IMG/VR virus record: IMGVR_UViG_3300038361_000164
Span: 1-64,000 of that record
Reading direction: 5' to 3' (one strand)
Length of the DNA: 64,000 nucleotides
Part shown: one piece after another, positions 1-64,000 of the stretch
Numbering within the stretch: position 1 is the first letter of the stretch
Layout: every line of letters starts with the position of its first letter
Translations under genes and position numbers: made by a program
The notes under the pieces: generated by a model
The model's database searches: none
The model's input: only the letters and a program-made list of their open reading frames with translations
Told to the model about the DNA's origin: nothing

Positions 1-1
1 T

Positions 2-1192
2 GGTTCATCTGGTAATTCGGGTACATCTGGATCATCGGGATCATCAGGTACATCAGGAGCTGCAGGAGCTAACGGCACATCAGGCTCGTCAGGATCATCA
101 GGTACATCCGGATCATCTGGTAAATCTGGAACATCAGGTTCATCAGGATCATCTGGAACTTCAGGAGCTGCGGGAACTTCAGGAACTTCAGGAGCTGCGG
201 GAACTTCAGGAACTTCAGGAGCTGCGGGAACTTCTGGGTCATCGGGATCATCCGGTACATCTGGATATTGAACAGAAGTTGCTGGTGAAATTTATTATAC
301 CGGTAATGTAGCAATTGGTGGTACCAATCCGGCAAAACGTTTCCATATAACCGGCTCAGGCACAGGAGCTTTAGCTCCAGCATTTAGATTAGAAAATACA
401 GATGCGTCTGTGGCTGATTGACAAATGGTGGCCCACAGTAGTGATTATTTCTCTTTTAATGAAGTCGGTATAACTGGAAGATTTTTCATAGCAGCAGGCG
501 GTAACGTTGGAATAAAAGCTAATGCTACTTCATATCTGTTTGAAGTTGATGGTGGTACTACTGGTGGAGATATTCTTTGCTACGACATATTTACACATGA
601 CGGAAATGTGGAAACTTCTGATGAAAGATTAAAAGAAGATATTGTAACTTCAGCATTAGGGCTTGATTTTGTTAATGCACTAAACCCTGTTAGTTATAAA
701 TGAAAAACAGTTCCAGAAAAACAACAAATGGAATCTGGCAACGATGTAGCCCTGACAACTATAAATAAAGAGGTAACTACAGAAGAAATAGTATTTGAAA
801 ATGACAAGTATGTGAAAAAAGTTATAACAGCATTCCAAGATGTAGAAGTGCCAGTAATAGATGTACATGACTTATATAATGAAGCTGGGGAAATTATAGG
901 CCAACACGAAATACCTCGAATGGAGCCTTATGAAAGAGTTCATAGAACATTTCCAGAGGAAACCCATAGTCGAACTCATTATGGAATGGTATCACAAGAA
1001 GTGGAACAAGTGCTTCTCAATGCTGGGCTAACCACCAAAGATTTTGCAGGATTTATTCGTGAAAGCAAAAGAGATAGATATGGGCTTAGATATACAGAAT
1101 TTATAGCTCCAATGATAAAAGCTATTCAAGAACTGTCAGCCAAAGTAACACAGTTAGAAGCTGATTCACATACTCATGTCAATATTAAATAA
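2..1192 (+). CDS. Tail fibre/spike C-terminal part with G-S-S/G-T-S repeats and peptidase S74 intramolecular chaperone domain (5' truncated; TGA=Trp)
   Basis: Frame is open from base 2 to TAA 1192 if 3 TGA (269, 418, 701) are Trp. Contains TSDERLKEDI, LNPVSYK(W)K, HYGMVSQEVE and YGLRYTEFIAPMIKAIQEL, all S74 motifs. Confidence 0.9.
155..235 (+). repeat. 27-nt tandem repeat x3 (GTSGAAGTS) inside a Gly-X-X low-complexity tract spanning 2-267
   Basis: ggaacttcaggagctgcgggaacttca twice, then a third copy ending in tct. Confidence 0.9.
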
Positions 1193-1195
1193 AAC

Positions 1196-1225
1196 TTGAC
1201 TAGTTTTAGCACTATGATTTATATT
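1196..1225 (+). promoter_or_regulatory. Putative sigma70-type promoter, possibly giving a leaderless mRNA
   Basis: TTGACT-N18-TATATT, then 6 nt, then ATG 1232. Confidence 0.45.
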
Positions 1226-1231
1226 TAAGTA

Positions 1232-1414
1232 ATGAAATTGCAACCGAAAACTAATATAGCAGACGAACTAACTTTGGCACAAAGATTAGAACAAGCTGCT
1301 AAAGAAATAGTAGAAAACCAAGCAGCTAGCGAAGGTGTACATGTAGAAATAACTCCAAAAGTAATAGACGAGATAGAAGAGTATGGCGACAGATTATACG
1401 ACTGGGAATCTTAG
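1232..1414 (+). CDS. Small acidic hypothetical protein (60 aa)
   Basis: ORF follows a promoter-like sequence and overlaps the next gene by 32 nt. Confidence 0.5.
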   Translation: MKLQPKTNIADELTLAQRLEQAAKEIVENQAASEGVHVEITPKVIDEIEEYGDRLYDWES

Positions 1415-2324
1415 TCTAGATATAAAATATCCTTTTGTTAGTTTTGCGCAGAATTATTTTGCACAACATGGCACCTATACCTGAACGTCCGATCCTCGTA
1501 CTACTGGGATTATTATAGCTGATAAGTATGCGATTAATATAGGTGTAGCCTTTCAACGTCCCACTATCATAGTATCAAGAGGGCCTATTGCTTGAAGCGA
1601 TGTAATACGTAATACAACAATACCAGGAACGGGCGTACAATATACTTTAGAACAGGAACGATTACAGGGAAACATAGGTACACACGACACACGGCAGAAT
1701 GCTACAATTACTAATTTAATAAACGGCTCTATACGTTATAGTGTGTTATTTAAAGAAGGGTTACCAGCAGAATCTGCGGCGAGTGATTTATTTTTTGCCT
1801 TAGCAGCGTATCAAGAAGATTTTAAGGTAAAAAAAATACATAGCATTAAGAATTTACGATTAGGAGAAGAAAGATTAGTTAAAACTAAATCTGATAAAAT
1901 TCTTACACAAGTAGATATCGATCTTCAATTCGAATCTCAAAAAACATTACGACGTGGAGAAAAACAAAGTTACTGTGTTGTATTTATTGATGCTGTCGAA
2001 GTTTTCGAAGGTATTAATTATACTGTTAAAACTAACGGAACACAGATTGCCTTTAACACAGCACCAGCTTTGGCAGAGGCGTTAACAATAACTTATACAG
2101 ACGCCACTACTTTACTAACTGTTACATTAGCAGCTTTAGGTACAGGAGATGGCACTACAACTGTATTTACTATTCCAGATTCGGGAGCAGTATATGGATA
2201 CTTTACTTGGTTATCTGAATTCATTGTAACTGGCCCAGGAATTACTTCACTTACTTTAACAAATAACTATCCAGATGGCGGCGAAGAAACAATAAGCGGC
2301 ACCTGGTTTCAAGCAGATGGGTAA
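1383..2324 (+). CDS. Probable tail completion/terminator-type virion protein, 313 aa (2 TGA=Trp)
   Basis: ATG 1383 is in frame with ORF 1743..2324 through 2 TGA (YT-W-TSDPRT; RPTIIVSRGPIA-W). Lies upstream of the sheath gene; function inferred from position. Confidence 0.65.
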
Positions 2325-2339
2325 TAAACAGTAAATAAT

Positions 2340-3221
2340 ATGGGTTTAACACAAGAACAACAGATGGAACATTTCATGATAGGCTTTCAAGATCAACTTG
2401 AAAAGACTGCATTTATTCCACAAATGACTGCTAAGATTTTACCACATCTTCTTAAATGAAAGAAGTTACTTACAACACCGTCTAAAACTAATATTGGAAA
2501 ATTTGTCATAGGCATAAAAAACGCTAAAGGCAAAAGATTAGAATACTTATCTAAAATGTCTGATCCACTAGAAAGAGCGATGAGAAATACAAAAGGCAAA
2601 GGATTTAAAATGCCTAAAATAGATCCACTACAACAAGTTGGCGGCGCTGGAGGCACCCTTTCTAGGGGAATTAGAACTTCTATAGGTAACACTGCTCTTA
2701 ATTTACAGACACTTTCTAAAGGACTTAAAGGACAGGGATTTGTAAAAGGAACGGGTCAATTTGTTAAAAACTTAGGAACTATGTCAAAAAATCAGATACG
2801 TGGATCAAGATTAAAAGAAATTGACTTGACTAATAAGCATTTATATTACGATATTAAAAGCAAGAATACGTTCTTAAGGGGATCAGGTCCCTTGGGACGT
2901 TTCAAAATTTTTGACAGAAAAGTAGTAGGTACTATTAACAAGGGCGGTCGTAACACTGTAATAGTGAAAAAACGACCTCTTGCCCACGCAGCTAGCGCGA
3001 CTTTAACTGCGCCAGGAATACTTGCTACAGCTCCGTTACTCAATTTGGGAGATAAGACGGACAAAAAAGGTAAGAAAATACCTTTTGCGAAAAGATATTT
3101 AAAGGCTGTACCGAAAGCACTGCCAGAAGTTGCTACCTGAGGAGTCGCAAGACCTCTTGGTTATGGGATAGAAGGAGTACGAGGTATAAAAGGTATACAT
3201 AGCCTTCTTAACACAACTTAG
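2340..3221 (+). CDS. Basic Lys/Gly-rich hypothetical virion protein, 293 aa (2 TGA=Trp)
   Basis: ATG 2340 is in frame with ORF 2556..3140 and extends to TAG 3221 through 2 TGA. Confidence 0.7.
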
Positions 3222-3244
3222 ACCTAATTTATGGAGGATCTAAA

Positions 3245-4873
3245 ATGGCTTACACTAAACCAGGTGTAGAAATCACTCAAGTGCAGACAACTGCACAACC
3301 TATCTTAACTGCTCCAGATATGATTGGTTGCATAATTGGAGAGGGTTTTTGGTGGCAGGATCCATCATGGGATGACTCGACAGATACAGTACGATATTCT
3401 GTATTTGCAACACAATATGAAAACAACTATTTGTTCGTTCCTTATTCAGGAATTAACTCTACGTACAATACAAATGTATTAGAAGGATCGGTTATTGTAG
3501 ATCTTTTACCTACACAAGGTGATGGAGCAGGAATACTTGTAAATGTATTAACATCTCAATTTACAACTACGGCTTCAGGAATTTACATTGATGCAAGTTT
3601 AATATCTTCCGGCGCTAAAGCTGACATTCACGTAGGGTTCTTAGCTAAGAATCCAGATAATGTGGAACAGTTTGGTACCTTATCTAGTCTTTCTGATATC
3701 AGAGATGCTATTGGAGAGCCAGTTAGTTGGAATCCTTTGGCATACGGTATATATACTGCTATGGTAAATGCTGGCACAGAAATTAGTTACATAGGCGTAT
3801 CTGGATTTACAGCCGATAACTTTGGAGAAGCTCTAGATAATTTAGCTTCTGAAGAAGTGTATGCTATCGCCCCAATGAGTCAATTGGCGGTTACAGCTAC
3901 CTATAAAACTCACGTAGAAGCACAATCAGCAGCAGCTGGTAAAAAGGAGAGAATTGCATTTTTAAATAGCATTACTCCATGGACCGGCACACCACATGCT
4001 GAAAGTACTTCAGATAAAACTACAACAGCGGAATCGTTAAGAGATACTAATTCAGCTGTTAGATCAAAACGTATTTTTGCGACATTCCCAGATATTGCAT
4101 ATATCCAAGAACGTCGTCATATTTCATCAGTTCATCCAGCATGGTTAGATGCGGTATATACAAGGTATACTCCAGCTGGTATTAGTTTTGCTGATTCGAA
4201 TACTTATAATGTTTACGCACTATTAGCATCTGATTTAAAACTAAGTGGAACACTTTACAAGAAAGGTACTAAAATTACAGCAGCCAACTGGACTACTTTA
4301 AAAGCAGCAGGTTGGGCAGATGGTGGAATGGTGACAGTATTAGCACCAGTTCCTGGCTATTACTACGCAGCTGAATTGTTAGGACTACGTATCGGAAACT
4401 CACCATCACAGTCATTGACTAACATCGCCTTAGGACTTGCTAAACGTACTTATGGTTCTCAAGATTATTTCTCTGAGACCCAATTAAATACTATGGCAGA
4501 AGGTGGAACGTTTATAATGACACAGGCGAATAGTAACTCACCTGTAGTGAGTAGACATCAGTTAAGTACCGACGTAACTTCTATCGCAAAAAGAGAGCTT
4601 AGTATAACCTCTGCGATTGACTTTGCAGCTAAGTTTGTAAGACAAAGTATCAATCCATATATCGGAAATACAAATATAACAACAAACTTTATCACTTTAA
4701 TTAATACAATTTTAGTTGGTATTGGTTTGTACTTGGTTAGACAAGAAATTGTTGCAGACTTTAGTATTGTTTCTGTTACTCAAGATAGTATCAGTCCAGA
4801 TGTACTAAATGTTGATATAGAAGTATTGCCTCTATACCCAAGTAACTACATCAGAATTAAAATGATATTCTAA
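3245..4873 (+). CDS. Contractile tail sheath protein
   Basis: N-terminus MAYTKPGVEIT and C-terminal sheath domain (RELSITSAIDF...DVLNVDIEVLPLYPSNYIRI). Directly precedes the tube gene. Confidence 0.88.
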   Translation: MAYTKPGVEITQVQTTAQPILTAPDMIGCIIGEGFWWQDPSWDDSTDTVRYSVFATQYENNYLFVPYSGINSTYNTNVLEGSVIVDLLPTQGDGAGILVNVLTSQFTTTASGIYIDASLISSGAKADIHVGFLAKNPDNVEQFGTLSSLSDIRDAIGEPVSWNPLAYGIYTAMVNAGTEISYIGVSGFTADNFGEALDNLASEEVYAIAPMSQLAVTATYKTHVEAQSAAAGKKERIAFLNSITPWTGTPHAESTSDKTTTAESLRDTNSAVRSKRIFATFPDIAYIQERRHISSVHPAWLDAVYTRYTPAGISFADSNTYNVYALLASDLKLSGTLYKKGTKITAANWTTLKAAGWADGGMVTVLAPVPGYYYAAELLGLRIGNSPSQSLTNIALGLAKRTYGSQDYFSETQLNTMAEGGTFIMTQANSNSPVVSRHQLSTDVTSIAKRELSITSAIDFAAKFVRQSINPYIGNTNITTNFITLINTILVGIGLYLVRQEIVADFSIVSVTQDSISPDVLNVDIEVLPLYPSNYIRIKMIF

Positions 4874-4885
4874 GGAGAATAAAAA

Positions 4886-5557
4886 ATGGCACCACTTAAT
4901 ACCTTACAAACTTGGGGTGAATCCCAATTTAATAATAACGTACAGACGATAGATAATTTATCTAATTTTCTATCCGCGGAATCTATGGTGGTATGTACAG
5001 GGCCTCCAGAGTACAATCCAGCAGATGACTTTGCAAATTTGATTCCAGTTGGACTGGTTCAAAATGTCCAGGTATCACAGAATAAACAAATCAGTCAAGT
5101 ATTTGAAATAGGATCTAGAAAACCTATTTTTATTCCAGGACGTACGATTGTAAATTGTGGAATATCAAAAATACTATTTGATAGTCACTCATTGATGAAG
5201 GCTTTGTATTTACAAACTCACAGCGATGTAATTGGACTAGGAGTAGAGGATGTAGATGGAGTTGATGTTCCAATTACACTAAGTACAGGTGAGGATGCAC
5301 CTGGATTAGTTACAGATGGTACTACTCCAGATTTCTTTATTAACTTAGCTTCTAAGTTCTTTAATAGACCTTTGGGATTAGGATTTTTCTTGAGAGATAT
5401 GGAAGGTGATCAATATGGCGGATTTTATTTAAATAACTGTTATATTCAACACCACACATTTAATATTGCTAGTCAGCAAACTATTTTAGTTGAAAATGTA
5501 TCTATAAGATGCTCTCGATTAGAACCAGTTGCTTATGGCGCAGGCTCGACAATTTAA
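4886..5557 (+). CDS. Tail tube protein
   Basis: Follows the sheath. Contains PVGLVQNVQVSQNKQISQVFEIGS, typical of tube proteins. SD AGGAG upstream. Confidence 0.8.
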   Translation: MAPLNTLQTWGESQFNNNVQTIDNLSNFLSAESMVVCTGPPEYNPADDFANLIPVGLVQNVQVSQNKQISQVFEIGSRKPIFIPGRTIVNCGISKILFDSHSLMKALYLQTHSDVIGLGVEDVDGVDVPITLSTGEDAPGLVTDGTTPDFFINLASKFFNRPLGLGFFLRDMEGDQYGGFYLNNCYIQHHTFNIASQQTILVENVSIRCSRLEPVAYGAGSTI

Positions 5558-5576
5558 GCTAAAAAAAATAAACTAC

Positions 5577-5610
5577 AAAAAAAGGGGTGCCAGTTACGGT
5601 ACCCCTTTTT
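5577..5610. terminator. Bidirectional rho-independent terminator
   Basis: A7-GGGGTGCC-agttac-GGTACCCC-T5 between convergent genes. Confidence 0.85.
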
Positions 5611-5613
5611 ATT

Positions 5614-6192
5614 TTAAGTTCTTTTAAACTGCTCTATTAATGTATTTGCGGCATTAAACTGCTCGTCCAAAGTCATGTCTTGATTATAAATTTCATAAGT
5701 AAAAGGATAATCATCTAAAGAAGTTTCCGAAGCGTGATTACTGAATTCATCTTTTATTACATCTCTATATAACCTAATAACGATCCCTCCTGCCGCTTCT
5801 ATTGCCTTTACTTCGTTGGGAAACCTAACGTCAGTTGCTACAACCTTCAGTAATGGAGTTTGTCTAGAAGCATAATCTTCGATATCCTTAATCGTTTTAT
5901 TAGCCCAAACATCTGGATACATTTTACGAAAGATATCTGTTCCAACATACTGTAATACTTCACGATATGTAGGATGTCTACCTTTTAAGGTAAGATGTTC
6001 TTGAGCTTTTGCTTTATCAGCTTCAAGTTGTCCATAATTCACTACTCCAAGATAATCTTGACATAATTGTTTTAAAGGACCTGCAAAAGAAAATTTTACG
6101 TATTCATCTGATTTTATAAGTCTTTTACCTATACTATCTTTGCCAGCACTTCTTTTTCCAGAAAGCCCAACAATAAAATAATTTTTATCCAT
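5614..6192 (-). CDS. Deoxynucleoside monophosphate kinase (phage type)
   Basis: P-loop GLSGKRSAGKD, FSFAGPLK, REVLQYVGTDIFR, VATDVRFPNE, HASE. Confidence 0.92.
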   Translation of the reverse strand: MDKNYFIVGLSGKRSAGKDSIGKRLIKSDEYVKFSFAGPLKQLCQDYLGVVNYGQLEADKAKAQEHLTLKGRHPTYREVLQYVGTDIFRKMYPDVWANKTIKDIEDYASRQTPLLKVVATDVRFPNEVKAIEAAGGIVIRLYRDVIKDEFSNHASETSLDDYPFTYEIYNQDMTLDEQFNAANTLIEQFKRT

Positions 6193-6204
6193 TTTTTATA
6201 TTGA

Positions 6205-9200
6205 TTAATGTACCCAATGATCGCTAATAACTGCATCTACTTTCATAGGAACAGAGTCTGCATAATGATTAAAAGCTTCAATCATTTTTAACTCCATCAT
6301 CTTAGCGACAGCTTTTGCATCGTCTTCATGTACTTCTACTAGAATTTCCATTTGTGTTGCGAACTAACCGATTCCGTTAGCTCTCTTTAGGTTTCCCCAA
6401 AGATCGGACTATATCATAGGCCCTTCGGCCTTCAAGATCTTTCGGCATATCTTTATACCTACTCGCAATTTTTACGATAGTCTCTGAAGGTGGAATTTTA
6501 TAAATATAATCATGATCATCATATTTTTTTAAAATTTTTGCAATCATAGGAGTATCATGCACTTTAAATTGTATAAAGTATCCTCGACATCCAATTGTTT
6601 TATGACGTGTACCGTGTAACTCAAATTTTTTATTAATAAAAGATACAAAGTTGTCTGCAAATTTTAAACTATATACTTGGCCAATGCTAAGACTATAATA
6701 TTTAAGTTGTCGATGAAAAGTTCCATCGTCAAACATAAGTAAAGCAAATCCCAACTCTGTTAATCCTCCTAATGTTTTTTCTACTTTCCAGAAGTCAGCT
6801 TCCTTTAAAGCATTTAGGATTTCATTTTTACCAACTGTAAATTCGTATAAAATACTCTTTTTATTTACAGAACCCCACAATTTTGAATGTTGTAAAGTTG
6901 TAATTAATGATTGTTTATATTCTAAATAATTTTTTACATATCCTCCGAACTTTATTCTTAAAGTTCGTTTTTGACGCATCCAATATGCATCTCCTAAATA
7001 TGAACTAATTATTACTTGTTGTTCTTGTTTTGTCATTTTATTCCCTCCCTGCTGATTACCCAATCCAAAAGATTTTAGCACTAAGGCACTTTTGGCTCTA
7101 AGGGTTTTCCAGCAAATTATCTTGATTTACCCACGACGCTATTCCGTATCGTGCACAACATTAACAATTCTGGCATCCCATTTGTGAATTTTAATATTGT
7201 TACTTATTTTAACTAGCGCTAACTTAGTAGTACTAGCACCACAGCCTTGAAATGGCATGTTCTTAGCTTCATTAATAGCATGTGACACTTCTCCCTTATT
7301 ATCCCAGTCTATGTGACTTACGTCCATTCTGCGATGATCTAAAGGTGAATAGGTATATCTGTTATGTTCAACTGCCTCAGACAAGTCATCCATTAAGTTT
7401 TTAATATACGGAAATGTTATAAAATATTTCTTCATCAGTTTACGTGCTTCATACAAATTAATACTTAATGTAGCCGCAAGTTTACTAACTCCCATTCCAT
7501 AAAGAATGCCGAAGCTTATTGATTTTGCTGGGTTTCTATATTTTGTTTTCATTTCGTCTATTAACTTACCGTTTTTATCGAAGAACTTTTCATAGTCAAT
7601 TCCAAAAATAAGACTTGCTGAGTAGCAATGTAAGTCCATGTCGTTTTTCAGAGCGTAAATAAATTTAGGCTCTTTGCTCAAATGAGCTAATAATCGCAGT
7701 TCTTGCAGTAATTCCCTAGCTTTCGCTAAGGCCCGGACTCTCTCTTCACCCCAAAGGGTGCGCCGTATATAGTCTCTACACTTGCCCGGAAAGATATATC
7801 TTTCCTGCTAGCTCGGGATTGCCATCAGCATTATCTGTTAAGGTTTCCCCGAATTAGCGGCGTTTTCATCTATAAATTTCTTTATAGCGGAGCCTTGCAA
7901 AAATTTTTCATGTTTTCTCTCTAAATACAAATTACTATCAGCATACAATAAGTCATAAAATTTAACAATTTCTGACTGTGTACACACCCTTACTAAGCCT
8001 AAACCATTTGAAAAGGTTCCAGTAACTTTTAAAAATTGTTTTAAATATGTTTTTAATTGATTAAAAAACAGTTCAGAACCAGTAGCGATTTCAACAGATA
8101 CTCTTTTATCTCCAACACATTTCACACAACCATCACCATCTAAAACTCCTCGCACAATGTGAGATGTTAGTGGTATGTTTAAATGCAAAGTTTTGCTTTT
8201 ATTTGGAGTTATTCCAATTTTATTTAAAAATTGATGTATTTCTTTATTACCAAAGCGTACGCTACACATATATGATCCATATTTTTTATTCTTATAGGAT
8301 TTTGGCTGCACATCATACCCTATAAATTTACTATATTTACATAAATGTTGTACATCTTTTTCATCTGCAGAAACATCTATTGTATATTTGCTATAAGTAG
8401 GAGTGGAAATATTACCATCAGCCGAAATAAATCCTATCCAATATTGAACTTCTTTGTTTGAAAGATCTTTAAAAGGATTGGTTTTCACGACACGTTGGGT
8501 TTCAGAAGGCCCTTTTAAAACATAATTATTTCGCAGCAATATGCGTCTAATTGTAGTGTTATATGTTTTTAAGATTTTCCCTATTTCTGTAGGGTTTTTA
8601 CCTTCATCGTAAAGAGTACATATTTGTAATTCTTGAGAGGGAGTATATTTATTATGTATTGTCATACCTCAATATACTCGTATTTTAAGCAGAAAACAAG
8701 TAAAATATTTCGTTATCTTGACCCGAAAAGTCTGCTGCGATTATTCTATAATCAGGATACTGAGCTGTAAATGCTGCCCTGTATTCCTTTTCTTTTGGTA
8801 TATTCATTAGGTTAGGTGTTCGTCCTGCGAATCTACCTGTGCCTGCACCTAATTGTGCAAAACGAGCATGTATTCGTAGATCAGATGGATGAATATGTTT
8901 TTCTAGAAAAGCTTCTCCATAAGTACTTACTTTTTTTGTAGCTTCTCTATATTTCAATAGTGCATCTGTGGCAGGGCTTCTTAAACTTTTTAAGATTGCA
9001 GCTCCTGTACCAGCGATTTCTTTTCCTAATATCTTTTCTAAAGCAGGTCTTACCTGCAAAGGAGATCCATAATTAATTACCGGGTCTCCAAATAAATCTG
9101 TTTCACATACTTTTTTGAAATATGCATTTAAATCTTTAAAGGCGCTATCAGCTCTTACTAAAGCTTCTTTCTGCAAAAATAACCACTTATCTTTGTTTAT

Positions 9201-9806
9201 AAAAATACCGTTTAATTCCATATCTCCAGAAACTCTCACTACTTCATATTCCAAAGTAGCTAAGTCTTTCATGTCTCTATCTATATGTTTTTTAGTTAGT
9301 ATATCATATAATGGTATTAGATGTTCAACATCTTCTCCAGCATATTTGATTTGCTCTTCTGTAAAAGGGTCTCCCCATTTATGCCCAATAAAGCTTTTCT
9401 GTTCTGTCTTATCTATGTACACATTTAGAAACTTTTTAAGTAATAGTTCTAAATTATGTCGCCATTTGCGACCCATAGAAAGTAATTGACTGCCTATCAT
9501 AGTACATGCCACGTTCTCAAGTTCAACATCAAAATTAGCCTTAATCATTGAATAATCAAATTTCGCATTATGTGCTATTTTGAGAATTTCTTTTGGTTTG
9601 AGCCATTCTAAAAGGGTATAAATATTTTTAGAGCCCAATTGGAAGACGTCGAAGGTATATTGTTTTTGTGTGTTTCCAAGCTGGATAAGTAATACTCGGT
9701 CAACTAAAGGATCTAATCCAGTAGTTTCTGTATCGAATCCTAGAACGGAGCAGGTTTTTAGATAGTTTAATGCAGATTTTAATTCATTTGTGTTTGTTAC
9801 ATACAT
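6205..9806 (-). CDS. polA: Family A DNA polymerase with 3'-5' exonuclease, in 3 exons: 9806-8721, 7705-7148, 6348-6205 (595 aa spliced)
   Basis: Exo I FDTETTGLD and HNAKFD. Motif A ADFSG|QELRLLAHLS and motif C NVVHD|EILVE are restored by splicing. Motif B RNPAKSISFGILYG. Exon lengths are multiples of 3. Confidence 0.93.
6349..7147 (-). mobile_element. Group I intron 2 in polA (motif C, VHD|E)
   Basis: 5' exon ends in T and intron ends in G. Core elements in order: TTGCTGGAAA, GGTAATCAGCAG, TTCAGAGACTATA, TGATATAGTCC. Confidence 0.9.
6377..7036 (-). CDS. Intron-encoded LAGLIDADG homing endonuclease (LAGLIDADG_2-like), 219 aa
   Basis: Motifs SSYLGDAY and FALLMFDDGT. SD GGAGG before ATG 7036. 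The 3' end runs through the intron core. Confidence 0.85.
   Translation of the reverse strand: MTKQEQQVIISSYLGDAYWMRQKRTLRIKFGGYVKNYLEYKQSLITTLQHSKLWGSVNKKSILYEFTVGKNEILNALKEADFWKVEKTLGGLTELGFALLMFDDGTFHRQLKYYSLSIGQVYSLKFADNFVSFINKKFELHGTRHKTIGCRGYFIQFKVHDTPMIAKILKKYDDHDYIYKIPPSETIVKIASRYKDMPKDLEGRRAYDIVRSLGKPKES
7838..8665 (-). CDS. Intron-encoded LAGLIDADG homing endonuclease with N-terminal HTH
   Basis: Motifs YWIGFISADGNI and HIVRGVLDGDGCV. N-terminal HTH-like segment PTEIGKILKTYNTTIRRIL. Confidence 0.88.
   Translation of the reverse strand: MTIHNKYTPSQELQICTLYDEGKNPTEIGKILKTYNTTIRRILLRNNYVLKGPSETQRVVKTNPFKDLSNKEVQYWIGFISADGNISTPTYSKYTIDVSADEKDVQHLCKYSKFIGYDVQPKSYKNKKYGSYMCSVRFGNKEIHQFLNKIGITPNKSKTLHLNIPLTSHIVRGVLDGDGCVKCVGDKRVSVEIATGSELFFNQLKTYLKQFLKVTGTFSNGLGLVRVCTQSEIVKFYDLLYADSNLYLERKHEKFLQGSAIKKFIDENAANSGKP
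8671..8699 (-). promoter_or_regulatory. Putative intron-internal promoter for endonuclease 1
   Basis: TTGTTT-N17-TATATT, then 5 nt, then ATG 8665. Confidence 0.35.
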
Positions 9807-10609
9807 TCTGTTATAAAGGTTCTGAGTTTCTCGGTTGTTCTTCGTCTTTTAAGTTTTTCTAATACTTTGGCTTTTAATTGTCTGACACGTTCTCTGGTTA
9901 ATCCTAAATCAATTCCGATTTCTTTTAAAGTATATGGACGGATATATTTTCCAAGTCCAAAATAAAGATTAATAATTTCCTTTTCTCTGTCAGTAAAACC
10001 TCTTAAGAGATCATCCAGTTCAACCTTAAATTCCTGCGCTAACTCCGCACTTTGTAAGGTGCGAGAATTAGCGGGAATTATTTCATATAAATTTTTGTTG
10101 TTCTTTGTTTGCGGAGTATCGAGTCCTACGTACCTATACATATAGTGTGTAGTGTTTTTTACATTCTGATTTTGTAAGAATTGATTTAACTCTACCATGC
10201 TAGGTGTACGGCCCAGGGTGTGTTCTAACTCCTCATGTAGCTTAGCAACTTTGTTTTGCTGAGCAATTTGATTCATAGGTAGTCGAATTAATCGACCATT
10301 TTCGTTTAATGCCGTGACAATACTTTGTCGAATCCACCACACAGCATAAGTAATAAACTTTACTCCACGGGTGATATCAAAGCGATCGTACGCTTTTAAC
10401 AACCCCACATTTCCCTCACTTATGAGTTCTTCTAAGGGCAATCCTTTATCTTGATACGTTTTCGCAACAGTAATAACAAATCTTAAATTATGAGTAATAA
10501 TTTGATTATAGGCGTTACGACTGCCAGATTTGGCTAATGCCATTAGTCTAGCTTCTTCTTCTCGTTTTAAAGGCTTTAAATTTGCTATATCGCTTAAATA
10601 TCTTTCCAT
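9797..10609 (-). CDS. Sigma-70 family factor, RpoD/SigA-like (regions 1.2-4)
   Basis: NLRFVITVAKTYQ, LEELISEGNVGLLKAYDRFD, GVKFITYAVWWIRQSI, and region 4 TLKEIGIDLGLTRERVRQL. Confidence 0.95.
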   Translation of the reverse strand: MERYLSDIANLKPLKREEEARLMALAKSGSRNAYNQIITHNLRFVITVAKTYQDKGLPLEELISEGNVGLLKAYDRFDITRGVKFITYAVWWIRQSIVTALNENGRLIRLPMNQIAQQNKVAKLHEELEHTLGRTPSMVELNQFLQNQNVKNTTHYMYRYVGLDTPQTKNNKNLYEIIPANSRTLQSAELAQEFKVELDDLLRGFTDREKEIINLYFGLGKYIRPYTLKEIGIDLGLTRERVRQLKAKVLEKLKRRRTTEKLRTFITECM

Positions 10610-10908
10610 TATTTTTTTGGTGGGTGGTGAGGTATTAGTGTTACAGTTTTATTGGGATGTACAATTATTTGATCTACTGAACGTCCTTCAGCAAATTCGT
10701 TACAAACCCAACATTTCGGTATTCTGTTTCGTCTAGAACATTTCTCCGGGTGCTTCCAATTGTGAAAAATTTTATCATACTTTTCCTCATCAGATAACTC
10801 TATGCCAGTTTGTCTGTTTGATATTTCTCCAAAATCTGAACTCTGTCTTCGTGTTTGCTTAGCGTGCTTATGTTCGCCTAGAGGTGCTTTAGTGTTTATA
10901 TTAGACAT
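10609..10908 (-). CDS. Hypothetical protein (99 aa, CxxC)
   Basis: TAATG-coupled to both neighbours. Contains KCWVCNE. Confidence 0.7.
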   Translation of the reverse strand: MSNINTKAPLGEHKHAKQTRRQSSDFGEISNRQTGIELSDEEKYDKIFHNWKHPEKCSRRNRIPKCWVCNEFAEGRSVDQIIVHPNKTVTLIPHHPPKK

Positions 10909-11501
10909 TAGAATCTTTGAATGTATTGAGAAGGGTTTTGTTCCCCTCTATACCAATTTAAAACTAACTGTGCACCGATTTCCGCAATAATTCTGTTACC
11001 ACCTTGAATGATGTTTTGTTCTAACTGATATTCTAATTGACAGCTTCCGTTTTCTGCATCTTCTTTTACAGTGCTTAATAGTTTTTTCAAAGTATTAGCT
11101 TTATGTTTAGTAAAAAATGCAATAGACTGCCCTTCACTACGAAGGTCAATCCAGTAAGTATTAAGCGTATCCATATGTTTAAACAACATGCGTCTAAATG
11201 TTGTATTATCTACTGCACTAATGATACAATCATATCCAGAAAGTTGACTTGTTTTTAAAATTTTGTGATCATAGCTTACTACCTCATAACGAGCTTCTAT
11301 AGCATCGGCCTTATAATCGAGAATGTCTTCTTCTAAATAATTCTGATATTTGATGTTCTTGTCTTCAACTATATCTGGATCTGCAGCCTCTAAAACTAAT
11401 CCAGGAAGTTGTTCTATATCTTTATAGTGTTGTAAATTGTGAATTAGCCATGATCCTATTCCTCCAAGACCAACTACTAATAATTTTCCACGATTTCTCA
11501 T
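10908..11501 (-). CDS. ThiF/E1-like adenylating enzyme
   Basis: VVGLGGIGS, DPDIVEDKNIKYQ, IISAVDN...R, WIDLRSEG, and GSCQ as candidate active-site Cys. Confidence 0.92.
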   Translation of the reverse strand: MRNRGKLLVVGLGGIGSWLIHNLQHYKDIEQLPGLVLEAADPDIVEDKNIKYQNYLEEDILDYKADAIEARYEVVSYDHKILKTSQLSGYDCIISAVDNTTFRRMLFKHMDTLNTYWIDLRSEGQSIAFFTKHKANTLKKLLSTVKEDAENGSCQLEYQLEQNIIQGGNRIIAEIGAQLVLNWYRGEQNPSQYIQRF

Positions 11502-12010
11502 TTACTGCTCGGCTCCTCAATAATTTGTGTTGTCATTAATTCAAAATCTCCGGTTTCTTGTACAAAATATGTATTCATTTTATGTTGTAAATTAGAATAT
11601 ATTAAAAAGAAACCAGTTAGTCCATGATTTTTTCCACCCGATCCTGCAATATCCCATTGAGATGGAATAGGCGCACTGTGCGGATGTGTATGTGTTATAG
11701 CTATGTGCTCGTGCGACGCTTTGGGATTCATTAAACTAGTAGAGTTTAAATACTTAAACCAATCGTTTGGATCGGGCATAAAATCTACTACAGAATTCAA
11801 TCGAGTCTTAGTGTGATGAGCTTTAAAAGCTGAACTATGCTCTTGTGTTTTAGCCAGGTTTATAATTCTAGTGTATTTAGTACTTGTCCAAACATTGTCC
11901 ACTTTGCAGCCGCTCAAAGCCCCGATGATTTCGTCATCAGGGCTCGAAGCTGCGTGAGCTAAATATTCGTTCAATACACTACTAGGTATTTGATGAATAA
12001 TATTTTGCAT
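11498..12010 (-). CDS. JAB/JAMM (MPN+) metalloprotease
   Basis: Upstream Glu (DDEIIG) plus HTHPHSAPIPSQWD, which matches H-x-H-x7-S-x2-D. Confidence 0.92.
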   Translation of the reverse strand: MQNIIHQIPSSVLNEYLAHAASSPDDEIIGALSGCKVDNVWTSTKYTRIINLAKTQEHSSAFKAHHTKTRLNSVVDFMPDPNDWFKYLNSTSLMNPKASHEHIAITHTHPHSAPIPSQWDIAGSGGKNHGLTGFFLIYSNLQHKMNTYFVQETGDFELMTTQIIEEPSSK

Positions 12011-12012
12011 AT

Positions 12013-12810
12013 TTAAATCGAAGCTAAACGCAATGCGTCATATTTGGTTTGTAAAGTAACTATTTTTTTCTCTAATTTTTTAACCATACCCGCTTCTTTG
12101 GAATGATTGATCTGCCAATGGCGAAGAATCCATGTCCATTTTTTATTAGAAAGCCAGTTATGACCGCTTGAACCGTATAAAGCGGAAACGACATCCTCAG
12201 ATATGCGTGTGGCTCTAGCCAATATCCATAGACGAAGATTTTCAGCTGCTGTCACATACTCTTCTAGTCCTTTAGAATCTATAGGACAATCAAAAAGCAC
12301 CTCTTTCATAACATTATCAGTGAAAGTGTTACTGCGTCCTTTTTGTCGCACTAAGTCCCTGGTACCAGATGGAAGAGTACAAGCTGTGTGATCGTCTAGA
12401 CCAAACATTACTCGTTCTAATCGTCCTACCGCACTGGGAGTTAGCAAAGCAGTAGCTCCTAATTGTTGGAGCTTATCAGAACAGGTTCGATTATCCCAAC
12501 CCTCTAAATGTAATTTTTTAAAAAATATAACATTTCGTTCGCTGCCAAAGTATTTGTATGTGCGTAGAACATCGGCCCATACTAAACCTACCTCTATTAG
12601 TCTTTGTCTTAGTTTATATACACTAATATGTAAACTATTGGCAAAGCTTATTTGGGTAAAAGTTGCGCATGGCGGTATAATAAAGGTTCCTATTGCTTCT
12701 CTAACTTTTATAGGCTTTCCGCTTACTGACATTTTTTTTGTTGGAGTCATAAGTTTTCCAACGATACTTCCAAAGTTTTTTGAAGGTCTATTTCTTATTT
12801 CTGTTTTCAT
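12013..12810 (-). CDS. Hypothetical protein (265 aa), possible N-terminal winged-helix
   Basis: Intact ORF between Ubl and JAB. Segment QISFANSLHISVYKLRQRLIEVG looks HTH-like. Confidence 0.65.
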   Translation of the reverse strand: MKTEIRNRPSKNFGSIVGKLMTPTKKMSVSGKPIKVREAIGTFIIPPCATFTQISFANSLHISVYKLRQRLIEVGLVWADVLRTYKYFGSERNVIFFKKLHLEGWDNRTCSDKLQQLGATALLTPSAVGRLERVMFGLDDHTACTLPSGTRDLVRQKGRSNTFTDNVMKEVLFDCPIDSKGLEEYVTAAENLRLWILARATRISEDVVSALYGSSGHNWLSNKKWTWILRHWQINHSKEAGMVKKLEKKIVTLQTKYDALRLASI

Positions 12811-12836
12811 GTTTTCTATTTGATTATGTTTTCATA

Positions 12837-12854
12837 TAGCAAAAAGTTTTGCTA
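12837..12854. promoter_or_regulatory. 18-bp palindrome (operator-like) in the intergenic gap after the Ubl gene
   Basis: TAGCAAAA-AG-TTTTGCTA, perfect 8-bp arms. Confidence 0.5.
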
Positions 12855-12855
12855 C

Positions 12856-13086
12856 TTATTTTCCACCATACAAGCTGTTAGTAAGTGTAATGTCTTCCGC
12901 TTCTTCGAGCATCTTTACATTTAACATTTCTGGATCTACAAACTTACCATCTATGTAAGCCCATTTACCATTTCCTGTTTCTGCGATGATTTTTTCAAGA
13001 GCTTGTCCTCCTTCTCCTTCCCATTCATCATGTCCGCTTCTACTTACTATTTTTATGTGTACTTGTTTCTTAACTAATTTTGCCAT
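12856..13086 (-). CDS. Ubiquitin-like (beta-grasp candidate) protein ending in GG-K
   Basis: 76 aa with C-terminus ITLTNSLYGGK. Clustered with JAB and E1 genes. Fold is inferred, not computed. Confidence 0.8.
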   Translation of the reverse strand: MAKLVKKQVHIKIVSRSGHDEWEGEGGQALEKIIAETGNGKWAYIDGKFVDPEMLNVKMLEEAEDITLTNSLYGGK

Positions 13087-13099
13087 TACTTTTTAGTGG

Positions 13100-15304
13100 T
13101 TATCTTATTGTAGATATATGCTTTGATACCAATCGGTCGTTACTTATTGCATATAATCTATTTACTAATTGATCTTTTCCTGTTTGATCATTACTTTTGT
13201 CAACAATACAGAATCGTTGACCGCTTCCTGCATCGTAAACACTGTTGTCATTGTGTGCGTCGACAACATAGTTTCTTTTCGAGCCTTTGATTAAATAACC
13301 CTGAATCGTAATACGATCGGACAATCTATGAGACTCTTCTTTTATCTTAAATAATTTTTCAGTTTCTTCTAAAAGCTGTTTACTTTTTTGAACAGCTTCT
13401 TCGTACATTTTTTTCCCACTTGAAATCAAAACTCCAATTTGTGAGACGGTAATCGAACTCATACCGCATTGTCCAGTTTTCATCTTATCTAAAAACTCTT
13501 TTGGATTTTGTATTTTAGCTGACAGACGTTCTAGTTTATTAATATTTGAAATACGAATAAAAGCATCATCAATTTTTACATAGTTGATATTCTTTCTTCG
13601 AGCGATTTCCATTCTTACAATAAAATAACTAGAACCAGTTCCAAGACCTGCTATATTAAATAGTAAACCGTTGTGTAAAAATCCATGTATTCTTAAAGAA
13701 CATTTGCTTACTGATTCTACAAAAGCATAATATGCAGTTTGTGTATCGAAACACATTGCTCTTCTAATACAAGCTCCTACTTCTTTACCGTTTATACGCT
13801 TACCATTAATATAAGATAAGTATGAGGTGTATGTAGCAGCGTTAATTTCTCTTAGTTCATGCACAATAGTTGCATCGCCAATTTTATAGGTTCCTGACCA
13901 TTTTTCGGCAAAACTACAGAATTCCTCAAATACATCATCAAAACTAAAATCTTTCCATTTGCTTTGCTTTATATTTTTCTTAATAAATTGAGCTACCCAG
14001 GGATGTTTTACTAAATCTTCTTCCCAATATGGTACATTGGCGGTTATTGCACGCATCTCCAAAACCTGTCCTTCATACTCTATTTTATCGCTGAAGTATT
14101 TCACACCGTTCAGTGTGATAGGTTTTGTAGCAGATAAAGCGTCTAACTTCTTATCAACTTTTTTTGTTACAATAATCTTTATGTCTTTAGCTTTCTTTTC
14201 ATCTGTTTGCTTTTTTGCTGCTAATTTTTTACTTCGTTGAATATCGGCATTAGAAAATACTCGCGCACCTTCTCCAGCTCTAGGAGTAATACGGCGTCTT
14301 GCGTAAGCTAAGAATTGATTTCTAGAATTATGATCTCCAAACATTTGTGGATCTTCCAAATCGTTGTTGAAATAAGCAGCTCTAAGAAGTGTTTGTGCGG
14401 ATCCTTCATAGTTGTTTTGGAAAAAACCACCACTACCATCGAGCAGTATTTGACGATCTACATCTAAAAAATCATGAACTGGTGATGTTTGTGGATGCAC
14501 ACTAAATCTTATTTGACTTTTAGTTTTTCGTCCATTGCTGTAATAATAATTACTGGTTGGCGCTCCTACTAATATAGCCACTCTCCATGTTGGAAATTGT
14601 GCTATACAGGTAATTTTTGCTTCTCTTGAATTATTCGATATACCTTTATTTACCTTGTCATTCCACTGTAATTGTGCATCTTCTTTAAAGATGTCAGACA
14701 ATAAATTCACATAGCCAATGACTGTGCGAAGTGTAGTACCCTCAGCTTCTTGATCTAATTCTTCTATAAATTCTAAATTCCATTGTTTTCTTCTTCCCAT
14801 TAAGGTCTCATTTAAACCTTCTAAGATATTAGCTGTAAGTTCTTTCAATGTAGGTAGAGAATCGCTATATCCTATCAATTTATTAGATAGTCTTTCTACT
14901 TTTTGGGAAATAAGTCGTTTAATATACTTACCTGTCCCTGTAATTAAAAAAGATAGATAATTAGCCGACAATGCATCATCTAGGTCTACTTCCTTAATGC
15001 TTATATATTGCTTACTATAGCCGTCTCCAATGCCAACTTTGTAATGTGGAGTTGTTGTTATTGTCTTTTTGTTCGTGTTTTCTTTTAGTTGGATCCGTTT
15101 AGCGTGCTCTATTATAACTTCATATTTTTCAGTAATAATAGTTGCCTGTAATCCTAACAAGCCGTCTGCATCTAATGAAGCTTTAGATAAATAACCTACT
15201 GAGGCTTTGATCTGGGTCAAAGCGCTTTTGCTTAAACCCAGATCAAATACAGTATTAATTTCTACTAATTCTTCTACGGAACCATATGATTGGTTTCCAT
15301 ACAT
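13100..15304 (-). CDS. Large hypothetical protein (734 aa) next to the Ubl gene
   Basis: Intact ORF with no family recognised. Confidence 0.75.
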   Translation of the reverse strand: MYGNQSYGSVEELVEINTVFDLGLSKSALTQIKASVGYLSKASLDADGLLGLQATIITEKYEVIIEHAKRIQLKENTNKKTITTTPHYKVGIGDGYSKQYISIKEVDLDDALSANYLSFLITGTGKYIKRLISQKVERLSNKLIGYSDSLPTLKELTANILEGLNETLMGRRKQWNLEFIEELDQEAEGTTLRTVIGYVNLLSDIFKEDAQLQWNDKVNKGISNNSREAKITCIAQFPTWRVAILVGAPTSNYYYSNGRKTKSQIRFSVHPQTSPVHDFLDVDRQILLDGSGGFFQNNYEGSAQTLLRAAYFNNDLEDPQMFGDHNSRNQFLAYARRRITPRAGEGARVFSNADIQRSKKLAAKKQTDEKKAKDIKIIVTKKVDKKLDALSATKPITLNGVKYFSDKIEYEGQVLEMRAITANVPYWEEDLVKHPWVAQFIKKNIKQSKWKDFSFDDVFEEFCSFAEKWSGTYKIGDATIVHELREINAATYTSYLSYINGKRINGKEVGACIRRAMCFDTQTAYYAFVESVSKCSLRIHGFLHNGLLFNIAGLGTGSSYFIVRMEIARRKNINYVKIDDAFIRISNINKLERLSAKIQNPKEFLDKMKTGQCGMSSITVSQIGVLISSGKKMYEEAVQKSKQLLEETEKLFKIKEESHRLSDRITIQGYLIKGSKRNYVVDAHNDNSVYDAGSGQRFCIVDKSNDQTGKDQLVNRLYAISNDRLVSKHISTIR

Positions 15305-15307
15305 AAT

Positions 15308-15709
15308 TTAATTAAATAGTTCCTTTGTTTCTTCGGTTTCTTCGTCCATGTTGCAACCAACTATGACTAAAAAGTCTCTTGGGTCTGGGCGAAGTTCCAG
15401 TTGTTTTCCTTCAAAATCTTTTAAAGCCGTTACATCATAAAACCTCATTATTTGGGCTAAAGTGCTGTTAGGCAATAATTGTCCTTTTTTATCAGTGGAA
15501 TACCAGTTACCCTTAATTGTAGGCTCCCCGGTTTTATAATCCTGGATAAAGGAATCAGATATTTCGAACGTTCGTTCGTTATCATCAACCATAGTAAAGG
15601 CAATCTTGTCGGAAAGACCACTAGGTGTTTTTATTTCAATTTTTTTCAAAGATACCACTCGCATACTTCTCGCCGTGCTGCCGATTCCTGTGTTTAAAAA
15701 GTCGTTCAT
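15308..15709 (-). CDS. Hypothetical protein (133 aa), possibly OB-fold ssDNA-binding
   Basis: Beta-rich sequence with an acidic C-terminal tail (DEETEETKELFN). Confidence 0.55.
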   Translation of the reverse strand: MNDFLNTGIGSTARSMRVVSLKKIEIKTPSGLSDKIAFTMVDDNERTFEISDSFIQDYKTGEPTIKGNWYSTDKKGQLLPNSTLAQIMRFYDVTALKDFEGKQLELRPDPRDFLVIVGCNMDEETEETKELFN

Positions 15710-15768
15710 TTTTTCGTGTTTTGGTTTGTTTGTTCTAAGTGGTAAATAACTTGCATATTCTTAGGTAG

Positions 15769-15790
15769 AAAAAAAGGACCAAAGGGTCCT
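15769..15790 (-). terminator. Rho-independent terminator downstream of nrdJ
   Basis: Minus strand reads AGGACC-CTTT-GGTCCT followed by a T run. Confidence 0.75.
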
Positions 15791-15800
15791 CGTTCTCTGT

Positions 15801-15832
15801 TGTTCTTATACCAAATTAATTATATTTGGCAA
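15801..15832 (-). promoter_or_regulatory. Putative extended -10 promoter (copy 1)
   Basis: TTGCCA-N16-TATAAG. The 15-mer TTTGGTATAAGAACA is identical to 41197-41211. Confidence 0.5.
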
Positions 15833-17802
15833 GTGTCGTTACTACAGAATCTTTCAATTTCTGCTAAATTCTTTCTAACTGTTTTAAATGATAATGTTTT
15901 AATATTTTTTATTAATTCATTATATTTTTCCTCAGTTATTTTTTCATAAGGCATTTGTGCGTAAGCCCCTTTTTCTAGTCTCGGTAAGAATGAAACTGAT
16001 TTTAATTTATATTGAAAAATATCTAAAGCTTGTTCAATAAAAGGACCCTCAGTTTCTGGATCAAATGTTATAGTAACTGATACAGAATTATCTGCCCAAT
16101 GTTCTTGCATAAATGCGGCCATTTCTAACTGCTCCCACATAGATACAGTTTCTAGAGTTCTTACTCCTTCACCAACATCTACAGGAATTTCTACAACCAC
16201 AGTTGAATCTTCTTGCCCCTTCACAGGCTCTATTATATATCCAGCTTTTTGCATAGGAACAATGAGTGGACTATTTTTATCTAACTGTATTCGCCTTATA
16301 TAAAAGCGACTTTCGGGGTAATGGATACCAGGAGTACACCCGGTAACAAGACTTGTACTTCCGCTAGGTTTTTGAGTAGTAATTCGAATACTTTTAGGTA
16401 TGGCTAACCAATTTGAATATATATCATCATAATTCTTTAAAACATCATAACCTTTTCTTAGCCATGTTCTTAAAACATCAATTTTATTATTAATTAAAAA
16501 TTGGGCCACACCGCTAACGCTTGTACCTATTCGGCGATTTCGTAACATTATGGCATTAGTACCAGCCCAGCCTGTGTTTAGAAGAGTAATAGTTTTTCCA
16601 TAAAGATATGCATATTTTAAAGATTTAAAAAAGTCTTCTAGCGAATCATGATGAGGTAAATATGCTTCTACTAAATTACACAACTCCCCTTCACCATGAC
16701 CACCTTCGAGGAAAATTTCACCACATGGGTTTGTCAAAACAGTTCTTGAGTCTTTCTGAAGTCCATTACTTGTGTCGCCCATACGTTTATTATTATGAGC
16801 ATTTTCAATCCAAAGTAGTCCAGGTTCTCCATTATTTCGAATACGGGTAGCTATTTCAGAATAGTCCATTCCTAAGGTTGCTTGCACACTGTTGTTACTC
16901 GCCCAGTATATAGACTCTCTTTCGGGATTTACCTTTAAATTTTTTAAATCGAGAAATTCAGTTGAATCATCCCCTCCTAAGAGAATTGCGGATCTTCTTG
17001 TGTTTCCAGCAACAACGGTTTTACCTATCCAGTTAAATAAATCAGCTATAGTTCTTTGAGTTATGAGTTGGTCTACATTTTTATTTAAAATATCTTTCAT
17101 TGCTTTAAACATTTCTTTCAAAGGTCCGGCTCCCGAAGCTGTTCCTCCAAAAGTTTTTATAAGAGCTCCAGCAGGTCTAACCTCACTATAATCAAAATTT
17201 GGACTCTTATTTTTTCCAAAATAAGATCCAATTAGTAATCCTAAAGCCTCTACCCAACCCTCTCTAGAATCAGGAATAACGAAGTCTTCTACTTCTTCAG
17301 TAGGTGTCCTTACTACAATTGTTTTTGCACCTTTTAGATCTGCACCTAAACCTATACCTTGCATAAGTACATCAAATCCAAACATAAAAGGTTTCATTGG
17401 ATCATTTTTCATAAACTCAGTAGTTGTTACTGAGCAATTAAATAACGCTCCAGATAGTTTCTTTTTATGTATAATATCCGTACCTTGCGCAAATAAACCC
17501 CTACCTCCTGGAAGAATCTTCATAGTGTACATTCTATCATACATTTCTTGGGCAGAAAATTGGGCTTTTTGTGGTATCCACTCAAGCCTATGCTGCTCTA
17601 TCCATTCTTTTTGTATATTGTATGTACCCTCAACAACTCGTTGAATTGTTTGCCACCATTCTTCGTTCTTACCATTTTTTAGAATTCGACTGTAGGTTCT
17701 TTTATAGACCAGTTCACCTAGCCCATTAAAACCGAAAGGTGGTTTGCGTCTTTTATATTTATTTAAAAAGGTTTCCGTTAATTGAAAACGATTTTCATTC
17801 AC
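15820..17802 (-). CDS. nrdJ: Class II (adenosylcobalamin-dependent) ribonucleotide reductase, monomeric RTPR type
   Basis: LPGGRGL, FNCS, TNPCGEI, CNLVE, TTQKPSGSTS, and the C-terminal Cys pair FCSNDTCQI. Confidence 0.95.
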   Translation of the reverse strand: MNENRFQLTETFLNKYKRRKPPFGFNGLGELVYKRTYSRILKNGKNEEWWQTIQRVVEGTYNIQKEWIEQHRLEWIPQKAQFSAQEMYDRMYTMKILPGGRGLFAQGTDIIHKKKLSGALFNCSVTTTEFMKNDPMKPFMFGFDVLMQGIGLGADLKGAKTIVVRTPTEEVEDFVIPDSREGWVEALGLLIGSYFGKNKSPNFDYSEVRPAGALIKTFGGTASGAGPLKEMFKAMKDILNKNVDQLITQRTIADLFNWIGKTVVAGNTRRSAILLGGDDSTEFLDLKNLKVNPERESIYWASNNSVQATLGMDYSEIATRIRNNGEPGLLWIENAHNNKRMGDTSNGLQKDSRTVLTNPCGEIFLEGGHGEGELCNLVEAYLPHHDSLEDFFKSLKYAYLYGKTITLLNTGWAGTNAIMLRNRRIGTSVSGVAQFLINNKIDVLRTWLRKGYDVLKNYDDIYSNWLAIPKSIRITTQKPSGSTSLVTGCTPGIHYPESRFYIRRIQLDKNSPLIVPMQKAGYIIEPVKGQEDSTVVVEIPVDVGEGVRTLETVSMWEQLEMAAFMQEHWADNSVSVTITFDPETEGPFIEQALDIFQYKLKSVSFLPRLEKGAYAQMPYEKITEEKYNELIKNIKTLSFKTVRKNLAEIERFCSNDTCQI

Positions 17803-18212
17803 TAATCAGTTCCTCGCGTTTTTTTCTCTTTTTTTAACTGCATCAATTCTGTTTTAAGCATTGGTAGTACTGAAATACGAGCTATAGCTTGCCCAGGAAC
17901 TATCTTTTGTGGATAAGGTCCTACATTTACTATTTCGAAAATAAGCTCATCGCTATTTTCAGAAGGCAAAAAGCTACTCTTTATTACCAAAGACCAAGGA
18001 TGTCTCGCCATATCTGGATCCAATGAAACGTTTCCACGGTAACCTTCTGGTATGTGTAAACTAATTCCAGTATGAACTTTTTTTGTTGTGCCTGATGTAA
18101 TTATGTCTTTAATATATCCAATTACTTGAATGTTTCCAATTCCATCTTTTGGCACAATTGGATCGAATGCTCTTGAATTTAATTTTTTGTATGTTAATGT
18201 AACATGTTCCAT
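17802..18212 (-). CDS. dUTPase-fold protein with degenerate catalytic motifs
   Basis: Scaffold segments VHTGISLHIPEGY and IVPGQAIARI are present. The AGxDL, RSG, GxIDxDY and GFGSTG motifs are absent. Confidence 0.75.
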   Translation of the reverse strand: MEHVTLTYKKLNSRAFDPIVPKDGIGNIQVIGYIKDIITSGTTKKVHTGISLHIPEGYRGNVSLDPDMARHPWSLVIKSSFLPSENSDELIFEIVNVGPYPQKIVPGQAIARISVLPMLKTELMQLKKEKKTRGTD

Positions 18213-18213
18213 G

Positions 18214-18504
18214 TTAATCTAATATGGTTATTGTTTTTATATCGTCTGTAGGTATTACTAGTCTTTGAGCAACATCTGCTTTTGACATGAACCCTGCTGG
18301 GAGGGATTGACTAGTTTGTTGTTCTTCTTCTTTTTTTTCATGCTTGTCATCGGGAGGATCAAGTATTATAAATGCATTAGCAACGTATAAAACTACTTTG
18401 CCTTCTCCAAATCTTCCTATTCCCGTCTCATTGGAATCTCGTGTAAAGATCCTAACGTTTTTTCCCATGATATACTTTTCTAGTTTGTTATCATTATCTT
18501 TCAT
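18214..18504 (-). CDS. Hypothetical protein (96 aa), possible Sm/Hfq-like fold
   Basis: Strand pattern VRIFT...GKVV...FIILD...RLVIPTDDIKTI is suggestive only. Confidence 0.5.
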   Translation of the reverse strand: MKDNDNKLEKYIMGKNVRIFTRDSNETGIGRFGEGKVVLYVANAFIILDPPDDKHEKKEEEQQTSQSLPAGFMSKADVAQRLVIPTDDIKTITILD

Positions 18505-18976
18505 TTTTACATATTGATTTAATTTTGTCTATGTCATCTAAATAATTGTCTATGTTTACCAACCACTCGGATTTAAAATCTTTTATTGGAATGGATTTTC
18601 GTGCATCTTCATCATCTGCGTATTTTTTAACTAAGTAAAGAGGTGTTATGAATGCAGAGTTTTTATATAATTCTGTAAAGTGTATAAGAAAGAATCCAAT
18701 TCCTCCAAGCTCCTCTACTATACTTAAATAAATAGTTTGGTGTTGGTGTATATTTTTTAGCGGAAAAGCTGTTTTTATCTTAGTTTCTTTTGCATCAAAT
18801 GCTATAAACTGCCCTCCCTCTATTAAACCAGCGTAGTCAACTGTGGACGACTGTGCGACCAATCCTTTACGTGTTAATAGTATAGGAACGGGCACCTTTA
18901 AAATCAAGGCTTTTTTCTTTTTTCTGTAAGCGTTATTTGCTTTATTTGCACGCTTCTCTAACTCCATTCCTTTCAT
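18494..18976 (-). CDS. recU: Holliday junction resolvase RecU-like
   Basis: GMELEKRAN, STVDYAG, FIAFDAKET, NIHQHQ. Confidence 0.9.
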   Translation of the reverse strand: MKGMELEKRANKANNAYRKKKKALILKVPVPILLTRKGLVAQSSTVDYAGLIEGGQFIAFDAKETKIKTAFPLKNIHQHQTIYLSIVEELGGIGFFLIHFTELYKNSAFITPLYLVKKYADDEDARKSIPIKDFKSEWLVNIDNYLDDIDKIKSICKNER

Positions 18977-18988
18977 AATTAGGTGTGG

Positions 18989-19651
18989 TTATTTTTTAAT
19001 AGCTTCCACGTATAAAGACCTGTACGAGGCATTCGCCTCTGACGAATATGTTCCTTCAAATATAAAATGCTTTGATTGACTTATTTGATATTCCATTTTA
19101 GTAATGTTTGTTTTTTTAAACCCGGCAATTTGTAAATCCTTACATATGGTTTCATAATCCCACGCATTTTGATGGGCTAGCGCCTCTTTACCTAATAAAT
19201 GAGGCTGTCCTGTTGGAGATATAAAATCCTCTCTTAAACATTCAAAGATAGTATAGTCTTTATTATACTTAGTTTTTGCTCGTGCTGTTTCTTGTTTAAA
19301 AAGTTTATAGTTATGGTTTCTGTTAATATATTCTTTAATACTTCTTTCCACATCTGGAATCACTAGTCTTAGTATTCCTTCAGGGTTTAAAACTCTATAA
19401 ATCTCTTTAAATAATAAGGGTGATTTATATATACTAACATGTTCAAAAACATGAGACCCATACACACATTCTATTGAGTTATTTGGAAGAGGTATTTTTG
19501 TAAAATTTTTAAAATCTATTATTATATCTCCAAGTGTTGGGTCTACGTCTACCGTACACCAGGCGCTATCTGGTTTTTTCCAACCCCATCCTGGGCCAAA
19601 ATGTATTTTAGTCCAAATAGGGGGTTCATATTTTCGTTTTTTTAAGTCCAT
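18989..19651 (-). CDS. SAM-dependent methyltransferase (type 11-like)
   Basis: IHFGPG, SIECVYGSHVFEHV, EIYRVLNPEGILRLVIPD. Confidence 0.85.
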   Translation of the reverse strand: MDLKKRKYEPPIWTKIHFGPGWGWKKPDSAWCTVDVDPTLGDIIIDFKNFTKIPLPNNSIECVYGSHVFEHVSIYKSPLLFKEIYRVLNPEGILRLVIPDVERSIKEYINRNHNYKLFKQETARAKTKYNKDYTIFECLREDFISPTGQPHLLGKEALAHQNAWDYETICKDLQIAGFKKTNITKMEYQISQSKHFIFEGTYSSEANASYRSLYVEAIKK

Positions 19652-19662
19652 TTTTATAGTGG

Positions 19663-20436
19663 TTATAAAGCGTTAATACTATTAATTTCTTCTAGTACGT
19701 TTTCCGCAGTATCATCTTTTCAAATTCATTTTTGGTTCTCTGTAGCTATGTGTGGGTGTTCTCCTACACTCATTCCTGTTGTTCTCTTTAATCAACTTGC
19801 AGAACTGATCATAATTCCAGGTGTCGTTATTTTAAATACTCTATATGCAATATCAGGATTCATCATCATTAAAGCTCCACAGCCGTTTGATACTAACCAA
19901 TTCATCTTTGACTTCATATAAAAAGCCATTCTTAGTTCAACATTTATATTATATAAAGAAGGTTTATTTTCTAAATCGTCTATAATAAGATCATTTTTTT
20001 TATTAAATATTTTTCTTCACATTTTTACATTAGAATTTCTTGCTACTTCATACCGCCTTTCTCTAAGAGTGATGAGATTAGTAGTGTTATACACCATATC
20101 TAAAGCTGTTTGTCCAGCAGTTATGTGCTTAAAATTTTTATCAAAATAAACGTCCTTATCGATGGAAACAGTGTTATAGCCCAAACCAATACCCTTAGTT
20201 CCAATACCTACACCGCGGCAATTGGGCATCATCATAGCCAAAGGCATTAAAAGATGAGTTATTCTCCATTCTCAATCGTAATTAGCAGCTTTAGAATGCT
20301 TTTTAATGGAGGTAGTATTAATAGTAATATAAAAAGAATCTTCGTTATTTAATAATCTTTCTTGCTCACATAATGTGAGAAAGATAACAAAATCATAGGT
20401 AATAGGTTGATGCGCTAAATTATAACTAATGATCAT
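19663..20436 (-). CDS. Hypothetical protein in the glycan cluster, 257 aa (5 TGA=Trp)
   Basis: ATG 20436 (overlapping the upstream gene's end) to TAA 19663 is in one frame through 5 TGA and includes ORF 20017..20247. Confidence 0.75.
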
Positions 20437-21115
20437 ACTTATGTCCTTCTAGTCCAAAATTAATGAATGGATTTAATGATAATATGTTGCATCTATATTC
20501 TTCCGTCAATAACAATTTCAATACTTTTGTTGATTTTTCTATTTTAGATAACCAGACTTTGTAATGCTCTTCTTGATCATGTTCACCCCAGGCTATGCTT
20601 ATAGTTTCTTTAGTATGATATCCAGTAAAAAAACTTTCATCATCTAAAGTACCACAGTCGTGCCCGACAAGTATTATGTTCTTAGCACCCATATAAGCTG
20701 CTAAATGCATAGCTGTTGTAAAAGTGGTCCATGAAACTATTAAAGTATCCGATGCTCTTGGCAAAATATGTATTTTAAGTTCATTAAAATTATGGTTAAA
20801 CACAACAACATTATATAAATGATCATAATTATTTTTAATATGGTTTAAATTGATCGAGTTGTTTCCACCGTAACTTCCTTTTGAAATAAAATGTATTACA
20901 TTGGTCAAGGCTTTATCTTGCAGAATTTTATCCAATAATTGTGTTTCTTTTCTTACAAGATAAGTTGGATGTATTTTTTTATACGTTTGATTTACTCCAA
21001 TTAAAGTCTTGTTATTAAAAAAAGAATTGTCAACATAGTCACAGGATTTTCCAGCACCCATAACATAGATATCTTCGTCTTTATGTATATTTTTAAATTC
21101 TTTAAGAGCTCTCAT
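20426..21115 (-). CDS. DUF115/MptE-like (Maf-type) sugar-transfer-associated protein
   Basis: FKNIHKDEDIYVMGAGKS, LIGVN, AMHLAAYMGAKNIILVGHDC. Confidence 0.8.
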   Translation of the reverse strand: MRALKEFKNIHKDEDIYVMGAGKSCDYVDNSFFNNKTLIGVNQTYKKIHPTYLVRKETQLLDKILQDKALTNVIHFISKGSYGGNNSINLNHIKNNYDHLYNVVVFNHNFNELKIHILPRASDTLIVSWTTFTTAMHLAAYMGAKNIILVGHDCGTLDDESFFTGYHTKETISIAWGEHDQEEHYKVWLSKIEKSTKVLKLLLTEEYRCNILSLNPFINFGLEGHKYDH

Positions 21116-22146
21116 TATAGTTTTGTAAGAAATTCCTTTATTCTTTGAGCATCAGATTCAAAATTAACTACTTCGTTAAACTTAGCCTTTACTCTGGCAG
21201 ACCACTCTGGCCAGTGTGCTTCGGCATCGCGAATTTCGTTTACTATTTGTTCTGTGCTTTTACCATGCACATCTATCACAGTCTTTCCTGGAACAAATAA
21301 CATTTCAGGAGTTGAGCCTCGATGATAGGACATATTAACTATGACGGGCTTACCGGCCGCAAAAGCTTGATGTATATTATATCCATAGCCATCTCCCGAA
21401 GGTTTGACATGCCAAAGAAACCCAGTTTCACATAAATTTTGATCTAAGTCATCTGTAGCACCATCACGATTTCCTGCTCCATATATTTTTATATCCCAAT
21501 CAACTAAGCGCTGCTCTATTTCTGCAAGCTTAGGAGCGGTAGGAGAATAGTGTAATAAGTTTATAATACTCTTTGTATTGGTGTTTTCTGTATTGGAAAA
21601 ACGCTCTACTTCAAACTCTTGATGATAATGACACGTATTTGCATTTGGCCAAGTGGAATTACTTTTCTTAGCAGAAGTTAAATAGTTTTTAATTGGGTAA
21701 TTCCAATTGTCATTTCCAGCTTGAAAAATAAATTTGGCATTTGGCATATACTGTGAAATTAGTCGTTGGAAAAGATCTATATGACTGATATGCGAGGCTA
21801 AGACTACATCAAACTTCATTGTTTTAAAAGCTGGAAGTGTTATACCTCTATTAACTCTATTTCTTGGAGAAGTGCAAAAGTAAACTCCTGGAGTATCCGT
21901 AGCAATAGTTTCTGTGTGAACGTATTGTATTTTAGGAAGGGTTTCTCCGTGGATTGTTTTTAAGTTTTCTGTATTGAAATCTAAAAACTGTCTAGCAGTT
22001 CCCTCTGCTGGATATACATTCCAAAAGTTCTCATGCCACCATTCCATTCCTATAGGTCTGTATAATTCCCAACCAAGTCTTTCTTCAAAAAGTAAATGGA
22101 GAGAATGATATAAATCTTCGTGATGTAAGTCTGCTAAAATTTTCAT
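21115..22146 (-). CDS. Glycosyltransferase, GT-B/GT4-like
   Basis: C-terminal LWHVKPSGDGYGYNIHQAFAAGKPVI and LFVPGKT. No TGA. Confidence 0.75.
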   Translation of the reverse strand: MKILADLHHEDLYHSLHLLFEERLGWELYRPIGMEWWHENFWNVYPAEGTARQFLDFNTENLKTIHGETLPKIQYVHTETIATDTPGVYFCTSPRNRVNRGITLPAFKTMKFDVVLASHISHIDLFQRLISQYMPNAKFIFQAGNDNWNYPIKNYLTSAKKSNSTWPNANTCHYHQEFEVERFSNTENTNTKSIINLLHYSPTAPKLAEIEQRLVDWDIKIYGAGNRDGATDDLDQNLCETGFLWHVKPSGDGYGYNIHQAFAAGKPVIVNMSYHRGSTPEMLFVPGKTVIDVHGKSTEQIVNEIRDAEAHWPEWSARVKAKFNEVVNFESDAQRIKEFLTKL

Positions 22147-22148
22147 AA

Positions 22149-22997
22149 TTATCAATTATTGTTGGTTTCGTATCCTAGTTCAATTAATTCGTTGCCTGCG
22201 ATTTCTTTAAAAATATCAATTTGTTGGGGAGTTCAAGATTTTCAACGACTGCCCGCAGAGGCCTTTGCATTTCCAAAAGTACTGTGTTTATCTATATTAA
22301 TTACCTTGCAACTATCAAAGCTGGTAATTTTGGTCTGCACTTCTATTGCTTTTTGTTGCATACGTTTTTTATCCATAGGAATGTTAATAAAATTAAAAAG
22401 ACTTTCCGCAGTTTTATATCCATTTTTAACTCAATCCTCTAAAAACGTTATATTATAATTAGACATTCCTTTTCTACAATCCAAGGCAATTCTAGCTCTG
22501 TTTCTTTGTCCTTTGCAAAAAACTTTGAAATATTCTAAAGTCCTATATTCATGATTTGCTGTTTTTTTCTGAATAATAGATTCTATATGATTTCTAGGGT
22601 CCCGAGTATTAAGTACAAACTCCCAATCTCCGGGCAAAGAATTAAGTTCTGAAACTCCTCATCTAGTTAAAGTTTCTCCGTCGTAGGGATTTGGAACCAA
22701 CGCACTGTTAGTTTCTTCTCCTCACCAGTTTCAAACATAAGTATATCAAAATTGATATTCTAAGTTAGAATTTTGCTTTTCCCCTATTAACTTCAAGTGG
22801 TCGTGCGTTAAGTGCTGAACGGGACAGTGGATAGGAGATTCGGCCAATAAGGTACCTTGTGGCTCATAAATATGCTCATCTCCACGCTTTAAACTTTGTC
22901 TTTTTTTGTCTCATTCTTGAGGCTTTATATCTTGGATATGGTTTCTTACTAAATTAGAGCCACCCCTTATGTACATAAATAATAGTATATTTTTCAT
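22149..22997 (-). CDS. PAPS-dependent sulfotransferase, 282 aa (9 TGA=Trp)
   Basis: 5'-PSB-like YIRGGSNLV, 3'-PB-like LNTRDPRNHIES, FLED(W), and C-terminal R(W)KS(W)TPQQIDIFKEIAGNELIELGY. One frame from ATG 22997 to TAA 22149. Confidence 0.82.
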
Positions 22998-23009
22998 TTT
23001 ATATGTTGA

Positions 23010-23876
23010 TTATGCTGCCCAGTTACTTAAACATGTGTCTTTAGTAAGATCATTTCAAGCAGTTAGAGCTTTGTTTTTTAAATCCTCATCTATAGAATGT
23101 AAGTAAGTTTCTATGTGACTTGGAAATTGACCTGGATATAGTTCTACGTGTTTTAAAAAGAAACCTAACCGAGACAACTCTAAAGCAGAGTCCGTGTCAA
23201 AAGATTCTTTCTTTTCTAATTTGTAATAAAAACTCATTAAGTATCCAACGTGAAATCATCCCTCTTGGAAGTGAGATCATCCTTGTCTATAGTTAGCGCG
23301 ATGTGCGCCAAATTTTGCGTTATTATCCGCTAATCCTTTTATTCATTTTCTGCCATGTGATATTTCATCTGCGGTAAGAGAGTCCCACATTTCTTTCTTA
23401 ATTAATAAAAATGCGTTTTCCCAATGTGGGTTAGGCACAATTCACGGGTATACATTAGAAGGTTCGAATGTTTGATTTAGTACAGGGGCAATAGAACCGG
23501 TAAAAACATAAGATGGTGAGTAATGAGATTCTTGAATATGGTGACAAGAAAAATCATAACCTCCCTCCAAAAAGTCTTTTATAAATACATCTACAGTAGA
23601 AGGATCGCTTATAAAACAATCATTATCTATCATAAGTATTAATTCAAAGTCTCCTTGTAATCGATTTTTAAATCGAACCATTCCTTGGTCATAGGTTAAA
23701 TGCCCACTGTTCCAATATTCAGTATTTGGACCTGTATACGCTCCCCAAGCTTCTCTGCCTGTGTCTTGTATAATTACATTTGTATATCCAGATTTTCAAA
23801 GTCTGGAAATTGTGTCTTCAAAAAAGCTATTTTTTCTGTGATGATTGCTAATAATTAATACTTTAGTTTTATCCAT
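23010..23876 (-). CDS. GT-A/GT2-like glycosyltransferase, 288 aa (6 TGA=Trp)
   Basis: TAATG-coupled start. DxD-like ILMIDNDCF. Joins ORFs 23442..23681 and 23055..23237 in frame. Confidence 0.72.
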
Positions 23877-25027
23877 TATATTCGTACAGATGGTCTTGTT
23901 TTATTAAAAAATCTGGAAGCCTTATCCGCCATTTCAGTGCCAGAAACCAAATCCTGATGTAGATAGGTAGGATGATATTCTCCCGGAATGGGGTGCTTGT
24001 CGTAATAAATATCTATTTCTTTTAAGATATCTCGCCAACCAGCAGAATAATGCTTTCCGCGATAAGGCACCAACTCTCCCTGACCGCACCAAGCTACGGA
24101 AAAGTGGGCTGGCAATGTTTTAGGGTGTCCGTGCCTTTTTCCTAAAGTAGTCATTTTATCATCGGCGAACGCTCGTCCACAAAATTCTTCAGTAAATCCC
24201 TCTGTAGCATTAAACACAGTTCTGGACATAATATGAAATCCATGAAAATTTGGGATAAATTGTATCTTTGAAGATAAAAGACCTTCTACGTGTTGTTGAC
24301 AAAAATCTTTACTTTTATCTAAAAAATTTTCATCATCTAAACTAATCAATTGAGAGGATATGAAATTTGGAATATATACATCACACAAAGCACTTGGATA
24401 TCTTAGATAGTCCCTGACACAATGAACCGAATCATTGCTATAATTAGAGCCTCCTTTCCCGTCTTTTACTTCTTGCATATGTTCTAAGAGCCAATCTTTT
24501 TCTTGATTAGTAACTCTGGCAAATATGGCATGAGGAGAGCAATAATAATTATCTCCTCAAATTTTAACATACTCTTCAAGTTCTTTTAAGCTAAATAGAT
24601 ACAAAAAGTCCCCAGGAGTAATAATCAAAGTATCTCCGCTAGAAGCTTCCACTGCTAAATTATATAACAATCCAGAACTCATTCATAAAAAAGATCTAGA
24701 TATATCATATAAAGTCCCGTTTTTAAACTTTTCAACATTTTCTTTTAGCCCGTTTCTAAATTCTTCTTCGAAGATATTTTTTGTATCATAATGCACCATT
24801 AAACGATCTAAGTAGTCGGTAGTATCTTTAAAAGTTCTTGTAACTACTTTTAGGTTAGGTATCTCTATCTCTAGGTTTTTAAAGTGCTCGGCAGAGCCAT
24901 CTTCAACACGATCGTCGTGAGCTAAAACAATTTCAAACTCAACACCTTGGTTATGTTTTAATAAAGCTCGAATAAACATTTCAGTGTCTCATTTAGAATT
25001 GAGAGCACAACAGCATATACTTATCAT
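23876..25027 (-). CDS. GT-A/GT2-like glycosyltransferase, 383 aa (3 TGA=Trp)
   Basis: MISICCC, FEIVLAHDD..EDGS, YNLAVEASSGDTLIITPGD, GFTEEF...FADD. Joins ORFs 24683..24979 and 23876..24478. Confidence 0.78.
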
Positions 25028-25029
25028 TT

Positions 25030-26166
25030 TTATTGATGGTTAGAAAATAATTTTCGTAAAGTATTATAAATACGTTCTCTAAACTCTCCCACTACCCAAA
25101 ATCCGCTAGGAATGAATACAGGATGAATTTTAGAGTGTATTTGACATGTTCCGTTTGGAAAGCAATTGTGGATAGTATTATCAGGCCACATCGGAGTAGT
25201 TTGTATGTTAGCATCCTTAAACACTTGATTACATTTATCTATATTAATATTTGTGTTATTTAAAACAAATCCAAAAGTTCACCAACTTGGATTCGATTCC
25301 ACATCGGTTATTATTTGGTATTCACTAGGAATAACTGTTTTAAACAATGTAACATTTTCTCTAGAAACAGCTATAGATTGTTTAGCTAATTTTAGATTAG
25401 CAAGGCCTATACTTGCAGCAATGTCGTTCATATGAAACTTATATCCAGCTTCCTGTATAGAAGACGTCATTTGATGCTCCAACCGATCCATTCCTTTTGG
25501 AACTTTTCGATCTATACCAAATCATTTCAGCTTAATAGCTCGTTGATAATTATTTTCACAATTAATTGCAAGAGCTCCGCCGTCTCCGGTAGTAAGATGT
25601 TTAATTGATTGAAAAGAGAAACAAACATAATCCCCTCAATGTGAAATATGTTTATTTTTATAAAGAGTATCTACTCCGTGAGCAGCGTCAAGTATAAGAG
25701 GTATGTTTTTCTTTTTGCAGATTTTTACTAACTCATTCAATCTAAAAGGCACTACTCCACCTACCAAAACTAACATAACAATATTAAAAGTTTGTTTGTT
25801 AGCTTTTAAAGTCTTGATAATCTCATCACAGTCTAAACACAGAGTAGTATTGGATACTTTCCCTCAAATCACAGAATTACCTGTATTTGTTATAGCACAA
25901 TTGGTAGCAACCATGGTAAAAGGAGTTGTGAGTACGGAATTTTGCGAGGAGGACATAGCAAGTTTTAAGGCCATCATTAAGGAGCTTGTACATGAATTTG
26001 TACAAACAACTTTATCATGCTTAAATCAAGTATTTAATGCTTTTGTAAATTTTACAACTTTAGGACCTTCTCCTATCATTCCCGAATCTAACACATTTCC
26101 TACTTCATTTTTTGCTGTAGTAGACATTGCTACTTTAAACATTGGTATTGTGTTTGTGCTAGACAT
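25030..26166 (-). CDS. DegT/DnrJ/EryC1/StrS PLP-dependent sugar aminotransferase, 378 aa (5 TGA=Trp)
   Basis: SGMIGEGPKV, NSCTSSL, ILDAAHG, (W)GDYVCFSFQSIKHLTTGDGG with the PLP Lys, LK(W)FGIDR, GYKFHMNDIAASIG. Confidence 0.93.
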
Positions 26167-26744
26167 TATAACTCCTTTCTTGTGCACAAAGTTACAGCGT
26201 TGTGATTATTAGCCTCTACAACTGTATAATCTCAACAAGTATTAAACCATTTTTCTTTGAATATTATATTTCAGGGTTTATATTTATATTTTTTTTGCCA
26301 CTTATTGTGGATGCCGCCTTCTAAAATAAAGGCTTTATTTGAACTATTATCAAATAATTTTATGAGAGAAGGTAAATTATTATAATGATTGCAAACATCT
26401 ATATGAACTAATCCCAGATCTTCGGTTATAAGTTCTTTAAGTTTGTTTTCCGTTCCTTTGACTACTGCTCATTCACAAACTAAATTTGCTTTTTCTAAAT
26501 TAGAAATAGTTATTTTAAAATTGGCGTGTGTTTTTGCGTAAGGAGGCTCTATATATTCAGATTCAAAAGAATCTATAGTTATAATCTTACTTTTAGCTGC
26601 TAGTGCTTTCCCTATGAGAATAGCACTAGCACCCTGTTGTGTACCGATTTCAATTACTAATTTAGGATTAGTATTTTTGACAAAATCAATGATTTTAGTT
26701 TGTAAATGTGAGTTGGAATATGACGTGGTAAATACAGTAGACAT
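26166..26744 (-). CDS. Class I SAM-dependent methyltransferase, 192 aa (3 TGA=Trp)
   Basis: VIEIGTQQGASAI, ITIDSF, VHID. TAATG overlaps at both ends. Confidence 0.82.
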
Positions 26745-27166
26745 TAAAAGTCCTCCCGTAATTCTACCCAATTGTTCTCAAAGTCTTGTATAAATATATT
26801 AAACCAACCTTTTGGATTTTTATACTTATGTACTATGACATAAGCTGGTAAAACTTTTAAAAATTCCTCTCTACTACCCTTAGCACCTGTATGAAGACAA
26901 ACGTGATTTATGCCTTGTCTGTTGAATTGCCAAGTTCCGACATTTCCAGAGCCTTTGTGAAATTGATGAATTTCTATGTCAGGTGTGTCCGTGTCAGTGA
27001 GGGTATATCTGTGTATGGTTGCAACGTCATCTATATTAAACAAAGCTTTAGAAATTGTAGAATCAAGTTCGCTTTCCCAGATACAGGTATATCCTACAAT
27101 TTTACACCAAAATTCTTCAAATAAAAGTATGTTGTTTGTTATCCAACCAATGTGATCTATGTGCAT
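26744..27166 (-). CDS. VOC/glyoxalase superfamily protein
   Basis: IDHIGW, IEIHQF, GINHVCLH, FIQDFENNWVEL. Confidence 0.85.
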   Translation of the reverse strand: MHIDHIGWITNNILLFEEFWCKIVGYTCIWESELDSTISKALFNIDDVATIHRYTLTDTDTPDIEIHQFHKGSGNVGTWQFNRQGINHVCLHTGAKGSREEFLKVLPAYVIVHKYKNPKGWFNIFIQDFENNWVELREDF

Positions 27167-27178
27167 AATTTATTGCTC

Positions 27179-27844
27179 CTAGTTGTTTATCCATAAGGTT
27201 TGCTGTCCATCCAATAATAGCGTCCAACCGTGGTCAAAAAGCCACTCCCTAGCTAAACGAGGTTTTCCGCCCCCGGCTAAGTTGTTGTCATCTATTAATA
27301 TAACGGACTGATCTGTTAATTTATCGATTGCTGCTTCCAACTCCTTCAAACAATGTTCTTGACAAGGGTTAATAATATCACTATGAAATTGAACAATATT
27401 GTCATCAGAAAGAACGCAATCGAATCCACCAGGAAGATCTTCCATAGGATAATCAAAACTATCTAAATATAATAAATCTATTTGATGTTCGCAATTGTTT
27501 AAATATTCTACTGAGTCCATAAAAACATATTCTACATAATCATATTGCTTTGTAAATCTTTTTACTCGATTTAAATGCTCCTGAACATTATCAACTGTAA
27601 TTAACTTTCCACCTAATAGATTGATAGTTTCGGCAAAAAGAGCAGTAGACATGCCACCACCCCAATCATTTTCCTCACGCTGACATCCGGTTTCTACTAT
27701 TAGCTTCCCATTGCGTTGATAAAATAAGTTTAAAGCAGCTTTCATAGTAGGATACCTACCATCAAGCTGATTGTATTTATTAAAAAAATCTGTGTTTCTA
27801 ACGTATAAAAACTTTTTTATAGCGTCTGTAAGTACGTTTTCCAT
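27179..27844 (-). CDS. SAM-dependent methyltransferase (Methyltransf_24-like)
   Basis: IVETGC, LITVD, DSVEYL, IDLLYLDS, ILIDDN. Confidence 0.85.
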   Translation of the reverse strand: MENVLTDAIKKFLYVRNTDFFNKYNQLDGRYPTMKAALNLFYQRNGKLIVETGCQREENDWGGGMSTALFAETINLLGGKLITVDNVQEHLNRVKRFTKQYDYVEYVFMDSVEYLNNCEHQIDLLYLDSFDYPMEDLPGGFDCVLSDDNIVQFHSDIINPCQEHCLKELEAAIDKLTDQSVILIDDNNLAGGGKPRLAREWLFDHGWTLLLDGQQTLWINN

Positions 27845-28842
27845 TGTGTTTGTATGGTTTCTTGTCCAAAATATTGTAAAGCAGTAGCTCTACCATTTGC
27901 TCCTATTTCTCTAGCTAAGTCTATATCATTTAAAAGCAAGTCACAATATTTTCGTAATTGATCCACATCGTCGCTAATAAATCCGTTAATACTGTTTCGT
28001 ATAATTGTATCTATTTCATACAATCCACTAACTCCTAGGTATTGAGCATTTCCATGCACAGGTCCCAAAGCTATAACTGGAATCCCGGTCATTAAAGCTT
28101 CAATAAAGTTTAAAGTATAGCTCGCAGGATGTGTGCCTGTATAAAAATAAGCTCTATTATTTCTCATTTCAGCTTTTAATTGCTCAAAGGAAACTTTACC
28201 AGGAGAGAATTCTAAATGCTCATTTCCAGGTCCAAACAATATTCTTGGTACACTTTTAGTAACTTCATCATAAATAGGAAAATTACAATGAGGTGTACGC
28301 TGTTGCATTGATTGATTAAAAGTAACAATTCTTTTATTTTTACCATTCCAGTTTTTATATTCTTCTGGATCTTTGTAAAAACGAATTAGTGCATCACCTC
28401 CTAAGTATCCAGGAATATTCATTTCGTTTGGAGAATACCTTACGATTTTTAATCCCTGCTCTCTAAAAGGTCTAAGCTCTGCTTCAGTGTTAGTAATAGA
28501 TTGTCCTATGGTTCTCCATATCACAACTTTATGCTTCATAGCTTCCCAGTTTCCTGAAATCCATCTAGGAATGTGCATTACAATAACACAATCAAACATA
28601 TCTACAAATTCTTTAGTTAATCTATCTTTCCCATCTACCGCTCCTTGACAAAGCGTATGATACATGTCTAAATGCTTTTGCTCATACTCAATGTTTAAAA
28701 GTCCGGGACGTAAAGTAGCGTCTCCAGGATTTTTTGGCTCTACATACGCGCCAGGAGAAAAGACATAATGTCCCATCCCAGTTAAAAGTTTTACTTCGTC
28801 ATACTCTAGAATACTGTGACAACTTAAATATAATATTTTCAT
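27817..28842 (-). CDS. GT4-like glycosyltransferase
   Basis: NFIEALMTGIPVI and IRNSINGFISDD. Confidence 0.85.
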   Translation of the reverse strand: MKILYLSCHSILEYDEVKLLTGMGHYVFSPGAYVEPKNPGDATLRPGLLNIEYEQKHLDMYHTLCQGAVDGKDRLTKEFVDMFDCVIVMHIPRWISGNWEAMKHKVVIWRTIGQSITNTEAELRPFREQGLKIVRYSPNEMNIPGYLGGDALIRFYKDPEEYKNWNGKNKRIVTFNQSMQQRTPHCNFPIYDEVTKSVPRILFGPGNEHLEFSPGKVSFEQLKAEMRNNRAYFYTGTHPASYTLNFIEALMTGIPVIALGPVHGNAQYLGVSGLYEIDTIIRNSINGFISDDVDQLRKYCDLLLNDIDLAREIGANGRATALQYFGQETIQTQWKTYLQTL

Positions 28843-29813
28843 TACGACTGTAACCTCGCTAGATCGGAGTCTACCATTTTTATTACAAGTTCTTTAAAAC
28901 TAACTTTAGGAGACCATCCAAGTTCCTGTCTTGCAAAAGCAGAATCGCCTCTTAAAACATTTACTTCTGCAGGACGCATAAATCTTGGATCTTGTTTTAT
29001 ACAATGACGCCAGGTTTCATACCCAATGTGTGTAAACGCGACATCTAAGAAATCTTTAATTGAGTGGGATTTTCCAGTAGCTATTACAAAATCTGTAGGC
29101 TCCTTTTGCTGTAACATCGCCCACATTGCTTTTACATATTCAGGTGCATATCCCCAATCACGTCTAGCTTCAAGATTGCCTAAAGTTATGTGATTTTGAA
29201 TACCCAATCTTATCTTTGCAACACCGTCTGATATTTTTCTAGTAACAAATTCTAATCCACGTCTTTCTGATTCGTGATTAAATAAAATGCCACAACAGTT
29301 ATACATTCCATACGATTCTCTATAATTTACTGTAATATGATGACCGTAAAGTTTAGAAACCCCATAAGGCGATCTTGGACTAAAGGGAGTAGTTTCATCC
29401 ATTAACTCTGTTGTTTGGTTTCCAAACATTTCTGATGAGCTAGCTTGGTAAAACTTTATTTTTTTATTGGTATCAAACTCTCTAATCGCTTCCAACATTC
29501 TTAACACACCTAATCCTGTAACATCACTTGTCTGTTCTGGAGTGTTCCAGCTTTCACCAACAAAAGATTGAGAGGCTAAGTTGTATATTTCGTCGGGATC
29601 GCATACCTTTAAAGCTCTTAGGAGTGAATTTTGGTCTGTCAAATCACCTTGTATAAAAGTAATTTTTTCTTCCAAATGTGCGGTATTTGTTCTATTTTTT
29701 GTGGAAGCTCTACGTTCTAAACCAAAAACTTCATAATTTTTGGTTAATAAAAAATCAGCTAAATGGCTTCCATCCATTCCATTTATGCCTGTAATTAAAG
29801 CACGTTTACTCAT
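28842..29813 (-). CDS. gmd: GDP-mannose 4,6-dehydratase
   Basis: ALITGINGMDGSHLA, GDLTD, EIYNLASQS, FYQASSSEMFG, SPYGVSKL, NHESERRG, RDWGYA. Confidence 0.95.
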   Translation of the reverse strand: MSKRALITGINGMDGSHLADFLLTKNYEVFGLERRASTKNRTNTAHLEEKITFIQGDLTDQNSLLRALKVCDPDEIYNLASQSFVGESWNTPEQTSDVTGLGVLRMLEAIREFDTNKKIKFYQASSSEMFGNQTTELMDETTPFSPRSPYGVSKLYGHHITVNYRESYGMYNCCGILFNHESERRGLEFVTRKISDGVAKIRLGIQNHITLGNLEARRDWGYAPEYVKAMWAMLQQKEPTDFVIATGKSHSIKDFLDVAFTHIGYETWRHCIKQDPRFMRPAEVNVLRGDSAFARQELGWSPKVSFKELVIKMVDSDLARLQS

Positions 29814-31428
29814 TCGTATTGTTGGTTAAGGCTACCCATTGTTCTTTAATGGAATCAATGTGTACTTGTTGTTTAATAATTTCTTTGCCCAATAAAGCTT
29901 GAGCCTTATAATAAGCATAATTTTCTTTTAATTCAAGCAATTGTTTAGCTGCATGTGCCACATCCGGTTCGTACTGTTCTCCAACTTTAATTTCTCTCGT
30001 AATATTGCCAGAGTATCTAGCTGTCGAAGCTTCATGGCTGTTAACCCATAAAATACCTGGAACATCTATTAAATCAAGATGTGCTGTGTTTCTACTCAAT
30101 ATTACAGGTATTCCGCAAAGCAAAGCTTGTCTTGGTGTGACACTATATCCTTCCCCTGCGGAGATAAATATATAAGCACTTAAATTTTTCCACCAAGCTA
30201 AATAGTCTTCAAAAATGAGAGTTTCATTTTGAAAACTAATATTTTTTGAATCTAGAGCAAGTATGCTTTCTAAATGTTCTACCATTTCTGGAGTGTTAAC
30301 AAAATCCCTGGAGTGTATAGCAAGAAAATCATTTTCGCTTTTCATTACATTAAAGCTCTCAATAATTTTATCTACTTTTTTACGTTCCCATAGTCCGCCA
30401 GAATAACCAAAAGTTATTTTGTCCGTAGGTGGGTTATTTTCTAAAATTGAATAGTGTGCTATGTGCTCTAACTTGTCGATAGTGGCTTTTGGATATTCTT
30501 TTTGTAAATGTTCATGTAGCCAACTATTAGTTATAACTGTATGGTCGAACATTTCAATCAATGGTTGCAATAAATCAACTCCAGTACTTTCCCACATAAG
30601 GTAAAAATAGGATTCTATGTTATATTTGTTTTTTAAATCTTCAAGCACACGTCTTGTATGCGTAAATATGTTTTCTGCAATGTCTATGCCGGAAACATGT
30701 ATAAATTTAGCATTTTTGTATTTCTCAGGATTTTCTGCATGTGCATTTTCTAAAGTCAAATATAACTTTAACCATTCAAAATCTTTGATATGTCTGTTTA
30801 AATTCTCTTGGGAAAAATCATCTATAGTTTGTAGAAATCTGAAATGCTGTCCAATACGATCATATGCTCTGTAAAATGACACGTTTTTAAAATTACGAAA
30901 AACGTTATCATATAAATTAAACATATGTGCTCCCAGACCATCTTCTCTTAAATAAAAACCATACATAATAATTGGAGTATCCAACCCGTCCTTAACAGGC
31001 AATAGGTGGTCGATATTAATATTTTTAATATGTTCCATTATATCCAATTCACAGGTTTTAACTTCAAATCCTTTTATCTTTAGTTGTTCAAATTTAGAGG
31101 GAGTTTCTTCAAGTGCAGCCATTAATCCTTGAGGTTTTACCAAATCTTTAGGATATCTTGGGGAAATAACGGCATGGACAATTCCATGAAATTGTGTTTC
31201 TTCGTATAAAGAAGTCACAGTTGTAAATTCTAGTTCAGTTTTATTAGCTGATAAAAAAATTTCTGTGGTTATGGGGGAAATAATGCGGTTGCCCCAAACT
31301 AATGTTAGAGTAGTGTTTATATCGTATGGAGTGTTATATGTGACCCTTACTTTATATATGCCGCTTGAGTTAACGTTTTTAACGTCGTGTAGTGTAACAA
31401 TTTTTTGTTGTGGGGTTTCTCTTATCAT
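29806..31428 (-). CDS. GT4-like glycosyltransferase with N-terminal extension (540 aa)
   Basis: FGYSGGLWERKKVD and FISAGEGYSVTPRQALLCGIPVILS. Confidence 0.8.
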   Translation of the reverse strand: MIRETPQQKIVTLHDVKNVNSSGIYKVRVTYNTPYDINTTLTLVWGNRIISPITTEIFLSANKTELEFTTVTSLYEETQFHGIVHAVISPRYPKDLVKPQGLMAALEETPSKFEQLKIKGFEVKTCELDIMEHIKNINIDHLLPVKDGLDTPIIMYGFYLREDGLGAHMFNLYDNVFRNFKNVSFYRAYDRIGQHFRFLQTIDDFSQENLNRHIKDFEWLKLYLTLENAHAENPEKYKNAKFIHVSGIDIAENIFTHTRRVLEDLKNKYNIESYFYLMWESTGVDLLQPLIEMFDHTVITNSWLHEHLQKEYPKATIDKLEHIAHYSILENNPPTDKITFGYSGGLWERKKVDKIIESFNVMKSENDFLAIHSRDFVNTPEMVEHLESILALDSKNISFQNETLIFEDYLAWWKNLSAYIFISAGEGYSVTPRQALLCGIPVILSRNTAHLDLIDVPGILWVNSHEASTARYSGNITREIKVGEQYEPDVAHAAKQLLELKENYAYYKAQALLGKEIIKQQVHIDSIKEQWVALTNNTNE

Positions 31429-31449
31429 AATAAATTAATGTTTAAAGTT

Positions 31450-31474
31450 AGAGGAGAGCACAAGGCTCCCCTCT
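31450..31474 (-). terminator. Hairpin (possible terminator) between the replication block and the glycan cluster
   Basis: Minus strand AGAGGGGAGC-cttgt-GCTCTCCTCT, a 10-bp stem with one G.U pair. The U tail is weak. Confidence 0.55.
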
Positions 31475-31489
31475 TAACGTGTTTAAATA

Positions 31490-31954
31490 TTATTCAAACA
31501 ATGCTTGTTTGCCTCCAGACGCAACTTGCGTCTCGCCAACATCAGCACCACCGCTAGCACCACCTTCTATAGCTTTCCATTTCGCTATTGAAGTTTGTGG
31601 TTTGCCGTTAGTTCCTTTCGCTGTTTCTGCCCATGCTGAAACTGTTTTGCCCTTTATGTCCTTAGCAATCATCTCTGGAGTTACGTCTTCGCTGTTTATT
31701 AACTCGCTTCCGCAAGCGCTTAAAAACGAAACTAAAAATCCCGCTGATGCATCCGTCATAACAAAGTTATTCCAGATCTTTCGACCGGAAAACTTACCTG
31801 ATATAATATCAAAGGTTGTGGCAACCATTACATTACCGGTAGATGCTGTTTTGATTTTTGTTTCGCTAACTTTTAATTCGTAACGAGCATCTGGAATAGG
31901 CGCGTATTCGCCTGTTTTCATATTTGCTTTCTTATCTTTTAAGTTTAAACCCAT
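31490..31954 (-). CDS. DUF669-type ssDNA-binding protein
   Basis: YAPIPDARY, GKFSGRKIWNNF, flexible Gly/acidic tail. Adjacent to the AAA_24 gene. Confidence 0.8.
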   Translation of the reverse strand: MGLNLKDKKANMKTGEYAPIPDARYELKVSETKIKTASTGNVMVATTFDIISGKFSGRKIWNNFVMTDASAGFLVSFLSACGSELINSEDVTPEMIAKDIKGKTVSAWAETAKGTNGKPQTSIAKWKAIEGGASGGADVGETQVASGGKQALFE

Positions 31955-31958
31955 GTTT

Positions 31959-32897
31959 TTATTTGGTTTCTGGTTTTAGTTCTTCTTTTAAATCTTTAAT
32001 GAATAAATCGGCTTCGTCTTTTCTTAGATCGAGCATACTCTCGATAGAGTAGTCCTCTACTAATTTTACCGATAAAATCTGACTATCACACTGTGCTGCA
32101 AGCTCACTAAGTTCACTTAGTTGTTCTGACGTGATGCCAGCTGTTACAAGTTCATTATCATTTAGCACAGCTTTAACAGTTCTTTCTCTCATTTCATTAA
32201 GAGCTTCTCTTTGTGTAATAACAACTGGAGCTCGTTCCAATCCTTCTATGCCGATAGCATTTGTAAGAATTTTGTAGGTGAAAGGAAAATCTTTATCTTT
32301 TGGTAATCTGTTAGTTCTGTCTTTTTTAATGCGAGCCATTCTGTTACCTTCTTTTGTAACATACAACTCTAACACTATATCAAACATATGTGGAAGTTTT
32401 TTAGGACCATCGGGTTTGGTTCCGATAGGTTTCATAAATTCAGCCTGATCGTATTCAACTTTTAATCCTTCAGTTACTATAATGTTCATATCTAAAGCTA
32501 ATAGCTTTCTTACCAACATTTGAGTTTCGGATTTGAAGTGCTTATAATCTTTCGGTTGAATTTCGTATTCTTCTACACCTAACATTGCTTTTTTACGTTT
32601 AACATAATTAGCTTCAATTTCATTATAAATGTTATTAAACGGATCAACTATAATTGTTTTAAAATCTTGAGGATCTTCGAGTAATTCTTCAATACCTGCC
32701 ATAACTTTTTTCGGATCGCAAGTATTCATTCTATGGAAATCAAATACTTCTCCATAATGATCTGTACCTTTTTCAGTATCTATCATTACAGGGTTAGGAA
32801 AATGAAGACTGGTAATTGTTTTGCCAGTTCCCGCTTCTCCATAAATATACATTTTTAGTCTTTCGGCCTTTTTCTCTGCTTTTTTAAATAAGCTCAT
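31959..32897 (-). CDS. AAA_24/Sak4-like ATPase (ssDNA annealing)
   Basis: MYIYGEAGTGKT, IDTEKG, TIIVD, DMNII, HMFDIVL. ATG 32897 preferred as start. Confidence 0.85.
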   Translation of the reverse strand: MSLFKKAEKKAERLKMYIYGEAGTGKTITSLHFPNPVMIDTEKGTDHYGEVFDFHRMNTCDPKKVMAGIEELLEDPQDFKTIIVDPFNNIYNEIEANYVKRKKAMLGVEEYEIQPKDYKHFKSETQMLVRKLLALDMNIIVTEGLKVEYDQAEFMKPIGTKPDGPKKLPHMFDIVLELYVTKEGNRMARIKKDRTNRLPKDKDFPFTYKILTNAIGIEGLERAPVVITQREALNEMRERTVKAVLNDNELVTAGITSEQLSELSELAAQCDSQILSVKLVEDYSIESMLDLRKDEADLFIKDLKEELKPETK

Positions 32898-32898
32898 T

Positions 32899-33567
32899 TT
32901 AATATTTGGTTTTAGGCATATATTGTCTTTGTAAATCAAAAAGCTGATAAGTCGTTCTAGTATCAGCAGAACAGTAGTCAGCGATTCCTTGGATGTTTCC
33001 ATCTTTAAATGCTTGTTCTACATTTTCTGCTTTTATCTCACCCTCTTTAGGGGAAGGTATTCCCATCACTTCACAAGCGAGTCGTAGAGATACCATTTTA
33101 AACTTGTCCCAATCAGCTAACAACATGGCAACATCGTGATGCGGCCAGGCTGAAAATCTTTTTGTATTTAGAAAATTAGTGTTCGTAGGTTTTATTGTAT
33201 TAATCATCGAACGTACTTTAATAAATGGAACATCAAATCCTAAACCATTGTAACTTATATAAGTTCCATTAAACTTAGATATAATGCTCCAAAATTTGTC
33301 TAGAATTTGTGTCTCAGTGCCCACTAAAGCGGTTTCACCTTCTTGCATTTTTCCTGAGGTATTATTTTTGCGGTACATTCCTATACAAACAATCTCACCA
33401 AAGTAGGGATTAGTACCCATAGTCTTTCTTCTGAGCTCGTCTAATTCCTTTGGAGTGGTCGTCGAAGCGATGCGCCATTGCATCTTTTTTTCCAACTCCT
33501 CTTCCTGTATAATTGACAGGGGAGCTTGTTGCGGAATTGTTTCTATGTCGAAACAAATATGATCCAT
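32899..33567 (-). CDS. Stand-alone PolB-like 3'-5' exonuclease
   Basis: FDIETIP, SYNGLGFDVPFI, HHDV, YCSAD. Confidence 0.88.
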   Translation of the reverse strand: MDHICFDIETIPQQAPLSIIQEEELEKKMQWRIASTTTPKELDELRRKTMGTNPYFGEIVCIGMYRKNNTSGKMQEGETALVGTETQILDKFWSIISKFNGTYISYNGLGFDVPFIKVRSMINTIKPTNTNFLNTKRFSAWPHHDVAMLLADWDKFKMVSLRLACEVMGIPSPKEGEIKAENVEQAFKDGNIQGIADYCSADTRTTYQLFDLQRQYMPKTKY

Positions 33568-33578
33568 ATTATTTTTGG

Positions 33579-34328
33579 TTATAGTGTCAAATAATTCTTT
33601 TGCGGAGCGATGTGCAATTTATCCAGATATGATGGAAAATACTCCCTAAATAAGGAATTTACCAATTCTGGAGAATTAGTGTTTTCGGACAGATGTCCGA
33701 CAGTTACCCACTTAAGCTCGTCTAAGTTTAAACTATTTAAAAATTCCATAGTTTGTGTGTTACTTAGATGCCCAAAAGGGCTCGCAATTCGCTCCTTAAG
33801 TAGGACAGTGTAGTCTTCATGTTTCCATAGTAGTTCTTCTGAGTAATCGGCTTCAATAAAATAGGCGTCACATCCAGCGACACACACTTGCATTAACTTA
33901 CTAATGCTTCCGGTGTCTGTTATATACGCAAATCTCTTATCACCCTCTTTAATTATAAATCCAACACTTGCTTTAGAATCATGTTGTGTGCTAAAAGCGG
34001 TGATTGTTAAATCGCCTACAATAACTTGTTCCCCTCCCTCTATGTGAGAAAGAATGGCACATTTTTTAAATATTGTAGGTTTAACGAGATAAGATTGCTT
34101 CGGCATGAACACTGCACATTGTGATTTTCTGGCAAGTATCCCTGCCCCTGTCACGTGATCACCGTGTTCATGTGTAATAAATAACGCTTTCGGAACGAGT
34201 GCTTCGCCGTATGCTTCTACTATTTTTTTATAACTGACTCCAGCATCTATTGTGATAACAGTTCCAGTGTCAGATTCTATTACAGTACAATTACCCTTAC
34301 TACTGCTGTATAAGAAATTGATTTTCAT
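33579..34328 (-). CDS. Metallo-beta-lactamase fold hydrolase (YycJ/WalJ-like nuclease)
   Basis: SSSKGNCT, IDAG, FITHEHGDHV, HD, TDTG, GHLSN, GHLSENTN. ATG 34328 overlaps the upstream TAA. Confidence 0.9.
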   Translation of the reverse strand: MKINFLYSSSKGNCTVIESDTGTVITIDAGVSYKKIVEAYGEALVPKALFITHEHGDHVTGAGILARKSQCAVFMPKQSYLVKPTIFKKCAILSHIEGGEQVIVGDLTITAFSTQHDSKASVGFIIKEGDKRFAYITDTGSISKLMQVCVAGCDAYFIEADYSEELLWKHEDYTVLLKERIASPFGHLSNTQTMEFLNSLNLDELKWVTVGHLSENTNSPELVNSLFREYFPSYLDKLHIAPQKNYLTL

Positions 34329-37084
34329 TATGTTAGTAATTCTGGTTTTAAGGTAAAGCACCTCACACTCTTCCCATTCATAGTGCGTACTTTATTTGCG
34401 TCGTAAATTAGCTTAGCTTCAAACATCTCAGCTAATATAGCTTTAGGTGTATGTGCTAAAGGTTCTTCAGATTGTCGTAAAAACTTATTAACTTCGTTAA
34501 ACAGTAATCCACTAACAAAATGTGGAGTATTAAAATCTTTTGATTCATTTTTAGTCCAAAAACCTACCACAGGCGTACGGTTATCTTTTTCAACATCGTT
34601 CTGTGCATTGGTTTGTAATCTAATTCGATCACTTGCCATTAGTTCTCTAATTACGCTAAGTAGACGTTCGGAAGATAGCTCGCTTGCAGCTTCTTCTACA
34701 ATGCTTACTATTTTTTCTTTAAATAGTTCTTTAAATTTGTCTTGGTTGACTTTAGCTTCTCTAGTAGACCATAATTCATCACTAATAAATTTATAACTAG
34801 TGTATAATAGGGCTACGTTTCTGGCTACTCGTATGTCATTAGGTTGTCCTTCAATAAGTTTGTAAAACTCATCAAGTGCATCATAATATATTTTTTCAAT
34901 TCTAGCGACAGGAGTGTTAAAAATTCTGTGTATGAATCTTGCAGTTACTCCTGAATATAGCTTCTTAAACTTTTGAACTTTTTGCCCTCTCGCTATCTCT
35001 CGTTTAGGAGAGTTGTAGTTTAAAGATACTAAGCGCGCTAAGTTAGAAGCCTCTCCGTACGGAGTATCCTCTCCTGTCACAGATAACCAGCCTCGAATTA
35101 TGTAAGTAGTACCCACATTTTGATTTCGATTCATTCTAGATCGAGCAGTGTTATCTGCAAAGTTCTGCAACATAGTTAATGCGGAAGTGTACGCACTTGG
35201 TGAAGTGAATACGCTCTTTTTAAAATCATCGACTAAGTACATAGCATCTTTATAGTAATAACCTATTTTTCCTAAACTGTTTGGAGTTGAGGACCATGTA
35301 GGTACGTTTTTAAAGATTCCATAAAAGTGTTGAAATGCTCCCATTAAATAAGATTTACCTCTACCGGTTTCTCCTCTTACAAATAAAAGGAATCTGGAGA
35401 AATCTCCAGCTTCTTTTAAGAAAGGAAAAACAATAGGCATAAATGTATAAGCTAACGCACCATGCGCTATTTCGAAATCAGCGAGATTTAATAAGTCATC
35501 TCTCATGTGTTTTTTTACAGTGGAAAATTGCGTATCTGTTAAGATTTGTAAATCTAAAGATTCAGCAAACTGCTCCCCATCAAGGCTCACAATTACATCA
35601 TTATTTGGTTTAACACCTTCAGCTGTAACTATAACAGATGGCGTTCTATACGCAGTAGGATATTGTTTACTATCGATGTCTGTGTCAAACCCAAACGATT
35701 TTAAAATGGTTATCGCTTTGGTATTTGAATACTTTTGAATTCCACATTGAATTGCTGCAATATCTAAAGCCAGCAAACTGTCTGGCGGTATTGTTTTCAA
35801 TACAGCTGCTTTAAATCTTTCTGTCGATGCATAATCTTCAGCCGCAATTTCAAAGGGTTCTATTTTATTTTGCTGTGTTTTAATCTCTCCGTAAAAGGTA
35901 ACCGTAGTGTCCATTCCATCAACAATAGTTCTAACTTCATCTAAGTCGATTGTGAAGTTTGATAGTTGTTTAATAGCAGGAGGCTCTCCTACTACTCTTG
36001 ATGGTATTCTTTCAAAGTAAGCATTATTAGCTTTAAAAATAAAGTCTAATTTATTAATAACCGCACCTTCAACATCGGTTTGTGTTTTAGTCTCGGAAAC
36101 AGCCCACTTATAAAAAGCTATTGGGCTTTTGGCAGCTCCTATAGCACTGCAACGACCTGGACATATATTTCCATACTTCGCATCTTGCAAAGATTCACAA
36201 AGAATTGGCAAATATCCAGTTTCTTGCGCCTCACCCCTTATTTTGTTTTTCATAATGGTAAGGTGTCTTCTAGTTTTCTTATCATCATAATTTTCTAATT
36301 TACTAAAAAATTCCTGAATCAAATACTCTTCTGCCTCGTCACCTGCGTTTAAAAACAGATAGGCTACAACTTCTCTAAAGAAATTTGGAGCTTCTCTATT
36401 CTTTAAACAAAGATCCCAGGTATTTTTTATTGCGGAACATCTATTTAAAATATTTAAATAAGGACGTTCCTTCTTAACGAAGAAATTAGCATTAGCATAC
36501 TTTATAGTATCTAAAGTTATTTCATCTAAGAATTTACTATACTTTTTAGATTTATGGTGGAACCCGTTTGGCCCCTTTACAAGATTTCCGAAGTCATCTT
36601 CTGATACTGCACTTTGTTTTGGAAAAAGCTCCCAATCAATATCTTCATCAACTTTTTCCATTGAATTAAATAATTGATTCATACCTGTTTTAACAATATC
36701 TGCTTTTACAGGTATATCGAAGAATACCCAAATATGGTAACCTTTATTTCCAGAATGCTCAATATAGCTTGGTATGTTTTTTTCTGTAAACAATCTTTTA
36801 ACTCGTTCAGCCTGTTCAAAAAGTCTTGATTCCCAGTCTTCTACGTTAAAATCTTTTTTAGACCATATTCGTTTATTTACATCTATATCAACTACTGCCC
36901 ATTTTATTGTATTTTCAATTGGCAGCAATTGATATAAACCAATTGTTTGTTGTCCCTTTAAGTGCGCCTGTATTACCTCGTCGTCTATTGGTTCTAGCAT
37001 CTTATGATACGCACCGCTTGGAGCTTGAATAGTATATACGTCGCTTCTATGGACAAATAGTTTTTTTACTGTTTGTACATCCAT
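34328..37084 (-). CDS. AEP-type primase fused to a P-loop (SF3/DUF927-like) helicase
   Basis: IGLYQL, WAVVDID, HSGNKGYHIWVFF, ELFPKQ, GNLVKGP, a Cys cluster, Walker A GETGRGKS, Walker B YLVDDF. Confidence 0.85.
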   Translation of the reverse strand: MDVQTVKKLFVHRSDVYTIQAPSGAYHKMLEPIDDEVIQAHLKGQQTIGLYQLLPIENTIKWAVVDIDVNKRIWSKKDFNVEDWESRLFEQAERVKRLFTEKNIPSYIEHSGNKGYHIWVFFDIPVKADIVKTGMNQLFNSMEKVDEDIDWELFPKQSAVSEDDFGNLVKGPNGFHHKSKKYSKFLDEITLDTIKYANANFFVKKERPYLNILNRCSAIKNTWDLCLKNREAPNFFREVVAYLFLNAGDEAEEYLIQEFFSKLENYDDKKTRRHLTIMKNKIRGEAQETGYLPILCESLQDAKYGNICPGRCSAIGAAKSPIAFYKWAVSETKTQTDVEGAVINKLDFIFKANNAYFERIPSRVVGEPPAIKQLSNFTIDLDEVRTIVDGMDTTVTFYGEIKTQQNKIEPFEIAAEDYASTERFKAAVLKTIPPDSLLALDIAAIQCGIQKYSNTKAITILKSFGFDTDIDSKQYPTAYRTPSVIVTAEGVKPNNDVIVSLDGEQFAESLDLQILTDTQFSTVKKHMRDDLLNLADFEIAHGALAYTFMPIVFPFLKEAGDFSRFLLFVRGETGRGKSYLMGAFQHFYGIFKNVPTWSSTPNSLGKIGYYYKDAMYLVDDFKKSVFTSPSAYTSALTMLQNFADNTARSRMNRNQNVGTTYIIRGWLSVTGEDTPYGEASNLARLVSLNYNSPKREIARGQKVQKFKKLYSGVTARFIHRIFNTPVARIEKIYYDALDEFYKLIEGQPNDIRVARNVALLYTSYKFISDELWSTREAKVNQDKFKELFKEKIVSIVEEAASELSSERLLSVIRELMASDRIRLQTNAQNDVEKDNRTPVVGFWTKNESKDFNTPHFVSGLLFNEVNKFLRQSEEPLAHTPKAILAEMFEAKLIYDANKVRTMNGKSVRCFTLKPELLT

Positions 37085-37092
37085 GTGTAGTT

Positions 37093-38580
37093 TTATTTGG
37101 ATAAATATTTTTTATTACATAAAAAGTTGCAAAAAATTCCACAACTTAAATTGTTTTGGTTATTTAAATCAGCAGAGTCTGTCATAACGGCAGACCACGT
37201 GTCGAAAAGATGGCTTTTACCGAGAGGGCACTCAATTTTAGCAACCTTATGTAGAGCTCTTTTGAGATTAGAAACTCTGTTTTCCAATCGCCCTATTTGC
37301 ACCTTTAATTTTAAGAAATTTTTGGCAGAAGTCAAGGTCTCAGATGATAAATCTCCATATTTTTTTGCCAAAATTTGTGTGATATTATAATCATTTAGTT
37401 CTAGTTTAAAGTTATCTGGAGCATAATTAGAGAGTTGTTTGTTTACACGATCTCTTAAAAGGTGAACTCTTTTCATGGAAATATTTTTTCTACCGCTACC
37501 CTTTCGATCTGCAATGCGCAAATCTAATAAGTTGTGTACATTTTTACTGCCAATTTTGGCAATAAACTTTTTCACAGAAGCGGTTGAGGAAATCTTTCTT
37601 GAATCAAATAAATGATTTTTCACTAACGATATTACTGTGTTACTTATATCTTTTGAAAAGCCCCATCTGTATAGGATTCTTTCAGTTAACAATGCTCCTA
37701 CGTTTTCATGATTATAGAAATGCTGCCCAGTTTCAGTTACTACCGATGTGTGGGGTTTGCCTATGTCATGCAGAAGCCCTGCTAAGCGTATCAATACTGT
37801 GTTATTTTTTCCAATAGGAACACAGTCAAGTGTTAGCATAATGTGATCGTATAAGGTCATACCCTTACTTTTGTTGGACTGTTCTAAGGAACGTGTTTTT
37901 AAAAGTTCTGGAAATAACTCTTCCAATAGTTTAAAGTTCAGTAACATATCAAAACAACGACTCGGTTTAACACAACGTGTAAGTAGTTTTTTCAACTCTG
38001 TTGCAATTTGGCGAGTATGTGCGCTAACAATTTTTAAGCGATTATGGCTCAATATTTGAAGGGTGGCGGAATTTACTCTCCAGTCAGGTCCTAATATAGC
38101 TGCTAGAATGGGTGCGCGTATCAATCGTATTTTAGATTCCATTATGCGCTCATTTCCATCTCCAACAAATCTAATTATTTTGTTTTTCAAATCTTTTTGA
38201 CCGTCATGAAAATCTATTACAGCATCCTTTTGGACATCGTAATACATAGCATTAACAGTAAAATCTCTAGAATTCGAATCTTCCAATAATGAATCTGTAA
38301 AAGTTTGACTATAGTAGGTATTGTTTAGTGTGACCTTTTTCAAGGGATATAGATTAACTATATTTTTTCCTAAACGAATAGTTATAGAAGTGTTATAAGG
38401 ATTAATACTTATAATAATATTTTTCAGCTTTTTCTGCAATACTTCCATAGTAGCTGAAACTACAAAATCTAACCCATAAGGAGTCTTCTTTAGTAAAAGA
38501 TCCCTAACAGTTCCCCCGCAAGCATATACTTTCAGATCGTATGCTTCCAAGTTTTTCGCAATGTGTTTTAAAGTGTCCAT
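37093..38580 (-). CDS. cca: tRNA nucleotidyltransferase (CCA-adding/poly(A) polymerase family) with HD domain
   Basis: YACGGTVRDLL, DSNSRDFTVNAM, IRFVG, RLIR, LLHDIGKP, FYNHENVG, LRIADRKG. Confidence 0.88.
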   Translation of the reverse strand: MDTLKHIAKNLEAYDLKVYACGGTVRDLLLKKTPYGLDFVVSATMEVLQKKLKNIIISINPYNTSITIRLGKNIVNLYPLKKVTLNNTYYSQTFTDSLLEDSNSRDFTVNAMYYDVQKDAVIDFHDGQKDLKNKIIRFVGDGNERIMESKIRLIRAPILAAILGPDWRVNSATLQILSHNRLKIVSAHTRQIATELKKLLTRCVKPSRCFDMLLNFKLLEELFPELLKTRSLEQSNKSKGMTLYDHIMLTLDCVPIGKNNTVLIRLAGLLHDIGKPHTSVVTETGQHFYNHENVGALLTERILYRWGFSKDISNTVISLVKNHLFDSRKISSTASVKKFIAKIGSKNVHNLLDLRIADRKGSGRKNISMKRVHLLRDRVNKQLSNYAPDNFKLELNDYNITQILAKKYGDLSSETLTSAKNFLKLKVQIGRLENRVSNLKRALHKVAKIECPLGKSHLFDTWSAVMTDSADLNNQNNLSCGIFCNFLCNKKYLSK

Positions 38581-38582
38581 AA

Positions 38583-38927
38583 TTATTCAAGTGGTAATTT
38601 GTCAATTCCAAAAGCTTTGCCCATCCAAGTTGCAACTAGTCCAAGACTAAAGTATGGGTTTCGTATTTTATGCTCATCACATTTCGTTGTGACATGCACT
38701 TTGGGCCAATGCTCTTCAGCGTATTCCGCCATTACTTTATTGTGTACTCCTTTGGGACCTTTAGAACCATTTCGTCTACAATATCCTCTACGCTCTTTCT
38801 GTCTAGCGTAAAAAAAATGTTTACAGTTTCCGCAACATTCCATTATCTGTAGTCCGGGAAATTGCTCTGTAATTACTCCCGGACTATTTTCGACCTCATC
38901 GAAGTCGTAGTTTATTTTATCGGCCAT
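38583..38927 (-). CDS. Cys-rich hypothetical protein (CCGNCKHF...GYC...CDEH)
   Basis: Putative Zn-binding residues; translationally coupled ORF. Confidence 0.7.
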   Translation of the reverse strand: MADKINYDFDEVENSPGVITEQFPGLQIMECCGNCKHFFYARQKERRGYCRRNGSKGPKGVHNKVMAEYAEEHWPKVHVTTKCDEHKIRNPYFSLGLVATWMGKAFGIDKLPLE

Positions 38928-39190
38928 TATCTAGCTCTTGGTCTTGGCACAAAAGCTTTGTCAACCCAAATGTCTCCGTACTCTCTGGCATCCTGCCATT
39001 CTTCAGGTGTATTAGGTTGTGCAATCATTACTCCAGAGCATGACATGAACAAAGTAATGGGTTTCATTCCTTTGAGAGTTTGCTTTCTAACCTGTAGTTG
39101 CGCTGGTGTTAGATTCTTCTCTAACTTTTCTTGTTTTTGAATTTCCTCAAAATCGGGTTTTCCAAGTCTAAAGGAATCTTTTCTAATCAT
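38927..39190 (-). CDS. Hypothetical protein (87 aa)
   Basis: SD AGGTAGG upstream and TAATG coupling downstream. Confidence 0.65.
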   Translation of the reverse strand: MIRKDSFRLGKPDFEEIQKQEKLEKNLTPAQLQVRKQTLKGMKPITLFMSCSGVMIAQPNTPEEWQDAREYGDIWVDKAFVPRPRAR

Positions 39191-39212
39191 AGGGAATTAC
39201 CTACCTTTTCTT

Positions 39213-39794
39213 TTATTTTAGTTTGTTCTTGCAGATAAGTATACCATTTAAGTGATCCATCTCATGTTGCACTATAAACGGAGCTATACTTGCGGCTGCG
39301 TAAAATTTAATTGTTTTAGGTTCTTTAGAATCAAGTTCGTAGTAAGTTAAAACTACGTTCGATCTTCTAATTACTTTGTATGTTTGACCAGGAAGACTTA
39401 AACAGCCTTCCATTCTCTTCACCTTTTTACCAGATAATATAATTGTTGCATTTATTATTATTTTCCAACCCCAATGTATTTGCTTATCTGAAAATGTTGG
39501 CCATCGCATTAAGAAAATTGATGGACATGATTCTTCTGGCTTATCCCAAATTTGAGGAGCTGCAAGACCAATTGCGTTAATATTGCCTTTGTCATCTTTT
39601 AGAGAAGTTGCCGTGTCTATGAGATTTTCACATAATTCGATTATGTCGTCTGGCCAAGCATATTTTTGCTTGTCGTCATCAGCAGTTGTTAATGCTCCGG
39701 TCAACAATCCCGCAGGTACGCAAGGACTTGTTTTTTCGATTAACATTACTGCCTCTGGATTATCGTCTGTGAACGTGTTTATTTTTTTATTCAT
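39213..39794 (-). CDS. def: Peptide deformylase
   Basis: IGLAAPQI, EGCLS, QHEMDHLNG. Confidence 0.93.
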   Translation of the reverse strand: MNKKINTFTDDNPEAVMLIEKTSPCVPAGLLTGALTTADDDKQKYAWPDDIIELCENLIDTATSLKDDKGNINAIGLAAPQIWDKPEESCPSIFLMRWPTFSDKQIHWGWKIIINATIILSGKKVKRMEGCLSLPGQTYKVIRRSNVVLTYYELDSKEPKTIKFYAAASIAPFIVQHEMDHLNGILICKNKLK

Positions 39795-41176
39795 TAATCT
39801 TCCTTTACGATGTTTTTAAAAATTCTTTTTCTTCTATAATATTGGGTATGTAATAACTCTACTTTGGGATCATAAAAATCAACCAGTTTAGAGAAAGTTT
39901 TACCCTCTGCTGGGCGCATTATGCGGCCGGATGTTTGCGTTAGTTTTACTTTAGACACTATGGGTGCACATAACATTCCTATTTCTAGGTGTGGTACATC
40001 TATGCCTTTACTGAAAAGCCCATATGTGGATATCATAATTTTAACCTTTTTGTTTAAAATTTGTTCCATGGCCGCTTTTCTTTGTTTTTTTGGCATTTTC
40101 GAAAGCATAAAAACTGCACGTTCTGGTCCTAATTGTTCATAAAAATAATGTACCTGACTACGTCTAGCACAAAGCATTACTACAAAATTATCTGCGTAGT
40201 CTTCATTTAAGGTCTTTAATATTAGCGTGTTACGATCTTCATCGATAGCCATATCGCTTAATAAATCTTGGTACTCTTGAGTCGTCATCAAAGGATACCA
40301 GTAAGACGTTTTAATATATTCAATGCTAGGTTTTATTAAATGCTCTTTTAATGCTTCGGGAGGCACTTTATGTATATGAGGGCCTGTAGACCAGAAAATA
40401 GCTTTAGTAAGCCCATCCTCTCTTTCGGGCGTAGCGCTAAATCCAAATTTATATTTAGCCGCTAAATGTGTCATAGTTTTATAATAAGTGTTTGCAGGGC
40501 AGATGTGAACCTCGTCTGCTATAATCATTCCAAATGTTTTGCTTAATAAGCTAAACAACTCGTCATTCATTTTAGCCATACTTTGGTGTAAAGCAATTGT
40601 AACTGGCTTTAAATTGAGAACACCGTCCCCAATTAATCCTATTTGCTCTTCTTTTATGTTAGTAAATTTGAGAAAAGCCTTTTTTGTTTGAGTTGCCAAT
40701 TCGATGGTATCTACTAAAATTAGAGTAGCTTCTTTCTTTTTAAGAGTTAGAGCTACAAAGGTTATGGTTTTACCAGAGCCAGTCATTGCTTCAATTACTC
40801 CGACAGTTTTTGGTTCACAGGCGTTTACTATATTTTGTTGATAGTCTCGTAAAGTTCCTGTAAACTTTAAAGTTGAAAAATAGGAGGTTTGCATATTGCT
40901 AACACGTTTATCTATTATATCTTCTTTTCTAATAAATACCTTATGAGCTTTTGCAAGTTCTAAAACCGTAGGCAGCGCTCCAATAGGTATTTCAATTCCA
41001 GTTTCCGTTGTTTTCTTATAATAAGTTAAGACAGGCGCAATGTTCCAAAGACTTAGCCCTAGATTTTCTTTCATTTTCAATAAAGGGTTAGAAATGGTCA
41101 ACTCTGTCTTAACCGCTTCCTCAAGTTCTGGCGATAAGCCAGTTAAAAAAGCTGTATTTGATAAATAAATAATCAT
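39794..41176 (-). CDS. Superfamily 2 DEAD/H helicase (UvsW/XPB-like)
   Basis: LRDYQ, AMTGSGKT, IIADEVH, FSATPER, KGIDVPHL, QTSGRIMR. Confidence 0.92.
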   Translation of the reverse strand: MIIYLSNTAFLTGLSPELEEAVKTELTISNPLLKMKENLGLSLWNIAPVLTYYKKTTETGIEIPIGALPTVLELAKAHKVFIRKEDIIDKRVSNMQTSYFSTLKFTGTLRDYQQNIVNACEPKTVGVIEAMTGSGKTITFVALTLKKKEATLILVDTIELATQTKKAFLKFTNIKEEQIGLIGDGVLNLKPVTIALHQSMAKMNDELFSLLSKTFGMIIADEVHICPANTYYKTMTHLAAKYKFGFSATPEREDGLTKAIFWSTGPHIHKVPPEALKEHLIKPSIEYIKTSYWYPLMTTQEYQDLLSDMAIDEDRNTLILKTLNEDYADNFVVMLCARRSQVHYFYEQLGPERAVFMLSKMPKKQRKAAMEQILNKKVKIMISTYGLFSKGIDVPHLEIGMLCAPIVSKVKLTQTSGRIMRPAEGKTFSKLVDFYDPKVELLHTQYYRRKRIFKNIVKED

Positions 41177-41196
41177 ATTAAGTCTGGTTATTCTAA

Positions 41197-41228
41197 TGTT
41201 CTTATACCAAAATATATAAATATTGCTA
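41197..41228 (-). promoter_or_regulatory. Putative extended -10 promoter for the leftward (early) block (copy 2)
   Basis: TAGCAA-N16-TATAAG with the same 15-mer and spacing as 15801-15832. Confidence 0.55.
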
Positions 41229-41234
41229 TTGAAC

Positions 41235-41262
41235 TTGTCTCCGAAAAAAGCTATATTATAAC
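41235..41262 (+). promoter_or_regulatory. Putative sigma70-type promoter for the rightward tail block
   Basis: TTGTCT-N16-TATAAC in the divergent gap. SD AAGGA before ATG 41296. Confidence 0.4.
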
Positions 41263-41295
41263 ATAACTATTTTATTAATTAACCAAGGAATTTTA

Positions 41296-41742
41296 ATGGA
41301 AAAACGAATAGAAGAAATCTTAGAAGAAGTATTCAACACAGGAGTGGCTACAAAAACCTTTGATTTAATACCGGATAAGCTATCCGTCACTGTAGTTACG
41401 ATTAACTCAGAGGATCAGCTTGCTCTTGAAAAGGCGATACCCGAAGAAACGGGCGGTCAATGGTATATGATTCATAAATACAGCCGTAACATGTTGAAAT
41501 ACACTGTTAAAAAGTACGGGACAAAAACATTTGGAACTGCTGACGCGGCTGAAGACTTTCTTAAAACCCTTTCTGGAAGTATATTAGACAGGCTTATAAA
41601 AGAACAAAGTGCTTTAGAAAAAGAATTACGAACAGCTCTAGGTTTGGAGAATGTAGAAGAACATTTTTTCGTAAAGGACGAACTCGAAACAGGCTCAGAG
41701 CAATCGTCCAAGGAGTCCAACTCGGCGAACCCGGAAGCCTAA
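41296..41742 (+). CDS. Tail assembly chaperone (G)
   Basis: Position upstream of the tape measure gene; contains a slippery heptamer near its 3' end. Confidence 0.75.
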   Translation: MEKRIEEILEEVFNTGVATKTFDLIPDKLSVTVVTINSEDQLALEKAIPEETGGQWYMIHKYSRNMLKYTVKKYGTKTFGTADAAEDFLKTLSGSILDRLIKEQSALEKELRTALGLENVEEHFFVKDELETGSEQSSKESNSANPEA

Positions 41743-42101
41743 GAGAAGCAGTTTTATTAAGATATTCTGAAGAAGAAAATAATGCCAGATATTTAGAAAC
41801 GTTAATAAATCTTTTTGGGATCATGTCCCAGAGAGGGGAAGAACCTGATACTGAATATTTAGAAAAGTTATTAGAACAGTATCAAACAATAATGTTAGGA
41901 AAATCTGAATCCAAAACAGATAAAATAGAATCTAAAAAGGAATCTGCTGATGCAAATCTTTTAACTGATTTTAAAGGTTTTCAAGAGAATATTAAAGGTA
42001 AGACCTTTTCCTTTAAAAAACTAAAAGATACTGTAGGGAAAAAAGAATTTGATTCCACAGATATTCGAAAACTATCAGAAAAGTATTTAGGAGATAAATA
42101 A
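41296..42101 (+). CDS. Tail assembly chaperone G-T fusion via -1 frameshift at T TTT TTC (41664-41670)
   Basis: The -1 frame is open from the heptamer to TAA 42101, with no ATG until 41823. Confidence 0.75.
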
Positions 42102-45100
42102 TGCCACCTAATCCACAAGAAACATTAACCTATAAGGTACAGCTTGACACAAGTGATTTACCTGAACAGCTGCAAAGAGCCAGACAAGAAATTGACAGCG
42201 CTGTTGGTGCCGTTACAGGCTCTCAAGGTGGATTTAATCCAGGAGAACTGTTAGGTAACTTAAACTCTTCGTTAGGTAACGCTGCGTCTAGTGTTGGGCA
42301 AGTAATAGATCAAGCACAGCTTGGTTATGCTAAAGCCCGCGAAGATTTAGCTGGATTGGGATTTTTAAATCCAACCACTCCAGATTTTCAACTTTCCCCA
42401 AATTATCAACGTCATAACTTACCGACAAATACAGGAGCTGCACTTGCCGGCATGTTTGGTGCTGGATATGATCTATCTAATCCTCTTACAAGAATGGACT
42501 ACAGAAGACAATCTGCTAAACATTTCTCAGAGCAAATGGGAGAATCTGTTGCTAATAATCAATTTGGAATTTTGTCTGCAGCAATAGGTTTCGGAGTAGC
42601 GGGTCCGGCGGGATTACTAGCGGCGGGCGTAGGAATGGGGGCCGATGTACTCACTCAAATTCTTGCTAAGGATGCTATAGACAGTAAAGAATACGCTAGA
42701 GATTTAGCAGGATTTGCTACCGCAGGTGGATTTAGTTCAGATAGTTCTGCGTTTAGAGATTTGGCACTTGAAGTTGTTCAGGCACCAAGAAACTTTGACA
42801 ACTTAGCAACCGGCTATACAGGTGAAATGATGCAAGCCAACATAGGGGCTTTTGCTTCTGGAGGTGGATTTCAAGGAGTTGGTAGTGTGGAAGAAATGTC
42901 CACTAAAATAAGAAAGGTATTAGATACCACAAATCAAGTAGCCAAACAGCTTGGAATCTTCCAAGAAGAGGCCGCAAAGATAATGGGAGAGCTAGAACAA
43001 AAAGGAGTTAGCTCTTTAAATAACGTTACTAGCTTTACCGCAAATATGCAAGTAATGGGCGGGCTTGCTGGTATGACTGGTACAGAATTAATTGGTATGG
43101 GCATGCAAGGAATGCAGGCTGCGGCCGGTACTGGAATGGGAGCTGCTGCAGGCTTTAACATTGCAGCTGCCGCAACAGTGGAAGCTGGCATGCTAAGTAG
43201 AGGAAACGCGGCTCAGCGTAGTATGGTTTTTGACATGGGTGGCGTAACAAACACAGCTAATTTTCTTACAAACAATGCTTTAAATTATGGGGAATCTTCT
43301 GCAGGATTTCTTCAAGCAGCAAATATAGCAGGAGGCGGCTCATACACTGGAGATCTTAATCAACTATACACAAACGCAGCTTCTTATTTGGGCCAAGATC
43401 CACAGAATTATTATAAACTAAGTGCTAATCAGGGAAGTATTATTGGTGGTCTATCTCCCACAGAAATAGGCGGAGCAGATTATGATAAAGCTGTAAGTAT
43501 TGCAGACACACTTAGCCCAGGGCCTCATGATTCAGATACGATAGTTGGTATTTTAATGAGAAATTTGGGACATAGCGGTGCTGCTGCGAGACTTTTAGTG
43601 CAACAACAATCTTCTGGAGGAGGAGCGGCTCTGTTAGGACATATGAAAACAGCTAACTTAGCCTACCAAACACAAGCAGAGATGGAACCTGGAATAGTTG
43701 GATCAATTGGGGCAGGCATATCGTTAAGTGCAAATTATTTAACGAATCCATTCAGACAAATTGGCGGAGGGTTGTGAGAAGGCACTAGTTCTTTTATTTC
43801 AAATATTGCAGAAAAAACAGGAGACTTTTTTACAGGCAAAACTAGAGTCTCTGGAGAACTTACTAATCCAGAACAAAACGCCCGAATTTCAAAGCTAATT
43901 GATCAGGGTATTTCGGAATACGGCGGAGGATTAGATCGTTGAGAAAATTATGCAATGAACGCAGGACTGCGATCCAACAAAAACGCTCCAAAAATGTATA
44001 ATCAAGAATTATTCGAATCAAATGTTAGAGTAGGAAGGCGGCTTAGTGGGGCAGACAAACTTGATTTGTCCTCTGACGAATATACGAGCTCACTGCTAGA
44101 CTATGGTCGTAAAAGCATAAATTGAGACGAAATTATAAGTAATAAAGAATTCGAAACAGCTGAAGAATTATATGATACAGTTTCAGAGGGTAGGTATGGT
44201 GTATATTTTAGTGACTTAAATGATTATCAAGTAAAAATAATTGATTCGGAATTAAGAGGCAATACTTCTTTAAGTGAAAGATTGTATCGCATTAGCATTG
44301 AAAGTAACACATCTTTGATGGACCCTAGAAATGATTATATCTCGAAGAAATATATAGAAGACGGTATGCCAGCAATTAGCGTGAGTAAGGCAGATTTTGT
44401 TAAAGATAGGGATGCAAAATTTAAAAAATGAAGAGATTTCAATGGAAGAAGACTTTCTGGGGATTACACTGACGAAGTTAAAGGCGCTTATGCGGAAATA
44501 GCTAAGGGTTATGAAAAAGTAAGTGGCGAGCAAACATTTGATGAGTATGAAAAATGGATGATTCATATGTCAAAGAGATTTGCTGGAGGAGATCAGGAGT
44601 TTGTGTATGCACAAGCATTCGGGGCTCTTAGAAAGTCCTTAAATCGCTATGAACTGGACGATATGCCTGTAGATGCTGATTTTGAACAGGCAAATACTAT
44701 ATTACAAGAATCTGCTAAATTTATAGGCAGACATCTACCAGAATGGATGCACGGAGATAGATTAAAAATACTTATGAACGAAACAGCTCACGACATGCAA
44801 GCTTCTTTAGGTTCTGGAAAAGATCTTGTATATAAAACTTTAAGCTCTAAAGGACGCGCTAATTTCGCGGATATGTTCGACAATGAAGAAATGACTGTTG
44901 ACAATCTGTTCGATGAATACGCACTTATGGAAGAGCGTAAACGAAAGATCGTGAGAAACGCACTGTCAGAAACTTCCGAAGGCGTGGCACTTGCTAATAG
45001 TTTAGTAACATCTAATGATGACGGACAAGATTCTTTACGAGCATTACAAATTTTAGCTAGCGCTGTAGATATTGACGCTAGAGCATTGAGAACTATAAAA

Positions 45101-45106
45101 CAATAA
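42101..45106 (+). CDS. Tape measure protein, 1001 aa (4 TGA=Trp)
   Basis: Ala/Gly-rich helical sequence after the chaperone. ORFs 42101..43777 and 44558..45106 join in frame. Confidence 0.85.
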
Positions 45107-45108
45107 CA

Positions 45109-47283
45109 ATGGACTTTAAAAAACCACTCATCAATGATTATACAGATTTTGAACTGTATTTAGAGGGAATAAAAATTCCCTTTAGTTCAGTAACTATACA
45201 TGAATCGGAATCGGCTCCTCCTAGTCTTTCTATAAGGCTTCCGGCTAAATCTGGGGCATTAAAAATATTAGCTAAAACAGTTGTACATTTATATGGTCCG
45301 GCGCCCAATCCTTTTACTGGAATTAAAGAAAAAATACTTTTATTTGAAGGAGAGGTAAGTGGATTTGGATACGATACAACTTCTAACAGTTCTTCTATTT
45401 CTTTGCGTTGTCAAAGTTTATTAGCTTCTATTTATAAAGCAAAAGCCTGACCAAACGATGCGATAGTGCTTAATTCTTTTAGAAGTGCGGCTGGAGACAC
45501 GCAAGCCTTTATTTTAAAAGATGTCGACACTGTGGCGGCACAGACCATTAATAAAAATGTCGATGAAACAAAAGCATTGGAAAATACTGTGTCAACCGTA
45601 ACGAACTCTGAAAATTTATCAAACTTGTTTGGATTTACTGATATGTTATTGAAACAGTTATCAGAAGACTCTCCCGCCGAAGCTGGAGATTTTCAACAAT
45701 TTCTTAATTCCATTTTTAAATATTTTGAATTACGAGATACTTCTTTTGGAGTAAATTCTCGTTCTTACAAACTTATGGATTCTGTTGTGGCATTTCCAAA
45801 TCCAAATCCGGCCAGTGCTTTTCAATTAAGTTTACTTAGAGAAATAGTAAATAGAAGCGATTTTGAACCAACGAATAGACAACTATATTTGATTCAAGGC
45901 ATAATGAAATTATTGACAACTATACATTATAAAGTAATTATGCCTTCTACGTTTACTAGCGTTCCACAATCTTTTTCTGACAATGGAGGAAAAATAGGTC
46001 CTCTTCGTATGTTGCTTTTACCAAAAATGGATAATGCTCCTCCAGCACTTTGTAATGTGTTTTTTGATGAGCAGATAAAAAGCGTAGGATATTCAAGAGA
46101 CATTGATAGAGAGCCAACACGTGTGATCGGTTCTATGGAATTTAATTTACCTGGGATAAACAAAGATGGAGGAAAAGAACAGTTATACTCTCCATATACA
46201 GTTATTCCTTCTGTAACTGCACTAGATGGGGGATATACTAATTACACAGCCGAAGAAATGTATAGAGGAATACATTCTGAAATACTACAAGTACCTGGAT
46301 ACTTTATTACTGCCTTGGAAAATGAATTAATAACAAAAGAAGATTTAAAACCAGGACAAGACACTTATAAGCTTATTACGGAATTTACCACTAGAGAATA
46401 TTTAAAACGTAGGTTTTCTGGTAGACAGCTTTCTGTATCTTGTGAGTGATCTCCATATCGAATGATAGGTTTTCCTGGAGTTGTGTTAACAAAAGATCTT
46501 TCTATAACTGCAATTATTTCTTCCATAACTACTACTATAGATTCTAAGGGATCTATTTCATCCTCTATTGCTTTCAATAATCCAAGACCAATATTTGATC
46601 AAGAAGAAAACAATTTATTTTTACAAAAAGGTGCTGGGGACGAACTTATAAACCATTATAGTGTAGATTCATATTCTGGACTAGATGGTGTTTTATACAA
46701 TCCAGATCTTTATAGATTTGATAAGATTGGTATGGATATTTATGCTTATGCTTTGCTTGGTCAGGGCTGTAAAAGAGAAGAATTTTTAACTTTTAAAGAT
46801 TCTCTTCTAAAAACTCACCCAGCTTTAACAAATTTATCAAGCGATAAAGCCCGTCGATTGGATCAGTCAATTCTTAATCTCATACGAAATCAAGAAACTG
46901 AAGCTTTTCAGCTTTCAAATACCGCAACGATCGGACATGAGTATAATTATTTAATCTATAAATCTATTCATAAACTAAGAATTTTAAATAAACAATCTGA
47001 TATACAAAGAACACAGTTGTTGGTTAACTGGAGAAATTTACTTACTAAAAAAGAATATGAAAATTATTTATCCATAACTGGTACTATCTCTGATTACAAA
47101 AAACCTTCGGAGATATTTACCAATACTGAAGATGTTCAAAAGGCAATCCAAAGTGACATAGATAAAGAATCTCTTGATACAGATATTTTTAAACCGTATA
47201 ATTTAACTAGATACCTTCACGTCAAAGAGGCGATGAAGGGTTTCATAGCAGAACAAAACACTAAATCTATAGGAGTAATTTAA
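45109..47283 (+). CDS. Probable baseplate hub/tail-tip protein, 724 aa (2 TGA=Trp)
   Basis: Three in-frame ORFs are separated only by TGA. LYLEGIKIP and LLFEGEV at the N-terminus. Function inferred from position. Confidence 0.7.
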
Positions 47284-48443
47284 TGATAGATTTTTCATAT
47301 CCAACTTCTAATAGTTCCACCTCTCCGAGTGCTAAGGCTGAACATATAAAAAACGGCGGCTCCATGACTAATGATTTTCCAGATGTAGATTATACTTTAA
47401 GATTGTTAGGAAATACTAATCTTCCAGAATTAAAACCAAAAACAGGACCTTCGGATTTAGAGGAAATTATTAACGATAGTACAGAAGCTGGGGCCACTAT
47501 TATGGTGTTGGGCGATTCTGGGGAAATTACACATAGAACTAATAAATTTTATTTAACAGGTTTTAACTATTCCTTCAAAGAAAAGGCACAGGTTACAGAA
47601 ACTTTAAATGCACCGGTTCTTTCTTTCTTCGATGACAGTGTAAAAATCTATAATTTTCAAGGAAGTGTAGTAGACTACGCAAGTCAAGATGCTTTCTTTC
47701 CTGGTAAATATTATCATGCAAGTAGTTTAACAAAACTATACAACGATGTAATACGTGGTACAAAACTTGTACAAAATAAACGAATTGCAATCATGAGAAT
47801 TGCTAATCATTTAATATATGGTTATCCTTTAAATTTTCAATTACAGCACAACGCTAGTAGAGATAAATTGGCAAGCTTTTCTATGGCTTGAGTAGTCGCA
47901 ACACATACCTTAAGTTTGGCAGGTGTGGTGACTGAAAAAGACTTAGAAAGCATGTACATACCTGCATTATCAGACGATCCAATTATTACAAAATACTTTA
48001 GAAGCATGAACGAGGTAATAGAGTCTATTGATAATTTATTAAACTTTAGTAAATGAAATGAATCTTTAGCGTATTTAGGTAGATTAAGTACCGTAAGCCC
48101 AAGTCAACTACAGTTGGAATTATCGTCTGAAGTGACTACCTTTGTTCCTAGTGATATAGAAATTAAAATAGAAACAGCAAGGCAAGTGATTGGCAGTAGA
48201 ATTGGAATAGCCCCAGATTCAGATGGTACAGAGATTTCCCCTGTAATTTATAAATATTTCACAGGTGGTACTTCTGATTTAGATAGTTTTTTTGGAGATA
48301 TGAGCACTAGGTGGGAACAGTATACTACTAACGCTAGTTCTATTGCAAGTGATGAAGCCTTTTCAAAATTTCAAGGACAAACTGTTTTGCTTGAAAACAT
48401 TAGAATAGAATTAGAAATCATTAAAAGACAATATCAGGTGTAA
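47283..48443 (+). CDS. Virion (tube-initiation/baseplate-like) protein, 386 aa (2 TGA=Trp)
   Basis: Joins ORFs 47283..47891 and 48114..48443. Contains FYLTGFNYSFKEKAQV and KIYNFQG. Confidence 0.65.
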
Positions 48444-48445
48444 CT

Positions 48446-49168
48446 ATGGGTAGAAAAGAGCAAGAATTAAGATTATTTGAACTATATAGAGATGGGGACC
48501 AGGAAGCAAAAAAGGAACTTTTAAGTTCTTTGAAGCCACTAATAAGAAGTCAGGCGCAGAGATTTGCTGGATCAGGATTGCCTCAAGTAGCTGTTGAATT
48601 AGAAGGAGTAAGACTGGCCTCAGAGGCAATAGACACTTACAATCCTAAACAGTTTAACACTCAATTAAATACGCATGTAGTTAATCGTTTAAAAAAACTA
48701 AGCAGATTTGTGACTAACTATCAAAACATAGGACACATCCCTGAACCACGAGCTTTAATGATTGGAAAATATCATAATATATTTGAAAACTTAGAAGCTG
48801 ACAAAGGTCGAGAACCTACACAAGCAGAGCTCTCTGATGCCCTTCATGTTAGTATTGCTGAGATAGAGCGTTTGCAATCAGAACTTCGAAAAGATTTATC
48901 AATGACTGTCGAGGATGATTCTGATGCTGGAGGTTTCTACTTCTATTCAGATACTACTACAGCAGACCCAAAACTATTACAGGCTTTAGAATTTGTTTAT
49001 TTTGATGCAGATAATATTGATAAAAAAATATTAGAATATACGTTTGGAATGGGAAACACTCCAAAACTATTATCTGGACAAATTATATCAAAACTAAGAA
49101 TAAGTGGAAATGAGCTGAGAACTAGAAAAGCGGCCTTAGGAAAAGAAATTAAACAACTAATAAAATAA
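48446..49168 (+). CDS. Alternative sigma-70 family factor (FliA/SigB-like) within the tail module
   Basis: GDQEAKKELLSSLKPLIRSQA (region 2), AIDTYNP, GREPTQAELSDALHVSIAEIERL (region 3), and a C-terminal HTH-like end. Confidence 0.8.
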   Translation: MGRKEQELRLFELYRDGDQEAKKELLSSLKPLIRSQAQRFAGSGLPQVAVELEGVRLASEAIDTYNPKQFNTQLNTHVVNRLKKLSRFVTNYQNIGHIPEPRALMIGKYHNIFENLEADKGREPTQAELSDALHVSIAEIERLQSELRKDLSMTVEDDSDAGGFYFYSDTTTADPKLLQALEFVYFDADNIDKKILEYTFGMGNTPKLLSGQIISKLRISGNELRTRKAALGKEIKQLIK

Positions 49169-51240
49169 TGCCTACCTTAGATCAAACATATACTACCGTA
49201 AAAACAGCACTTGGTTTAACCTCTGAAAGTTCGTGTGAATATTCAGAAATATTACAATCTATACGAGAACAAACCAAAGATCTAGCAGATGAAACAAAAG
49301 AAGCTGTAGACCTTATTTCAGCCAAATCTATGGGAAATTTTCTTGGCGTATTTGGCGTACTAATGAGTGATTTGTTTTCAGGAGCCGGCAACGCAATGGT
49401 AGAACTTACTGTTGATAAAATGTTATTTGAAAATGTTCTATCCGCCACCGTGGCAGCAGTTACTATGGCAATTACAGCTATACCTAGTTTCGAGATCATC
49501 TTAATTTATTTAGCTGCAAAACAACTAAGTGTTTCTTTAACACAGCGTATACAATTATCAGAAATTTTAGTTCGAGAGTTGGGATATTTACTGGCATTTA
49601 TGGATGCTTTAGGAGATTTATTTGATTCAGATTTTAGAGATATTGCTTTTCCTGAAATAACTAAAAGTCTGGGACATGTTAAAACAGCAAGTAGATTAGT
49701 AGCTTCTGAATATATAAAAACAGTTTCTAATGATACCACTGAAAAGCTGTCTTTAAATGTTTCTAATCTAGACATAGCGAAGAATGAAATAAATTTAGCA
49801 ATTGATGACCTTACTGGTGGAAATTATTCAGTATTTTCCAACGAGTTAGTTAAAATTCACAATGAGTATGGTTTAGAGATTCCAACTATTACTAACAGCT
49901 TGGCCACGAGTTCTAACTTTTTTGAAGGCTTGTCCGATTATATGACTGGATTAAAAACAGCGATTAAAGATAAATATTACGGAGACAATTTTAAAGAAAA
50001 TAGACAAACAATTGTGACGGGGCTATTGCGTAAAGTATTTAATGTGTTCCCAGAATTTATTAGACTTGTTTTATTAAAGGAAATTGTTTCAGAATCTACG
50101 GATATTTTAATTAAAAAATTCCCAGTATGGCTTTCTTTAAATGCATCGAATAGGGAGGAGATCAATAAAAGACTCAAAATACCAGACACAATTATTGATA
50201 ATATCTTTCCAGAAATTAGAACAAAAAATGTAGATCCATTCTTTACTGATAACAAAACTAAAGATTTAACTTGGTTAGTATTAATGATGGCTGGGAAAAC
50301 AGCAGAGGCGGCACTATTGCTATTTCCTACTAATTGGGAATTTTTAAACGCAGCAGCCGGCATTGGGAGATCGATTCTTTGACCTGCACACCTTAACTTA
50401 TTAAAAGTAAAAAACACGATGCAGACTTTTATCGCTACGGAAGAGGATAAAAGCTTTTTAGATATTCAAGGTCACAAAGTTTCTTGAAACACAGACTTAG
50501 TAGGTGCTAGAAATTTATTAAATCTTATTATAGGCGATCAACAGCTTTCTGTTACTATTGGTGGAACAGCTTACGAGTTTAATCCAACCGCAACTTTGTC
50601 AAGTTTTAGTCAAGCCACTCTTGCTTTGGATTCTTTGGAGAGCTATATTGTAGAAAAACACACAGCTCCAAAAGAGCCTGGTGATACAGCGTTTGAGTTA
50701 GCCCAACGTTTTTTAGGTCCTCTATCTTTTGATGTTGTAATACTTCTCACTCAATCACCATATTTCACAGCGGGAGTTCAATCTATACGAGTTGCTCTTA
50801 ACGAGCAGATAACTAAAGATGCCGAAGAACTTGTTTTGGCTAATAACTTAATACACAAAATAGAAGCTATTGCTTCGTTTCCAGCTTTGCGAAGAATTTT
50901 AGAAGAATTGTTGGAAGGGTTAGGAGATAAACTAAACATAGCTAATATTAATGAAACGCTAAAAAAGGGAGACTTATCTGGATTGGTTGACGTATTGGAC
51001 GACACTGCCAGAGCAACAGAAGGTATTGGTTTTATCAAATGTTTATCAGAAAAAGAAGGAGTGAATATCGCTTTTTTAGAGAATTGAGGAAAATTTTTTG
51101 GAATTAGCTTGGAAAAGGGCTATGGAATAGATAAATTAAAGGAATGGGTTTCTTATAAAGATAAAAGTTTAGCTGCGTTAAGTGATAAGTATCAAGTATT
51201 ACAATCAGCTGAAAAACAAGTAGAGGAGTTAATGGCATAA
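49168..51240 (+). CDS. Helical hypothetical virion protein, 690 aa (3 TGA=Trp)
   Basis: Joins ORFs 49168..50382 and 50596..51087. The terminal TAA overlaps ATG 51240. Confidence 0.7.
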
Positions 51241-51686
51241 TGGCCGGATTACGAGATATAAAATTAATTAAAAATCTTGCGGGATCAGATTACTTACAGT
51301 ACACATTAGATGGTGCTGGGGAACTGGCCAGTGGCACCACTTTGCTCAAACAGCGTTTAGCTAAAATGATGCTCACAAAAAGAGGATCTAACTTCTTTGA
51401 CAGTAGTTACGGCAGTGAAATCGCTAGCTTTTTTGGAACTACAACACATCCTGGCCAAGTTGATGCTTTAAAGGAAATGTTTCCAGTTTATTTAGTAAAA
51501 CTAGTAGAAGATGTAAAGCTTCAACAAGAAAAAATGGAAATTGATGGAATTGTATTAGAGCCGGAAGAAACCGTAGTCGATATTACATTAGATAATATTA
51601 TTTTCGATGCCGTTGTCGGTGGTTGAATTATTAGTTTGTCCATTATTACCGCGACAAACAGCACTGTCGCAATTACATTGCCATAG
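51240..51686 (+). CDS. gp25-like baseplate wedge protein, 148 aa (1 TGA=Trp)
   Basis: LKQRLAKMMLTKRGSNFFDSSYGS. Directly upstream of the J-like gene. Confidence 0.8.
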
Positions 51687-51694
51687 GAGTATTT

Positions 51695-54600
51695 ATGAAT
51701 CAAATAGAAATTGTTAATTTAATAAAAGAAAAATTAAAAGAACAAAACATTAATGTTAGTGATGGAAGTGTAATTTCTGACATATTAGTTAATCCAATAA
51801 GCCACGCTTTAGCGGATTATCAAGTAGAGCACGATGCGATTATCGCAAGACAAACTGTTAGCGATTTATCTCTGTTATCAGAAGGAGAGCTGGACGCTGT
51901 TGCTGCTAACTTTATGGTTTATAGAACAGCCGGAACCAAGTCCTATGGATACGTAAAAGCATCCTTTACTGCTCCACGTCCATTTAAATTATCTAAGGGT
52001 ACAATTTTAGTAAGTAGTGGTGGAGTAGAATTCGAAACTCTAAGTGATTTTTATATCTCCCAAGTTCAGATGCAACTAAACAGCAGCGAATATCCTTTAT
52101 ATGATACTGGAAACTTATTAATCCAAGCCAAGGAGGCCGGTCTAAATGACGTTGAGGTTGGAACTCTTTTCACTATTAGAGGAGCCTCACAAAGTTCTCC
52201 TGTAAAGATTGTCAATGTTGCCAGTTTTATTGGAGGTTCTTTACGAGAGGATAACGAAACATTTTTTAACAGAATAAGAAACACTGTTTTAAACTATTCA
52301 TTAGCATCACCAGATGCTATCAAAAACGGCATACAGGATTTAATTGATTCTGTTATAGACGTAGAGGTAGTGGGTGCTGGGCATGATCGCATGATCCGAG
52401 ATTTAACCACTAGTTATACTCAATTTACAACTTATAGATCTGAAGATTTTTTACACACATATTCCGGAATGCATACTGGAAAATACGATAAAAAGCACAC
52501 AGCATTCTTAGGCTACTTTACAGATTCAGATGAGTCAGATACTGTCTCTAGTCCAGATCCTGGAGCATGATCTCAGGAATTTTCAAATGCCATGTATGAG
52601 GGAATGTATTTACTTGCAGACACTGATTATATTGAATCATCATTAGAATTTTATGTGAGAGAACTTTTTGATTATAGTGCGGCCGAAGATCCACTGGCTA
52701 TTATGATGATATCTGGTATGTGACAATTTCATGATGGGGTGCGGCTAGACCAAAATCCGCAATATGTGGATGAATTTGGTATAGACATCGCTAACAACCG
52801 ATTACGACTTGGAAAAGTAATTGACGAAAGTAGTATAACTGAAGAAATATCTATTGTTTTAAGCGAATTAACAAGTATTTATGAATTAATAAATTCCGGT
52901 AATCCGACAGAACAAGATTTAGGGAATGAACAATTGGGAGTTTTACTTAATAACACTTATTTTAATAATGTGTCTCCTATTTTCCACAAACAATTAGATC
53001 AGCATACTGGCATTGAAATTAATTTAACAATGGCTACAACAGATAATACTGATGATGGTGAAATGTGTTATATAACAGTATTGAGAAATTCTGTAGTTTA
53101 TAAACCACATGATGGGTATGGTCTTGCTTGGAGAAAACAACCAGCTTATTTAGTTAGAATTAATGGTTATTTAATAGACTCCGGAGCAACTTATCCTGGT
53201 GCATCTAATCAGCTTTTATTAGATACCGCACAATTTGTAGAAGAGTATCAAACAGATTTTGATGACAGTTGGTTTGGTGTAGGTTTGCCGAAAGCTTACT
53301 GAAAATACAATGTTTACTTAGTAGATAATGATATTTTACAAGATGAGGTTTGAGTAGGTAGAGATCAGCTTTGAGACCAAACAGGTGGAACTAACCAGTT
53401 TCTACAAGCTGCAAAAGTTTGGATTGTTCCAGATGTAACTTATGGATTTAAATTAAAAGTCTTTCCAAAACTTGGTTTCCAAGGTTGGATTTGGGATAAC
53501 GATTCCGGCAGTTATGATGTTACCGCTTCTTTAGTTATAGATAGGGGTACTACCTATCCTCCTTATATTCCTGTATCTGGAGATGCTATAACGAGTGATA
53601 CCGGAACAGGTGTAATTACTAGTTATAAAAATCATTTTGGAGTGGCAGTAGCTGAAACGCGAAACAATGAATGATATTTAGATAACTTAACTATCAGTTC
53701 TTTTGAAGAATCTTTTTCCATGCACTTATTTAAAATGTATTTAGCTGGGCAGTACTTCACTCCAGGCTCTTCTGCTGTTTTAAATTACTACGGAATAGGA
53801 TATGATCCTGTACAATACGCTCTCAATGGTGAAGGCCATAGCAAAGTAAGAGCTCTAGTTTATAATCAAACTACAGCCGCTTGGGAAAATATTGGAACCA
53901 ATACCTATACAATTGACAATATAGGAAGCAACACTGCTTTAGCTAAGCTTACTAAAACTGTCACAGGTTTGAGTGATTATTTAGATGCTGATAATTACAT
54001 TTATATTGCGGCAGCGGCCATAAACAGTGGTTCTGCTTTTCCTAATGACACAGAACATAGTTTACGTACTTACTATGTCGAAGTAAATAACGGATCCGAA
54101 CTAGCTATGCATAGAGGAAACGCTTGAGATATTTACGTACACGATCCACTAAGTATTGTGGAAGGCTCTGTGGTAGGATCTGTTACAGGAAATACCTTAA
54201 ACTTACAGGCACTTACGGGAACCCATAACCACATTCAAACCATTACAAGTGTGAGAGAATTTATTTCTCAAGTAGAGTTTGATGCCAGTTCTTATGTTGT
54301 TACAAATAATAATACAGGTGCTACCTTTTCAAAAAATGCAAACTATACATTAACATTTGATTTAGATGACATGACTGGAACTCTTATAGAAGTAAGTTAT
54401 AGATATCTTGGAAGTGGAGATGTCATAGATACATACATTAACGATGTAAGTAGAAGATACCCATCGGCAGACCAATTAGTAAAAGTAATGCCTCCTACTA
54501 TAATTCAAGTTACAAAACTAGAGTTTTCAGGATCTTTGAGTGTTGGAGAAGCAACTGATGTAGTTGCGAGCTATTTTAATGCACTAACAGCCCTTACTTT

Positions 54601-54802
54601 CGACAAGTCGGATTTGATAAGTTACCTGTATGATAATGGAGCTACCTATGTAAATGTAGACATGGACATTAATGCTATTGAGTATGATCCGGTGTTTGTA
54701 AAAACAACTGTAAGAGTTGCCTCTACTTATACAATTCCTATTGCGAATGTGAGCAGATTTTATACACATGTAAACTATTTAACAGGTATCTCTAAAGTAT
54801 AA
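51695..54802 (+). CDS. Baseplate J-like wedge protein, 1035 aa (7 TGA=Trp)
   Basis: LDAVAANFMVYRTAGTKSYG, FIGGSLREDNETFFNRI, IDVEVVGAG. Four ORFs join in frame and end in TAATG. Confidence 0.85.
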
Positions 54803-56487
54803 TGAGTTTTAACCCACAACCAGTTATAAGTACAGATCGAATACTAGATAGTCTCGGTTCTTTTTATAATAACTTAGACGAAGCTACTAAAACTACACTG
54901 AAAGAATATTGATCAGCAGTATACACAGGTGTTGAGGGGTTGTTGTTTGAACTTTTTCAAGCAGATTTAACTACGTATTTGCAACATACTACTGGGTATT
55001 TAGAACATGCTTATCAGTCATATAATATTGTTTTCACAGGAAATAATATAAATATTGATACAACATTTTTAGATATCCCAACTACTCTTTCTGGGTCACC
55101 TTCAGCTACAGTACTTAATGGGGAGTCTTATGCTTATAAAATAAGTGCCATAACAGATTTTGGAGAAACACCTGTTTCAAACTCAATTGTAGTAATTAGT
55201 GGAGGAACGGATCTTAGTGCTAATAATATAAATTTAGGATGGGGCGCTGTTACAGGAGCCTCTCACTATAATGTATATGGACGTACAGTTGGAGGCACTT
55301 TAGCTTTATTGGATTCAGTAGAAACAAATTCTTACACTGATGTGGGAATTACAGCACTAACTAGAACATTGCCAGCAACCAATACAGCTGTAAAGACTTT
55401 TAGATATCAACTTGGCGATGAAAGAGCTTATGTGTCTATTCCCACTCTAAGTGGTTACACAACTTCTCAAGTATTAACAGAGCAGACTCACTATGAAGTA
55501 GAAGATTTACATAAAATAAAGTTTTTACAAAACCTACATAAAGTCAAGTTCGACGTAACACAAGAAGTTAGTGGCGATAGTTTTATAATTAATAATGTTA
55601 AAGGACGATCTATAACCCTTAAACGAGGTGTTAGGTATGTATTTGTATTAACTACAATAGATAATTTTGCTCTTACAAGTGTTGGAAGTAATTTAACAAC
55701 GCCCGGCACTTCGACTACTGTTGATTATACTCCAACAGCCTTAACTCCAGATACTATTTATTATAACAACCCCTCTGGTTCTTTAGCAATTAGTGTGGTA
55801 GATGATATTTCTAATGTTATTTTTTATAGAGCAGAGCAAGAACCATTACAGGCTGGAGAAAAGTTTTTAGCCTTATCTGGATATAGTTTATTGCCATCCT
55901 TATTTAGTATATACTTTCCAGGGTTTGGTGCGGATACTCCAGAAGATGTTGTTTTAAATAATCACTATCAACCATACGCCAGTGGTTATGCTACAGGTGC
56001 GTTAACTTATACTCAAAAACGCTTAGCATATGCAACTCATTTAAAGAACTGGTCATATGCCTATTCCTCTAAGTTAAGGTCTTCACCTACAGTTTCAAAT
56101 TTGGAAGCTGCGTACTCCTTAGTAAAAGGACTTCCTTTTGTATATGAATCGGGAGTAATATCTTCTATTACAAATATAAGTAATTATAATTATGTTGATG
56201 TTTTGTTATCTGATAATACAACACAAACTTATGAAATTACAGATAGTTTACTTTTAAACATAGTAGATGGTCAGTCGGTATCTAAATTTGATGTTATCTG
56301 TTCTGGAATCAGTTTAGTAGATTATTTGATAGACGAATATACTGTTTCTGGTTATATGACAAAAACAGGAAGTGTATTAGAATTCGATGTAGGTATAGAT
56401 CATATAAATGAATTAGGAGTAACTCCTAAATTTATTGAGAAACTAGATTTAACTGTGCGCTCTAAAAATCTTGATGGGGAGTTTTAA
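54802..56487 (+). CDS. Baseplate wedge/fibre-attachment-type protein with an FN3-like domain, 561 aa (1 TGA=Trp)
   Basis: ATG 54802 is in frame with ORF 54940..56487. Contains INLGWGAVTGASHYNVYGR. Confidence 0.7.
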
Positions 56488-56488
56488 A

Positions 56489-57373
56489 ATGTTGACTTTA
56501 GTTCGTAACATCAGTTACACCTTTAATTATCATAACAAAGACCATAATTTTGCTTTAAGCACACACACTTTAGGTGGCACTGTTTCTGGTGTGTTGACAG
56601 ATAGTAGCGCTGTAGTGCGCACTTGAAAGTTTTTAGATGGCACTACGTGAGAAGGCGCGGTACTGTACAATGAATTAGAACCATATGCGGGCACTACTTA
56701 TGCAGAAGATACATCTGAAAGAATTTATTTAGACAAGTTGGTATTTACTCCAAATTCAACCCATGCAGACACTGTGTATATGCAGTGCACTCAACATGAA
56801 AATGAAGGAGCGGAAATCACTATTAGTGATACTGAAGGCTCTATTGTAAATAATATTGAGCTTTATCATTTATTATGTGCTCATCATTCCAATCGTGTTG
56901 AGTATGCTAATACCCCAAACTCAGATTTAATAGAATACTTTTTAACTAATTTTATACCAGCGGGAAGCAAACCTAAAATAATTAATGCAGCACCAAGTGG
57001 AACAATTACTGGTGATGTAACAAGTTGATACGATCCAGCTGGTGCAGATATTTCTCTTTCTGGGTTGCTTTCGGACTTGGAAAATGATATATTAATAAAG
57101 ACATGAGAACAGACAGCTCCAACTATTGCATTGCTAACTAGTTCGAGCTTATTGAGTCCTATATCAAGCTCAACAACTTTAGGGATGAGCGCGGATCTAA
57201 CAGATCCTCCGGTTGATACTATTTATGATTTTCGACTAAGTATTGATGATACATATAATACAACAAGAGTTATAGCAGAAATTAAAGTATCAGGAGTTAC
57301 TGCTTTTGACACTTGAGATCACGACGATTTTGCTATAGGAGATTGTCGTTTACCTTTTACACTATTACCATAA
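56489..57373 (+). CDS. Hypothetical virion protein, 294 aa (5 TGA=Trp)
   Basis: One frame from ATG 56489 to TAA 57373. Confidence 0.72.
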
Positions 57374-57384
57374 TGGAGAAATAA

Positions 57385-59085
57385 ATGGACGCATTAACAG
57401 CCTTAGTAAATACACAGACTCCAAATATCGCGTTGAGCGGAATTCAAAGTAATTTCGAAATCATAGAAGCTGCTATTGAGGTTAATGAGGGAGTTATCAC
57501 AGGAGCGGAAGGAGTGCTTGTAGGCACTACTGCTTCACAAACCTTAACAAATAAAACCATGGTTTCTGCTGGACGTGGCGGTACTAACTTATTAGATATC
57601 GGTAGAAAGGATTTGGGAGATGATTCACTATTTAATGTTTTAACATATCGTAATGGATTGGGTAATAATAGCATAACTAACATAAAAGTAGATGATGATA
57701 CTATTTATAACTTGACTATTAGTGGTGGAAACGGAGTTAAGGCTTCTGCTACTAACAATTGATTACATTTAGATTTAGAAACAGATGCTGTTTTATCAAG
57801 TGCATCTCAAACATGAGTTCAAGGTGCTTCAGCCATTACAACAGGATTCGCAACAGATTTCGCAGGAAACGTTCGAGCTAGAACTAAACTTGCTTTGGGC
57901 TATCACACAGTGGCTCCTACTTCAGATTTCCATTTTAAACCACAGTCGATGTTAAATGACTTTTCAGGAATATATGAAGTAGCTTCTGGACAAAATATTA
58001 GTGAGCAGTATACTGTAAATACAAACACACTTCAAACAGTGTGGGACGGGACTACCTGGCTTCAAAGCTTGAATGGCTCTGTTATGCAAACATTAGTCGC
58101 TGCTGGATTAACAATTAGTGGAACGCTAGATGTGAGCGGAGATATTAATGCGACAGGTGCCGGAACTTATAAAGGTACTATTGACGCAACTGCAACTTTA
58201 GGTGCAGACTTAGTAGGCACCTCACAAATTAAAGATGACGCCGTAACAAATGCTAAAATGGCAAATCTTGCGATAGATACTGCAGAGTTAGCTGCAACTT
58301 CAGTTACTACAGCTAAAATTGGTAATTTAGCAGTTACCACAGGTAAACTAGCAAGCGCTTCTGTTACGGAAGCAAAAATAGGAACAGGTGCGGTGGTGGA
58401 AGCTAAACTAGCGACAGACGCCGTTACCACTGATAAGGTGGCATCCTCGGTATTTGGAAATAGTATGCAACTGGCTGGAGGAAATTGAGATGTCAAGCCA
58501 GGAAACGCAACTATATCTGTTAACGCTTCCGGAGTGCAGCTGGGTGATGTAACTATCACAAATTTAAGTACAAATATCATTGATGATACAATCTCTGGTG
58601 TAAATAATATATGGACAGCATCTAAAACTGGGGCTGTTATAGAAGAAAGTGCAGGATACTTCGGAGATAAAACACGTATTAAATTATCTACTATAGCATT
58701 TGAAAAGGGATATTCACATACAGATACAGGTGTGCGCGGATCTCCATATGATTATTATAGGCTCGAAACTCTTGGATACACTTATGCATATATACCACTT
58801 CCAATTGGATTTAAAACAACAGGAGCCTGTCTTTGGGCATCAAATACCTTAGTTAAATGAAAAGTTCACGAATGTAGTGTAAAGAATGAGGATCGCACCA
58901 GTCTTTCGTCGACCTGAACAGACTCCGTCTCAGCGGATTCTAGTGAATCAATAACACCATATAATATAAGTGATTCTACTGTAATGGTTGCTGGTGGTTT
59001 TAAGTATGTTATATTCGAAGTTTATAATACCGGACCTACCGTGCATAACTTCTACGGTGCCACAATTGAAATTGAAAAAGCTTAA
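57385..59085 (+). CDS. Tail fibre-like protein with 10-aa repeats, 566 aa (5 TGA=Trp)
   Basis: SD GGAG upstream. Three ORFs join in frame. Contains AVTxAKxA-type repeats. Confidence 0.78.
58237..58446 (+). repeat. Seven 10-aa degenerate repeats (xAVTxAKLxx)
   Basis: DAVTNAKMAN/LAIDTAELAA/TSVTTAKIGN/LAVTTGKLAS/ASVTEAKIGT/GAVVEAKLAT/DAVTTDKVAS. Confidence 0.8.
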
Positions 59086-59094
59086 GGAATAATT

Positions 59095-62000
59095 ATGAAT
59101 AAAATAAAAATACCAGCAGGTACTAAACAAAATTTTGAGACTGTATTTGAAGATCTTCAAACTAAAATACAGGCTAATATAAACAATAGACTGAGTCTTT
59201 TATTAGGAACCTCTAATGGATTACCTATACTAAAAAATAATGGAGCTTTAGTAACTGGGGAAAATGATTTTAAAATCAGTTTATATACTCAAGATGGTTT
59301 AGAAACTCGTATACAAGTACAAGGTGGTACTGTCTTTTTTGGTAACGGTGAGTTTTACACATTACCTTCTACACAGGAAACCTCTTTAACAAGTCCAGCT
59401 GCTTCGACAGTATACTTAGTTAAATTACGATATGCGGAATTGGGCGGAAGCCCTGTTGCTGCACAAAATAGTTTTTTGTTCGACACTGTTAGTGATAATC
59501 CTTATTCTCAAAAGAACACAAGATTTAGTGATTCTTATACTATTATTTGGGTAGCTTTAGCTAGTGGAACGGATATTACTTACGGCTCTAATGAAATCCC
59601 ATTAGCCCTGGTAAAGACAGGAACAGTAGGGGCTAGTTATTTATTTCAATCTTCTGCTTGAACATATTTAGATTCTTCTTCAACACACACTGCAGTAGCT
59701 GGTGTGGTCGATTTAAGAGCTTCTTACGATCTTAAAGTACGTACAGAAGTATTAGATGACTCTTTACTAGTTTTTAAGGATCGAGACAGTACAGGTACAA
59801 ACAAATTAGCCGCAGATTTAGAAGTAAATAATTTTACCACTTCAGGCCTAACTGCTGTAACTGGGGCCTTTTCAGGCGCTGTCGTCGGGGAAAGTACGGG
59901 TCAGTTTCAAACTGCTTTAAATGTTGTTGGTTTAACAAATACTGGATATTTAAATTTTTTAAATTCTTCTGGCTTATATTCTGGAAGATTAGTCTTCGAT
60001 GCATCAGATCAAAAATTAGGATTTACTGACTCTATTGGAATTTTCGGAAGTCATATGCATTGAAATAATTCTGGATACTTTGGATGAACTAATTATGTAT
60101 CCTTTGATCCCTTAAAACATTTTCACTTGCACCAACGAGGTTCGCAAGTAACAACAACTCTCAGATTAGATGCGGATTCTACTTCTACAGACTCAGATAC
60201 TGACACAGTGTTTGATATTTCTGTGTTAGCTAATGATAACGGCAGTAATCTTGGAAAACTTACAGTTCAACCTGTAACTAACAACAGATCAGTCTTTTTT
60301 AAAGATGTGGCTGGTAATGATCTATTAGCAATTAATCCTGGTAACCGTTCAATAGCAGTTGGAGATTACACAGCAACTAATGGACTTATTTTAAACACTA
60401 CAAGTTTATTTAAACAAACATCACAATTTGACGCAGCTGTTTCTATGGATACATTAACAGCCTCCGGAATTGCTGCTGTAAATACACTTACATTAAATGG
60501 TAGTTCTGTAAAAGTTGAGGAATCTACCCCAGATCCTGTTCTTAATTTTAGAATCTATGATGTATTTCCTACTGAAGATATTACAGAAAAAAAAGCATAT
60601 CTTCATTTAAAATGGGGATATGATAATCTAGTTGCCATTGATGTAGACTATACTGCGGGAACAGTCACTTTGCCTCTCACAAATGAAGTAGGTGAAACAA
60701 ATACTTTTAACACACAAGTTGCTAGAAGCATTTTTAAATTTAGCTCTGTCGGTGAGCCGGAATTTGACATTTTAAGTTCTACTATTTCCGGATCTTACCG
60801 AGTACTTACTCTTGATACTTCGTCTCAATCTTTAGTGGCCGGCACACATATATCTTCGGCCGAATATCCATCAAAAATATTAGATGATACTAAAACTAAA
60901 GGATATACTGTTAGCCTCAGTGAATTCGATGCTACCAACGCTAATCGTGCGCATTATAAAACAACACATACTTTAGGAGCAGTTCATAGAACATCACCAG
61001 AATTAATAGTTAAACTTGAATTAGGAAAATGATGGTTTGTAAAAATTAATGGATTTAATTCAGATAAAGAAGGTTTGGTAAGCTCTTTACCGTTTGGAAG
61101 TTATGATCCAGATCATGCAGCAGGAGGACAAGCATCTGTTACATATCAAAGTCCTTATCAACATAAATTACCATTTTTAGATAACACAGGTTCAATATCT
61201 TTAACATCTACTAATTATGGATTTAATATAGATATTACGGGATGAGAAGATACTACAGATTCTGAGCAAACAGCTCATGAGTTTGAAATAATTTACTCTA
61301 CTGTAGCGGAAAATGGTTTTGAAAATTATACTAATACCACACATCTTATTACAAAAAATAGATTTGTTCCAATTAGTTCTAACCAACCAAATACTTGGTA
61401 CGTTTCAGTAAGACCCTTACAAAATAAACAAGTTGTAGGCACAGCCGTGGCTTCAAATATTGTTGCTGGTGGCGGTGGAGTGGCTCCGTCAGATGAAGCC
61501 TGGCATTTAGCTGGTTTTAATGTGGAAACGGTTTCCGGAACAATTGCCAATATAGGTGACATGGCTAATTCTAATGTTAATGTTACTATGAGTGATTTAG
61601 CTATGTACGGAAGTAATCAACTTAACGGAGAATGAATGTCTGTGGCGTATTCTGGCGGCGGTGGAGGTACTCACGAAGCTAGAATGTTGGATAATTTAAC
61701 TACTATTAGTGGATCTCTTATGACGCAACGCTTTAAGATTGAAAGTTTAACAGATGTTTCTGGTTTAATAGTTGTGGGAGATCCGTGGACTATTGGAGTA
61801 GATAAAGCATCTCGTTTGGTACATGAATTTAAAGACTTGCCAGTTGATTATACAATTACAAATATAGCTGTAAACGTAACTTCGGTAGATGGTGTTTCTT
61901 CATCTTCACCGGCTGTAATGAGATTTTATCAATATCCAGAAGAAGCGAGTGCTAGTCTTTTAGAAATTGCGGGAGTCGGTACTTATTCAGAAACTCTTAA

Positions 62001-62172
62001 TTTCGATATAACACAATCTGTTTATAGTCCTAGAAAATTAGTAATTGATTTATGAGATCCGTCGGATTCTCCCAACAATACTTGTAGTGTGCGTGGCGGA
62101 GTTATTGTGTGAGTTAAACCTAAAATAAATATATTAGGTGGAACAACTCAAGATTCTGGTAGTACTTCTTAA
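59095..62172 (+). CDS. Large beta-rich virion/fibre protein, 1025 aa (8 TGA=Trp)
   Basis: Five track ORFs join in one frame to TAA 62172. Confidence 0.78.
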
Positions 62173-62193
62173 AAATAATTAACCAATTATATA

Positions 62194-63018
62194 ATGTCAA
62201 AAACTTATACAGAAGTTTTAAAAGATTCTAACGGAAACCTTATTCAAGGTGCATTGGTTAGCTTGTATCTCGATGGAGTACGCATAGATGTGGATAGCAC
62301 TTCGAAAGATGGCCGCTTTACATTTACTGGACTTACTACAAATTATTATGAACTTAGATTTAAAGGTCGTGGATTTACTAGTGATGATACTCGGTATATA
62401 AGTATTGTTGATGATATAGATACCGACAGTTTAAAACCAGAAATACGATTAGAAAGATTATTAGCACAATTTAATGCAATAACTTGGGCTTCCAGAGCTA
62501 TTTTAATTGCAGCTGTAGATGACGATCTTGTTTCTAGTTCTAATACTATGGTTGCTAGAGATTTTTTAATTCGTCCTCCCGCTGTTACGGAATCAAATAC
62601 TGCTTATATTTTTGAAACATCATCAGTAGATGTAAATGTTTCTGGAATTACAAAAGCTGTTGTAACTGCCGATTTCAATCTTACAGGAGATGCAAAGTTT
62701 AAATTAGAAACAGACTTTACCGGGGCCGGTAATTGATTTACTTGGTTAGACACTGCAGATACCACTGTCATAGGTAATGGAAATTTATTTCCTAATGGAT
62801 ATAGAGATTTAAGAGACATAGAAGTAACAACTTCTGGGGTTATCGCAGAATATACAGTTTCTGGTGTCTCATACATAGCTGGATTTACAGGATTTGTAGA
62901 AGGAGAAACTCCAGTTATTAAAGCAACACTCACGACAGATATATTAAACCAAGGAGGTTACTTAACTAGCTTGGCTGTTTTTACCAACCCAAATTTAGTA
63001 GACCCACAAACCACTTAA
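62194..63018 (+). CDS. Virion protein with N-terminal prealbumin/CarboxypepD_reg-like domain, 274 aa (1 TGA=Trp)
   Basis: DSNGNLIQGALVSLY...STSKDGRFTFTGL...YELR. Confidence 0.7.
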
Positions 63019-63024
63019 TTATAT

Positions 63025-64000
63025 ATGCGATTTCATATACTTGGATTGCCACATACAAAAATAAGAAAAGATCTTCCTTGAGCCTTTTGTGCTTATACAC
63101 AAAAAATTCATAACATGTGTAAAATGTTATATGATAATAATCATGAAGTTTTTTTATATGCACATACAGGAAGTACAGCTCCTTGTACGAAGTTAATAGA
63201 TTTTTATCCTAATAACATGTTTGACGAATGTTTTGGAAAAATCACTTCTGACACCCGAACAGCTTTTAATACAGAAGTACCGACAAACATTTGAGCGCGA
63301 GATAACTTCGCCAAAGAAGTAAATAAACGTTTAATAAAAGATGACATAATTTTAGCACCTTTTGGGGATATGTATGAAGGAAGTACTTTCAAAAACTGCA
63401 AAGCACCTGTAATAGAAATGGCAATCGGATATCCCAATTGTCATTTTGCATATTATAAAGTGTGGGAAAGTTATTATATTAAAAATCACATAGATGGTCG
63501 CAATCATAATGAAAAACCCAACTGATCTGAAACTGTAATACATGGTTATATTGATCCAGAGGAATATATTTATAATCCAAACCCAAGAGATTATTTTCTA
63601 TACATGGCAAGAGTGGAGGACGATTATGCACATTCAAAAGGACTGCATTTAGCATTAGAATTACAAGCTAAGTTAGGCTTTAAACTAATTATAGCTGGAC
63701 CAGGTCCTGGGGAAAAATATGTTAGAAATAATGTGACTTACATAGGCCCAGTTTCAGAAACCGAGAAAGCGTTATTATTATCAAATGCTAAAGGATTATT
63801 TTCTTTAAGCCTGTACCCAGAACCTTTTGGATATATAGTAATTGAAAGTTTAATATCTGGCACTCCTGTAATTACTACAGATCATGGAGCTTTTCCAGAA
63901 ACAGTAATAGAAGGTAAAACAGGTTTTAGAGCAATTTGTTGAGATGATCTAGTCAACGCAGTGGAAAATATCAATAATATATCTAGATACGAATGTAGAG
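63025..64000 (+). CDS. GT4 family glycosyltransferase (3' truncated; 4 TGA=Trp)
   Basis: MRFHILGLPHT, LIIAGPG, YPEPFGYIVIESLISGTPVITTDHGAFPETV. Confidence 0.9.

What the first reader, a model, noticed from the sequence alone, without database searches (positions are those of the whole stretch)
2..64000. TGA reassigned to Trp, but only in virion genes and some glycan genes: a two-code genome
Seen: reading TGA as sense fuses the fragmented ORFs into 21 continuous genes with no frameshifts, ending in TAA/TAG that often overlap the next ATG (23876, 26166, 51240, 54802). The TGA codons fall where Trp is expected (S74 YK-W-K at 701, DegT K-W-FGID at 25522-25524, sulfotransferase C-terminus). Hand counts give about 50 TGA vs 31 TGG in the recoded + strand genes, against 0 TGA in about 120 Trp codons across 5.6-19.65 kb and 26.7-41.2 kb. 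Established: stop-codon-recoded phages with recoded late genes have been reported. Inference: the host uses the standard code, early genes stay compatible with it, and a later switch (suppressor tRNA or RF2 inhibition) licenses virion synthesis.
Basis: partly seen in the sequence, partly recalled or inferred. Interest (0 to 1): 0.85.

Follow-up and report, generated by a model that had tools for sequence, protein, structure and literature searches.

The report
Phage that reads TGA as tryptophan
This is the first 64 kb of a 210-kb marine jumbo phage that uses TGA as tryptophan in its tail, lysis and some sugar-pathway genes but as a stop in its early genes, a pattern already described in gut phages, here paired with an oddly shaped candidate tRNA for reading TGA.

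Summary
Reading TGA as sense turns the fragments into exactly 21 uninterrupted genes in the window. TGA aligns with Trp in homologues that use the standard code: 12 of 22 sites in tail and baseplate genes, 4 of 5 sites in DegT (Trp or aromatic), and the S74 site.

The split by module is real. Recoded genes have 81 TGA against 62 TGG; the two minus-strand early blocks have 1 against 106 (Fisher p = 1e-24). That single early TGA is a stop in an ATGA overlap. Further along the contig, nine more early genes end in TGA, mostly in ATGA or TGATG overlaps. The host therefore very probably terminates at TGA.

I walked the contig to 190 of 210 kb. It carries 26 ordinary tRNAs, none with a UCA anticodon. 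A conserved 98-nt tRNA with a UCA anticodon, G73, CCA end and a long extra arm lies just upstream of the lysis amidase. It occurs only in the relatives closest to this phage; two are clearly recoded.

The phenomenon is already published for gut phages. This is a new marine member. Refinements: sheath and tube genes are TGA-free, while a DNA ligase, PhoH and the amidase outside the window are recoded. The timing role remains inferred.

The parts
2..1192 (+). 3' part of a tail-fibre gene with a C-terminal S74 chaperone domain. It has 3 in-frame TGA (269-271, 419-421, 701-703) and 0 TGG.
   Evidence: PHROG tail-fibre hits. Weak Pfam S74 hit. TGA 701-703 aligns to W of a relative's S74 domain.
1383..3221 (+). 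Two recoded genes of unknown function (1383-2324 and 2340-3221), with 2 TGA each.
   Evidence: No family hit.
3245..5557 (+). Tail sheath (3245-4873) and the following gene (4886-5557, probable tube). These are virion genes WITHOUT TGA (9 TGG, 0 TGA).
   Evidence: phrog_2839 tail sheath, E = 1.5e-11. Codon counts.
5614..19651 (-). TGA-free block of about 18 genes. It includes DNA polymerase pieces (7838-10609) and a class II ribonucleotide reductase (15820-17802). It has 52 TGG and no internal TGA.
11498..11500 (-). TGA used as a stop codon. It ends gene 11501-12010 inside an ATGA overlap with the start of gene 10908-11501. If read through, it adds 6 codons.
19663..20436 (-). Recoded gene of unknown function, with 5 TGA and 2 TGG.
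20426..22146 (-). Two TGA-free genes inside the recoded island: an MptE-like gene (20426-21115) and a 343-aa gene (21115-22146). Together they have 13 TGG and 0 TGA.
22149..26744 (-). Five recoded sugar-pathway genes with 26 TGA in total. They include a DegT-type aminotransferase (25030-26166, 5 TGA) and a methyltransferase-like gene (26166-26744).
   Evidence: The DegT pieces hit PF01041 in the expected order. Full-length homologues span all 5 TGA sites, with W or an aromatic residue at 4 of them.
26744..41176 (-). TGA-free block with 54 TGG and 0 TGA among genes of 80 aa or more. It holds glycosyltransferases, GDP-mannose 4,6-dehydratase (28842-29813), an AAA_24 ATPase, an AEP primase-polymerase (34328-37084), a CCA-adding enzyme with HD domain (37093-38580) and a helicase (39794-41176).
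42101..63999 (+). Tail and baseplate module of 13 genes. Twelve carry TGA (43 in total). The module includes a tape-measure-like gene (49168-51240), a baseplate wedge / Baseplate_J-like gene (51695-54802, 7 TGA) and tail fibres (57385-62172). Gene 48446-49168 (sigma-like) has neither TGA nor TGG.
   Evidence: PHROG hits. The module is syntenic with a standard-code relative, L016, whose W residues align with 12 of the 22 TGAs covered.

Best explanation
The window is the first 64 kb of a 210-kb jumbo phage genome from aquatic or marine metagenomes. The genome is written in two dialects.

The first dialect covers genes for replication, nucleotide metabolism, transcription and tRNA supply. These genes are standard-code compatible. 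They have no internal TGA, and about ten of them use TGA as a stop.

The second dialect covers most tail, baseplate and fibre genes, the lysis amidase, a 7-kb sugar-modification island, and a few others outside the window (PhoH, a DNA ligase). In these genes TGA stands for tryptophan at roughly half to 60% of Trp positions.

The host most probably terminates at TGA. In that case the recoded genes give only truncated products until a TGA decoder is present.

The likeliest decoder is a phage-encoded, unusually shaped tRNA with anticodon UCA. It has G73, A1-U72, an encoded CCA end and a long extra arm. It sits at contig position 76160-76258, just upstream of the amidase gene. It would presumably be charged with Trp by the host TrpRS.

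Shown: the TGA = Trp assignment, the split by module, TGA used as a stop in early genes, and the existence, conservation and phylogenetic co-occurrence of the tRNA(UCA).

Inferred: that this tRNA is the decoder and carries Trp, that the host uses the standard code, and that recoding times or licenses late protein synthesis.
For: - Coding continuity: ORF coverage rises from 88% to 99% when TGA is read as sense. This yields 21 uninterrupted genes.
- TGA = Trp, tail and baseplate: relative L016 has intact table-11 genes in the same order. Its residues opposite 22 window TGAs are W 12, Y 2, F 1, L 1, M 1, T 1, A 1 and gap 3.
- TGA = Trp, DegT: W in 7 of 8 homologues at 25281, W in 7 of 11 at 25524, W or F at 25866, aromatic at 25638.
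- TGA = Trp, S74: FEWK in the relative against YK*K here.
- Comparison with recoded relative L121: 10 TGA/TGA, 3 TGA/TGG and 14 TGG/TGG pairs.
- Trp content: TGA plus TGG gives about 1.1% Trp in late genes, similar to 1.2-1.5% in early genes.
- Split by module: 81 TGA to 62 TGG in recoded genes, against 1 to 106 in the window's early blocks, p = 1.4e-24.
- Beyond the window: minus-strand genes at 83-159 kb have 224 TGG, and their in-frame TGAs lie only at gene ends or upstream of the likely true start.
- TGA as a stop: 10 early genes end in TGA, 8 of them in ATGA or TGATG overlaps with the next start, some preceded by a Shine-Dalgarno sequence. Sense TGAs in late genes are spread evenly, with a mean relative position of 0.55.
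- The decoder itself: the Rfam tRNA model matches locally at 30.5 bits, with loop CUUCAAA. The five-helix fold has -36.9 kcal/mol and z = -2.46. The sequence is identical in an assembly from a second sample.
- The decoder in relatives: syntenic homologues in L121, L122 and L123 (and part of one in L124) are called tRNA(tca) by ARAGORN. Compensatory changes occur in the acceptor, anticodon and T stems.
- Co-occurrence: the tRNA is present in recoded relatives and absent from the same site in the non-recoded relatives L125, L127, L129 and L130.
- Literature: the same architecture is published, including a code-change module upstream of the lysis genes (10.1101/2021.08.26.457843). Phage tRNA(UCA) inserting Trp has been shown experimentally (10.1101/2025.10.30.685624).
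Against: - No expression or proteomic data exist, so timing is inferred.
- The host is unknown. The closest GDP-mannose dehydratase relatives are spread over many phyla.
- This phage's own copy of the tRNA(UCA) lacks the D-loop GG and the T-loop UUC consensus that its relatives keep. ARAGORN misses it at default settings. It could be impaired.
- A long extra arm with G73 is the shape that SerRS recognises, not TrpRS. This rests on my general knowledge.
- No RF1, TrpRS or RF2 antagonist was seen in 190 of 210 kb. The last 20 kb was not read.
- The recoded sugar island lies on the 'early' strand, directly joined to TGA-free genes. Strand or operon alone therefore does not define the recoded set.
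- Sheath, tube and holin genes are TGA-free, so the rule is not simply 'late genes are recoded'.
Confidence: 0.8

Rival explanations
1. The host itself uses code 4 (TGA = Trp, no RF2). The whole phage is then simply a code-4 phage, and the TGA-free genes reflect history or codon bias rather than a switch.
For: No gene in the window needs TGA as a stop, and TAA dominates the stops. TGA stops are rare across the whole genome. Phages of code-4 hosts are known (from my own knowledge).
Against: About 330 Trp codons in early genes include no internal TGA. Yet 10 early genes carry a TGA exactly at their end, 8 of them overlapping the next start as ATGA or TGATG. That positional pattern is what a stop codon gives, not a Trp codon. 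Standard-code relatives of the same clade (L016, L125-L130) also use almost only TAA, so rare TGA stops are a clade habit. The phage carries its own tRNA(UCA), which a code-4 host would make unnecessary.
Confidence: 0.07
2. The recoding is real, but the decoder is not the odd tRNA(UCA). Candidates are: the phage tRNA-Trp(CCA), read by near-cognate pairing in the manner of a Hirsh-type suppressor; a canonical suppressor in the unread last 20 kb; or a host factor.
For: The phage tRNA-Trp(CCA) has C at position 9 and an A31-C39 mismatch. From memory, A9C in E. coli tRNA-Trp allows UGA reading. This phage's tRNA(UCA) copy has lost the D-loop and T-loop consensus. Contig positions 190-210 kb were not scanned. 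Borges et al. found suppressor tRNAs in only 35% of TGA-recoded genomes.
Against: The tRNA(UCA) is conserved at the same site in four other contigs with compensatory stem changes. It is absent from the syntenic site in the non-recoded relatives. Its sequence is identical in two independent assemblies. About 180 sense TGAs are a heavy load for near-cognate reading.
Confidence: 0.2
3. TGA use has no timing role. Once a suppressor exists, TGG drifts to TGA under A+T pressure in genes where slow or leaky decoding is tolerated. Highly expressed or early-needed genes stay TGA-free by purifying selection.
For: The genome is 35% G+C. Abundant virion proteins (sheath, probable tube) are TGA-free. Recoded and TGA-free genes are interleaved at 20426-22146 within the island, and at 180-190 kb, where a helicase is TGA-free and a ligase is recoded. 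TGA and TGG interchange between relatives.
Against: The contrast is extreme: 0 internal TGA in about 330 early Trp codons against roughly half to 60% TGA in late genes. Drift alone does not predict this unless early genes truly cannot be read with TGA, which is itself the two-phase model. Ten of 14 comparable TGA sites are shared with a relative at 59% identity, so the TGAs are old and maintained.
Confidence: 0.25
4. TGA encodes Gly (code 25) or selenocysteine, or the interruptions are pseudogenes, frameshifts or assembly errors.
For: ARAGORN labels the relatives' tRNA as tRNA-SeC. Code-25 bacteria exist in aquatic samples, and Patescibacteria appear among the GDP-mannose dehydratase hits.
Against: No TGA column is Gly, Cys or Ser. 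W dominates. The tRNA has a 7/5 rather than an 8/5 or 9/4 acceptor/T geometry. No SelA or SelB was seen in the Pfam lists of the called genes. The same sequence appears in several independent assemblies. The reading frame is kept across all 81 TGAs.
Confidence: 0.01

Closest known systems
TGA-recoded (code 4) gut phages of the Jade, Sapphire and Agate clades (Borges et al., 10.1101/2021.08.26.457843)
   Same: Genomes are large, about 150-210 kb. TGA = Trp is confined to structural and lysis genes, arranged in several modules spread across the genome. Replication genes are largely free of it. Close relatives use the standard code. The suppressor tRNA sits upstream of the lysis genes.
   Different: This phage comes from aquatic or marine metagenomes, not gut. 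No TrpRS or RF1 'code-change operon' was found in 190 of 210 kb. The tRNA(UCA) has a long extra arm. A sugar-modification island is recoded.
TAG-recoded crAss-like and Lak phages (code 15), validated by metaproteomics (PMC9523058)
   Same: They follow the same logic: a stop codon is reassigned only in late genes, a phage suppressor tRNA is present, and the host uses the standard code.
   Different: The codon (TAG) and amino acid (Gln) differ. This phage does carry a tRNA(CUA), but it shows no TAG recoding.
Phage TrpRS:tRNA-Trp(UCA) pairs AP1 and HF2, shown to insert Trp at UGA (10.1101/2025.10.30.685624)
   Same: A phage tRNA with anticodon UCA and, in AP1, discriminator G73, decoding UGA as Trp.
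   Different: Those tRNAs come with their own TrpRS, and no long variable arm is mentioned in that paper. Here no phage TrpRS was found, and the tRNA has five helices.
tRNA-Sec (selC) and allo-tRNAs
   Same: UCA anticodon, long extra arm, G73. This phage's copy also has a 6-bp D stem with a 4-nt loop. ARAGORN labels the relatives' copies tRNA-SeC.
   Different: The acceptor/T geometry is 7/5. No selenocysteine machinery was seen. The codon columns are Trp. The comparison with allo-tRNAs rests on memory only.
Code-4 bacteria (Mollicutes, some insect endosymbionts) and their phages
   Same: TGA = Trp.
   Different: In those organisms the whole genome uses TGA as sense and none of it as a stop. 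Here TGA is a stop in one set of genes and a sense codon in another.

Membership tests
Stop-codon-recoded phage with a mixed-code genome (TGA to Trp) | In-frame TGA inside otherwise continuous, homologous genes | tested here: met
   There are 21 such genes. Coverage rises from 88% to 99%. Homologues align straight across the TGAs.
Stop-codon-recoded phage with a mixed-code genome (TGA to Trp) | TGA columns are Trp in standard-code homologues | tested here: met
   W at 12 of 22 tail and baseplate sites. W or aromatic at 4 of 5 DegT sites. W at the S74 site.
Stop-codon-recoded phage with a mixed-code genome (TGA to Trp) | Recoded codons confined to some modules (structural, lysis) while others stay standard-code compatible | tested here: met
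   81 TGA to 62 TGG in recoded genes against 1 to 106 in early blocks, p = 1.4e-24. The pattern extends to 190 kb.
Stop-codon-recoded phage with a mixed-code genome (TGA to Trp) | Phage-encoded suppressor tRNA for the reassigned codon | tested here: inconclusive
   A conserved tRNA(UCA) lies upstream of the amidase and is found only in the closest relatives, two of them clearly recoded. Its shape is non-canonical and its function is untested.
Stop-codon-recoded phage with a mixed-code genome (TGA to Trp) | Host uses the standard code | tested here: inconclusive
   The host is unknown. Indirect support comes from 10 early genes that end in TGA, 8 of them in ATGA or TGATG overlaps.
Jade-type 'code-change operon' (suppressor tRNA + TrpRS + RF1 upstream of lysis genes) | TrpRS and RF1 genes next to the suppressor tRNA | tested here: not met
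   The genes around 74.9-79.7 kb have no such Pfam hits, and none appears in the lists for 59-161 kb. Positions 190-210 kb were not read.
Code 25 (TGA = Gly) phage of Gracilibacteria or Absconditabacteria | TGA columns are Gly | tested here: not met
   No Gly at any of the TGA columns examined.
tRNA-Sec (selC) | 13-bp acceptor/T helix (8/5 or 9/4) and selenocysteine machinery (SelA, SelB, SECIS) | tested here: not met
   All four copies have 7-bp acceptor and 5-bp T stems. No SelA or SelB appears in the Pfam lists. The codon columns are Trp.

The most novel reading that the evidence does not exclude
The TGA decoder of this marine phage lineage is a new kind of tRNA-Trp. It is a five-helix tRNA(UCA) with Trp-type acceptor features (A1-U72 or G1-U72, and G73). 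Its long extra arm has a stem that changes freely between lineages, but its loop always shows UCCAA, the core of a tRNA-Trp anticodon loop. That loop might be what lets the host TrpRS, rather than SerRS, charge a tRNA of this shape. In the phage studied here, the D-loop and T-loop elbow contacts have also been lost together.
Probability: 0.2. Interest if true: 0.75.

Novelty: new member of a known kind. Interest (0 to 1): 0.5.

Why it matters
Stage-specific stop-codon recoding has so far been documented mainly in gut phages. This case shows the same design in an aquatic jumbo-phage lineage that also has standard-code relatives at 40-67% protein identity. That gives a natural before-and-after series for studying how a code change starts.

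Two points are useful beyond annotation:
- The early genes show direct sequence evidence that TGA is still a stop, through ATGA overlaps. This is a simple, general test for 'two-code' genomes.
- The candidate decoder is a tRNA that standard finders miss or mislabel as tRNA-Sec. This may explain why many TGA-recoded phages appear to lack a suppressor.

Practically, this contig and its relatives are badly fragmented by table-11 gene calling in public databases.

Tried and rejected
- Megablast and tblastn against cultured phages found nothing.
- A run of apparently circularly permuted tRNA genes at 110-111.75 kb first looked like split suppressor tRNAs. They match the Y RNA-like family YrlA and are not decoders.
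- Single-protein locus searches with the baseplate neighbour and the amidase returned only the same phage.
- A degenerate DNA pattern for the tRNA(UCA) found only this phage and a near-identical strain.
- Host inference from GDP-mannose dehydratase failed. The best hits, about 60% identical, are scattered over many phyla.
- Global alignment of the tRNA(UCA) core against the 26 phage tRNAs gave no clear parent.
- The base after sense TGA shows no context that would favour read-through. C is in fact depleted.
- G+C and GC3 of the recoded sugar island do not differ from its neighbours, so there is no sign of recent import.
- The 'sulfotransferase' label could not be confirmed from pieces.
- One contig look-up was lost because the gene starts with TTG.


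Full report
**What the window is.** An exact 42-mer from the window's end occurs in one IMG/VR contig, IMGVR_UViG_3300038361_000164, which is 210,263 bp long. The same record in JGI is Ga0427900_000012. Coordinates show that the window is bases 1-64,000 of that contig. The window is 35% G+C. It has no nucleotide or tblastn match among cultured phages.

Gene content marks it as a contractile-tailed jumbo phage:
- tail sheath, baseplate wedge, tape-measure-like protein and tail fibres with an S74 chaperone domain;
- an AEP primase-polymerase, helicases, DNA polymerase and a class II ribonucleotide reductase;
- further along the contig, a multisubunit RNA polymerase, holin and amidase, ClpP, ThyA, an RNA ligase 1 plus PNKP pair, 26 tRNAs and a tmRNA.

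Relatives found through a conserved actin-like protein come from aquatic, largely marine, metagenome records.

**Check of the observation.** With TAA and TAG as the only stops, ORFs of 100 aa or more cover 99% of the window, against 88% under table 11. Freeing TAG instead gives only 90%. The resulting genes form a tidy chain: + strand 2-5557, - strand 5614-41266, + strand 42101-64000. Every gene ends in TAA or TAG.

Fifteen are on the + strand and six on the - strand between 19663 and 26744. The one-base stop/start overlaps at 23876, 26166, 51240 and 54802 are present.

| Gene set | TGA | TGG |
|---|---|---|
| Plus-strand recoded genes | 50 | about 32 |
| Minus-strand sugar island | 31 | 30 |
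| Two minus-strand early blocks | 1 | 106 |

Fisher's exact test gives p = 1.4e-24. If TGA counts as Trp, late genes have 1.1% Trp, similar to the 1.2-1.5% of early genes. Without TGA they would have 0.44%.

**Which amino acid.** A protein search with one baseplate-neighbour piece found a 42%-identical homologue on a 54-kb contig. That contig, L016, carries the same tail and baseplate gene order. Its genes are intact under table 11.

Aligning its proteins to the window across the stops covered 22 TGAs. Opposite them L016 has W 12 times, Y 2, F 1, L 1, M 1, T 1, A 1 and a gap 3 times. Of 40 aligned W residues in L016, 12 face TGA and 9 face TGG.

For the DegT aminotransferase, a search with one 75-aa piece returned full-length homologues 38-46% identical. 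They align across all five TGAs:

| TGA position | Residues in homologues |
|---|---|
| 25281 | W in 7 of 8 |
| 25866 | W or F |
| 25638 | aromatic |
| 26028 | variable |

The S74 site at 701-703 aligns to W. Against a recoded relative 59% identical (L121), Trp positions pair as 10 TGA/TGA, 3 TGA/TGG and 14 TGG/TGG. No TGA column is Gly, Ser or Cys. TGA is therefore Trp, not Gly and not noise.

I walked the contig to position 190,366.

In the large minus-strand region at 83-159 kb there are 224 TGG. In-frame TGAs there lie only at the very ends of genes or upstream of the likely true start. Ten early genes end in TGA. In eight of them the TGA is part of an ATGA or TGATG overlap with the next gene's start codon, several preceded by AGGAG-like sequences. 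One such case is in the window, at 11498-11500.

In late genes, by contrast, sense TGAs are spread evenly, with a mean relative position of 0.55. A Trp codon would not sit only on gene boundaries, so in these genes TGA acts as a stop. The host therefore very probably has RF2 and the standard code. I could not identify the host directly.

**Which genes are recoded.**
- The tail sheath (3245-4873) and the next gene are TGA-free despite 9 TGG.
- Two genes inside the sugar island (20426-22146; 13 TGG) are TGA-free.
- The sugar genes at 27.8-31.4 kb (GDP-mannose dehydratase and glycosyltransferases) are TGA-free.
- Outside the window, the amidase, PhoH and a DNA ligase are recoded. The holin, a helicase and the RNA polymerase are not.

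The recoded sugar island lies on the 'early' strand and overlaps its TGA-free upstream neighbour by one base. Its composition is ordinary. Any control at the island therefore acts at translation, not through a separate transcription unit.

**The decoder.** ARAGORN finds 26 tRNAs and a tmRNA between 104.5 and 131.1 kb. They include tRNA-Trp(CCA) and, oddly, a tRNA(CUA). None has anticodon UCA.

The Rfam tRNA model gave one extra local hit, at contig position 76169-76225. It lies in the gap between a 115-aa gene and the amidase start. The 54-aa ORF called there overlaps the amidase start and is probably spurious.

The 98-nt element at 76160-76258 folds into five helices:
- a 7-bp acceptor stem with A1-U72, followed by G73 and CCA;
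- a 6-bp D stem with a 4-nt loop;
- an anticodon arm with loop CUUCAAA;
- a 7-bp extra arm with loop UUCCAAC;
- a last arm, GAGGG/CCUUC.

The fold has -36.9 kcal/mol and z = -2.46. The sequence is identical in an assembly from another sample.

In the closest relatives from the metagenome scan, ARAGORN finds a 96-97-nt 'tRNA-SeC(tca)' at the same place, about 2 kb upstream of the actin-like gene. Those copies have normal D and T loops. The acceptor, anticodon and T stems show compensatory changes. A covariance model built from the four sequences finds only these elements and a truncated fifth.

The tRNA is found only in the closest relatives, most of which are recoded:
- L121 and L122 are recoded and have it.
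- L123 has it but shows only one TGA in its short locus.
- L125, L127, L129 and L130, at 63-67% identity, are not recoded and lack it at that site.
- L016, the standard-code relative, also lacks it in the stretch I hold, which comes from its tail module.

This placement matches the published position of the suppressor tRNA directly upstream of the lysis genes in Jade phages. However, I found no TrpRS or RF1 here.

**Open points about the tRNA.** The extra-arm stems differ completely between lineages, but the loop always contains UCCAA, the core of a tRNA-Trp anticodon loop. This could be an identity signal, or it could be chance among three lineages.

A long extra arm with G73 is the shape recognised by SerRS. 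That statement rests on my own knowledge. The codon columns nevertheless demand Trp.

In this particular phage, the D-loop GG and the T-loop UUC are both gone. Either the elbow contact has been given up, or this copy works poorly. In the second case, the phage tRNA-Trp(CCA), which has C9 and an A31-C39 mismatch, or something in the unread 20 kb, may carry the load. I put the odds that this tRNA is the main decoder at about 60%.

**Comparison with what is known.** Borges et al. describe exactly this design: TGA = Trp in structural and lysis genes of roughly 150-210-kb phages, replication genes largely spared, standard-code close relatives, and a proposed role in timing lysis. Phage tRNA(UCA) has since been shown to insert Trp. 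A 2026 survey lists recoded jumbo phages. The finding is therefore a new member of a known kind.

What is new here:
- the aquatic lineage, with a graded series of standard-code and recoded relatives;
- the clear evidence for TGA stops in early genes;
- the recoded sugar island;
- the TGA-free sheath and tube genes;
- the unusual tRNA.

**Verdict.** The regulatory 'licensing' step remains an inference. Interest is moderate, 0.5. It would rise if the five-helix tRNA(UCA) proves to be a Trp-accepting tRNA of a new shape.

Noticed in passing
Contig 110,000-111,750 (minus strand), outside the window; L010:2700-4440, L019:12100-13850: An array of 7-8 small RNA units that look like circularly permuted tRNAs: T arm, then an acceptor stem closed by a TTCG loop, then a D arm. 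They match the Y RNA-like family YrlA (RF02553) at E about 1e-7, below its gathering score. Each unit is preceded by TTGGCTAT-N7-9-CTTCCTTC and followed by GATTTCCAAACA. That motif occurs nowhere else in 161 kb. No Ro/Rsr gene was seen.
   Followed up: partly
Contig 115,365-115,439 (minus strand); L021:17962-18036: A well-formed tRNA with anticodon CUA (an amber suppressor; ARAGORN calls it 'Pyl'). It is present although TAG is not recoded: TAG ends about one gene in six, and freeing TAG barely raises ORF coverage.
   Followed up: partly
Contig 109,296-109,371 (minus strand); L010:5083-5158: The phage tRNA-Trp(CCA) has C at position 9 and an A31-C39 mismatch at the top of the anticodon stem. 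From memory, A9C in E. coli tRNA-Trp permits UGA reading, so this tRNA might also contribute to TGA decoding.
   Followed up: no
Contig 92,296-99,360 (+); TGA at 94,675-94,677: The 793-aa beta-like RNA polymerase gene ends in TGA. It lies in the same frame as the next gene, 1553 aa (beta/beta'-like), only 21 nt further on with no TAA or TAG between them. Read-through after the code switch would fuse the two subunits.
   Followed up: no
Window-wide and beyond, e.g. upstream of window 18989-19651, 39794-41176, 62194 and 63025: The motif AACCA lies 13-16 nt upstream of about 16% of start codons, nine times the background rate. It occurs alongside ordinary Shine-Dalgarno sites (38% of genes) and equally in recoded and TGA-free genes.
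   Followed up: partly
Contig 104,475-104,855 (minus strand): A phage-encoded tmRNA (Rfam 88.8 bits) with tag peptide GKTQFALAA, next to the tRNA region.
   Followed up: no
Window 37093-38580 (-) and contig about 145,250-147,150: The phage encodes a CCA-adding enzyme with an HD domain (in the window) and a T4-type RNA ligase 1 plus PNKP pair (outside it). Together with 26 tRNAs, this amounts to a full tRNA supply and repair kit.
   Followed up: no
Contig 87,741-88,661 (minus strand): A reverse transcriptase gene (RVT_1, 306 aa) lies next to MoxR-like AAA and VWA genes. I did not examine whether it belongs to a diversity-generating retroelement.
   Followed up: no
Window 22149-22997 (-): This gene ends with TGA immediately followed by TAA. 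It has 9 TGA against 2 TGG, the highest TGA share in the window.
   Followed up: no
Window 7838-10609 (-): DNA polymerase similarity (phrog_17) covers only the middle gene of three adjacent genes. This suggests the polymerase may be split into separate ORFs.
   Followed up: no

What the first reader, a model, noticed from the sequence alone, without database searches (positions are those of the whole stretch)
18989..31428. Self-contained glycan pathway: GDP-amino-deoxysugar synthesis, transfer, methylation and sulfation
Seen: Gmd, a DegT-family aminotransferase, five GT-like genes, three methyltransferases, a sulfotransferase, a DUF115-like protein and a VOC protein. Established: Gmd plus a DegT-family enzyme makes GDP-perosamine-type 4-amino-4,6-dideoxy sugars from GDP-mannose. 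Inference: the phage builds a decorated glycan for its virion or the host surface. The late-type (TGA) coding of key steps favours virion glycosylation, similar in concept to giant-virus fibril glycans.
Basis: partly seen in the sequence, partly recalled or inferred. Interest (0 to 1): 0.7.

Follow-up and report, generated by a model that had tools for sequence, protein, structure and literature searches.

The report
Phage glycan operon with split coding
A 210-kb marine phage carries a 14-gene operon of sugar-building, sugar-transferring, methylating and probably sulfating enzymes, most likely to coat its own particle with a decorated glycan; six of the 14 genes can only be read if the stop codon TGA means tryptophan, as in the phage's virion genes.

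Summary
Window 18989-31428 (minus strand) is a gap-free array of 14 genes:
- Gmd
- a DegT-family aminotransferase with its PLP lysine
- six glycosyltransferase-fold proteins, not five
- a weak DUF115-like protein
- three SAM methyltransferases
- a VOC protein
- a probable sulfotransferase

Six genes (g2, g5-g9) are open only with TGA=Trp, which conserved Trp columns in standard-code homologues confirm. Trp codon use is sharply split: 31 TGA/17 TGG in those six genes, 0/47 in the other eight, 3/70 in flanking replication genes and 79/67 in late virion genes.

The operon is not self-contained. It has no ManC or PAPS genes, no membrane or export proteins, and sits in the replication module. A canonical ThyA argues against sugar-modified DNA.

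Virion glycosylation is favoured, mostly by evidence from outside the interval:
- Three late, TGA-bearing glycosyltransferase paralogues directly precede a 1803-aa collagen-like fibre gene.
- In 34 of 80 related viral loci, the g12/g4 glycosyltransferase cassette lies within 10 kb of the major head gene.

GDP-perosamine as the sugar is plausible (about 50%), not shown. This is a new variant of virus-encoded glycosylation; the acceptor is inferred.

The parts
18989..19651 (-). g1: class I SAM methyltransferase (Methyltransf_11). No TGA, 5 TGG. O- versus N-methylation not resolved.
   Evidence: PF08241 32 bits, above the 21.2 cut-off; phrog_22502 methyltransferase. PDB hits are only weak N-methyltransferases. 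No homologue in related loci.
19663..20436 (-). g2: compact GT-B glycosyltransferase-like protein, GT9 (heptosyltransferase)-like fold. 5 in-frame TGA (codons 55, 140, 215, 237, 239).
   Evidence: No Pfam, PHROG or NCBIfam hit. 530 homologues in the representative library. AF2 pLDDT 92.8. VIA-align Z 12.3 to 3TOV, 12.1 to WaaF/WaaC, 9.0 to TibC. Codons 140 and 239 are near-invariant Trp.
20426..21115 (-). g3: DUF115/MptE-like (Maf- or sialyltransferase-like) protein. Weakly supported. No TGA.
   Evidence: PF01973 25.7 bits, below the 34.6 cut-off; phrog_4603 'alpha-2,3-sialyltransferase' 1.6e-6 over 38 residues. PDB sequence search uninformative.
21115..22155 (-). g4: GT-B glycosyltransferase, GT4-like. 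Core gene of the cassette. No TGA, 10 TGG. The likely true start is the ATG at 22146.
   Evidence: No HMM hit. 104 homologues, all unnamed. AF2 pLDDT 93.2. Z 20.7 to BshA, 20.6 to HepE, 20.4 to TarM, also PglA and PimA. Co-occurs with g12 in 61 of 80 IMG/VR loci.
22149..22997 (-). g5: probable PAPS-dependent sulfotransferase. 9 in-frame TGA, the densest in the genome; the first is at codon 29.
   Evidence: Atlas feature search 0.97, with all ten best named hits Sulfotransfer_1/3. The L003 homologue hits PF00685 at E 0.006. A two-sequence profile has the OLS/CurM sulfotransferase domains among its best PDB hits (4GOX first, E 0.04; 4GBM E 0.8), with unrelated cytochrome c-552 chains between them. 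Motifs RGGSN and RDPRNHIES are read. PF13469 itself finds nothing.
23010..23876 (-). g6: GT-A (GT2-like) glycosyltransferase with a DND motif. 6 TGA.
   Evidence: Atlas structure matches at TM 0.5-0.58 to PF00535 clusters. Homologues in L002, L003 and L004.
23876..25027 (-). g7: GT-A (GT2-like) glycosyltransferase. 3 TGA (codons 13, 115, 157).
   Evidence: 35 homologues at 32-49% identity, five of them carrying PF00535. The profile gives weak GT-A hits in PDB: DPMS 0.03, NleB/SseK 0.12. Trp 115 is invariant.
25030..26187 (-). g8: DegT/DnrJ/EryC1 PLP-dependent sugar aminotransferase, probably acting at C4. 5 TGA. The likely start is the ATG at 26166.
   Evidence: PF01041 189.8 bits. PDB: AtmS13 1.6e-44, CalS13 2e-30, perosamine synthases 3.5e-13, ColD 2e-11; the lysine in SFQSIKHL aligns with SFQALKHL of AtmS13. 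Below every NCBIfam equivalog cut-off.
26166..26771 (-). g9: SAM methyltransferase (Methyltransf_24, CmcI / sugar O-methyltransferase-like). 3 TGA. The likely start is the ATG at 26744.
   Evidence: PF13578 27.3 bits, above the 26.3 cut-off. Syntenic with VOC and DegT in L002, L003, L004 and L020.
26744..27166 (-). g10: VOC (glyoxalase-fold) protein. No TGA, 6 TGG. Inferred role: epimerase or isomerase on the NDP-4-keto sugar.
   Evidence: PF13669 24.9 bits, below the 27 cut-off. The L002 homologue carries PF00903. 41-49% identical homologues always sit next to MT24 and DegT.
27179..27844 (-). g11: SAM methyltransferase (Methyltransf_24). Semi-core gene. No TGA.
   Evidence: PF13578 31 bits. 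Homologues in L002-L006 and in 19 of 80 IMG/VR loci.
27817..28842 (-). g12: GT-B glycosyltransferase, GT4-like. Anchor gene of a widespread phage glycosyltransferase cassette. No TGA.
   Evidence: PF00534 E 0.0013. All 17 hits up to E 0.7 of a five-sequence profile in PDB are GT4 enzymes (TarM 6e-4, PglA, BshA). At least 148 relatives in IMG/VR. None in GenBank phages.
28842..29813 (-). g13: GDP-mannose 4,6-dehydratase (Gmd). No TGA.
   Evidence: PF16363 414.6 bits over the full length. PDB 1RPN 2.3e-108. TIGR01472 407 bits against 101 bits for dTDP-glucose dehydratase. The GINGMDGS and YGVSK motifs are read.
29806..31428 (-). g14: first gene of the array. It has a C-terminal GT4-like domain (about residues 335-537) and an N-terminal region of about 330 residues with unknown function. 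No TGA.
   Evidence: PF13692 27.9 bits, above the 27 cut-off; phrog_2170 glycosyltransferase 2e-13. A 100% identical IMG/VR fragment exists, L001.
63025..64000 (+). 5' part of the first of three tandem late-strand GT4-like paralogues. In the genome these are 63025-64698, 64691-66622 and 67420-68505, with 7, 6 and 3 TGA. They directly precede the 1803-aa collagen-like fibre gene at 68512-73923, which is the candidate acceptor.
   Evidence: BLASTP to the L042 glycosyltransferase: 33-36% identity, down to 8e-73. PF00534 59.7 and 77.2 bits; PF01391 Collagen 453 bits. phrog_3408 4e-69 and tail-fibre PHROGs. 348 GXY triplets with Thr in 92 Y positions.

Best explanation
The interval is a cytoplasmic glycan-building operon of a seawater jumbo phage, used to glycosylate the phage's own virion proteins.

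Shown:
- Gmd, a lysine-bearing DegT aminotransferase, six soluble glycosyltransferase-fold proteins, three methyltransferases, a VOC protein and a probable sulfotransferase sit in one gap-free co-oriented array.
- Six of the genes need TGA=Trp decoding at the density seen in virion genes. The other eight avoid TGA completely.

Inferred mechanism:
1. Host GDP-mannose is converted by Gmd to GDP-4-keto-6-deoxymannose.
2. Part of this is aminated by the DegT, possibly after epimerisation by the VOC protein, to a GDP-4-amino-4,6-dideoxyhexose.
3. GT4-, GT2- and GT9-like transferases assemble an oligosaccharide directly on a protein acceptor in the cytoplasm.
4. Methyltransferases and a PAPS-dependent sulfotransferase decorate the glycan.
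5. The TGA-free enzymes (Gmd, g4, g12, g14, g11, g10, g3, g1) can be made at any time. The aminotransferase, two GT2-like enzymes, the GT9-like enzyme, one methyltransferase and the sulfotransferase appear only once TGA is decoded, together with virion proteins.

Candidate acceptors are the 1803-aa collagen-like fibre, which has 92 Gly-X-Thr triplets and three dedicated late glycosyltransferases, and/or head proteins.
For: - Gene identities.
- TGA=Trp. The sequence is identical in independent seawater runs.
- Trp codon split: six genes 31 TGA/17 TGG; eight genes 0/47; flanking minus-strand genes 3/70; late block 79/67. Fisher p is 2e-13, 6e-13 and 0.24. The first TGA lies at codon 13-92 in each of the six genes, so unsuppressed products would be truncated.
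- No hydrophobic segment typical of a membrane span in any of the 14 proteins.
- Three TGA-bearing glycosyltransferase paralogues lie immediately upstream of a collagen-repeat fibre gene inside the tail-fibre block.
- In L042 the order is TerL, portal, minor head, major head, GT, GT, g12 homologue, three unknowns, g4 homologue, collagen-like protein, 601-aa protein, late-GT homologue. L037 is similar.
- 34 of 80 IMG/VR loci with a g12 homologue have that major head gene within 10 kb.
- The genome's only thymidylate-synthase homologue is a canonical ThyA.
Against: - The operon lies between RecU/RNR and DUF669/AAA_24/exonuclease/primase on the early strand, with no room for its own promoter. Large relatives keep it next to primase-helicase genes.
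- Eight genes have no late-type coding.
- Five large relatives with the cassette (three at least 97% complete) have neither a collagen protein nor the late glycosyltransferase. The collagen fibre therefore cannot be the general acceptor.
- GT4 and GT9 families commonly act on lipid-linked envelope glycans without membrane helices of their own.
- No tRNA(UCA) was found, so how and when TGA is decoded is unknown.
- No glycan has been observed. The sugar's identity and its nucleotide carrier are unproven.
Confidence: 0.52

Rival explanations
1. Host envelope remodelling. The enzymes act as peripheral membrane proteins on host lipid-linked or LPS/capsule/glycoprotein acceptors. They change the infected cell's surface, for example to block superinfection, release progeny or avoid grazers, and rely on host flippases and ligases.
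For: - The operon sits in the early/replication module, and eight of its genes are translatable without recoding.
- GT4-like folds match PglA, WbnH, PimA and WaaG; the GT9-like fold matches LPS heptosyltransferases.
- This is the usual published reading of multi-glycosyltransferase islands in marine cyanomyoviruses (PMC12801897).
Against: - No initiating phosphoglycosyltransferase, flippase, polymerase, ligase or transporter, and no membrane protein, is in the array.
- Key steps are coded like virion genes and would appear late, which leaves little time to rebuild a surface.
- Homologous cassettes sit within 10 kb of the major head gene in 34 of 80 loci.
- Dedicated glycosyltransferases flank a virion fibre gene.
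Confidence: 0.25
2. DNA hypermodification. The sugars are attached to modified bases of phage DNA to evade restriction, as in T-even glucosyl-hmC or arabinosyl-hmC phages.
For: - The operon is embedded among replication and recombination genes here and in large relatives.
- T4 alpha-glucosyltransferase appears among the GT-B matches of g4 at Z 17.9, though 20 other entries score higher.
- Phage glycosyltransferases are often assumed to glucosylate DNA (PMC12619734).
Against: - The genome's only thymidylate-synthase-family gene passes the thymidylate synthase equivalog cut-offs (NF002497 327.7/327; TIGR03284 310.8/108). No hydroxymethylase is evident.
- From general knowledge, no known DNA glycan uses GDP-sugars, amino-dideoxy sugars, O-methylation or sulfation.
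- Six or seven transferases point to an oligosaccharide.
- In smaller relatives the cassette is in the head module.
Confidence: 0.06
3. The operon is a mosaic of two unrelated pathways. A TGA-free Gmd/GT4 core makes a 6-deoxyhexose glycan. A separately acquired TGA-rich block (g5-g9, plus g2) works on a host dTDP- or UDP-4-keto sugar. On this reading Gmd and DegT are not a pathway pair and no perosamine is made. This rival concerns the chemistry and is compatible with any acceptor.
For: - The VOC-MT24-DegT triad sits with an RmlA-like and RmlB-like pair in L003, L004 and L019. Gmd occurs with the core in L005, L006, L015, L017 and L025 without any DegT.
- The DegT is closest to AtmS13/CalS13, not to perosamine synthases.
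- TGA-rich genes form a contiguous 4.6-kb block.
Against: - This phage has no RmlA/RmlB of its own, and Gmd is its only 4,6-dehydratase.
- L003 has two dehydratases and two DegT genes. That leaves its g8-type DegT free to pair with Gmd.
- GC and GC3 are uniform across TGA-rich and TGA-free genes.
- The VOC gene belongs to the triad by synteny but is TGA-free.
Confidence: 0.35

Closest known systems
Mycobacteriophage virion glycosylation (Freeman et al. 2023, PMC10527164, as cited in PMC12619734; details from general knowledge)
   Same: Phage-encoded soluble glycosyltransferases modify capsid and tail proteins in the cytoplasm. The glycosyltransferase genes lie beside structural genes, as do this phage's three late glycosyltransferases and the g12/g4 cassette in L042-type relatives.
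   Different: Here the main cluster is far larger. It includes sugar-nucleotide tailoring (Gmd, DegT, VOC), three methyltransferases and a sulfotransferase. It lies in the replication module and is split by genetic code. No sequence relatives of g12 or g4 exist in GenBank phages.
Giant-virus glycosylation machinery: Mimivirus fibril glycans with methylated viosamine; chlorovirus PBCV-1 Gmd and glycosyltransferase-methyltransferase A064R (general knowledge)
   Same: A virus-encoded, host-independent pathway. It combines 4,6-dehydratase and aminotransferase chemistry giving 4-amino-4,6-dideoxy sugars, O-methylation, several transferases, and fibres or capsid proteins as acceptors.
   Different: This is a bacterial virus of 210 kb. 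A GDP route is likely, rather than the UDP route of Mimivirus. A sulfotransferase is present. Translation is gated by stop-codon recoding.
Bacillus anthracis BclA: collagen-like exosporium filament O-glycosylated on Gly-X-Thr repeats with rhamnose and anthrose, a 2-O-methyl-4-acylamino-4,6-dideoxyglucose (general knowledge)
   Same: A collagen-like surface fibre rich in Gly-X-Thr, 92 such triplets here. It is encoded alongside glycosyltransferases, a DegT aminotransferase, 6-deoxy sugar synthesis and methylation.
   Different: No sequence orthology was tested. The phage fibre also has Cys in 88 Y positions. The link between the fibre and the 14-gene operon is contextual only.
GDP-perosamine pathway: Gmd plus Per/RfbE (Vibrio cholerae O1, E. 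coli O157, Caulobacter; PDB 3DR4, 3BN1)
   Same: A true Gmd and a lysine-bearing DegT-family aminotransferase are encoded in one operon.
   Different: The aminotransferase is not a Per orthologue: 52 bits to Per against 155 bits to AtmS13. No N-acyl- or formyltransferase is present. In relatives Gmd and this DegT type are not consistently linked.
Cell-wall/LPS-like gene islands of marine cyanomyoviruses (S-SCSM2R with 13 glycosyltransferases, P-SSM2, S-SSM7; PMC12801897) and the core glycosyltransferases of aquatic 'moraphages' (PMC12619734)
   Same: Large aquatic phages with many glycosyltransferases and NDP-sugar enzymes of untested function.
   Different: This genome lacks the moraphage markers LysRS and DnaK. 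The cluster adds aminotransferase, sulfotransferase and methyltransferases. It shows the TGA split and the link to a collagen fibre and the head module.
Stop-codon-recoded phages (TAG=Gln, TGA=Trp; Borges et al. 2022 as summarised in PMC11210395; Peters et al. 2022, PMC9523058)
   Same: In-frame TGA at conserved Trp positions, concentrated in late or virion genes and nearly absent from replication genes.
   Different: This is a seawater phage rather than a gut phage. No tRNA(UCA) was found, although a tRNA(CUA) is present. Recoding cuts through one metabolic operon on the early strand.

Membership tests
GDP-mannose 4,6-dehydratase (Gmd) | Full-length match to the Gmd models, clearly above other NDP-sugar 4,6-dehydratases | tested here: met
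   PF16363 414.6 bits over positions 1-332 of 332. PDB Gmd 1RPN 2.3e-108. TIGR01472 407 bits against 101 bits for dTDP-glucose dehydratase, although 8 bits under the equivalog cut-off of 415.
GDP-mannose 4,6-dehydratase (Gmd) | SDR cofactor-binding glycine motif and catalytic Tyr-x-x-x-Lys | tested here: met
   GINGMDGS near the N-terminus and YGVSK are read directly in the translation.
DegT/DnrJ/EryC1 sugar aminotransferases | Family HMM match, and a PLP-binding lysine (not the histidine of ColD-type dehydratases) | tested here: met
   PF01041 189.8 bits. The lysine in SFQSIKHL aligns with the lysine in SFQALKHL of AtmS13.
GDP-perosamine synthase (Per/RfbE) | Orthology to characterised perosamine synthases | tested here: not met
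   3DR7/3BN1 score 52 bits (E 3.5e-13), against 155 bits for AtmS13 and 109 bits for CalS13. No NCBIfam equivalog cut-off is reached.
GDP-perosamine synthase (Per/RfbE) | Activity on GDP-4-keto-6-deoxymannose | not testable with these tools
   Needs an enzyme assay. Context is ambiguous, with an RmlA/RmlB pair beside the triad in relatives.
PAPS-dependent sulfotransferases | Match to a sulfotransferase family model at its threshold | tested here: inconclusive
   No Pfam hit for g5. The homologue hits PF00685 at E 0.006. The profile has CurM/OLS sulfotransferase domains among its best PDB hits, at E 0.04-0.8. Atlas feature score 0.97 with consistent families.
PAPS-dependent sulfotransferases | 5'-phosphosulfate and 3'-phosphate binding motifs | tested here: met
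   An N-terminal hydrophobic strand followed by RGGSN, and RDPRNHIES, conserved as RDPRSHIES in the L003 homologue. Motif assignment is from general knowledge.
Phage virion-glycosylation systems | Glycosyltransferase genes embedded among virion structural genes | tested here: inconclusive
   Met for the three late paralogues next to the collagen fibre gene, and for the g12/g4 cassette in 34 of 80 related loci. Not met for the 14-gene operon itself, which lies in the replication module.
Phage virion-glycosylation systems | Glycan detected on capsid, tail or fibre proteins | not testable with these tools
   There is no isolate and no proteomic data.
Wzx/Wzy- or ABC-dependent O-antigen/capsule clusters | Initiating phosphoglycosyltransferase, flippase or transporter, and polymerase or ligase (membrane proteins) | tested here: not met
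   None of the 14 proteins has a membrane-span-like segment (maximum 19-residue hydropathy 1.88, inside the DegT core) or a match to such families.
Glycosylated-DNA phages (T-even type) | dCMP or dUMP hydroxymethylase providing the base to be glycosylated | tested here: not met
   The single thymidylate-synthase-family gene passes the thymidylate synthase equivalog cut-offs.
Code-4-like recoded phages | In-frame TGA at conserved Trp positions | tested here: met
   Long-ORF coverage rises from 0.67 to 0.98 when TGA is read.
Code-4-like recoded phages | Phage-encoded suppressor tRNA with anticodon UCA | tested here: not met
   ARAGORN at default and relaxed settings, and Rfam scans of 88-134 kb, find 27 tRNAs including tRNA(CUA) and tRNA-Trp(CCA) but no credible tRNA(UCA).

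The most novel reading that the evidence does not exclude
Stop-codon recoding splits one metabolic operon into two translation stages. The TGA-free enzymes (Gmd and the GT4-like core) work from early infection. The aminotransferase, the GT2- and GT9-like transferases, one methyltransferase and the sulfotransferase are made only after the switch to TGA=Trp. A sulfated, methylated amino-deoxy-sugar glycan is therefore finished only when its acceptor, a Cys/Thr-rich collagen-like virion fibre, is present. If true, this would be the first sulfated glycan on a phage particle. It would also be the first case of recoding used to time steps within a biosynthetic pathway.
Probability: 0.2. Interest if true: 0.85.

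Novelty: new variant of a known kind. Interest (0 to 1): 0.62.

Why it matters
Virion glycans change how phages are recognised by hosts, grazers, antibodies and mucus. Direct evidence in phages so far comes mainly from mycobacteriophages.

This locus would extend virus-encoded glycosylation to marine jumbo phages, with chemistry previously associated with giant viruses and spore filaments: amino-dideoxy sugar, methylation, probable sulfation.

It also uncovers a two-glycosyltransferase cassette (g12/g4). The cassette is present in at least 148 IMG/VR loci, is absent from all GenBank phage records, and often lies beside the major head gene.

Finally, it gives a clean natural test of the idea that stop-codon recoding times protein production. 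Within one transcript-sized array, six genes use TGA like virion genes and eight avoid it completely.

Tried and rejected
- Nucleotide search of the interval against GenBank phages: no match. tblastn of g12 and g4 against the same collection: no match.
- Single-protein IMG/VR scans with g4 and g14 found nothing, or only a 100% identical 7-kb fragment.
- Word-indexed homologue search with g5 found nothing.
- Single-sequence PDB searches of g1, g2, g3, g5 and g11 were uninformative.
- Foldseek of the g2 model gave only E above 0.03. The exhaustive structural aligner was needed.
- The sigma-70 promoter scan gave chance-level counts, 62 against 60 expected. Terminator-like sites on both strands were twice the expectation but none marks a gene boundary. 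This gives no evidence for internal promoters.
- Hunt for a tRNA(UCA). A relaxed-threshold 'tRNA-SeC(tca)' at 106498-106588 is AT-rich, poorly paired and not seen by Rfam, so it was rejected. tRNA-like elements at 111607-111677, 114627-114702 and 118579-118649 do not carry UCA.
- Moraphage membership was rejected: no LysRS and no DnaK.
- A search for Ser/Thr-rich acceptor candidates by composition gave nothing striking.
- The idea that the collagen fibre is the universal acceptor of the g12/g4 cassette was rejected. Five large relatives have no collagen protein and no late glycosyltransferase.
- TAG read-through joining g11 and g10 (same frame, 12-nt spacer) was considered, because a tRNA(CUA) exists. 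It was dropped because 12-nt in-frame spacers are common in this genome.
- The Borges et al. 2022 paper is not held in the library, so its model is cited second-hand.
- No complex prediction was run.

Full report
**Setting.** The window is the first 64 kb of a single-contig viral record of 210,263 bp, estimated 99% complete. GC content is about 34%. The stretch 22149-27166 occurs, essentially letter for letter, in at least nine seawater metagenomes. Two independent DNA runs laid on it show no differing letter. Short identical contigs occur in seawater metatranscriptomes, which is compatible with transcription but does not prove it. No related record exists in GenBank phages at the nucleotide level.

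**Genetic code.** Under table 11 the region 19.6-26.8 kb falls into fragments. With TGA read through it becomes six intact, tightly abutting genes. Genome-wide, coverage by long ORFs rises from 0.67 to 0.98 when TGA is read. That TGA means tryptophan is shown by the sequences themselves:
- g7 codon 115 (TGA) aligns with an invariant Trp in 35 homologues whose genes are open under the standard code.
- g2 codons 140 and 239 fall in near-invariant Trp columns.
- g5 codons 92 and 113 match Trp in its L003 homologue.
- One DegT TGA matches Trp in AtmS13.

The genome encodes 27 tRNAs and a tmRNA at 104-131 kb. These include a tRNA(CUA) and a tRNA-Trp(CCA), but I found no credible tRNA(UCA). How TGA is decoded remains open.

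**Anatomy of the interval.** There are fourteen genes, all on the minus strand. Junctions are 1-nt overlaps, short overlaps or spacers of up to 12 nt, and several annotated GTG/TTG starts are probably ATGs a few codons downstream. In transcription order:
- g14: a C-terminal GT4-like domain (PF13692 at threshold; phrog_2170 2e-13) behind an N-terminal region of about 330 residues with unknown function.
- g13: a true Gmd (PF16363 414.6 bits; PDB 1RPN 2e-108; TIGR01472 407 bits against 101 for dTDP-glucose dehydratase).
- g12: GT4-like. All hits up to E 0.7 of a five-sequence profile in PDB are GT4 enzymes, with TarM at 6e-4.
- g11: Methyltransf_24.
- g10: a VOC/glyoxalase-fold protein.
- g9: Methyltransf_24.
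- g8: DegT aminotransferase (PF01041 1e-55, PLP lysine present).
- g7 and g6: two GT-A/GT2-like proteins.
- g5: a probable sulfotransferase.
- g4: a GT-B of GT4 type. No HMM sees it, but an AF2 model (pLDDT 93) matches BshA, HepE, TarM, PglA and PimA at Z about 20.
- g3: a weak DUF115/MptE-like protein.
- g2: a compact GT-B resembling GT9 heptosyltransferases (pLDDT 93; Z 12 to 3TOV/WaaC/WaaF, 9 to the protein heptosyltransferase TibC).
- g1: Methyltransf_11.

These calls rest. The sulfotransferase and DUF115 calls rest on weak but concordant evidence. None of the 14 proteins has a membrane-span-like segment.

**What is not there.** The genome has no NTP_transferase-family enzyme (ManC/RmlA) and no APS kinase. 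GDP-mannose and PAPS must therefore come from the host, and the pathway is not self-contained. There is no initiating phosphoglycosyltransferase, flippase, polymerase or transporter. The single thymidylate-synthase-family gene passes the thymidylate synthase equivalog cut-offs. I see no route to a hydroxymethyl-pyrimidine that could carry sugars on DNA.

**The coding split.** This is the most striking measurable feature. I counted Trp codons in each gene set.

| Gene set | TGA | TGG | TGA share |
|---|---|---|---|
| g2, g5-g9 | 31 | 17 | 65% |
| Other eight operon genes | 0 | 47 | 0% |
| Twenty flanking minus-strand replication genes | 3 | 70 | 4% |
| 85-155 kb minus-strand block | 11 | 209 | 5% |
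| Plus-strand virion block, 42-85 kb | 79 | 67 | 54% |

The six genes differ from their neighbours and from their operon mates (Fisher p 2e-13 and 6e-13). They do not differ from the virion genes (p 0.24). On the whole minus strand they are the only plausible genes with three or more TGA. The first TGA lies at codon 13-92 in each, so without suppression only truncated products can form. GC and GC3 are uniform across both sets, which gives no compositional sign of recent import. TGA-rich genes form a 4.6-kb block (g5-g9) plus g2. The VOC gene, which belongs with g8 and g9 by synteny, is TGA-free. It does not hold for Gmd or for four of the six transferases.

**Relatives.** Homologues of g7 and g4 lie on uncultivated phage contigs of 95-252 kb that use the standard code in this region.
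- Across five such loci, a core of Gmd, g12, g11 and g4 recurs in L003-L006.
- A VOC-MT24-DegT-g7(-g6) module recurs in L002-L004.
- An IMG/VR scan with a g12 profile found at least 148 loci. Of the best 80, g4 is present within 10 kb in 61, g11 in 19, Gmd in 6-7, a DegT in 6 and a g5-like gene in 5.

The locus is therefore a hypervariable glycan island anchored by the g12/g4 glycosyltransferase pair. The combination seen here is one of many.

**Chemistry.** The DegT is a lysine-type aminotransferase. It is closest to the C4 aminotransferases AtmS13 and CalS13 (155 and 109 bits), and far from perosamine synthases (52 bits) and ColD.

Evidence that loosens the Gmd-DegT link:
- In L003, L004 and L019 the triad sits beside an RmlA-like thymidylyltransferase and an RmlB-like dTDP-glucose dehydratase.
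- Gmd occurs without any DegT in L005, L006, L015, L017 and L025.

Evidence for the link:
- L003 has two dehydratases and two DegT genes, which leaves its g8-type DegT (43% identical to g8) free to pair with Gmd.
- This phage has Gmd as its only 4,6-dehydratase.

I put a GDP-4-amino-4,6-dideoxyhexose (perosamine type) at about one half. The main alternative is use of a host dTDP- or UDP-4-keto sugar. The VOC protein's constant position next to the methyltransferase and the DegT suggests an epimerase or isomerase acting on the 4-keto intermediate. This is inference only.

**Acceptor.** Evidence comes from outside the given interval.
- The last gene of the window (63025 onward) and the next genes downstream are three paralogous GT4-like transferases: 63025-64698, 64691-66622 (with an extra weak GT8-like domain) and 67420-68505. 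All carry TGA and sit inside the tail-fibre block.
- They directly precede a 1803-aa collagen-repeat protein (PF01391 453 bits). It has 348 Gly-X-Y triplets, with Thr in 92, Cys in 88 and Gln in 77 Y positions. From general knowledge, Gly-X-Thr collagen-like filaments are classic O-glycosylation substrates.
- In the smaller phage contig L042 the order is TerL, portal, minor head protein, major head protein, two glycosyltransferases, g12 homologue, three unknowns, g4 homologue, collagen-like protein, a 601-aa protein and a homologue of the late glycosyltransferases. L037 is similar.
- In 34 of the 80 loci, an L042-type major head gene lies within 10 kb of the g12 homologue.

These contexts tie the cassette to virion morphogenesis. 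Against a simple story, five large relatives carrying the cassette (three at least 97% complete) have neither a collagen protein nor the late glycosyltransferase. The collagen-plus-late-glycosyltransferase unit is therefore a separate module, and the cassette's general acceptor must be something else, perhaps head proteins. In this phage and its large relatives the island lies next to replication genes, not structural ones.

**Verdict.** The most likely reading (about 0.5) is cytoplasmic glycosylation of virion proteins. The glycan would be built from a Gmd-derived 6-deoxy or amino-dideoxy sugar, then methylated and probably sulfated, and finished only when TGA is decoded. Host-envelope remodelling remains a serious rival (about 0.25) and DNA glycosylation is unlikely (about 0.06). 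Whether Gmd and the DegT form one pathway is a separate open question.

The closest known systems are:
- mycobacteriophage virion glycosylation;
- the giant-virus fibril and capsid glycosylation machineries;
- the BclA/anthrose system of Bacillus spores;
- the unexplained glycosyltransferase islands of marine cyanomyoviruses and moraphages (PMC12801897, PMC12619734);
- stop-codon-recoded phages (PMC11210395, PMC9523058).

It is a new variant of a known kind. The novelty lies in the enzyme combination, in the widespread uncharacterised g12/g4 cassette, and in recoding that cuts through one operon.

Noticed in passing
G000 68512-73923 (outside the window, + strand): The 1803-aa collagen-like tail-fibre protein has two runs of 172 and 176 Gly-X-Y triplets. 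Cys occupies the Y position in 88 triplets (GSC, GPC, GLC, GVC), next to 92 Thr and 77 Gln. This is an unusual, potentially disulfide-laced collagen.
   Followed up: partly
G000 104-131 kb (tRNA block); 115365-115439; 109296-109371: There are 27 tRNAs plus a tmRNA (tag GKTQFALAA). A tRNA with anticodon CUA (TAG suppressor type) is present although TAG behaves as a stop. No tRNA(UCA) is present although TGA is read as Trp. The decoding mechanism is unexplained.
   Followed up: partly
G000 110.9-111.7 kb (L007 6990-7100, 7397-7496, 7611-7678): Sub-threshold matches to Y RNA-like YrlA (42-43 bits against a gathering score of 69). Nearby is a GC-rich tRNA-like element whose anticodon arm has a 6-nt loop. 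A CCA-adding enzyme gene with 2 TGA lies at window 37093-38628.
   Followed up: no
G000 200957-205477 (+ strand): A 1506-aa, TGA-free protein has a GT4-like domain at about residues 111-396. This domain is related to the two glycosyltransferases that precede g12 in L042 and L037. It is a further glycosyltransferase domain outside both clusters.
   Followed up: no
L006 11065-13062: In a related 116-kb phage contig the Gmd gene encodes 665 aa. A LAGLIDADG-type insertion splits the dehydratase domain, so this is probably an intein in Gmd. L004 has intein-containing primase and HNH genes inside its glycan island.
   Followed up: no
L005 572-1573; L006 3837-4835: Actin-like genes (Pfam Volactin) lie just upstream of the glycan island in two large relatives.
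   Followed up: no
G000 189928-192603: The large terminase is 891 aa with 14 TGA. The terminase match covers only residues 513-883, and the N-terminal 500 residues are unexplained apart from a weak thymidylate-synthase PHROG hit.
   Followed up: no
window 42001-44000: Local GC rises to 0.42, against about 0.34 elsewhere, at the start of the plus-strand late block, within the gene of a 1001-aa protein with no family match.
   Followed up: no
G000 205-210 kb: The last 5 kb gives only ORFs with extreme TGA density (for example 74 TGA in 483 codons). The region is probably non-coding or read in another way. No terminal repeat was detected.
   Followed up: no
window 18977-18988, 22998-23009, 27167-27178 and elsewhere: Exactly 12-nt in-frame spacers recur between consecutive genes across the genome. 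This suggests a fixed ribosome-binding spacer and translational coupling.
   Followed up: partly

What the first reader, a model, noticed from the sequence alone, without database searches (positions are those of the whole stretch)
18989..31428. Gene-by-gene code mosaic inside one glycan operon
In a tightly coupled 14-gene run, six genes are TGA-rich (19663-20436: 5; 22149-22997: 9; 23010-23876: 6; 23876-25027: 3; 25030-26166: 5; 26166-26744: 3). The eight interleaved or flanking genes have none, including Trp-rich 21115-22146 and 29806-31428. Either one transcript gives two enzyme sets, with Gmd and three GT4-like enzymes made at any time and the aminotransferase, sulfotransferase and GT2s made only after the code switch, or the TGA-free genes are recent imports from standard-code donors.
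Basis: partly seen in the sequence, partly recalled or inferred. Interest (0 to 1): 0.72.

Follow-up and report, generated by a model that had tools for sequence, protein, structure and literature searches.

The report
Half-recoded sugar operon in marine phage
In a 210-kb marine phage that reads TGA as stop in some genes and as tryptophan in others, one tightly packed sugar-modification operon alternates gene by gene between the two readings, so a single gene cluster probably gives two enzyme sets depending on the cell's decoding state.

Summary
Six of 14 abutting minus-strand genes hold 31 in-frame TGA against 17 TGG. The other eight hold 0 TGA against 47 TGG (Fisher p = 6e-13). TGA is tryptophan: it aligns with invariant Trp in DegT homologues and with TGG in standard-code relatives.

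The window belongs to a roughly complete 210-kb marine jumbo phage. It also uses TGA as a real stop in early genes, shown by ATGA stop/start overlaps. The 14 genes form a glycan island in a variable slot between a family-conserved GT4 glycosyltransferase and recU, inside the replication-gene unit.

The "recent import" reading is not supported. The stretch 21115-28842 matches collinear glycan modules in standard-code phage contigs, which carry no in-frame TGA. Both gene classes are equally diverged from those modules, both have the same composition, and none has a near-identical donor. GT and Gmd stay TGA-free in a second recoded relative.

Selection therefore keeps eight genes readable in both codes. 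Six decorating enzymes (methyltransferase, aminotransferase, two GT2-like, sulfotransferase-like, one unknown) need TGA=Trp. Timing, single-transcript status and the switch mechanism are inferred only. No tRNA(UCA), release factor or TrpRS was found. The phage's own unusual tRNA-Trp(CCA) is a lead. I rate it a fine-grained variant of known phage stop-codon recoding.

The parts
29806..31428 (-). GT4-type glycosyltransferase of 540 aa: an N-terminal beta domain plus a GT-B fold. It anchors the island and is conserved at this position in all relatives. 0 TGA / 9 TGG.
   Evidence: Pfam Glyco_trans_1_4. Homologues at 37-46% identity sit in the same synteny. Model and PDB fold hits are to GT4 enzymes.
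28842..29813 (-). GDP-mannose 4,6-dehydratase (Gmd). 0 TGA / 5 TGG.
   Evidence: Pfam GDP_Man_Dehyd, 414.6 bits. It is 65-66% identical to the gene right after the GT in recoded relative G005, which is also TGA-free.
27817..28842 (-). GT4 glycosyltransferase, a core phage glycan gene. 0 TGA / 5 TGG.
   Evidence: Weak Pfam Glycos_transf_1 hit. Homologues occur in 67 viral or metagenome loci, all without in-frame TGA.
27179..27844 (-). Methyltransferase (Methyltransf_24). 0 TGA / 4 TGG.
   Evidence: Pfam. Homologues lie next to the GT4 in 16 loci.
26744..27166 (-). Glyoxalase/VOC-like protein of 140 aa. 0 TGA / 6 TGG. In contig L032 it is fused to the next methyltransferase.
   Evidence: Weak Pfam Glyoxalase_4 hit. 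It is 51% identical to the N-terminal half of the 327-aa ORF L032:7015-7998.
26166..26744 (-). Methyltransferase (Methyltransf_24). 3 TGA / 2 TGG. First TGA-bearing gene. The code class changes exactly at its TAATG junction with the gene before it.
   Evidence: Pfam. Two of its 3 TGAs align with W in the L032 fusion protein.
25030..26166 (-). DegT/DnrJ/EryC1-family sugar aminotransferase. 5 TGA / 3 TGG.
   Evidence: Pfam 189.9 bits. PDB relatives are 4xau, 4zwv and 4zas (CalS13). Four of the 5 TGAs align with W that is invariant or dominant in 21 homologues.
23876..25027 (-). GT2-like glycosyltransferase (lead only). 3 TGA / 3 TGG.
   Evidence: No Pfam or NCBIfam hit. Atlas feature hits are to phage GT2 clusters. 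It is 42-46% identical to ORFs in L032 and L036.
23010..23876 (-). GT2-like glycosyltransferase (lead only). 6 TGA / 5 TGG.
   Evidence: Atlas feature and structure hits are to GT2 clusters, TM 0.5-0.58. It is 43-44% identical to ORFs in L032 and L036.
22149..22997 (-). Sulfotransferase-like protein (lead only). 9 TGA / 2 TGG. Its last codon is a TGA that aligns with W, followed by TAA.
   Evidence: Atlas feature hits are to sulfotransferase clusters, 0.96-0.97. The word-index search found no homologue. It is 32-37% identical to ORFs in L031, L034 and L037.
21115..22146 (-). GT4-like GT-B glycosyltransferase. 0 TGA / 10 TGG. It partners the 27817 GT4 in 54 of 67 loci.
   Evidence: 506 homologues, the best 47% identical. 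Model pLDDT 92. Fold hits are MshA, PimA, BshA, PglA and SdgB.
20426..21115 (-). MptE-like / sialyltransferase-like protein. 0 TGA / 3 TGG. A 31%-identical paralogue at genome 82480-83193 (+) carries 3 TGA.
   Evidence: Weak Pfam MptE-like hit. PHROG 4603. Paralogue.
19663..20436 (-). Protein of unknown function, 257 aa. 5 TGA / 2 TGG.
   Evidence: Open only under TGA=sense. No family hit in Pfam, NCBIfam or PHROGs.
18989..19651 (-). Methyltransferase (Methyltransf_11). 0 TGA / 5 TGG. Last gene of the island.
   Evidence: Pfam. PHROG methyltransferase.
31490..31954 (-). DUF669 protein, the conserved upstream flank of the island (replication module).
   Evidence: Pfam. The same neighbour is present in all relatives.
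18494..18976 (-). RecU Holliday-junction resolvase, the conserved downstream flank. In several relatives it follows the GT directly or after one small gene.
   Evidence: Pfam RecU 115.6 bits. Synteny.
15774..15791 (-). Terminator-like hairpin plus T-run after the ribonucleotide reductase gene (15820-17802). It is the only convincing minus-strand terminator downstream of the island.
   Evidence: RNR assignment from Pfam.

Best explanation
The window is the first 64 kb of a nearly complete 210-kb marine jumbo phage that uses TGA in two ways. TGA is a stop in a set of early genes and tryptophan in about 45 other genes. The 14-gene run is a sugar-modification island. It sits in a variable slot between a family-conserved GT4 glycosyltransferase and recU, inside the replication-gene transcription unit.

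Selection keeps eight of its genes free of TGA, so they can be read under either code. These are three GT4-type transferases, Gmd, two methyltransferases, a VOC-like protein and an MptE-like protein. Six genes carry TGA at the same share of Trp codons as the tail genes. These are a methyltransferase, the DegT aminotransferase, two GT2-like proteins, a sulfotransferase-like protein and one unknown. They give full-length protein only while the infected cell reads TGA as Trp.

The cluster therefore most likely yields the core enzymes at any time and the decorating enzymes only in the recoded state, which is presumably later in infection.

Shown: TGA = Trp; TGA is also a stop; the partition exists and is not chance; both classes belong to collinear modules seen TGA-free in standard-code phages.

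Inferred: that the state is temporal; that one mRNA carries all 14 genes; and that the phage's own variant tRNA-Trp(CCA) does the decoding.
For: 1. TGA = Trp. It aligns with invariant or dominant W at 4 of 5 DegT sites. It aligns with W at 6 of 7 baseplate sites in standard-code relatives, which have no in-frame stops. Two paralogous collagen-like repeat units show TGG and TGA at the same Trp.

2. TGA is also a stop. At 11500, 90366, 168742 and 169865 the next gene's ATG overlaps the TGA as ATGA, and a backup TAA or TAG follows 2-8 codons later. In recoded relative G005 the GT gene ends in a TGA that overlaps the Gmd start, while its baseplate gene holds 9 in-frame TGAs.

3. TGA use is bimodal per gene. 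Of 77 genes with at least 4 Trp codons, 41 have no TGA and 34 have a TGA share of at least 0.2. A two-class mixture fits far better than a single rate (logL -123 against -205).

4. The TGA share is 0.65 in the six operon genes and 0.61 in late genes, against 0 of 47 in the other eight.

5. Shared origin of both classes. Homologues of the genes in 23010-28842, all without in-frame TGA, lie clustered in L032, L036 and L093, and L093 also carries the 21115 homologue, in nearly the same order as here. Identities are 48-51% for the TGA-free genes and 43-47% for the TGA-bearing genes. The VOC-like gene (6 TGG, 0 TGA) and the methyltransferase (2 TGG, 3 TGA) form a single ORF in L032.

6. GT and Gmd are old residents and are TGA-free in two recoded lineages.

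7. There is no room for internal promoters or terminators. The first good minus-strand terminator lies after RNR. Metatranscriptome contigs at 100% identity cross the class boundaries at 22146/22149 and at 26744.
Against: - There are no time-resolved data. The RNA-library contigs are 151-243 nt long, could be DNA carry-over, and cannot prove a single transcript.
- No tRNA(UCA), release factor or TrpRS was found, so how and when TGA becomes Trp is unknown.
- Under the standard code, ribosomes would stop early in five consecutive genes. That would leave about 4.6 kb of untranslated mRNA upstream of TGA-free genes, recU and RNR. This is a polarity problem for a simple early-transcript model.
- 'TGA = late' is not clean genome-wide. 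A DNA ligase has 5 TGAs, while head-region genes and a 1506-aa glycosyltransferase have none.
- No second recoded phage with this module was found, so the pattern has no replicate.
Confidence: 0.58

Rival explanations
1. Dose rather than timing. TGA is decoded throughout infection, but inefficiently, by a near-cognate tRNA-Trp(CCA) competing with host RF2. Each TGA then lowers protein output. TGA accumulates in genes where little protein is wanted or tolerated (the accessory decorating enzymes) and is purged from genes that need robust expression (the core transferases, Gmd).
For: The only tRNA-Trp is CCA, with C9 and an A31-C39 mismatch; no tRNA(UCA) was found. Changes of this kind raise UGA read-through only partly (PMC13092985, read). 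The TGA-free island genes are the widely conserved core (67, 54 and 16 loci), and the TGA-bearing ones are rarer accessories (2-5 loci). Head-region genes lack TGA, while a ligase has it.
Against: Nine TGAs in one 282-codon gene would abolish output unless read-through is near complete. Large structural proteins also carry many TGAs: terminase 14, tail fibre 14, baseplate 7. TGA-free status also covers dozens of small early genes that are unlikely all to be highly expressed.
Confidence: 0.2
2. Acquisition history. The island was assembled from pieces with different pasts. The TGA-bearing block came from, or was exchanged with, a code-4 phage. The TGA-free genes came more recently from standard-code donors. 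On this view the mosaic has no regulatory meaning.
For: The slot between GT and recU is a cargo hot spot. Relatives carry nothing, a small gene, or quite different glycan gene sets there. Five of the six TGA genes are contiguous. Three island genes (18989, 19663, 20426) have no homologue in any fetched locus.
Against: Both classes lie in collinear modules also found in standard-code phages, and show equal divergence from them. GC, GC3 and non-Trp codon usage do not separate the classes. No protein above 49% identity exists for DegT, nor above 47% for 21115, and the 90% clusters hold only this phage. GT and Gmd are ancestral yet TGA-free. If they drifted at the late-gene rate, 0 of 14 would have a probability of about 2e-6. 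Whatever their origin, the six genes can still only be read as code 4.
Confidence: 0.12
3. The host itself reads TGA as Trp, so the distribution of TGA is drift or chance.
For: No phage-encoded TGA-decoding machinery was recognised.
Against: Early genes in this phage and in G005 have TGA stops with ATGA overlaps. Across TGA-free genes of at least 180 aa there are 274 TGG and 0 TGA. Most relatives in the family use the standard code. The permutation test excludes chance.
Confidence: 0.03

Closest known systems
Stop-codon-recoded phages of gut microbiomes (crAss-like, Lak, Agate, Jade; Borges et al., bioRxiv 10.1101/2021.08.26.457843, read)
   Same: TGA is reassigned to Trp. In-frame TGA is concentrated in structural genes and absent from replication genes. 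Close relatives use the standard code. The proposed role is to hold back translation of some genes until the code changes. Only 35% of such code-4 genomes have a detectable tRNA(UCA).
   Different: This phage is marine. The partition runs gene by gene inside one tightly packed operon of metabolic (glycan) genes, and that operon lies in the replication unit rather than at a structural or lysis block. No tRNA(UCA), RF1 or TrpRS is present.
Multi-code 'block' genomes of crAss-like phages (Mgcod, bioRxiv 10.1101/2022.06.29.495998; abstract seen)
   Same: One genome is divided into parts read with the standard code and parts read with a reassigned stop.
   Different: Outside the island, this genome also shows large blocks. 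Inside the island the blocks shrink to 1-5 genes with 0-12 nt between them, and one boundary falls between two genes that form a single ORF in another phage.
UGA decoding by near-cognate tRNA-Trp(CCA) with a weakened anticodon stem or A9C/G24A changes (Blastocrithidia, Ca. Zinderia, E. coli tests; PMC13092985, read)
   Same: The phage's only tRNA-Trp has anticodon CCA, C at position 9 and a 4-bp anticodon stem. Standard-code relative G001 has A9 and a regular 5-bp stem.
   Different: Here the unpaired pair is at the bottom of the stem (31-39), a class that paper set aside. Function was not tested here.
4-amino-4,6-dideoxyhexose pathways, such as GDP-perosamine made by Gmd plus a DegT-family aminotransferase, and phage or giant-virus glycan islands (own knowledge, not tested)
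   Same: A 4,6-dehydratase, a DegT-family aminotransferase, methyltransferases and several glycosyltransferases sit in one cluster.
   Different: The substrate, product and acceptor are unknown. The dehydratase and the aminotransferase, which would be consecutive steps, fall into different code classes.

Membership tests
Code-4 (TGA to Trp) recoded phage with dual TGA use | In-frame TGA in conserved genes aligns with Trp in homologues | tested here: met
   DegT: 4 of 5 TGAs fall on invariant or dominant W. Baseplate: 6 of 7 fall on W in standard-code relatives. Module genes compared with L032 and L031.
Code-4 (TGA to Trp) recoded phage with dual TGA use | Reading TGA as sense restores long ORFs and raises coding density | tested here: met
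   Density rises from 0.836 to 0.92 and mean ORF length from 559 to 715 nt. The six island genes are fragmented under table 11.
Code-4 (TGA to Trp) recoded phage with dual TGA use | Recoded codon enriched in structural/late genes and absent from replication/early genes | tested here: met
   Tail, baseplate and terminase genes are TGA-rich. RNR, RecU, AAA_24, the RNAP-like gene and the tRNA-region genes are TGA-free. Exceptions: a DNA ligase has 5 TGAs and head-region genes have none.
Code-4 (TGA to Trp) recoded phage with dual TGA use | TGA still serves as a stop in the standard-code part | tested here: met
   There are four ATGA stop/start overlaps and about 8 further near-terminal TGAs. The same is seen in relative G005.
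Code-4 (TGA to Trp) recoded phage with dual TGA use | Phage-encoded tRNA(UCA) suppressor, RF1 or TrpRS (frequent, but not universal) | tested here: not met
   ARAGORN and Rfam find 26-28 tRNAs, none with anticodon UCA. PF00472 and PF00579 are absent in a genome that CheckV rates 99% complete.
Code-4 (TGA to Trp) recoded phage with dual TGA use | Host uses the standard code | not testable with these tools
   The host is unknown and the samples are seawater. Indirect support comes from TGA stops in early genes and from standard-code relatives.
   There are no intergenic gaps over 12 nt and no minus-strand terminator before 15.8 kb. Short RNA-library contigs cross two class boundaries but cannot show one transcript.
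   This needs infection time courses (ribosome profiling or proteomics) in a cultured host.
Blastocrithidia-like 4-bp-anticodon-stem tRNA-Trp(CCA) | 4-bp stem unpaired at the top (27-43), 7-nt loop, no A9C or G24A | tested here: not met
   Here the mismatch is A31-C39 at the bottom of the stem, and position 9 is C. It resembles the class functionally but is not a member as that paper defines it.
GDP-sugar 4-amino-4,6-dideoxyhexose pathway | Gmd plus a DegT-family 4-aminotransferase in one cluster | tested here: met
   Gmd 414.6 bits, DegT 189.9 bits. The nearest solved structures are sugar aminotransferases. Nucleotide-sugar specificity was not tested.

The most novel reading that the evidence does not exclude
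A phage uses in-frame TGA as a per-gene translational gate inside one polycistronic mRNA. A core glycan (GT4 enzymes, Gmd) can be made from the start of infection. Its amino, methyl, sulfate and extra-sugar decorations are added only once a phage-made near-cognate tRNA-Trp(CCA), with C9 and a 4-bp anticodon stem, has shifted the cell to reading TGA as Trp. The untranslated TGA block may also act as a code-dependent polarity barrier for the genes downstream of it.
Probability: 0.25. Interest if true: 0.82.

Novelty: new variant of a known kind. Interest (0 to 1): 0.62.

Why it matters
Stop-codon recoding in phages is thought to delay late proteins, but the published evidence is at the scale of genome blocks, where transcription timing and code are confounded. 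Here, adjacent genes 0-12 nt apart differ in code, and they belong to gene modules that are uniformly standard-coded in other phages. The code itself is therefore the only visible difference between neighbours.

That makes this a natural test case for whether recoding regulates translation gene by gene. It would also extend the phenomenon to marine jumbo phages and to auxiliary sugar metabolism. It points as well to a possible suppressor-free route to TGA decoding, through a variant tRNA-Trp(CCA).

Tried and rejected
- Megablast of the operon and tblastn of two TGA-bearing proteins against 50,697 GenBank phages gave no match. Gmd gave only hits at or below 52% identity.
- The word-index search with the sulfotransferase-like protein found nothing. 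Pfam and NCBIfam at loose thresholds gave only noise for five proteins. This included a 14-bit PMT_C3 hit (E = 0.034) for 19663-20436, which I do not interpret.
- Sigma-70-like promoter hits in the region are at chance level (73 found against 77.5 expected).
- A TTGAC-N17-TATATTAAA promoter type seen before several plus-strand genes is absent from the minus strand of the window. No late-promoter motif could be defined.
- The base after sense TGA differs only weakly from that after TGG (p = 0.02).
- This phage and G005 share three TGA positions in the baseplate gene, which is what chance predicts, so a shared origin of the recoding could not be dated.
- Extra tRNA-like hits at 110-112 kb are not UCA suppressors.
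- The genome search cannot draw relatives for a virus record, and loci from the look-up of encoding contigs are not held as records.
- A scan of IMG/VR with the GT4 alignment gave 70 loci, all standard code, so no second recoded copy of the module was available.
- No complex prediction was run, because no binding claim is made.

Full report
**What the sequence is.** The window is bases 1-64000 of a single 210,263-bp contig with 35.9% G+C. CheckV rates it 99% complete. Both contig ends lie inside one collagen-like repeat gene, so the assembly broke in a repeat of an otherwise closed genome. It carries 26 tRNA genes and a tmRNA, tail, baseplate and terminase genes, and an RNA-polymerase-like giant gene. 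It is identical to contigs in at least nine seawater metagenomes. It is a marine jumbo phage with no near relative among 50,697 GenBank phage records.

**Checking the observation.** Under table 4, the minus strand from 31428 to 18989 holds 14 ORFs that overlap or lie at most 12 nt apart. Under table 11, six of them fall apart. In total there are 31 TGA and 17 TGG in the six genes, and 0 TGA and 47 TGG in the other eight. Fisher's exact test gives p = 5.8e-13. None of 200,000 permutations put all the TGAs into six or fewer genes.

**What TGA means here.**
- In the DegT aminotransferase, four of five TGAs align with Trp that is invariant or dominant in 21 homologues.
- In the baseplate gene, six of seven TGAs align with Trp in relatives that have no in-frame stops.
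- Two paralogous repeat units of the collagen-like gene show TGG and TGA at the same Trp.
- So TGA is Trp, not Gly.
- TGA is also a real stop. In four early genes the TGA overlaps the next gene's ATG as ATGA. About eight more early genes have one TGA 2-8 codons before the next TAA or TAG.
- TGA use is bimodal per gene. Of 77 genes with at least four Trp codons, 41 have no TGA, two lie between 0 and 0.2, and 34 are at 0.2 or above. A two-class mixture fits far better than one rate.
- The TGA share of Trp codons is 0.61 in late genes and 0.65 in the six island genes.

**The setting of the island.** Homologues of the first gene, the 540-aa GT4-type transferase, identify a family of roughly 200-kb phages with one backbone: helicase, PolyA_pol/HD, Holliday endonuclease, Lactamase_B, exonuclease, AAA_24, DUF669, GT, then recU, dUTPase, RNR, and further on a sigma factor and PolA. 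Between GT and recU the relatives differ:
- Some carry nothing or one small gene (L010, L014, L015).
- Others carry different large glycan gene sets (L012, L016).
- One carries GT-Gmd plus one more gene (G005/L020).

The slot is therefore a cargo hot spot inside the replication unit. Four relatives use the standard code: their baseplate homologues have no in-frame stops, and TGA stops are used in their replication-region loci. G005 is recoded like this phage. It has 9 in-frame TGAs in its baseplate gene, yet its GT ends in a TGA that overlaps the Gmd start codon.

**Gene functions.**

| Class | Gene | Assignment |
|---|---|---|
| TGA-free | 29806-31428 | GT4-type transferase (GT-B fold) |
| TGA-free | 28842-29813 | Gmd, 414 bits |
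| TGA-free | 27817-28842 | GT4 |
| TGA-free | 27179-27844 | methyltransferase |
| TGA-free | 26744-27166 | VOC-like protein |
| TGA-free | 21115-22146 | GT-B/GT4 fold, model pLDDT 92 |
| TGA-free | 20426-21115 | MptE-like / sialyltransferase-like |
| TGA-free | 18989-19651 | methyltransferase |
| TGA-bearing | 26166-26744 | methyltransferase |
| TGA-bearing | 25030-26166 | DegT aminotransferase |
| TGA-bearing | 23876-25027, 23010-23876 | GT2-like (leads only) |
| TGA-bearing | 22149-22997 | sulfotransferase-like (lead only) |
| TGA-bearing | 19663-20436 | unknown |

**History or selection?** This is the key question, and the fetched contexts answer most of it.
- A standard-code metagenome contig, L032, carries a methyltransferase, GT4, a fused VOC-methyltransferase ORF, DegT, and two GT2-like genes. 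These are homologous to 27179 through 23010.
- IMG/VR contigs L036 and L093 carry the same set. L093 runs on to a homologue of 21115, almost collinear with this phage.
- None of these homologues, nor any homologue in 70 further viral loci, has an in-frame TGA.
- Identity to L032 is 48-51% for the TGA-free genes and 43-47% for the TGA-bearing ones. Both classes are therefore about equally old here.
- The class boundary falls exactly between the VOC-like gene (6 TGG, 0 TGA) and the methyltransferase (2 TGG, 3 TGA). These two are a single ORF in L032.
- GC, GC3 and codon usage outside Trp do not separate the classes.
- No protein is more than 49% identical to DegT, or more than 47% identical to 21115. 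The 90%-identity clusters of all eight TGA-free proteins hold only this phage's own contigs.
- GT and Gmd are syntenic and TGA-free in both recoded lineages. If they drifted at the late-gene rate, 0 of 14 would have a probability near 2e-6.

The reverse idea, that the TGA block is a separate import, is unparsimonious.

**Most likely working.** Selection keeps eight genes readable under both codes and lets six be readable only as code 4. Because the genes abut, and the first convincing minus-strand terminator lies after RNR at 15774-15791, they are probably co-transcribed with recU and RNR. Metatranscriptome contigs identical to the phage lie inside TGA-bearing genes and cross two class boundaries. 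They are short and could be DNA carry-over. The cluster would then give the core enzymes at any time and the decorating enzymes only in the recoded state.

The core enzymes are the GT4 pair, which co-occurs in 54 of 67 loci, plus Gmd. The decorating enzymes are the rarer accessory families, found in only 2-5 loci.

Elsewhere in this genome the two classes are segregated in large blocks. Of 43 tightly packed informative gene pairs, only four switch class, and all four are in this island. That is what makes the island unusual.

**Weak points.**
- Timing is not shown.
- Under the standard code, five consecutive genes would be translated only for the first 12-91 codons. That leaves about 4.6 kb of bare mRNA upstream of TGA-free genes, recU and RNR, which raises a polarity problem.
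- A ligase has TGAs and head-region genes have none. A model based on dose rather than timing therefore remains a serious rival.
- No tRNA(UCA), release factor or TrpRS is present.
- The phage's only tRNA-Trp has anticodon CCA, C at position 9 and an A31-C39 mismatch that leaves four stem pairs. The standard-code relative G001 has A9 and five pairs. A9C and 4-bp-stem tRNA-Trp(CCA) are reported to raise UGA read-through (PMC13092985). That study did not examine the bottom-unpaired type, so this is a lead only.

**Comparison with what is known.** Recoding of TGA to Trp in phages is described in Borges et al.. [quoted passage not shown] Block-wise use of two codes in one genome is described for crAss-like phages. 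The present case is a member of that kind of system. It differs in grain (single genes in one tight operon), in content (auxiliary sugar metabolism inside the replication unit), in habitat (marine) and in lacking a cognate suppressor. I rate it a new variant of a known kind.

**What the glycan does is unknown.** The Ser/Thr-rich collagen-like fibre genes, which are themselves TGA-bearing late genes, are a plausible acceptor. That is inference only.

Noticed in passing
genome 109296-109371 (-), locus L004:5296-5371: The only tRNA-Trp has anticodon CCA, C at position 9 and an A31-C39 mismatch, giving a 4-bp anticodon stem. The tRNA-Trp of standard-code relative G001 has A9 and a regular 5-bp stem. 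This is a possible suppressor-free TGA decoder.
   Followed up: partly
genome 115365-115439 (-), locus L004:11365-11439: A well-formed tRNA with anticodon CUA (amber suppressor) is present, although TAG ends about 50 genes and no gene needs TAG read as sense. TAG-ending genes have a closer backup stop than TAA-ending genes (median 7 against 11 codons; 24 of 51 against 62 of 209 within 5 codons). Relative G001 has no such tRNA.
   Followed up: partly
genome 110100-111700 (-), locus L004:6100-7700: A cluster of tRNA-like and Y-RNA-like (YrlA) modules scores below the Rfam gathering threshold. It also holds an odd tRNA-like element with a UCU anticodon loop at 110130-110210. ARAGORN lists none of them.
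   Followed up: partly
window 1-1192 and genome 208217-210263 (+): Both contig ends lie in one collagen-like gene made of Gly-X-Ser/Thr repeats with repeated globular units. The assembly broke in this repeat. TGG and TGA alternate at the same Trp in paralogous units.
   Followed up: partly
window 18977-31489 compared with loci L010, L012, L014, L015, L016, L020: The interval between the conserved GT and recU is a cargo hot spot. It holds 0 to more than 12 genes with unrelated glycan gene sets in different relatives. The RNR gene of relative L010 carries two inteins, which are absent here.
   Followed up: yes
genome 82480-83193 (+), locus L002:18480-19193: This is a paralogue (31% identity) of the TGA-free MptE-like island gene 20426-21115. 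It sits after the tail-gene block and carries 3 TGAs, so one family is present in both code classes within one genome.
   Followed up: partly
genome 200957-205477 (+): A 1506-aa protein with a glycosyltransferase domain has 32 TGG and no TGA. The gene 12 nt upstream of it uses TGA for both of its Trp codons.
   Followed up: partly
genome 92296-99360 (+), locus L003:8296-15360: A 2354-aa RNA-polymerase-beta-like protein has a single TGA, at codon 794. That codon lies in a stretch that matches a thymidylate-synthase PHROG, so it may be an inserted element.
   Followed up: no
genome 180387-181706 (+): An ATP-dependent DNA ligase carries 5 in-frame TGAs, while the neighbouring helicase carries none. 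This is an exception to 'replication genes are TGA-free'.
   Followed up: no
genome 84662-85255 and 165961-166173: One segment has 56% G+C. A short stretch is crowded with TGA triplets in one frame. Both were called as ORFs only by my crude ORF picker and are probably non-coding or repeat elements.
   Followed up: no
window 41177-42100: This is the divergent region between the minus-strand replication block and the plus-strand tail block. A minus-strand ORF with 2 TGAs (41594-42118) overlaps the start of the first tail gene. The promoters there were not resolved.
   Followed up: no

What the first reader, a model, noticed from the sequence alone, without database searches (positions are those of the whole stretch)
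22149..22997. Hidden phage sulfotransferase, the most heavily recoded gene in the window
It is almost invisible in standard code (9 of 11 Trp are TGA, including F-W-Y-T-Y-V-W-N-W-W-G). It has PAPS-binding-type motifs and the typical C-terminal W...AG..L..LGY...W. A sulfated viral glycan would be unusual and could mimic host or environmental sulfated polysaccharides.
Basis: partly seen in the sequence, partly recalled or inferred. Interest (0 to 1): 0.6.

Follow-up and report, generated by a model that had tools for sequence, protein, structure and literature searches.

The report
Recoded sulfotransferase in phage glycan cluster
A marine jumbo phage carries a real but divergent sulfotransferase gene that is readable only when TGA means tryptophan. 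It sits among sugar-building genes, so the phage probably makes a sulfated glycan, which has not been shown for any phage.

Summary
Window 22149-22997 (minus strand) is a 282-codon frame with 9 in-frame TGA and 2 TGG. It is the most TGA-dense credible gene in the window.

Direct Pfam, PHROGs, NCBIfam, PDB and word searches of the table-4 protein found nothing. The exhaustive search found 90 relatives, the best at 38-45% identity over the full length.
- In their alignment, Trp is the commonest residue at 6 of the 9 TGA sites. TGA is therefore Trp, not Gly.
- The family profile hits solved PAPS sulfotransferases (CurM ST, E 1e-12).
- 61 of 73 aligned members (the window protein itself gives no hit) touch Pfam Sulfotransfer_3.
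- A confident model of the closest relative matches only sulfotransferase folds (Z 10.6-12.9).
- The window protein keeps the RxGS loop and the invariant R132...S140 motif.

The gene lies between a GT-A-fold and a GT4-like glycosyltransferase, in a cluster with GDP-mannose 4,6-dehydratase, a DegT aminotransferase and methyltransferases. The same module recurs on at least five other phage-like contigs, two of which carry an APS kinase.

This phage has no PAPS-synthesis genes, no tRNA(UCA), no RF1 and no TrpRS.

The sulfotransferase call is well supported. The glycan acceptor and where the glycan ends up are inferred.

The parts
22149..22997 (-). Sulfotransferase gene: 282 codons plus TAA stop, 9 in-frame TGA read as Trp
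   Evidence: frame; 90 relatives; sulfotransferase family and fold
22956..22967 (-). Codons R11-G12-G13-S14: the 5'-phosphosulfate-binding loop (RxGS)
   Evidence: In A1, 66 of 72 relatives have R, 68 of 72 have G and 62 of 72 have S. It aligns with PRSGST of CurM ST.
22578..22604 (-). Codons R132-D-P-R-N-H-I-E-S140: the 3'-phosphate-binding motif (R-x7-S)
   Evidence: R132 and S140 are invariant in 73 sequences. The motif aligns with LVRHPYSVIES of CurM ST and RNPRDVLVS of SULT2A1.
22233..22286 (-). Codons H238-S-T-F...R251-W252..W255: conserved C-terminal block. By position it corresponds to the S/T-F-RKG..W nucleotide-binding region of sulfotransferases (inferred).
   Evidence: S239 93%, F241 91%, R251 94%, W252 84%, W255 87% conserved
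22152..22154 (-). Last sense codon, TGA (W282), directly followed by the TAA stop. The other in-frame TGA codons are at 22911-22913, 22746-22748, 22731-22733, 22722-22724, 22659-22661, 22431-22433, 22242-22244 and 22233-22235.
   Evidence: Relatives have W at 46 of 47 ungapped positions for site 282.
21115..22146 (-). GT4-like (GT-B fold) glycosyltransferase. The likely ATG is at 22146, two bases after the sulfotransferase stop. It has 0 TGA and 10 TGG.
   Evidence: Atlas matches by features and by structure to mostly viral glycosyltransferase clusters, TM 0.69-0.87. Relatives sit next to the sulfotransferase in L002, L005 and L006.
23010..23876 (-). GT-A-fold protein with an IDNDCF (DxD) motif, probably a glycosyltransferase; 6 TGA
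   Evidence: family and motif; model of the L002 relative, pLDDT 96.6; Foldseek matches to GT-A transferases and sugar nucleotidyltransferases; TGA sites aligned with invariant W
23876..25027 (-). Conserved 383-residue protein of the module; 3 TGA. The relative's N-terminus weakly resembles GT2/rhamnosyltransferase.
   Evidence: 40% identical to L002 5957-7117; Pfam Rhamno_transf E 0.007 on the L002 relative. The function is not established.
25030..26187 (-). DegT/DnrJ/EryC1 sugar aminotransferase; 5 TGA
   Evidence: Pfam E 1.1e-55; PDB 4xau E 2.8e-43, with TGA aligned to W at two sites
28842..29813 (-). GDP-mannose 4,6-dehydratase; 0 TGA
   Evidence: NCBIfam TIGR01472 E 4.7e-122; 47-53% identical to the dehydratase next to the sulfotransferase in L002, L005 and L006
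18989..21115 (-). Cluster tail: SAM methyltransferase (18989-19651), unknown protein with 5 TGA (19663-20436), MptE-like/sialyltransferase-like protein (20426-21115)
26166..28842 (-). Methyltransferase (26166-26771, 3 TGA), glyoxalase/VOC-like protein (26744-27166), Methyltransf_24 (27179-27844), GT1-family glycosyltransferase (27817-28842)
   Evidence: GT1 is 53% and MT24 is 42% identical to genes in L006
29806..31428 (-). GT1-family glycosyltransferase (540 residues) at the head of the cluster
   Evidence: Pfam Glyco_trans_1_4 E 3.1e-6

Best explanation
The frame encodes a PAPS-dependent sulfotransferase of a divergent, mostly phage-borne subfamily.

How it is made (partly shown, partly inferred): the ribosome must read nine UGA codons as Trp. 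That UGA means Trp is shown. In this 210-kb marine myovirus, UGA-as-Trp occurs mainly in baseplate, tail-fibre and some glycan genes. I infer that this ties the enzyme's synthesis to a phase of infection in which UGA suppression is on.

How it works (inferred from conserved motifs): the RxGS loop (R11-S14) holds the 5'-phosphosulfate of PAPS. R132 and S140 hold its 3'-phosphate. The sulfo group is passed to a hydroxyl or amino group of an acceptor.

What it acts on (inferred from context): the acceptor is most likely a sugar of a glycan that the neighbouring genes build. GDP-mannose 4,6-dehydratase and the DegT aminotransferase would make a GDP-4-keto/amino-6-deoxyhexose. The methyltransferases would decorate it. 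GT-A, GT4-like and GT1 transferases would assemble it.

Source of PAPS: it must come from the host, because this phage has no APS kinase or ATP sulfurylase.

Where the glycan ends up is open. Virion proteins are my first guess, because the recoding matches that of the tail genes. The infected cell surface is the alternative.
For: Real gene:
- 90 relatives at E<=1e-3, 12 of them at E<=1e-30; the best is 38-45% identical over the full length.

TGA=Trp:
- W is the commonest residue at sites 84, 92, 113, 252, 255 and 282. At site 89 the six closest relatives have W.
- The same holds in the neighbouring GT-A gene (invariant W at two TGA sites) and in DegT.

Sulfotransferase identity:
- The A1 profile hits CurM ST (4gbm, E 1.2e-12), OLS ST, SULT2A1 and TPST1/2.
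- 61 of 73 members hit Sulfotransfer_3 and 48 of 73 hit Sulfotransfer_1. P0002-P0006 hit at E 1.6e-5 to 3e-4.
- AF2 model of P0002: pLDDT 89.6, pTM 0.88.
- All top Foldseek and VIA matches are PAPS sulfotransferases, Z 10.6-12.9 over about 200 residues.

Motifs kept in the window protein: R11, G13, S14, R132, S140, S239, F241, R251.

Context:
- Glycan genes lie on both sides.
- The module GT4-like / sulfotransferase / GDP-mannose dehydratase recurs in L002, L005/L006, L009 and two further contigs.
- APS kinase lies within about 4 kb downstream of the sulfotransferase in L002 (E 4.5e-37) and L009 (E 1.9e-49).

Possible transcription: the three contigs of a seawater metatranscriptome that fall in the 4.7-kb stretch all lie on this gene.
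Against: - The window protein itself gives no hit in Pfam, PHROGs, NCBIfam or PDB phmmer. Membership rests on transitive homology.
- Its own structure was not predicted.
- No conserved catalytic His or Glu could be pinned down.
- The phage has no PAPS-synthesis genes.
- No tRNA(UCA), RF1 or TrpRS was found, so how UGA is read is unknown.
- Fold matches do not separate carbohydrate, protein-tyrosine and small-molecule sulfotransferases.
- The RNA contigs could be DNA carry-over.
Confidence: 0.85

Rival explanations
1. It is an active PAPS sulfotransferase, but the acceptor is not a glycan. It could be a protein tyrosine (TPST-like), a lipid or acyl intermediate (CurM-like), or a small molecule.
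For: TPST1/2 are the top Foldseek hits. CurM and OLS ST are the best sequence-profile hits. Z-scores are tied across acceptor classes, so homology gives no guidance on the acceptor.
Against: The gene is packed between glycosyltransferases, with 2 and 12 nt gaps. In every context examined it travels with GDP-mannose dehydratase and a GT4-like transferase. No polyketide, lipid or peptide-maturation genes lie next to it in the window.
Confidence: 0.15
2. It has the sulfotransferase fold but does not transfer sulfate. It could be an inactive scaffold, or an enzyme with other chemistry, as retinol dehydratase is.
For: No catalytic base was identified. The protein is too divergent for Pfam. Retinol dehydratase appears among the fold matches.
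Against: All PAPS-contacting motif residues are kept, and R132 and S140 are invariant across 73 sequences. APS kinase is linked in two relatives, which makes sense only if PAPS is consumed.
Confidence: 0.05
3. The frame is a dead gene or a chance ORF, and the TGA codons are genuine stops.
For: TGA probably still ends a few otherwise TGA-free genes in this genome (TGA at 95% or more of ORF length in six ORFs). No suppressor tRNA was found.
Against: Full-length similarity to relatives runs across all nine TGA codons. Six of the sites fall on Trp-dominated columns. The same pattern is seen in DegT, the GT-A gene, and the baseplate and tail-fibre genes. Reading TGA as sense raises the length held in frames of 300 or more codons from 73 to 110 kb.
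Confidence: 0.02
4. TGA encodes glycine (code 25, as in Absconditabacteria and Gracilibacteria phages), not Trp.
For: Gly is the commonest residue in relatives at two TGA sites: sulfotransferase site 89 and GT-A site 145.
Against: Trp is the commonest at 6 of 9 sulfotransferase sites, tops 4 of 6 GT-A sites (invariant at two, tied at one), and aligns at 2 of 5 DegT sites. At sulfotransferase site 89 the closest relatives have W.
Confidence: 0.02

Closest known systems
Pfam Sulfotransfer_3 (PF13469) type bacterial sulfotransferases; solved examples are the CurM and OLS sulfotransferase domains (4gbm, 4gox)
   Same: Same fold. Same RSGS-type 5'-PSB loop, R-x7-S 3'-PB motif and (F/Y)EDL block. 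These are the best profile hits (E 1e-12).
   Different: Identity is only about 14-17%. The window protein scores below every Pfam threshold. It has a variable insert between residues 17 and 80 and its own conserved W-rich blocks (WWG, RW..W, terminal W). It is a free-standing enzyme in a glycan cluster, not a polyketide-synthase domain.
Phage-encoded Sulfotransfer_3 genes listed as auxiliary genes (for example in OM43 phages and Synechococcus phage S-SRM01; PMC10580990)
   Same: Marine phages carrying a PAPS-type sulfotransferase whose role is unknown.
   Different: No GenBank phage matches this protein by tblastn at E 1e-3. Here the gene is part of a conserved multi-gene glycan module and is recoded with TGA.
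Stop-codon-recoded (code 4) phages described by Borges et al. (bioRxiv 10.1101/2021.08.26.457843)
   Same: TGA is read as Trp, is concentrated in structural genes and is absent from replication genes. A suppressor tRNA is often not detectable; that paper found one in only 35% of code-4 phages.
   Different: Those phages came from gut microbiomes, whereas this one is from seawater. Recoding here also covers part of a sugar-modification cluster, gene by gene. This phage carries an amber tRNA(CUA) instead of an opal suppressor.
Carbohydrate sulfotransferases in bacterial glycan pathways (NodH, Stf0; from my own knowledge) and the heparan-sulfate 3-O- and N-sulfotransferases
   Same: PAPS-dependent sulfation of a sugar within a glycan pathway. 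The heparan enzymes appear among the fold matches at Z 10.7-11.8.
   Different: No specific sequence relationship was shown, and the acceptor here is unknown.

Membership tests
PAPS-dependent sulfotransferase superfamily | 5'-phosphosulfate-binding loop (K/R-x-G-S/T) after the first strand | tested here: met
   R11-G-G-S14 is present. R, G and S are conserved in 86-94% of the family. The loop aligns with PRSGST of CurM ST.
PAPS-dependent sulfotransferase superfamily | 3'-phosphate-binding motif: Arg, then Ser eight residues later | tested here: met
   R132 and S140 are invariant in 73 sequences. They align with the same motif in CurM ST and SULT2A1.
PAPS-dependent sulfotransferase superfamily | Sulfotransferase alpha/beta fold | tested here: met
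   Tested on the closest relative P0002 (38% identical, full length), not on the window protein. The model has pLDDT 89.6. The 50 best PDB entries are all sulfotransferases, Z 10.6-12.9.
PAPS-dependent sulfotransferase superfamily | Score above the curated Pfam threshold for Sulfotransfer_1, _2 or _3 | tested here: not met
   The window protein has no hit even at E 10. The five closest relatives (P0002-P0006) score 21-26 bits, mostly just under the 22-27 bit cut-offs. This shows divergence; it does not show a different fold.
PAPS-dependent sulfotransferase superfamily | Catalytic base (His or Glu) near the acceptor site | tested here: inconclusive
   No invariant His or Glu occurs in the N-terminal half. 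H62 and H238 are only partly conserved.
PAPS-dependent sulfotransferase superfamily | PAPS-to-PAP turnover with an acceptor | not testable with these tools
   Needs a biochemical assay.
Code-4 (TGA to Trp) recoded phage | In-frame TGA aligns with Trp in relatives that use the standard code | tested here: met
Code-4 (TGA to Trp) recoded phage | Recoding concentrated in late or structural genes and absent from replication genes | tested here: met
   Baseplate and tail-fibre genes carry TGA. RNR, RecU, the primase and most of 84-180 kb do not. Exception: the tail sheath gene has none.
Code-4 (TGA to Trp) recoded phage | Phage-borne opal suppressor tRNA(UCA), RF1 or TrpRS | tested here: not met
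   None found by ARAGORN, Rfam or Pfam searches of the whole record. This feature is not obligatory in the published set.
Glycan-pathway (carbohydrate) sulfotransferase | Encoded within a sugar-nucleotide and glycosyltransferase cluster | tested here: met
   the synteny is conserved in six contexts
Glycan-pathway (carbohydrate) sulfotransferase | The acceptor is a sugar | not testable with these tools
   Inference from context only.

The most novel reading that the evidence does not exclude
Unrelated marine jumbo phages share a mobile gene module that builds a sulfated, methylated amino-deoxyhexose glycan. Some copies carry their own APS kinase and up to three sulfotransferases. The glycan is placed on the virion, or on the infected cell, giving the particle a surface like the sulfated polysaccharides common in the sea. 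In this phage the sulfation, amination and some transfer steps are switched on only when UGA is read as Trp. That would make a genetic-code switch a timer for glycan maturation.
Probability: 0.25. Interest if true: 0.75.

Novelty: new member of a known kind. Interest (0 to 1): 0.5.

Why it matters
If the enzyme is active, this would be a lead to the first sulfated glycan made by a bacteriophage. My two full-text searches for that idea found no such report.

Sulfated polysaccharides dominate marine organic matter and cell surfaces. A phage that sulfates its own or its host's glycans could change adsorption, stickiness to marine gels, grazing or receptor masking.

The case also shows a practical point. 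Gene callers using the standard code break this gene into a 44-residue fragment, and family HMMs miss it even after recoding. Such functions are therefore under-counted in viromes.

Finally, recoded and unrecoded genes alternate within one cluster: TGA makes up 31 of 48 Trp codons in six genes and 0 of 47 in eight others. This gives a clean natural test of whether stop-codon recoding acts as a gene-by-gene translation gate.

Tried and rejected
Searches of the table-4 protein that found nothing:
- Direct Pfam, PHROGs, NCBIfam and PDB scans gave only chance hits (zf-DNL, haemoglobin).
- The word-index protein search returned none. The exhaustive search was needed.

I therefore did not fold the window protein. 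I folded the closest relative with an alignment that leaves the window protein out.

The search for related loci failed with the broad alignments and found nothing with the single protein. A six-sequence alignment found one viral contig.

tblastn of the sulfotransferase against 50,697 GenBank phages found no match. The tail sheath finds only remote hits, so the phage lineage and its host remain unknown.

Whole-record searches found no APS kinase, ATP sulfurylase, CysD/PAPS reductase family, RF (PCRF domain) or class-Ib tRNA synthetase.

An ARAGORN low-threshold 'tRNA-SeC(tca)' at 106498-106588 was rejected. Rfam does not support it, and at that threshold there are 114 calls.

TAG recoding was rejected. 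No TAG-terminated gene has an uncovered long in-frame continuation.

Recent transfer does not explain the TGA mosaic, because GC and GC3 are uniform across the cluster.

Population variation at TGA sites could not be used. The seawater contigs are identical to the window. A 13-letter 'joint' 21723-24290 in run X9 rests on a single contig at depth 3.4 that the tool did not list among its joints, so I did not interpret it.

The promoter and terminator scan was uninformative: 59 promoter-like sites against 60 expected.

A profile of the GT-A family against PDB sequences found nothing. Only the fold search did.

Full report
**1. What is in the sequence**

The finding's coordinates hold a frame on the minus strand. 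It starts at ATG 22997 and ends at TAA 22151-22149. Under table 4 it gives 282 residues.
- Nine of the eleven Trp codons are TGA: residues 29, 84, 89, 92, 113, 189, 252, 255 and 282.
- Two are TGG: residues 91 and 125.
- Under table 11 the frame falls apart. The public protein collection knows only a 44-residue piece of it (P0038).
- Among credible ORFs of the window it has the most TGA codons and the highest TGA density.

**2. Where the window comes from**

The window is the first 64 kb of a 210,263-bp IMG/VR virus record estimated at 99% complete.
- GC content is 35.9%. The record carries 26 tRNA genes and a tmRNA.
- A tail sheath, a baseplate wedge and a tail fibre mark it as a contractile-tailed jumbo phage.
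- At least nine seawater metagenome runs hold 83-100% of the sampled words of this stretch, and their contigs are identical to the window.

**3. Is TGA really Trp?**

Reading TGA as sense raises the length held in frames of 300 or more codons from 73 to 110 kb. Reading TAG as sense gives almost no gain. Alignments then settle which residue TGA encodes.
- *Sulfotransferase family.* Trp is the commonest residue in relatives at six of the nine TGA sites: 25, 49, 42, 61, 63 and 46 sequences at sites 84, 92, 113, 252, 255 and 282. At site 89 the family majority is Gly, but the six closest relatives have Trp.
- *Neighbouring GT-A gene.* Two TGA sites fall on columns where all 25 relatives have Trp.
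- *DegT aminotransferase.* Two of its five TGA sites align with Trp in solved homologues.
- Gly is the top residue at only two sites in all, so code 25 is rejected.

TGA-bearing genes are clustered at 410-3221, in part of 19.6-26.8 kb, at 41.6-84 kb (structural genes) and at 180-208 kb. Replication genes are free of TGA.

I found no tRNA(UCA), release factor or TrpRS. That is not unusual: only about a third of published code-4 phages show a detectable opal suppressor. How UGA is decoded here remains unknown.

**4. What the protein is**

Single-sequence searches failed. The exhaustive search of 1.84 billion representatives found 90 relatives. Twelve score E<=1e-30, and the best are 38-45% identical over the full length.

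An alignment of 73 sequences (A1) shows the following conservation:
- invariant R132 and S140, within RD(P/G)RNxIES;
- near-invariant R11, G13 and S14, within RxGS;
- conserved E187, S239, F241, R251 and Y276.

R-x-G-S and R-x7-S are the 5'-phosphosulfate and 3'-phosphate binding signatures of PAPS sulfotransferases. I take that from established knowledge of the family. Further evidence:
- The A1 profile hits solved sulfotransferases and nothing else of note: CurM ST 1.2e-12, OLS ST 2.3e-12, SULT2A1 about 5e-10 and TPST1 about 1e-9. The two motifs are aligned in these hits.
- 61 of 73 members hit Pfam Sulfotransfer_3 and 48 hit Sulfotransfer_1 at E<=0.01. The five closest relatives (P0002-P0006) hit at E 1.6e-5 to 3e-4, around the curated thresholds.
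I therefore modelled the closest relative P0002 with 22 other relatives. The model has pLDDT 89.6 and pTM 0.88.
- Every leading Foldseek match, and all 50 best VIA-align entries, are PAPS sulfotransferases. Z is 10.6-12.9 with about 200 aligned residues spanning the whole model.

The protein is therefore a divergent member of the PAPS sulfotransferase superfamily with its cofactor-binding residues intact. No catalytic base could be named.

**5. Surroundings**

The gene sits in a tightly packed minus-strand array from 31428 down to 18989, between replication genes (class II RNR and RecU on one side; DUF669, AAA_24 and a primase-polymerase on the other). In reading order the array contains:
- GT1 glycosyltransferase;
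- GDP-mannose 4,6-dehydratase (TIGR01472, E 4.7e-122);
- GT1 glycosyltransferase;
- Methyltransf_24;
- a glyoxalase-like protein;
- a methyltransferase;
- DegT aminotransferase (E 1e-55);
- a 383-residue conserved protein;
- a 288-residue protein with a DxD motif, whose relative folds as GT-A (pLDDT 96.6);
- the sulfotransferase;
- two bases later, a GT4-like GT-B transferase;
- an MptE/sialyltransferase-like protein;
- an unknown protein;
- a methyltransferase.

**6. Relatives in other contigs**

The same module recurs elsewhere. GT4-like, sulfotransferase and GDP-mannose dehydratase relatives lie together in:
- L002, a 76-kb JGI contig;
- L005/L006, a 193.6-kb IMG/VR contig of GC 64% and standard code;
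- L009, a 132.5-kb contig with a phage endonuclease I;
- two Logan contigs.

Several of these carry two or three sulfotransferase-like genes. L002 and L009 carry a strong APS kinase gene, within about 4 kb and 2 kb downstream of the sulfotransferase respectively (127.9 and 168.1 bits against a cut-off of 21.1).

An APS kinase next to the module makes sense only if PAPS is being consumed. This is the best indirect support for real sulfotransferase activity.

The GC-64% phage shows no match to this phage's tail sheath. It also has no APS kinase. The module therefore appears to be shared between phages that are not close relatives.

**7. Mechanism proposed**

- *Shown:* the frame, TGA=Trp, family and fold membership, conserved PAPS-binding residues, the glycan-gene context, and its conservation.
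- *Inferred:* the enzyme sulfates a sugar of a glycan assembled from a GDP-mannose-derived amino-deoxyhexose. PAPS comes from the host, because this phage has no APS kinase, ATP sulfurylase or CysD-type gene. The enzyme is made only when UGA is read through.

Within the cluster, six genes use TGA for 31 of 48 Trp codons. Eight interleaved genes use it for 0 of 47. GC3 is the same across them. This points to gene-specific selection rather than recent import.

Whether the glycan decorates virion proteins or the cell surface is open. A weak hint of expression exists: the only three contigs of a seawater metatranscriptome that fall in the 4.7-kb stretch all lie on this gene. DNA carry-over is not excluded.

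**8. Comparison with what is known**

- Phage genes with Sulfotransfer_3 domains have been listed in marine viromes, with the remark that their role is unclear (PMC10580990). A deep-sea brine-pool virome study listed a sulfotransferase gene among the most highly expressed viral genes.
- TGA recoding of late genes is described for gut phages.
- No GenBank phage has a detectable relative of this protein.
- My two full-text searches for the idea found no report of a sulfated phage glycan.

I therefore file the gene as a new, divergent member of a known enzyme kind, in an interesting and conserved viral context.

**9. Verdict**

- The sulfotransferase reading is supported, at about 0.85 to 0.9.
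- A glycan acceptor is likely, at about 0.6.
- A virion destination and mimicry of sulfated polysaccharides are speculative.
- Interest is moderate.

Noticed in passing
window 1-250 (5'-open + strand ORF 2-1192) and G000 about 208.9-210.26 kb: Both ends of the linear record lie inside one collagen-like Gly-X-Y repeat (GSS/GTS, 9- and 27-nt units). The record was probably cut within a repeat-bearing fibre gene of a circularly permuted genome. The antisense 'ORFs' there, with 21 and 74 TGA, are artefacts.
   Followed up: partly
G000 115365-115439 (outside the window): The phage carries an amber suppressor-type tRNA(CUA), although TAG shows no sign of being recoded. It has no opal tRNA(UCA), although TGA is recoded.
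   Followed up: partly
window 18989-31428: Recoding is a gene-by-gene mosaic inside one same-strand array. TGA makes up 31 of 48 Trp codons in six genes and 0 of 47 in eight interleaved genes, with uniform GC3.
   Followed up: partly
G000 110989-111099, 111396-111463, 111610-111677; tmRNA at 104475-104855: Next to the tRNA array lie two sub-threshold Y-RNA-like (YrlA) matches, a tRNA-like element with a shortened anticodon arm, and a phage-borne tmRNA (tag GKTQFALAA).
   Followed up: no
window 11477-12010 (-), and five ORFs elsewhere in G000: In otherwise TGA-free ORFs, a single TGA lies at 95-99% of the table-4 frame length. TGA probably still serves as a stop in some genes of the same genome.
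   Followed up: no
window 3245-4873 (+): The tail sheath gene has no in-frame TGA (8 TGG), unlike the baseplate and tail-fibre genes. Not all structural genes are recoded.
   Followed up: no
L002 488-1237 and 8825-9661; L009 6110-6826 and 9160-10008; L006 9162-9992: Relatives of the module carry two or three sulfotransferase-like genes of different subfamilies, which suggests multiply sulfated products. L009 also has a dual-specificity phosphatase-like gene and an RF-1-domain gene nearby.
   Followed up: partly
window 34328-37084 (-) and 15820-17802 (-): An AEP-TOTE-type primase-polymerase (918 residues) and a class II (B12-dependent) ribonucleotide reductase flank the glycan cluster.
   Followed up: no
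window 22134-23008: In seawater metatranscriptome run X21, the three identical 151-nt contigs that fall within 20400-25100 all lie on the sulfotransferase gene.
   Followed up: partly
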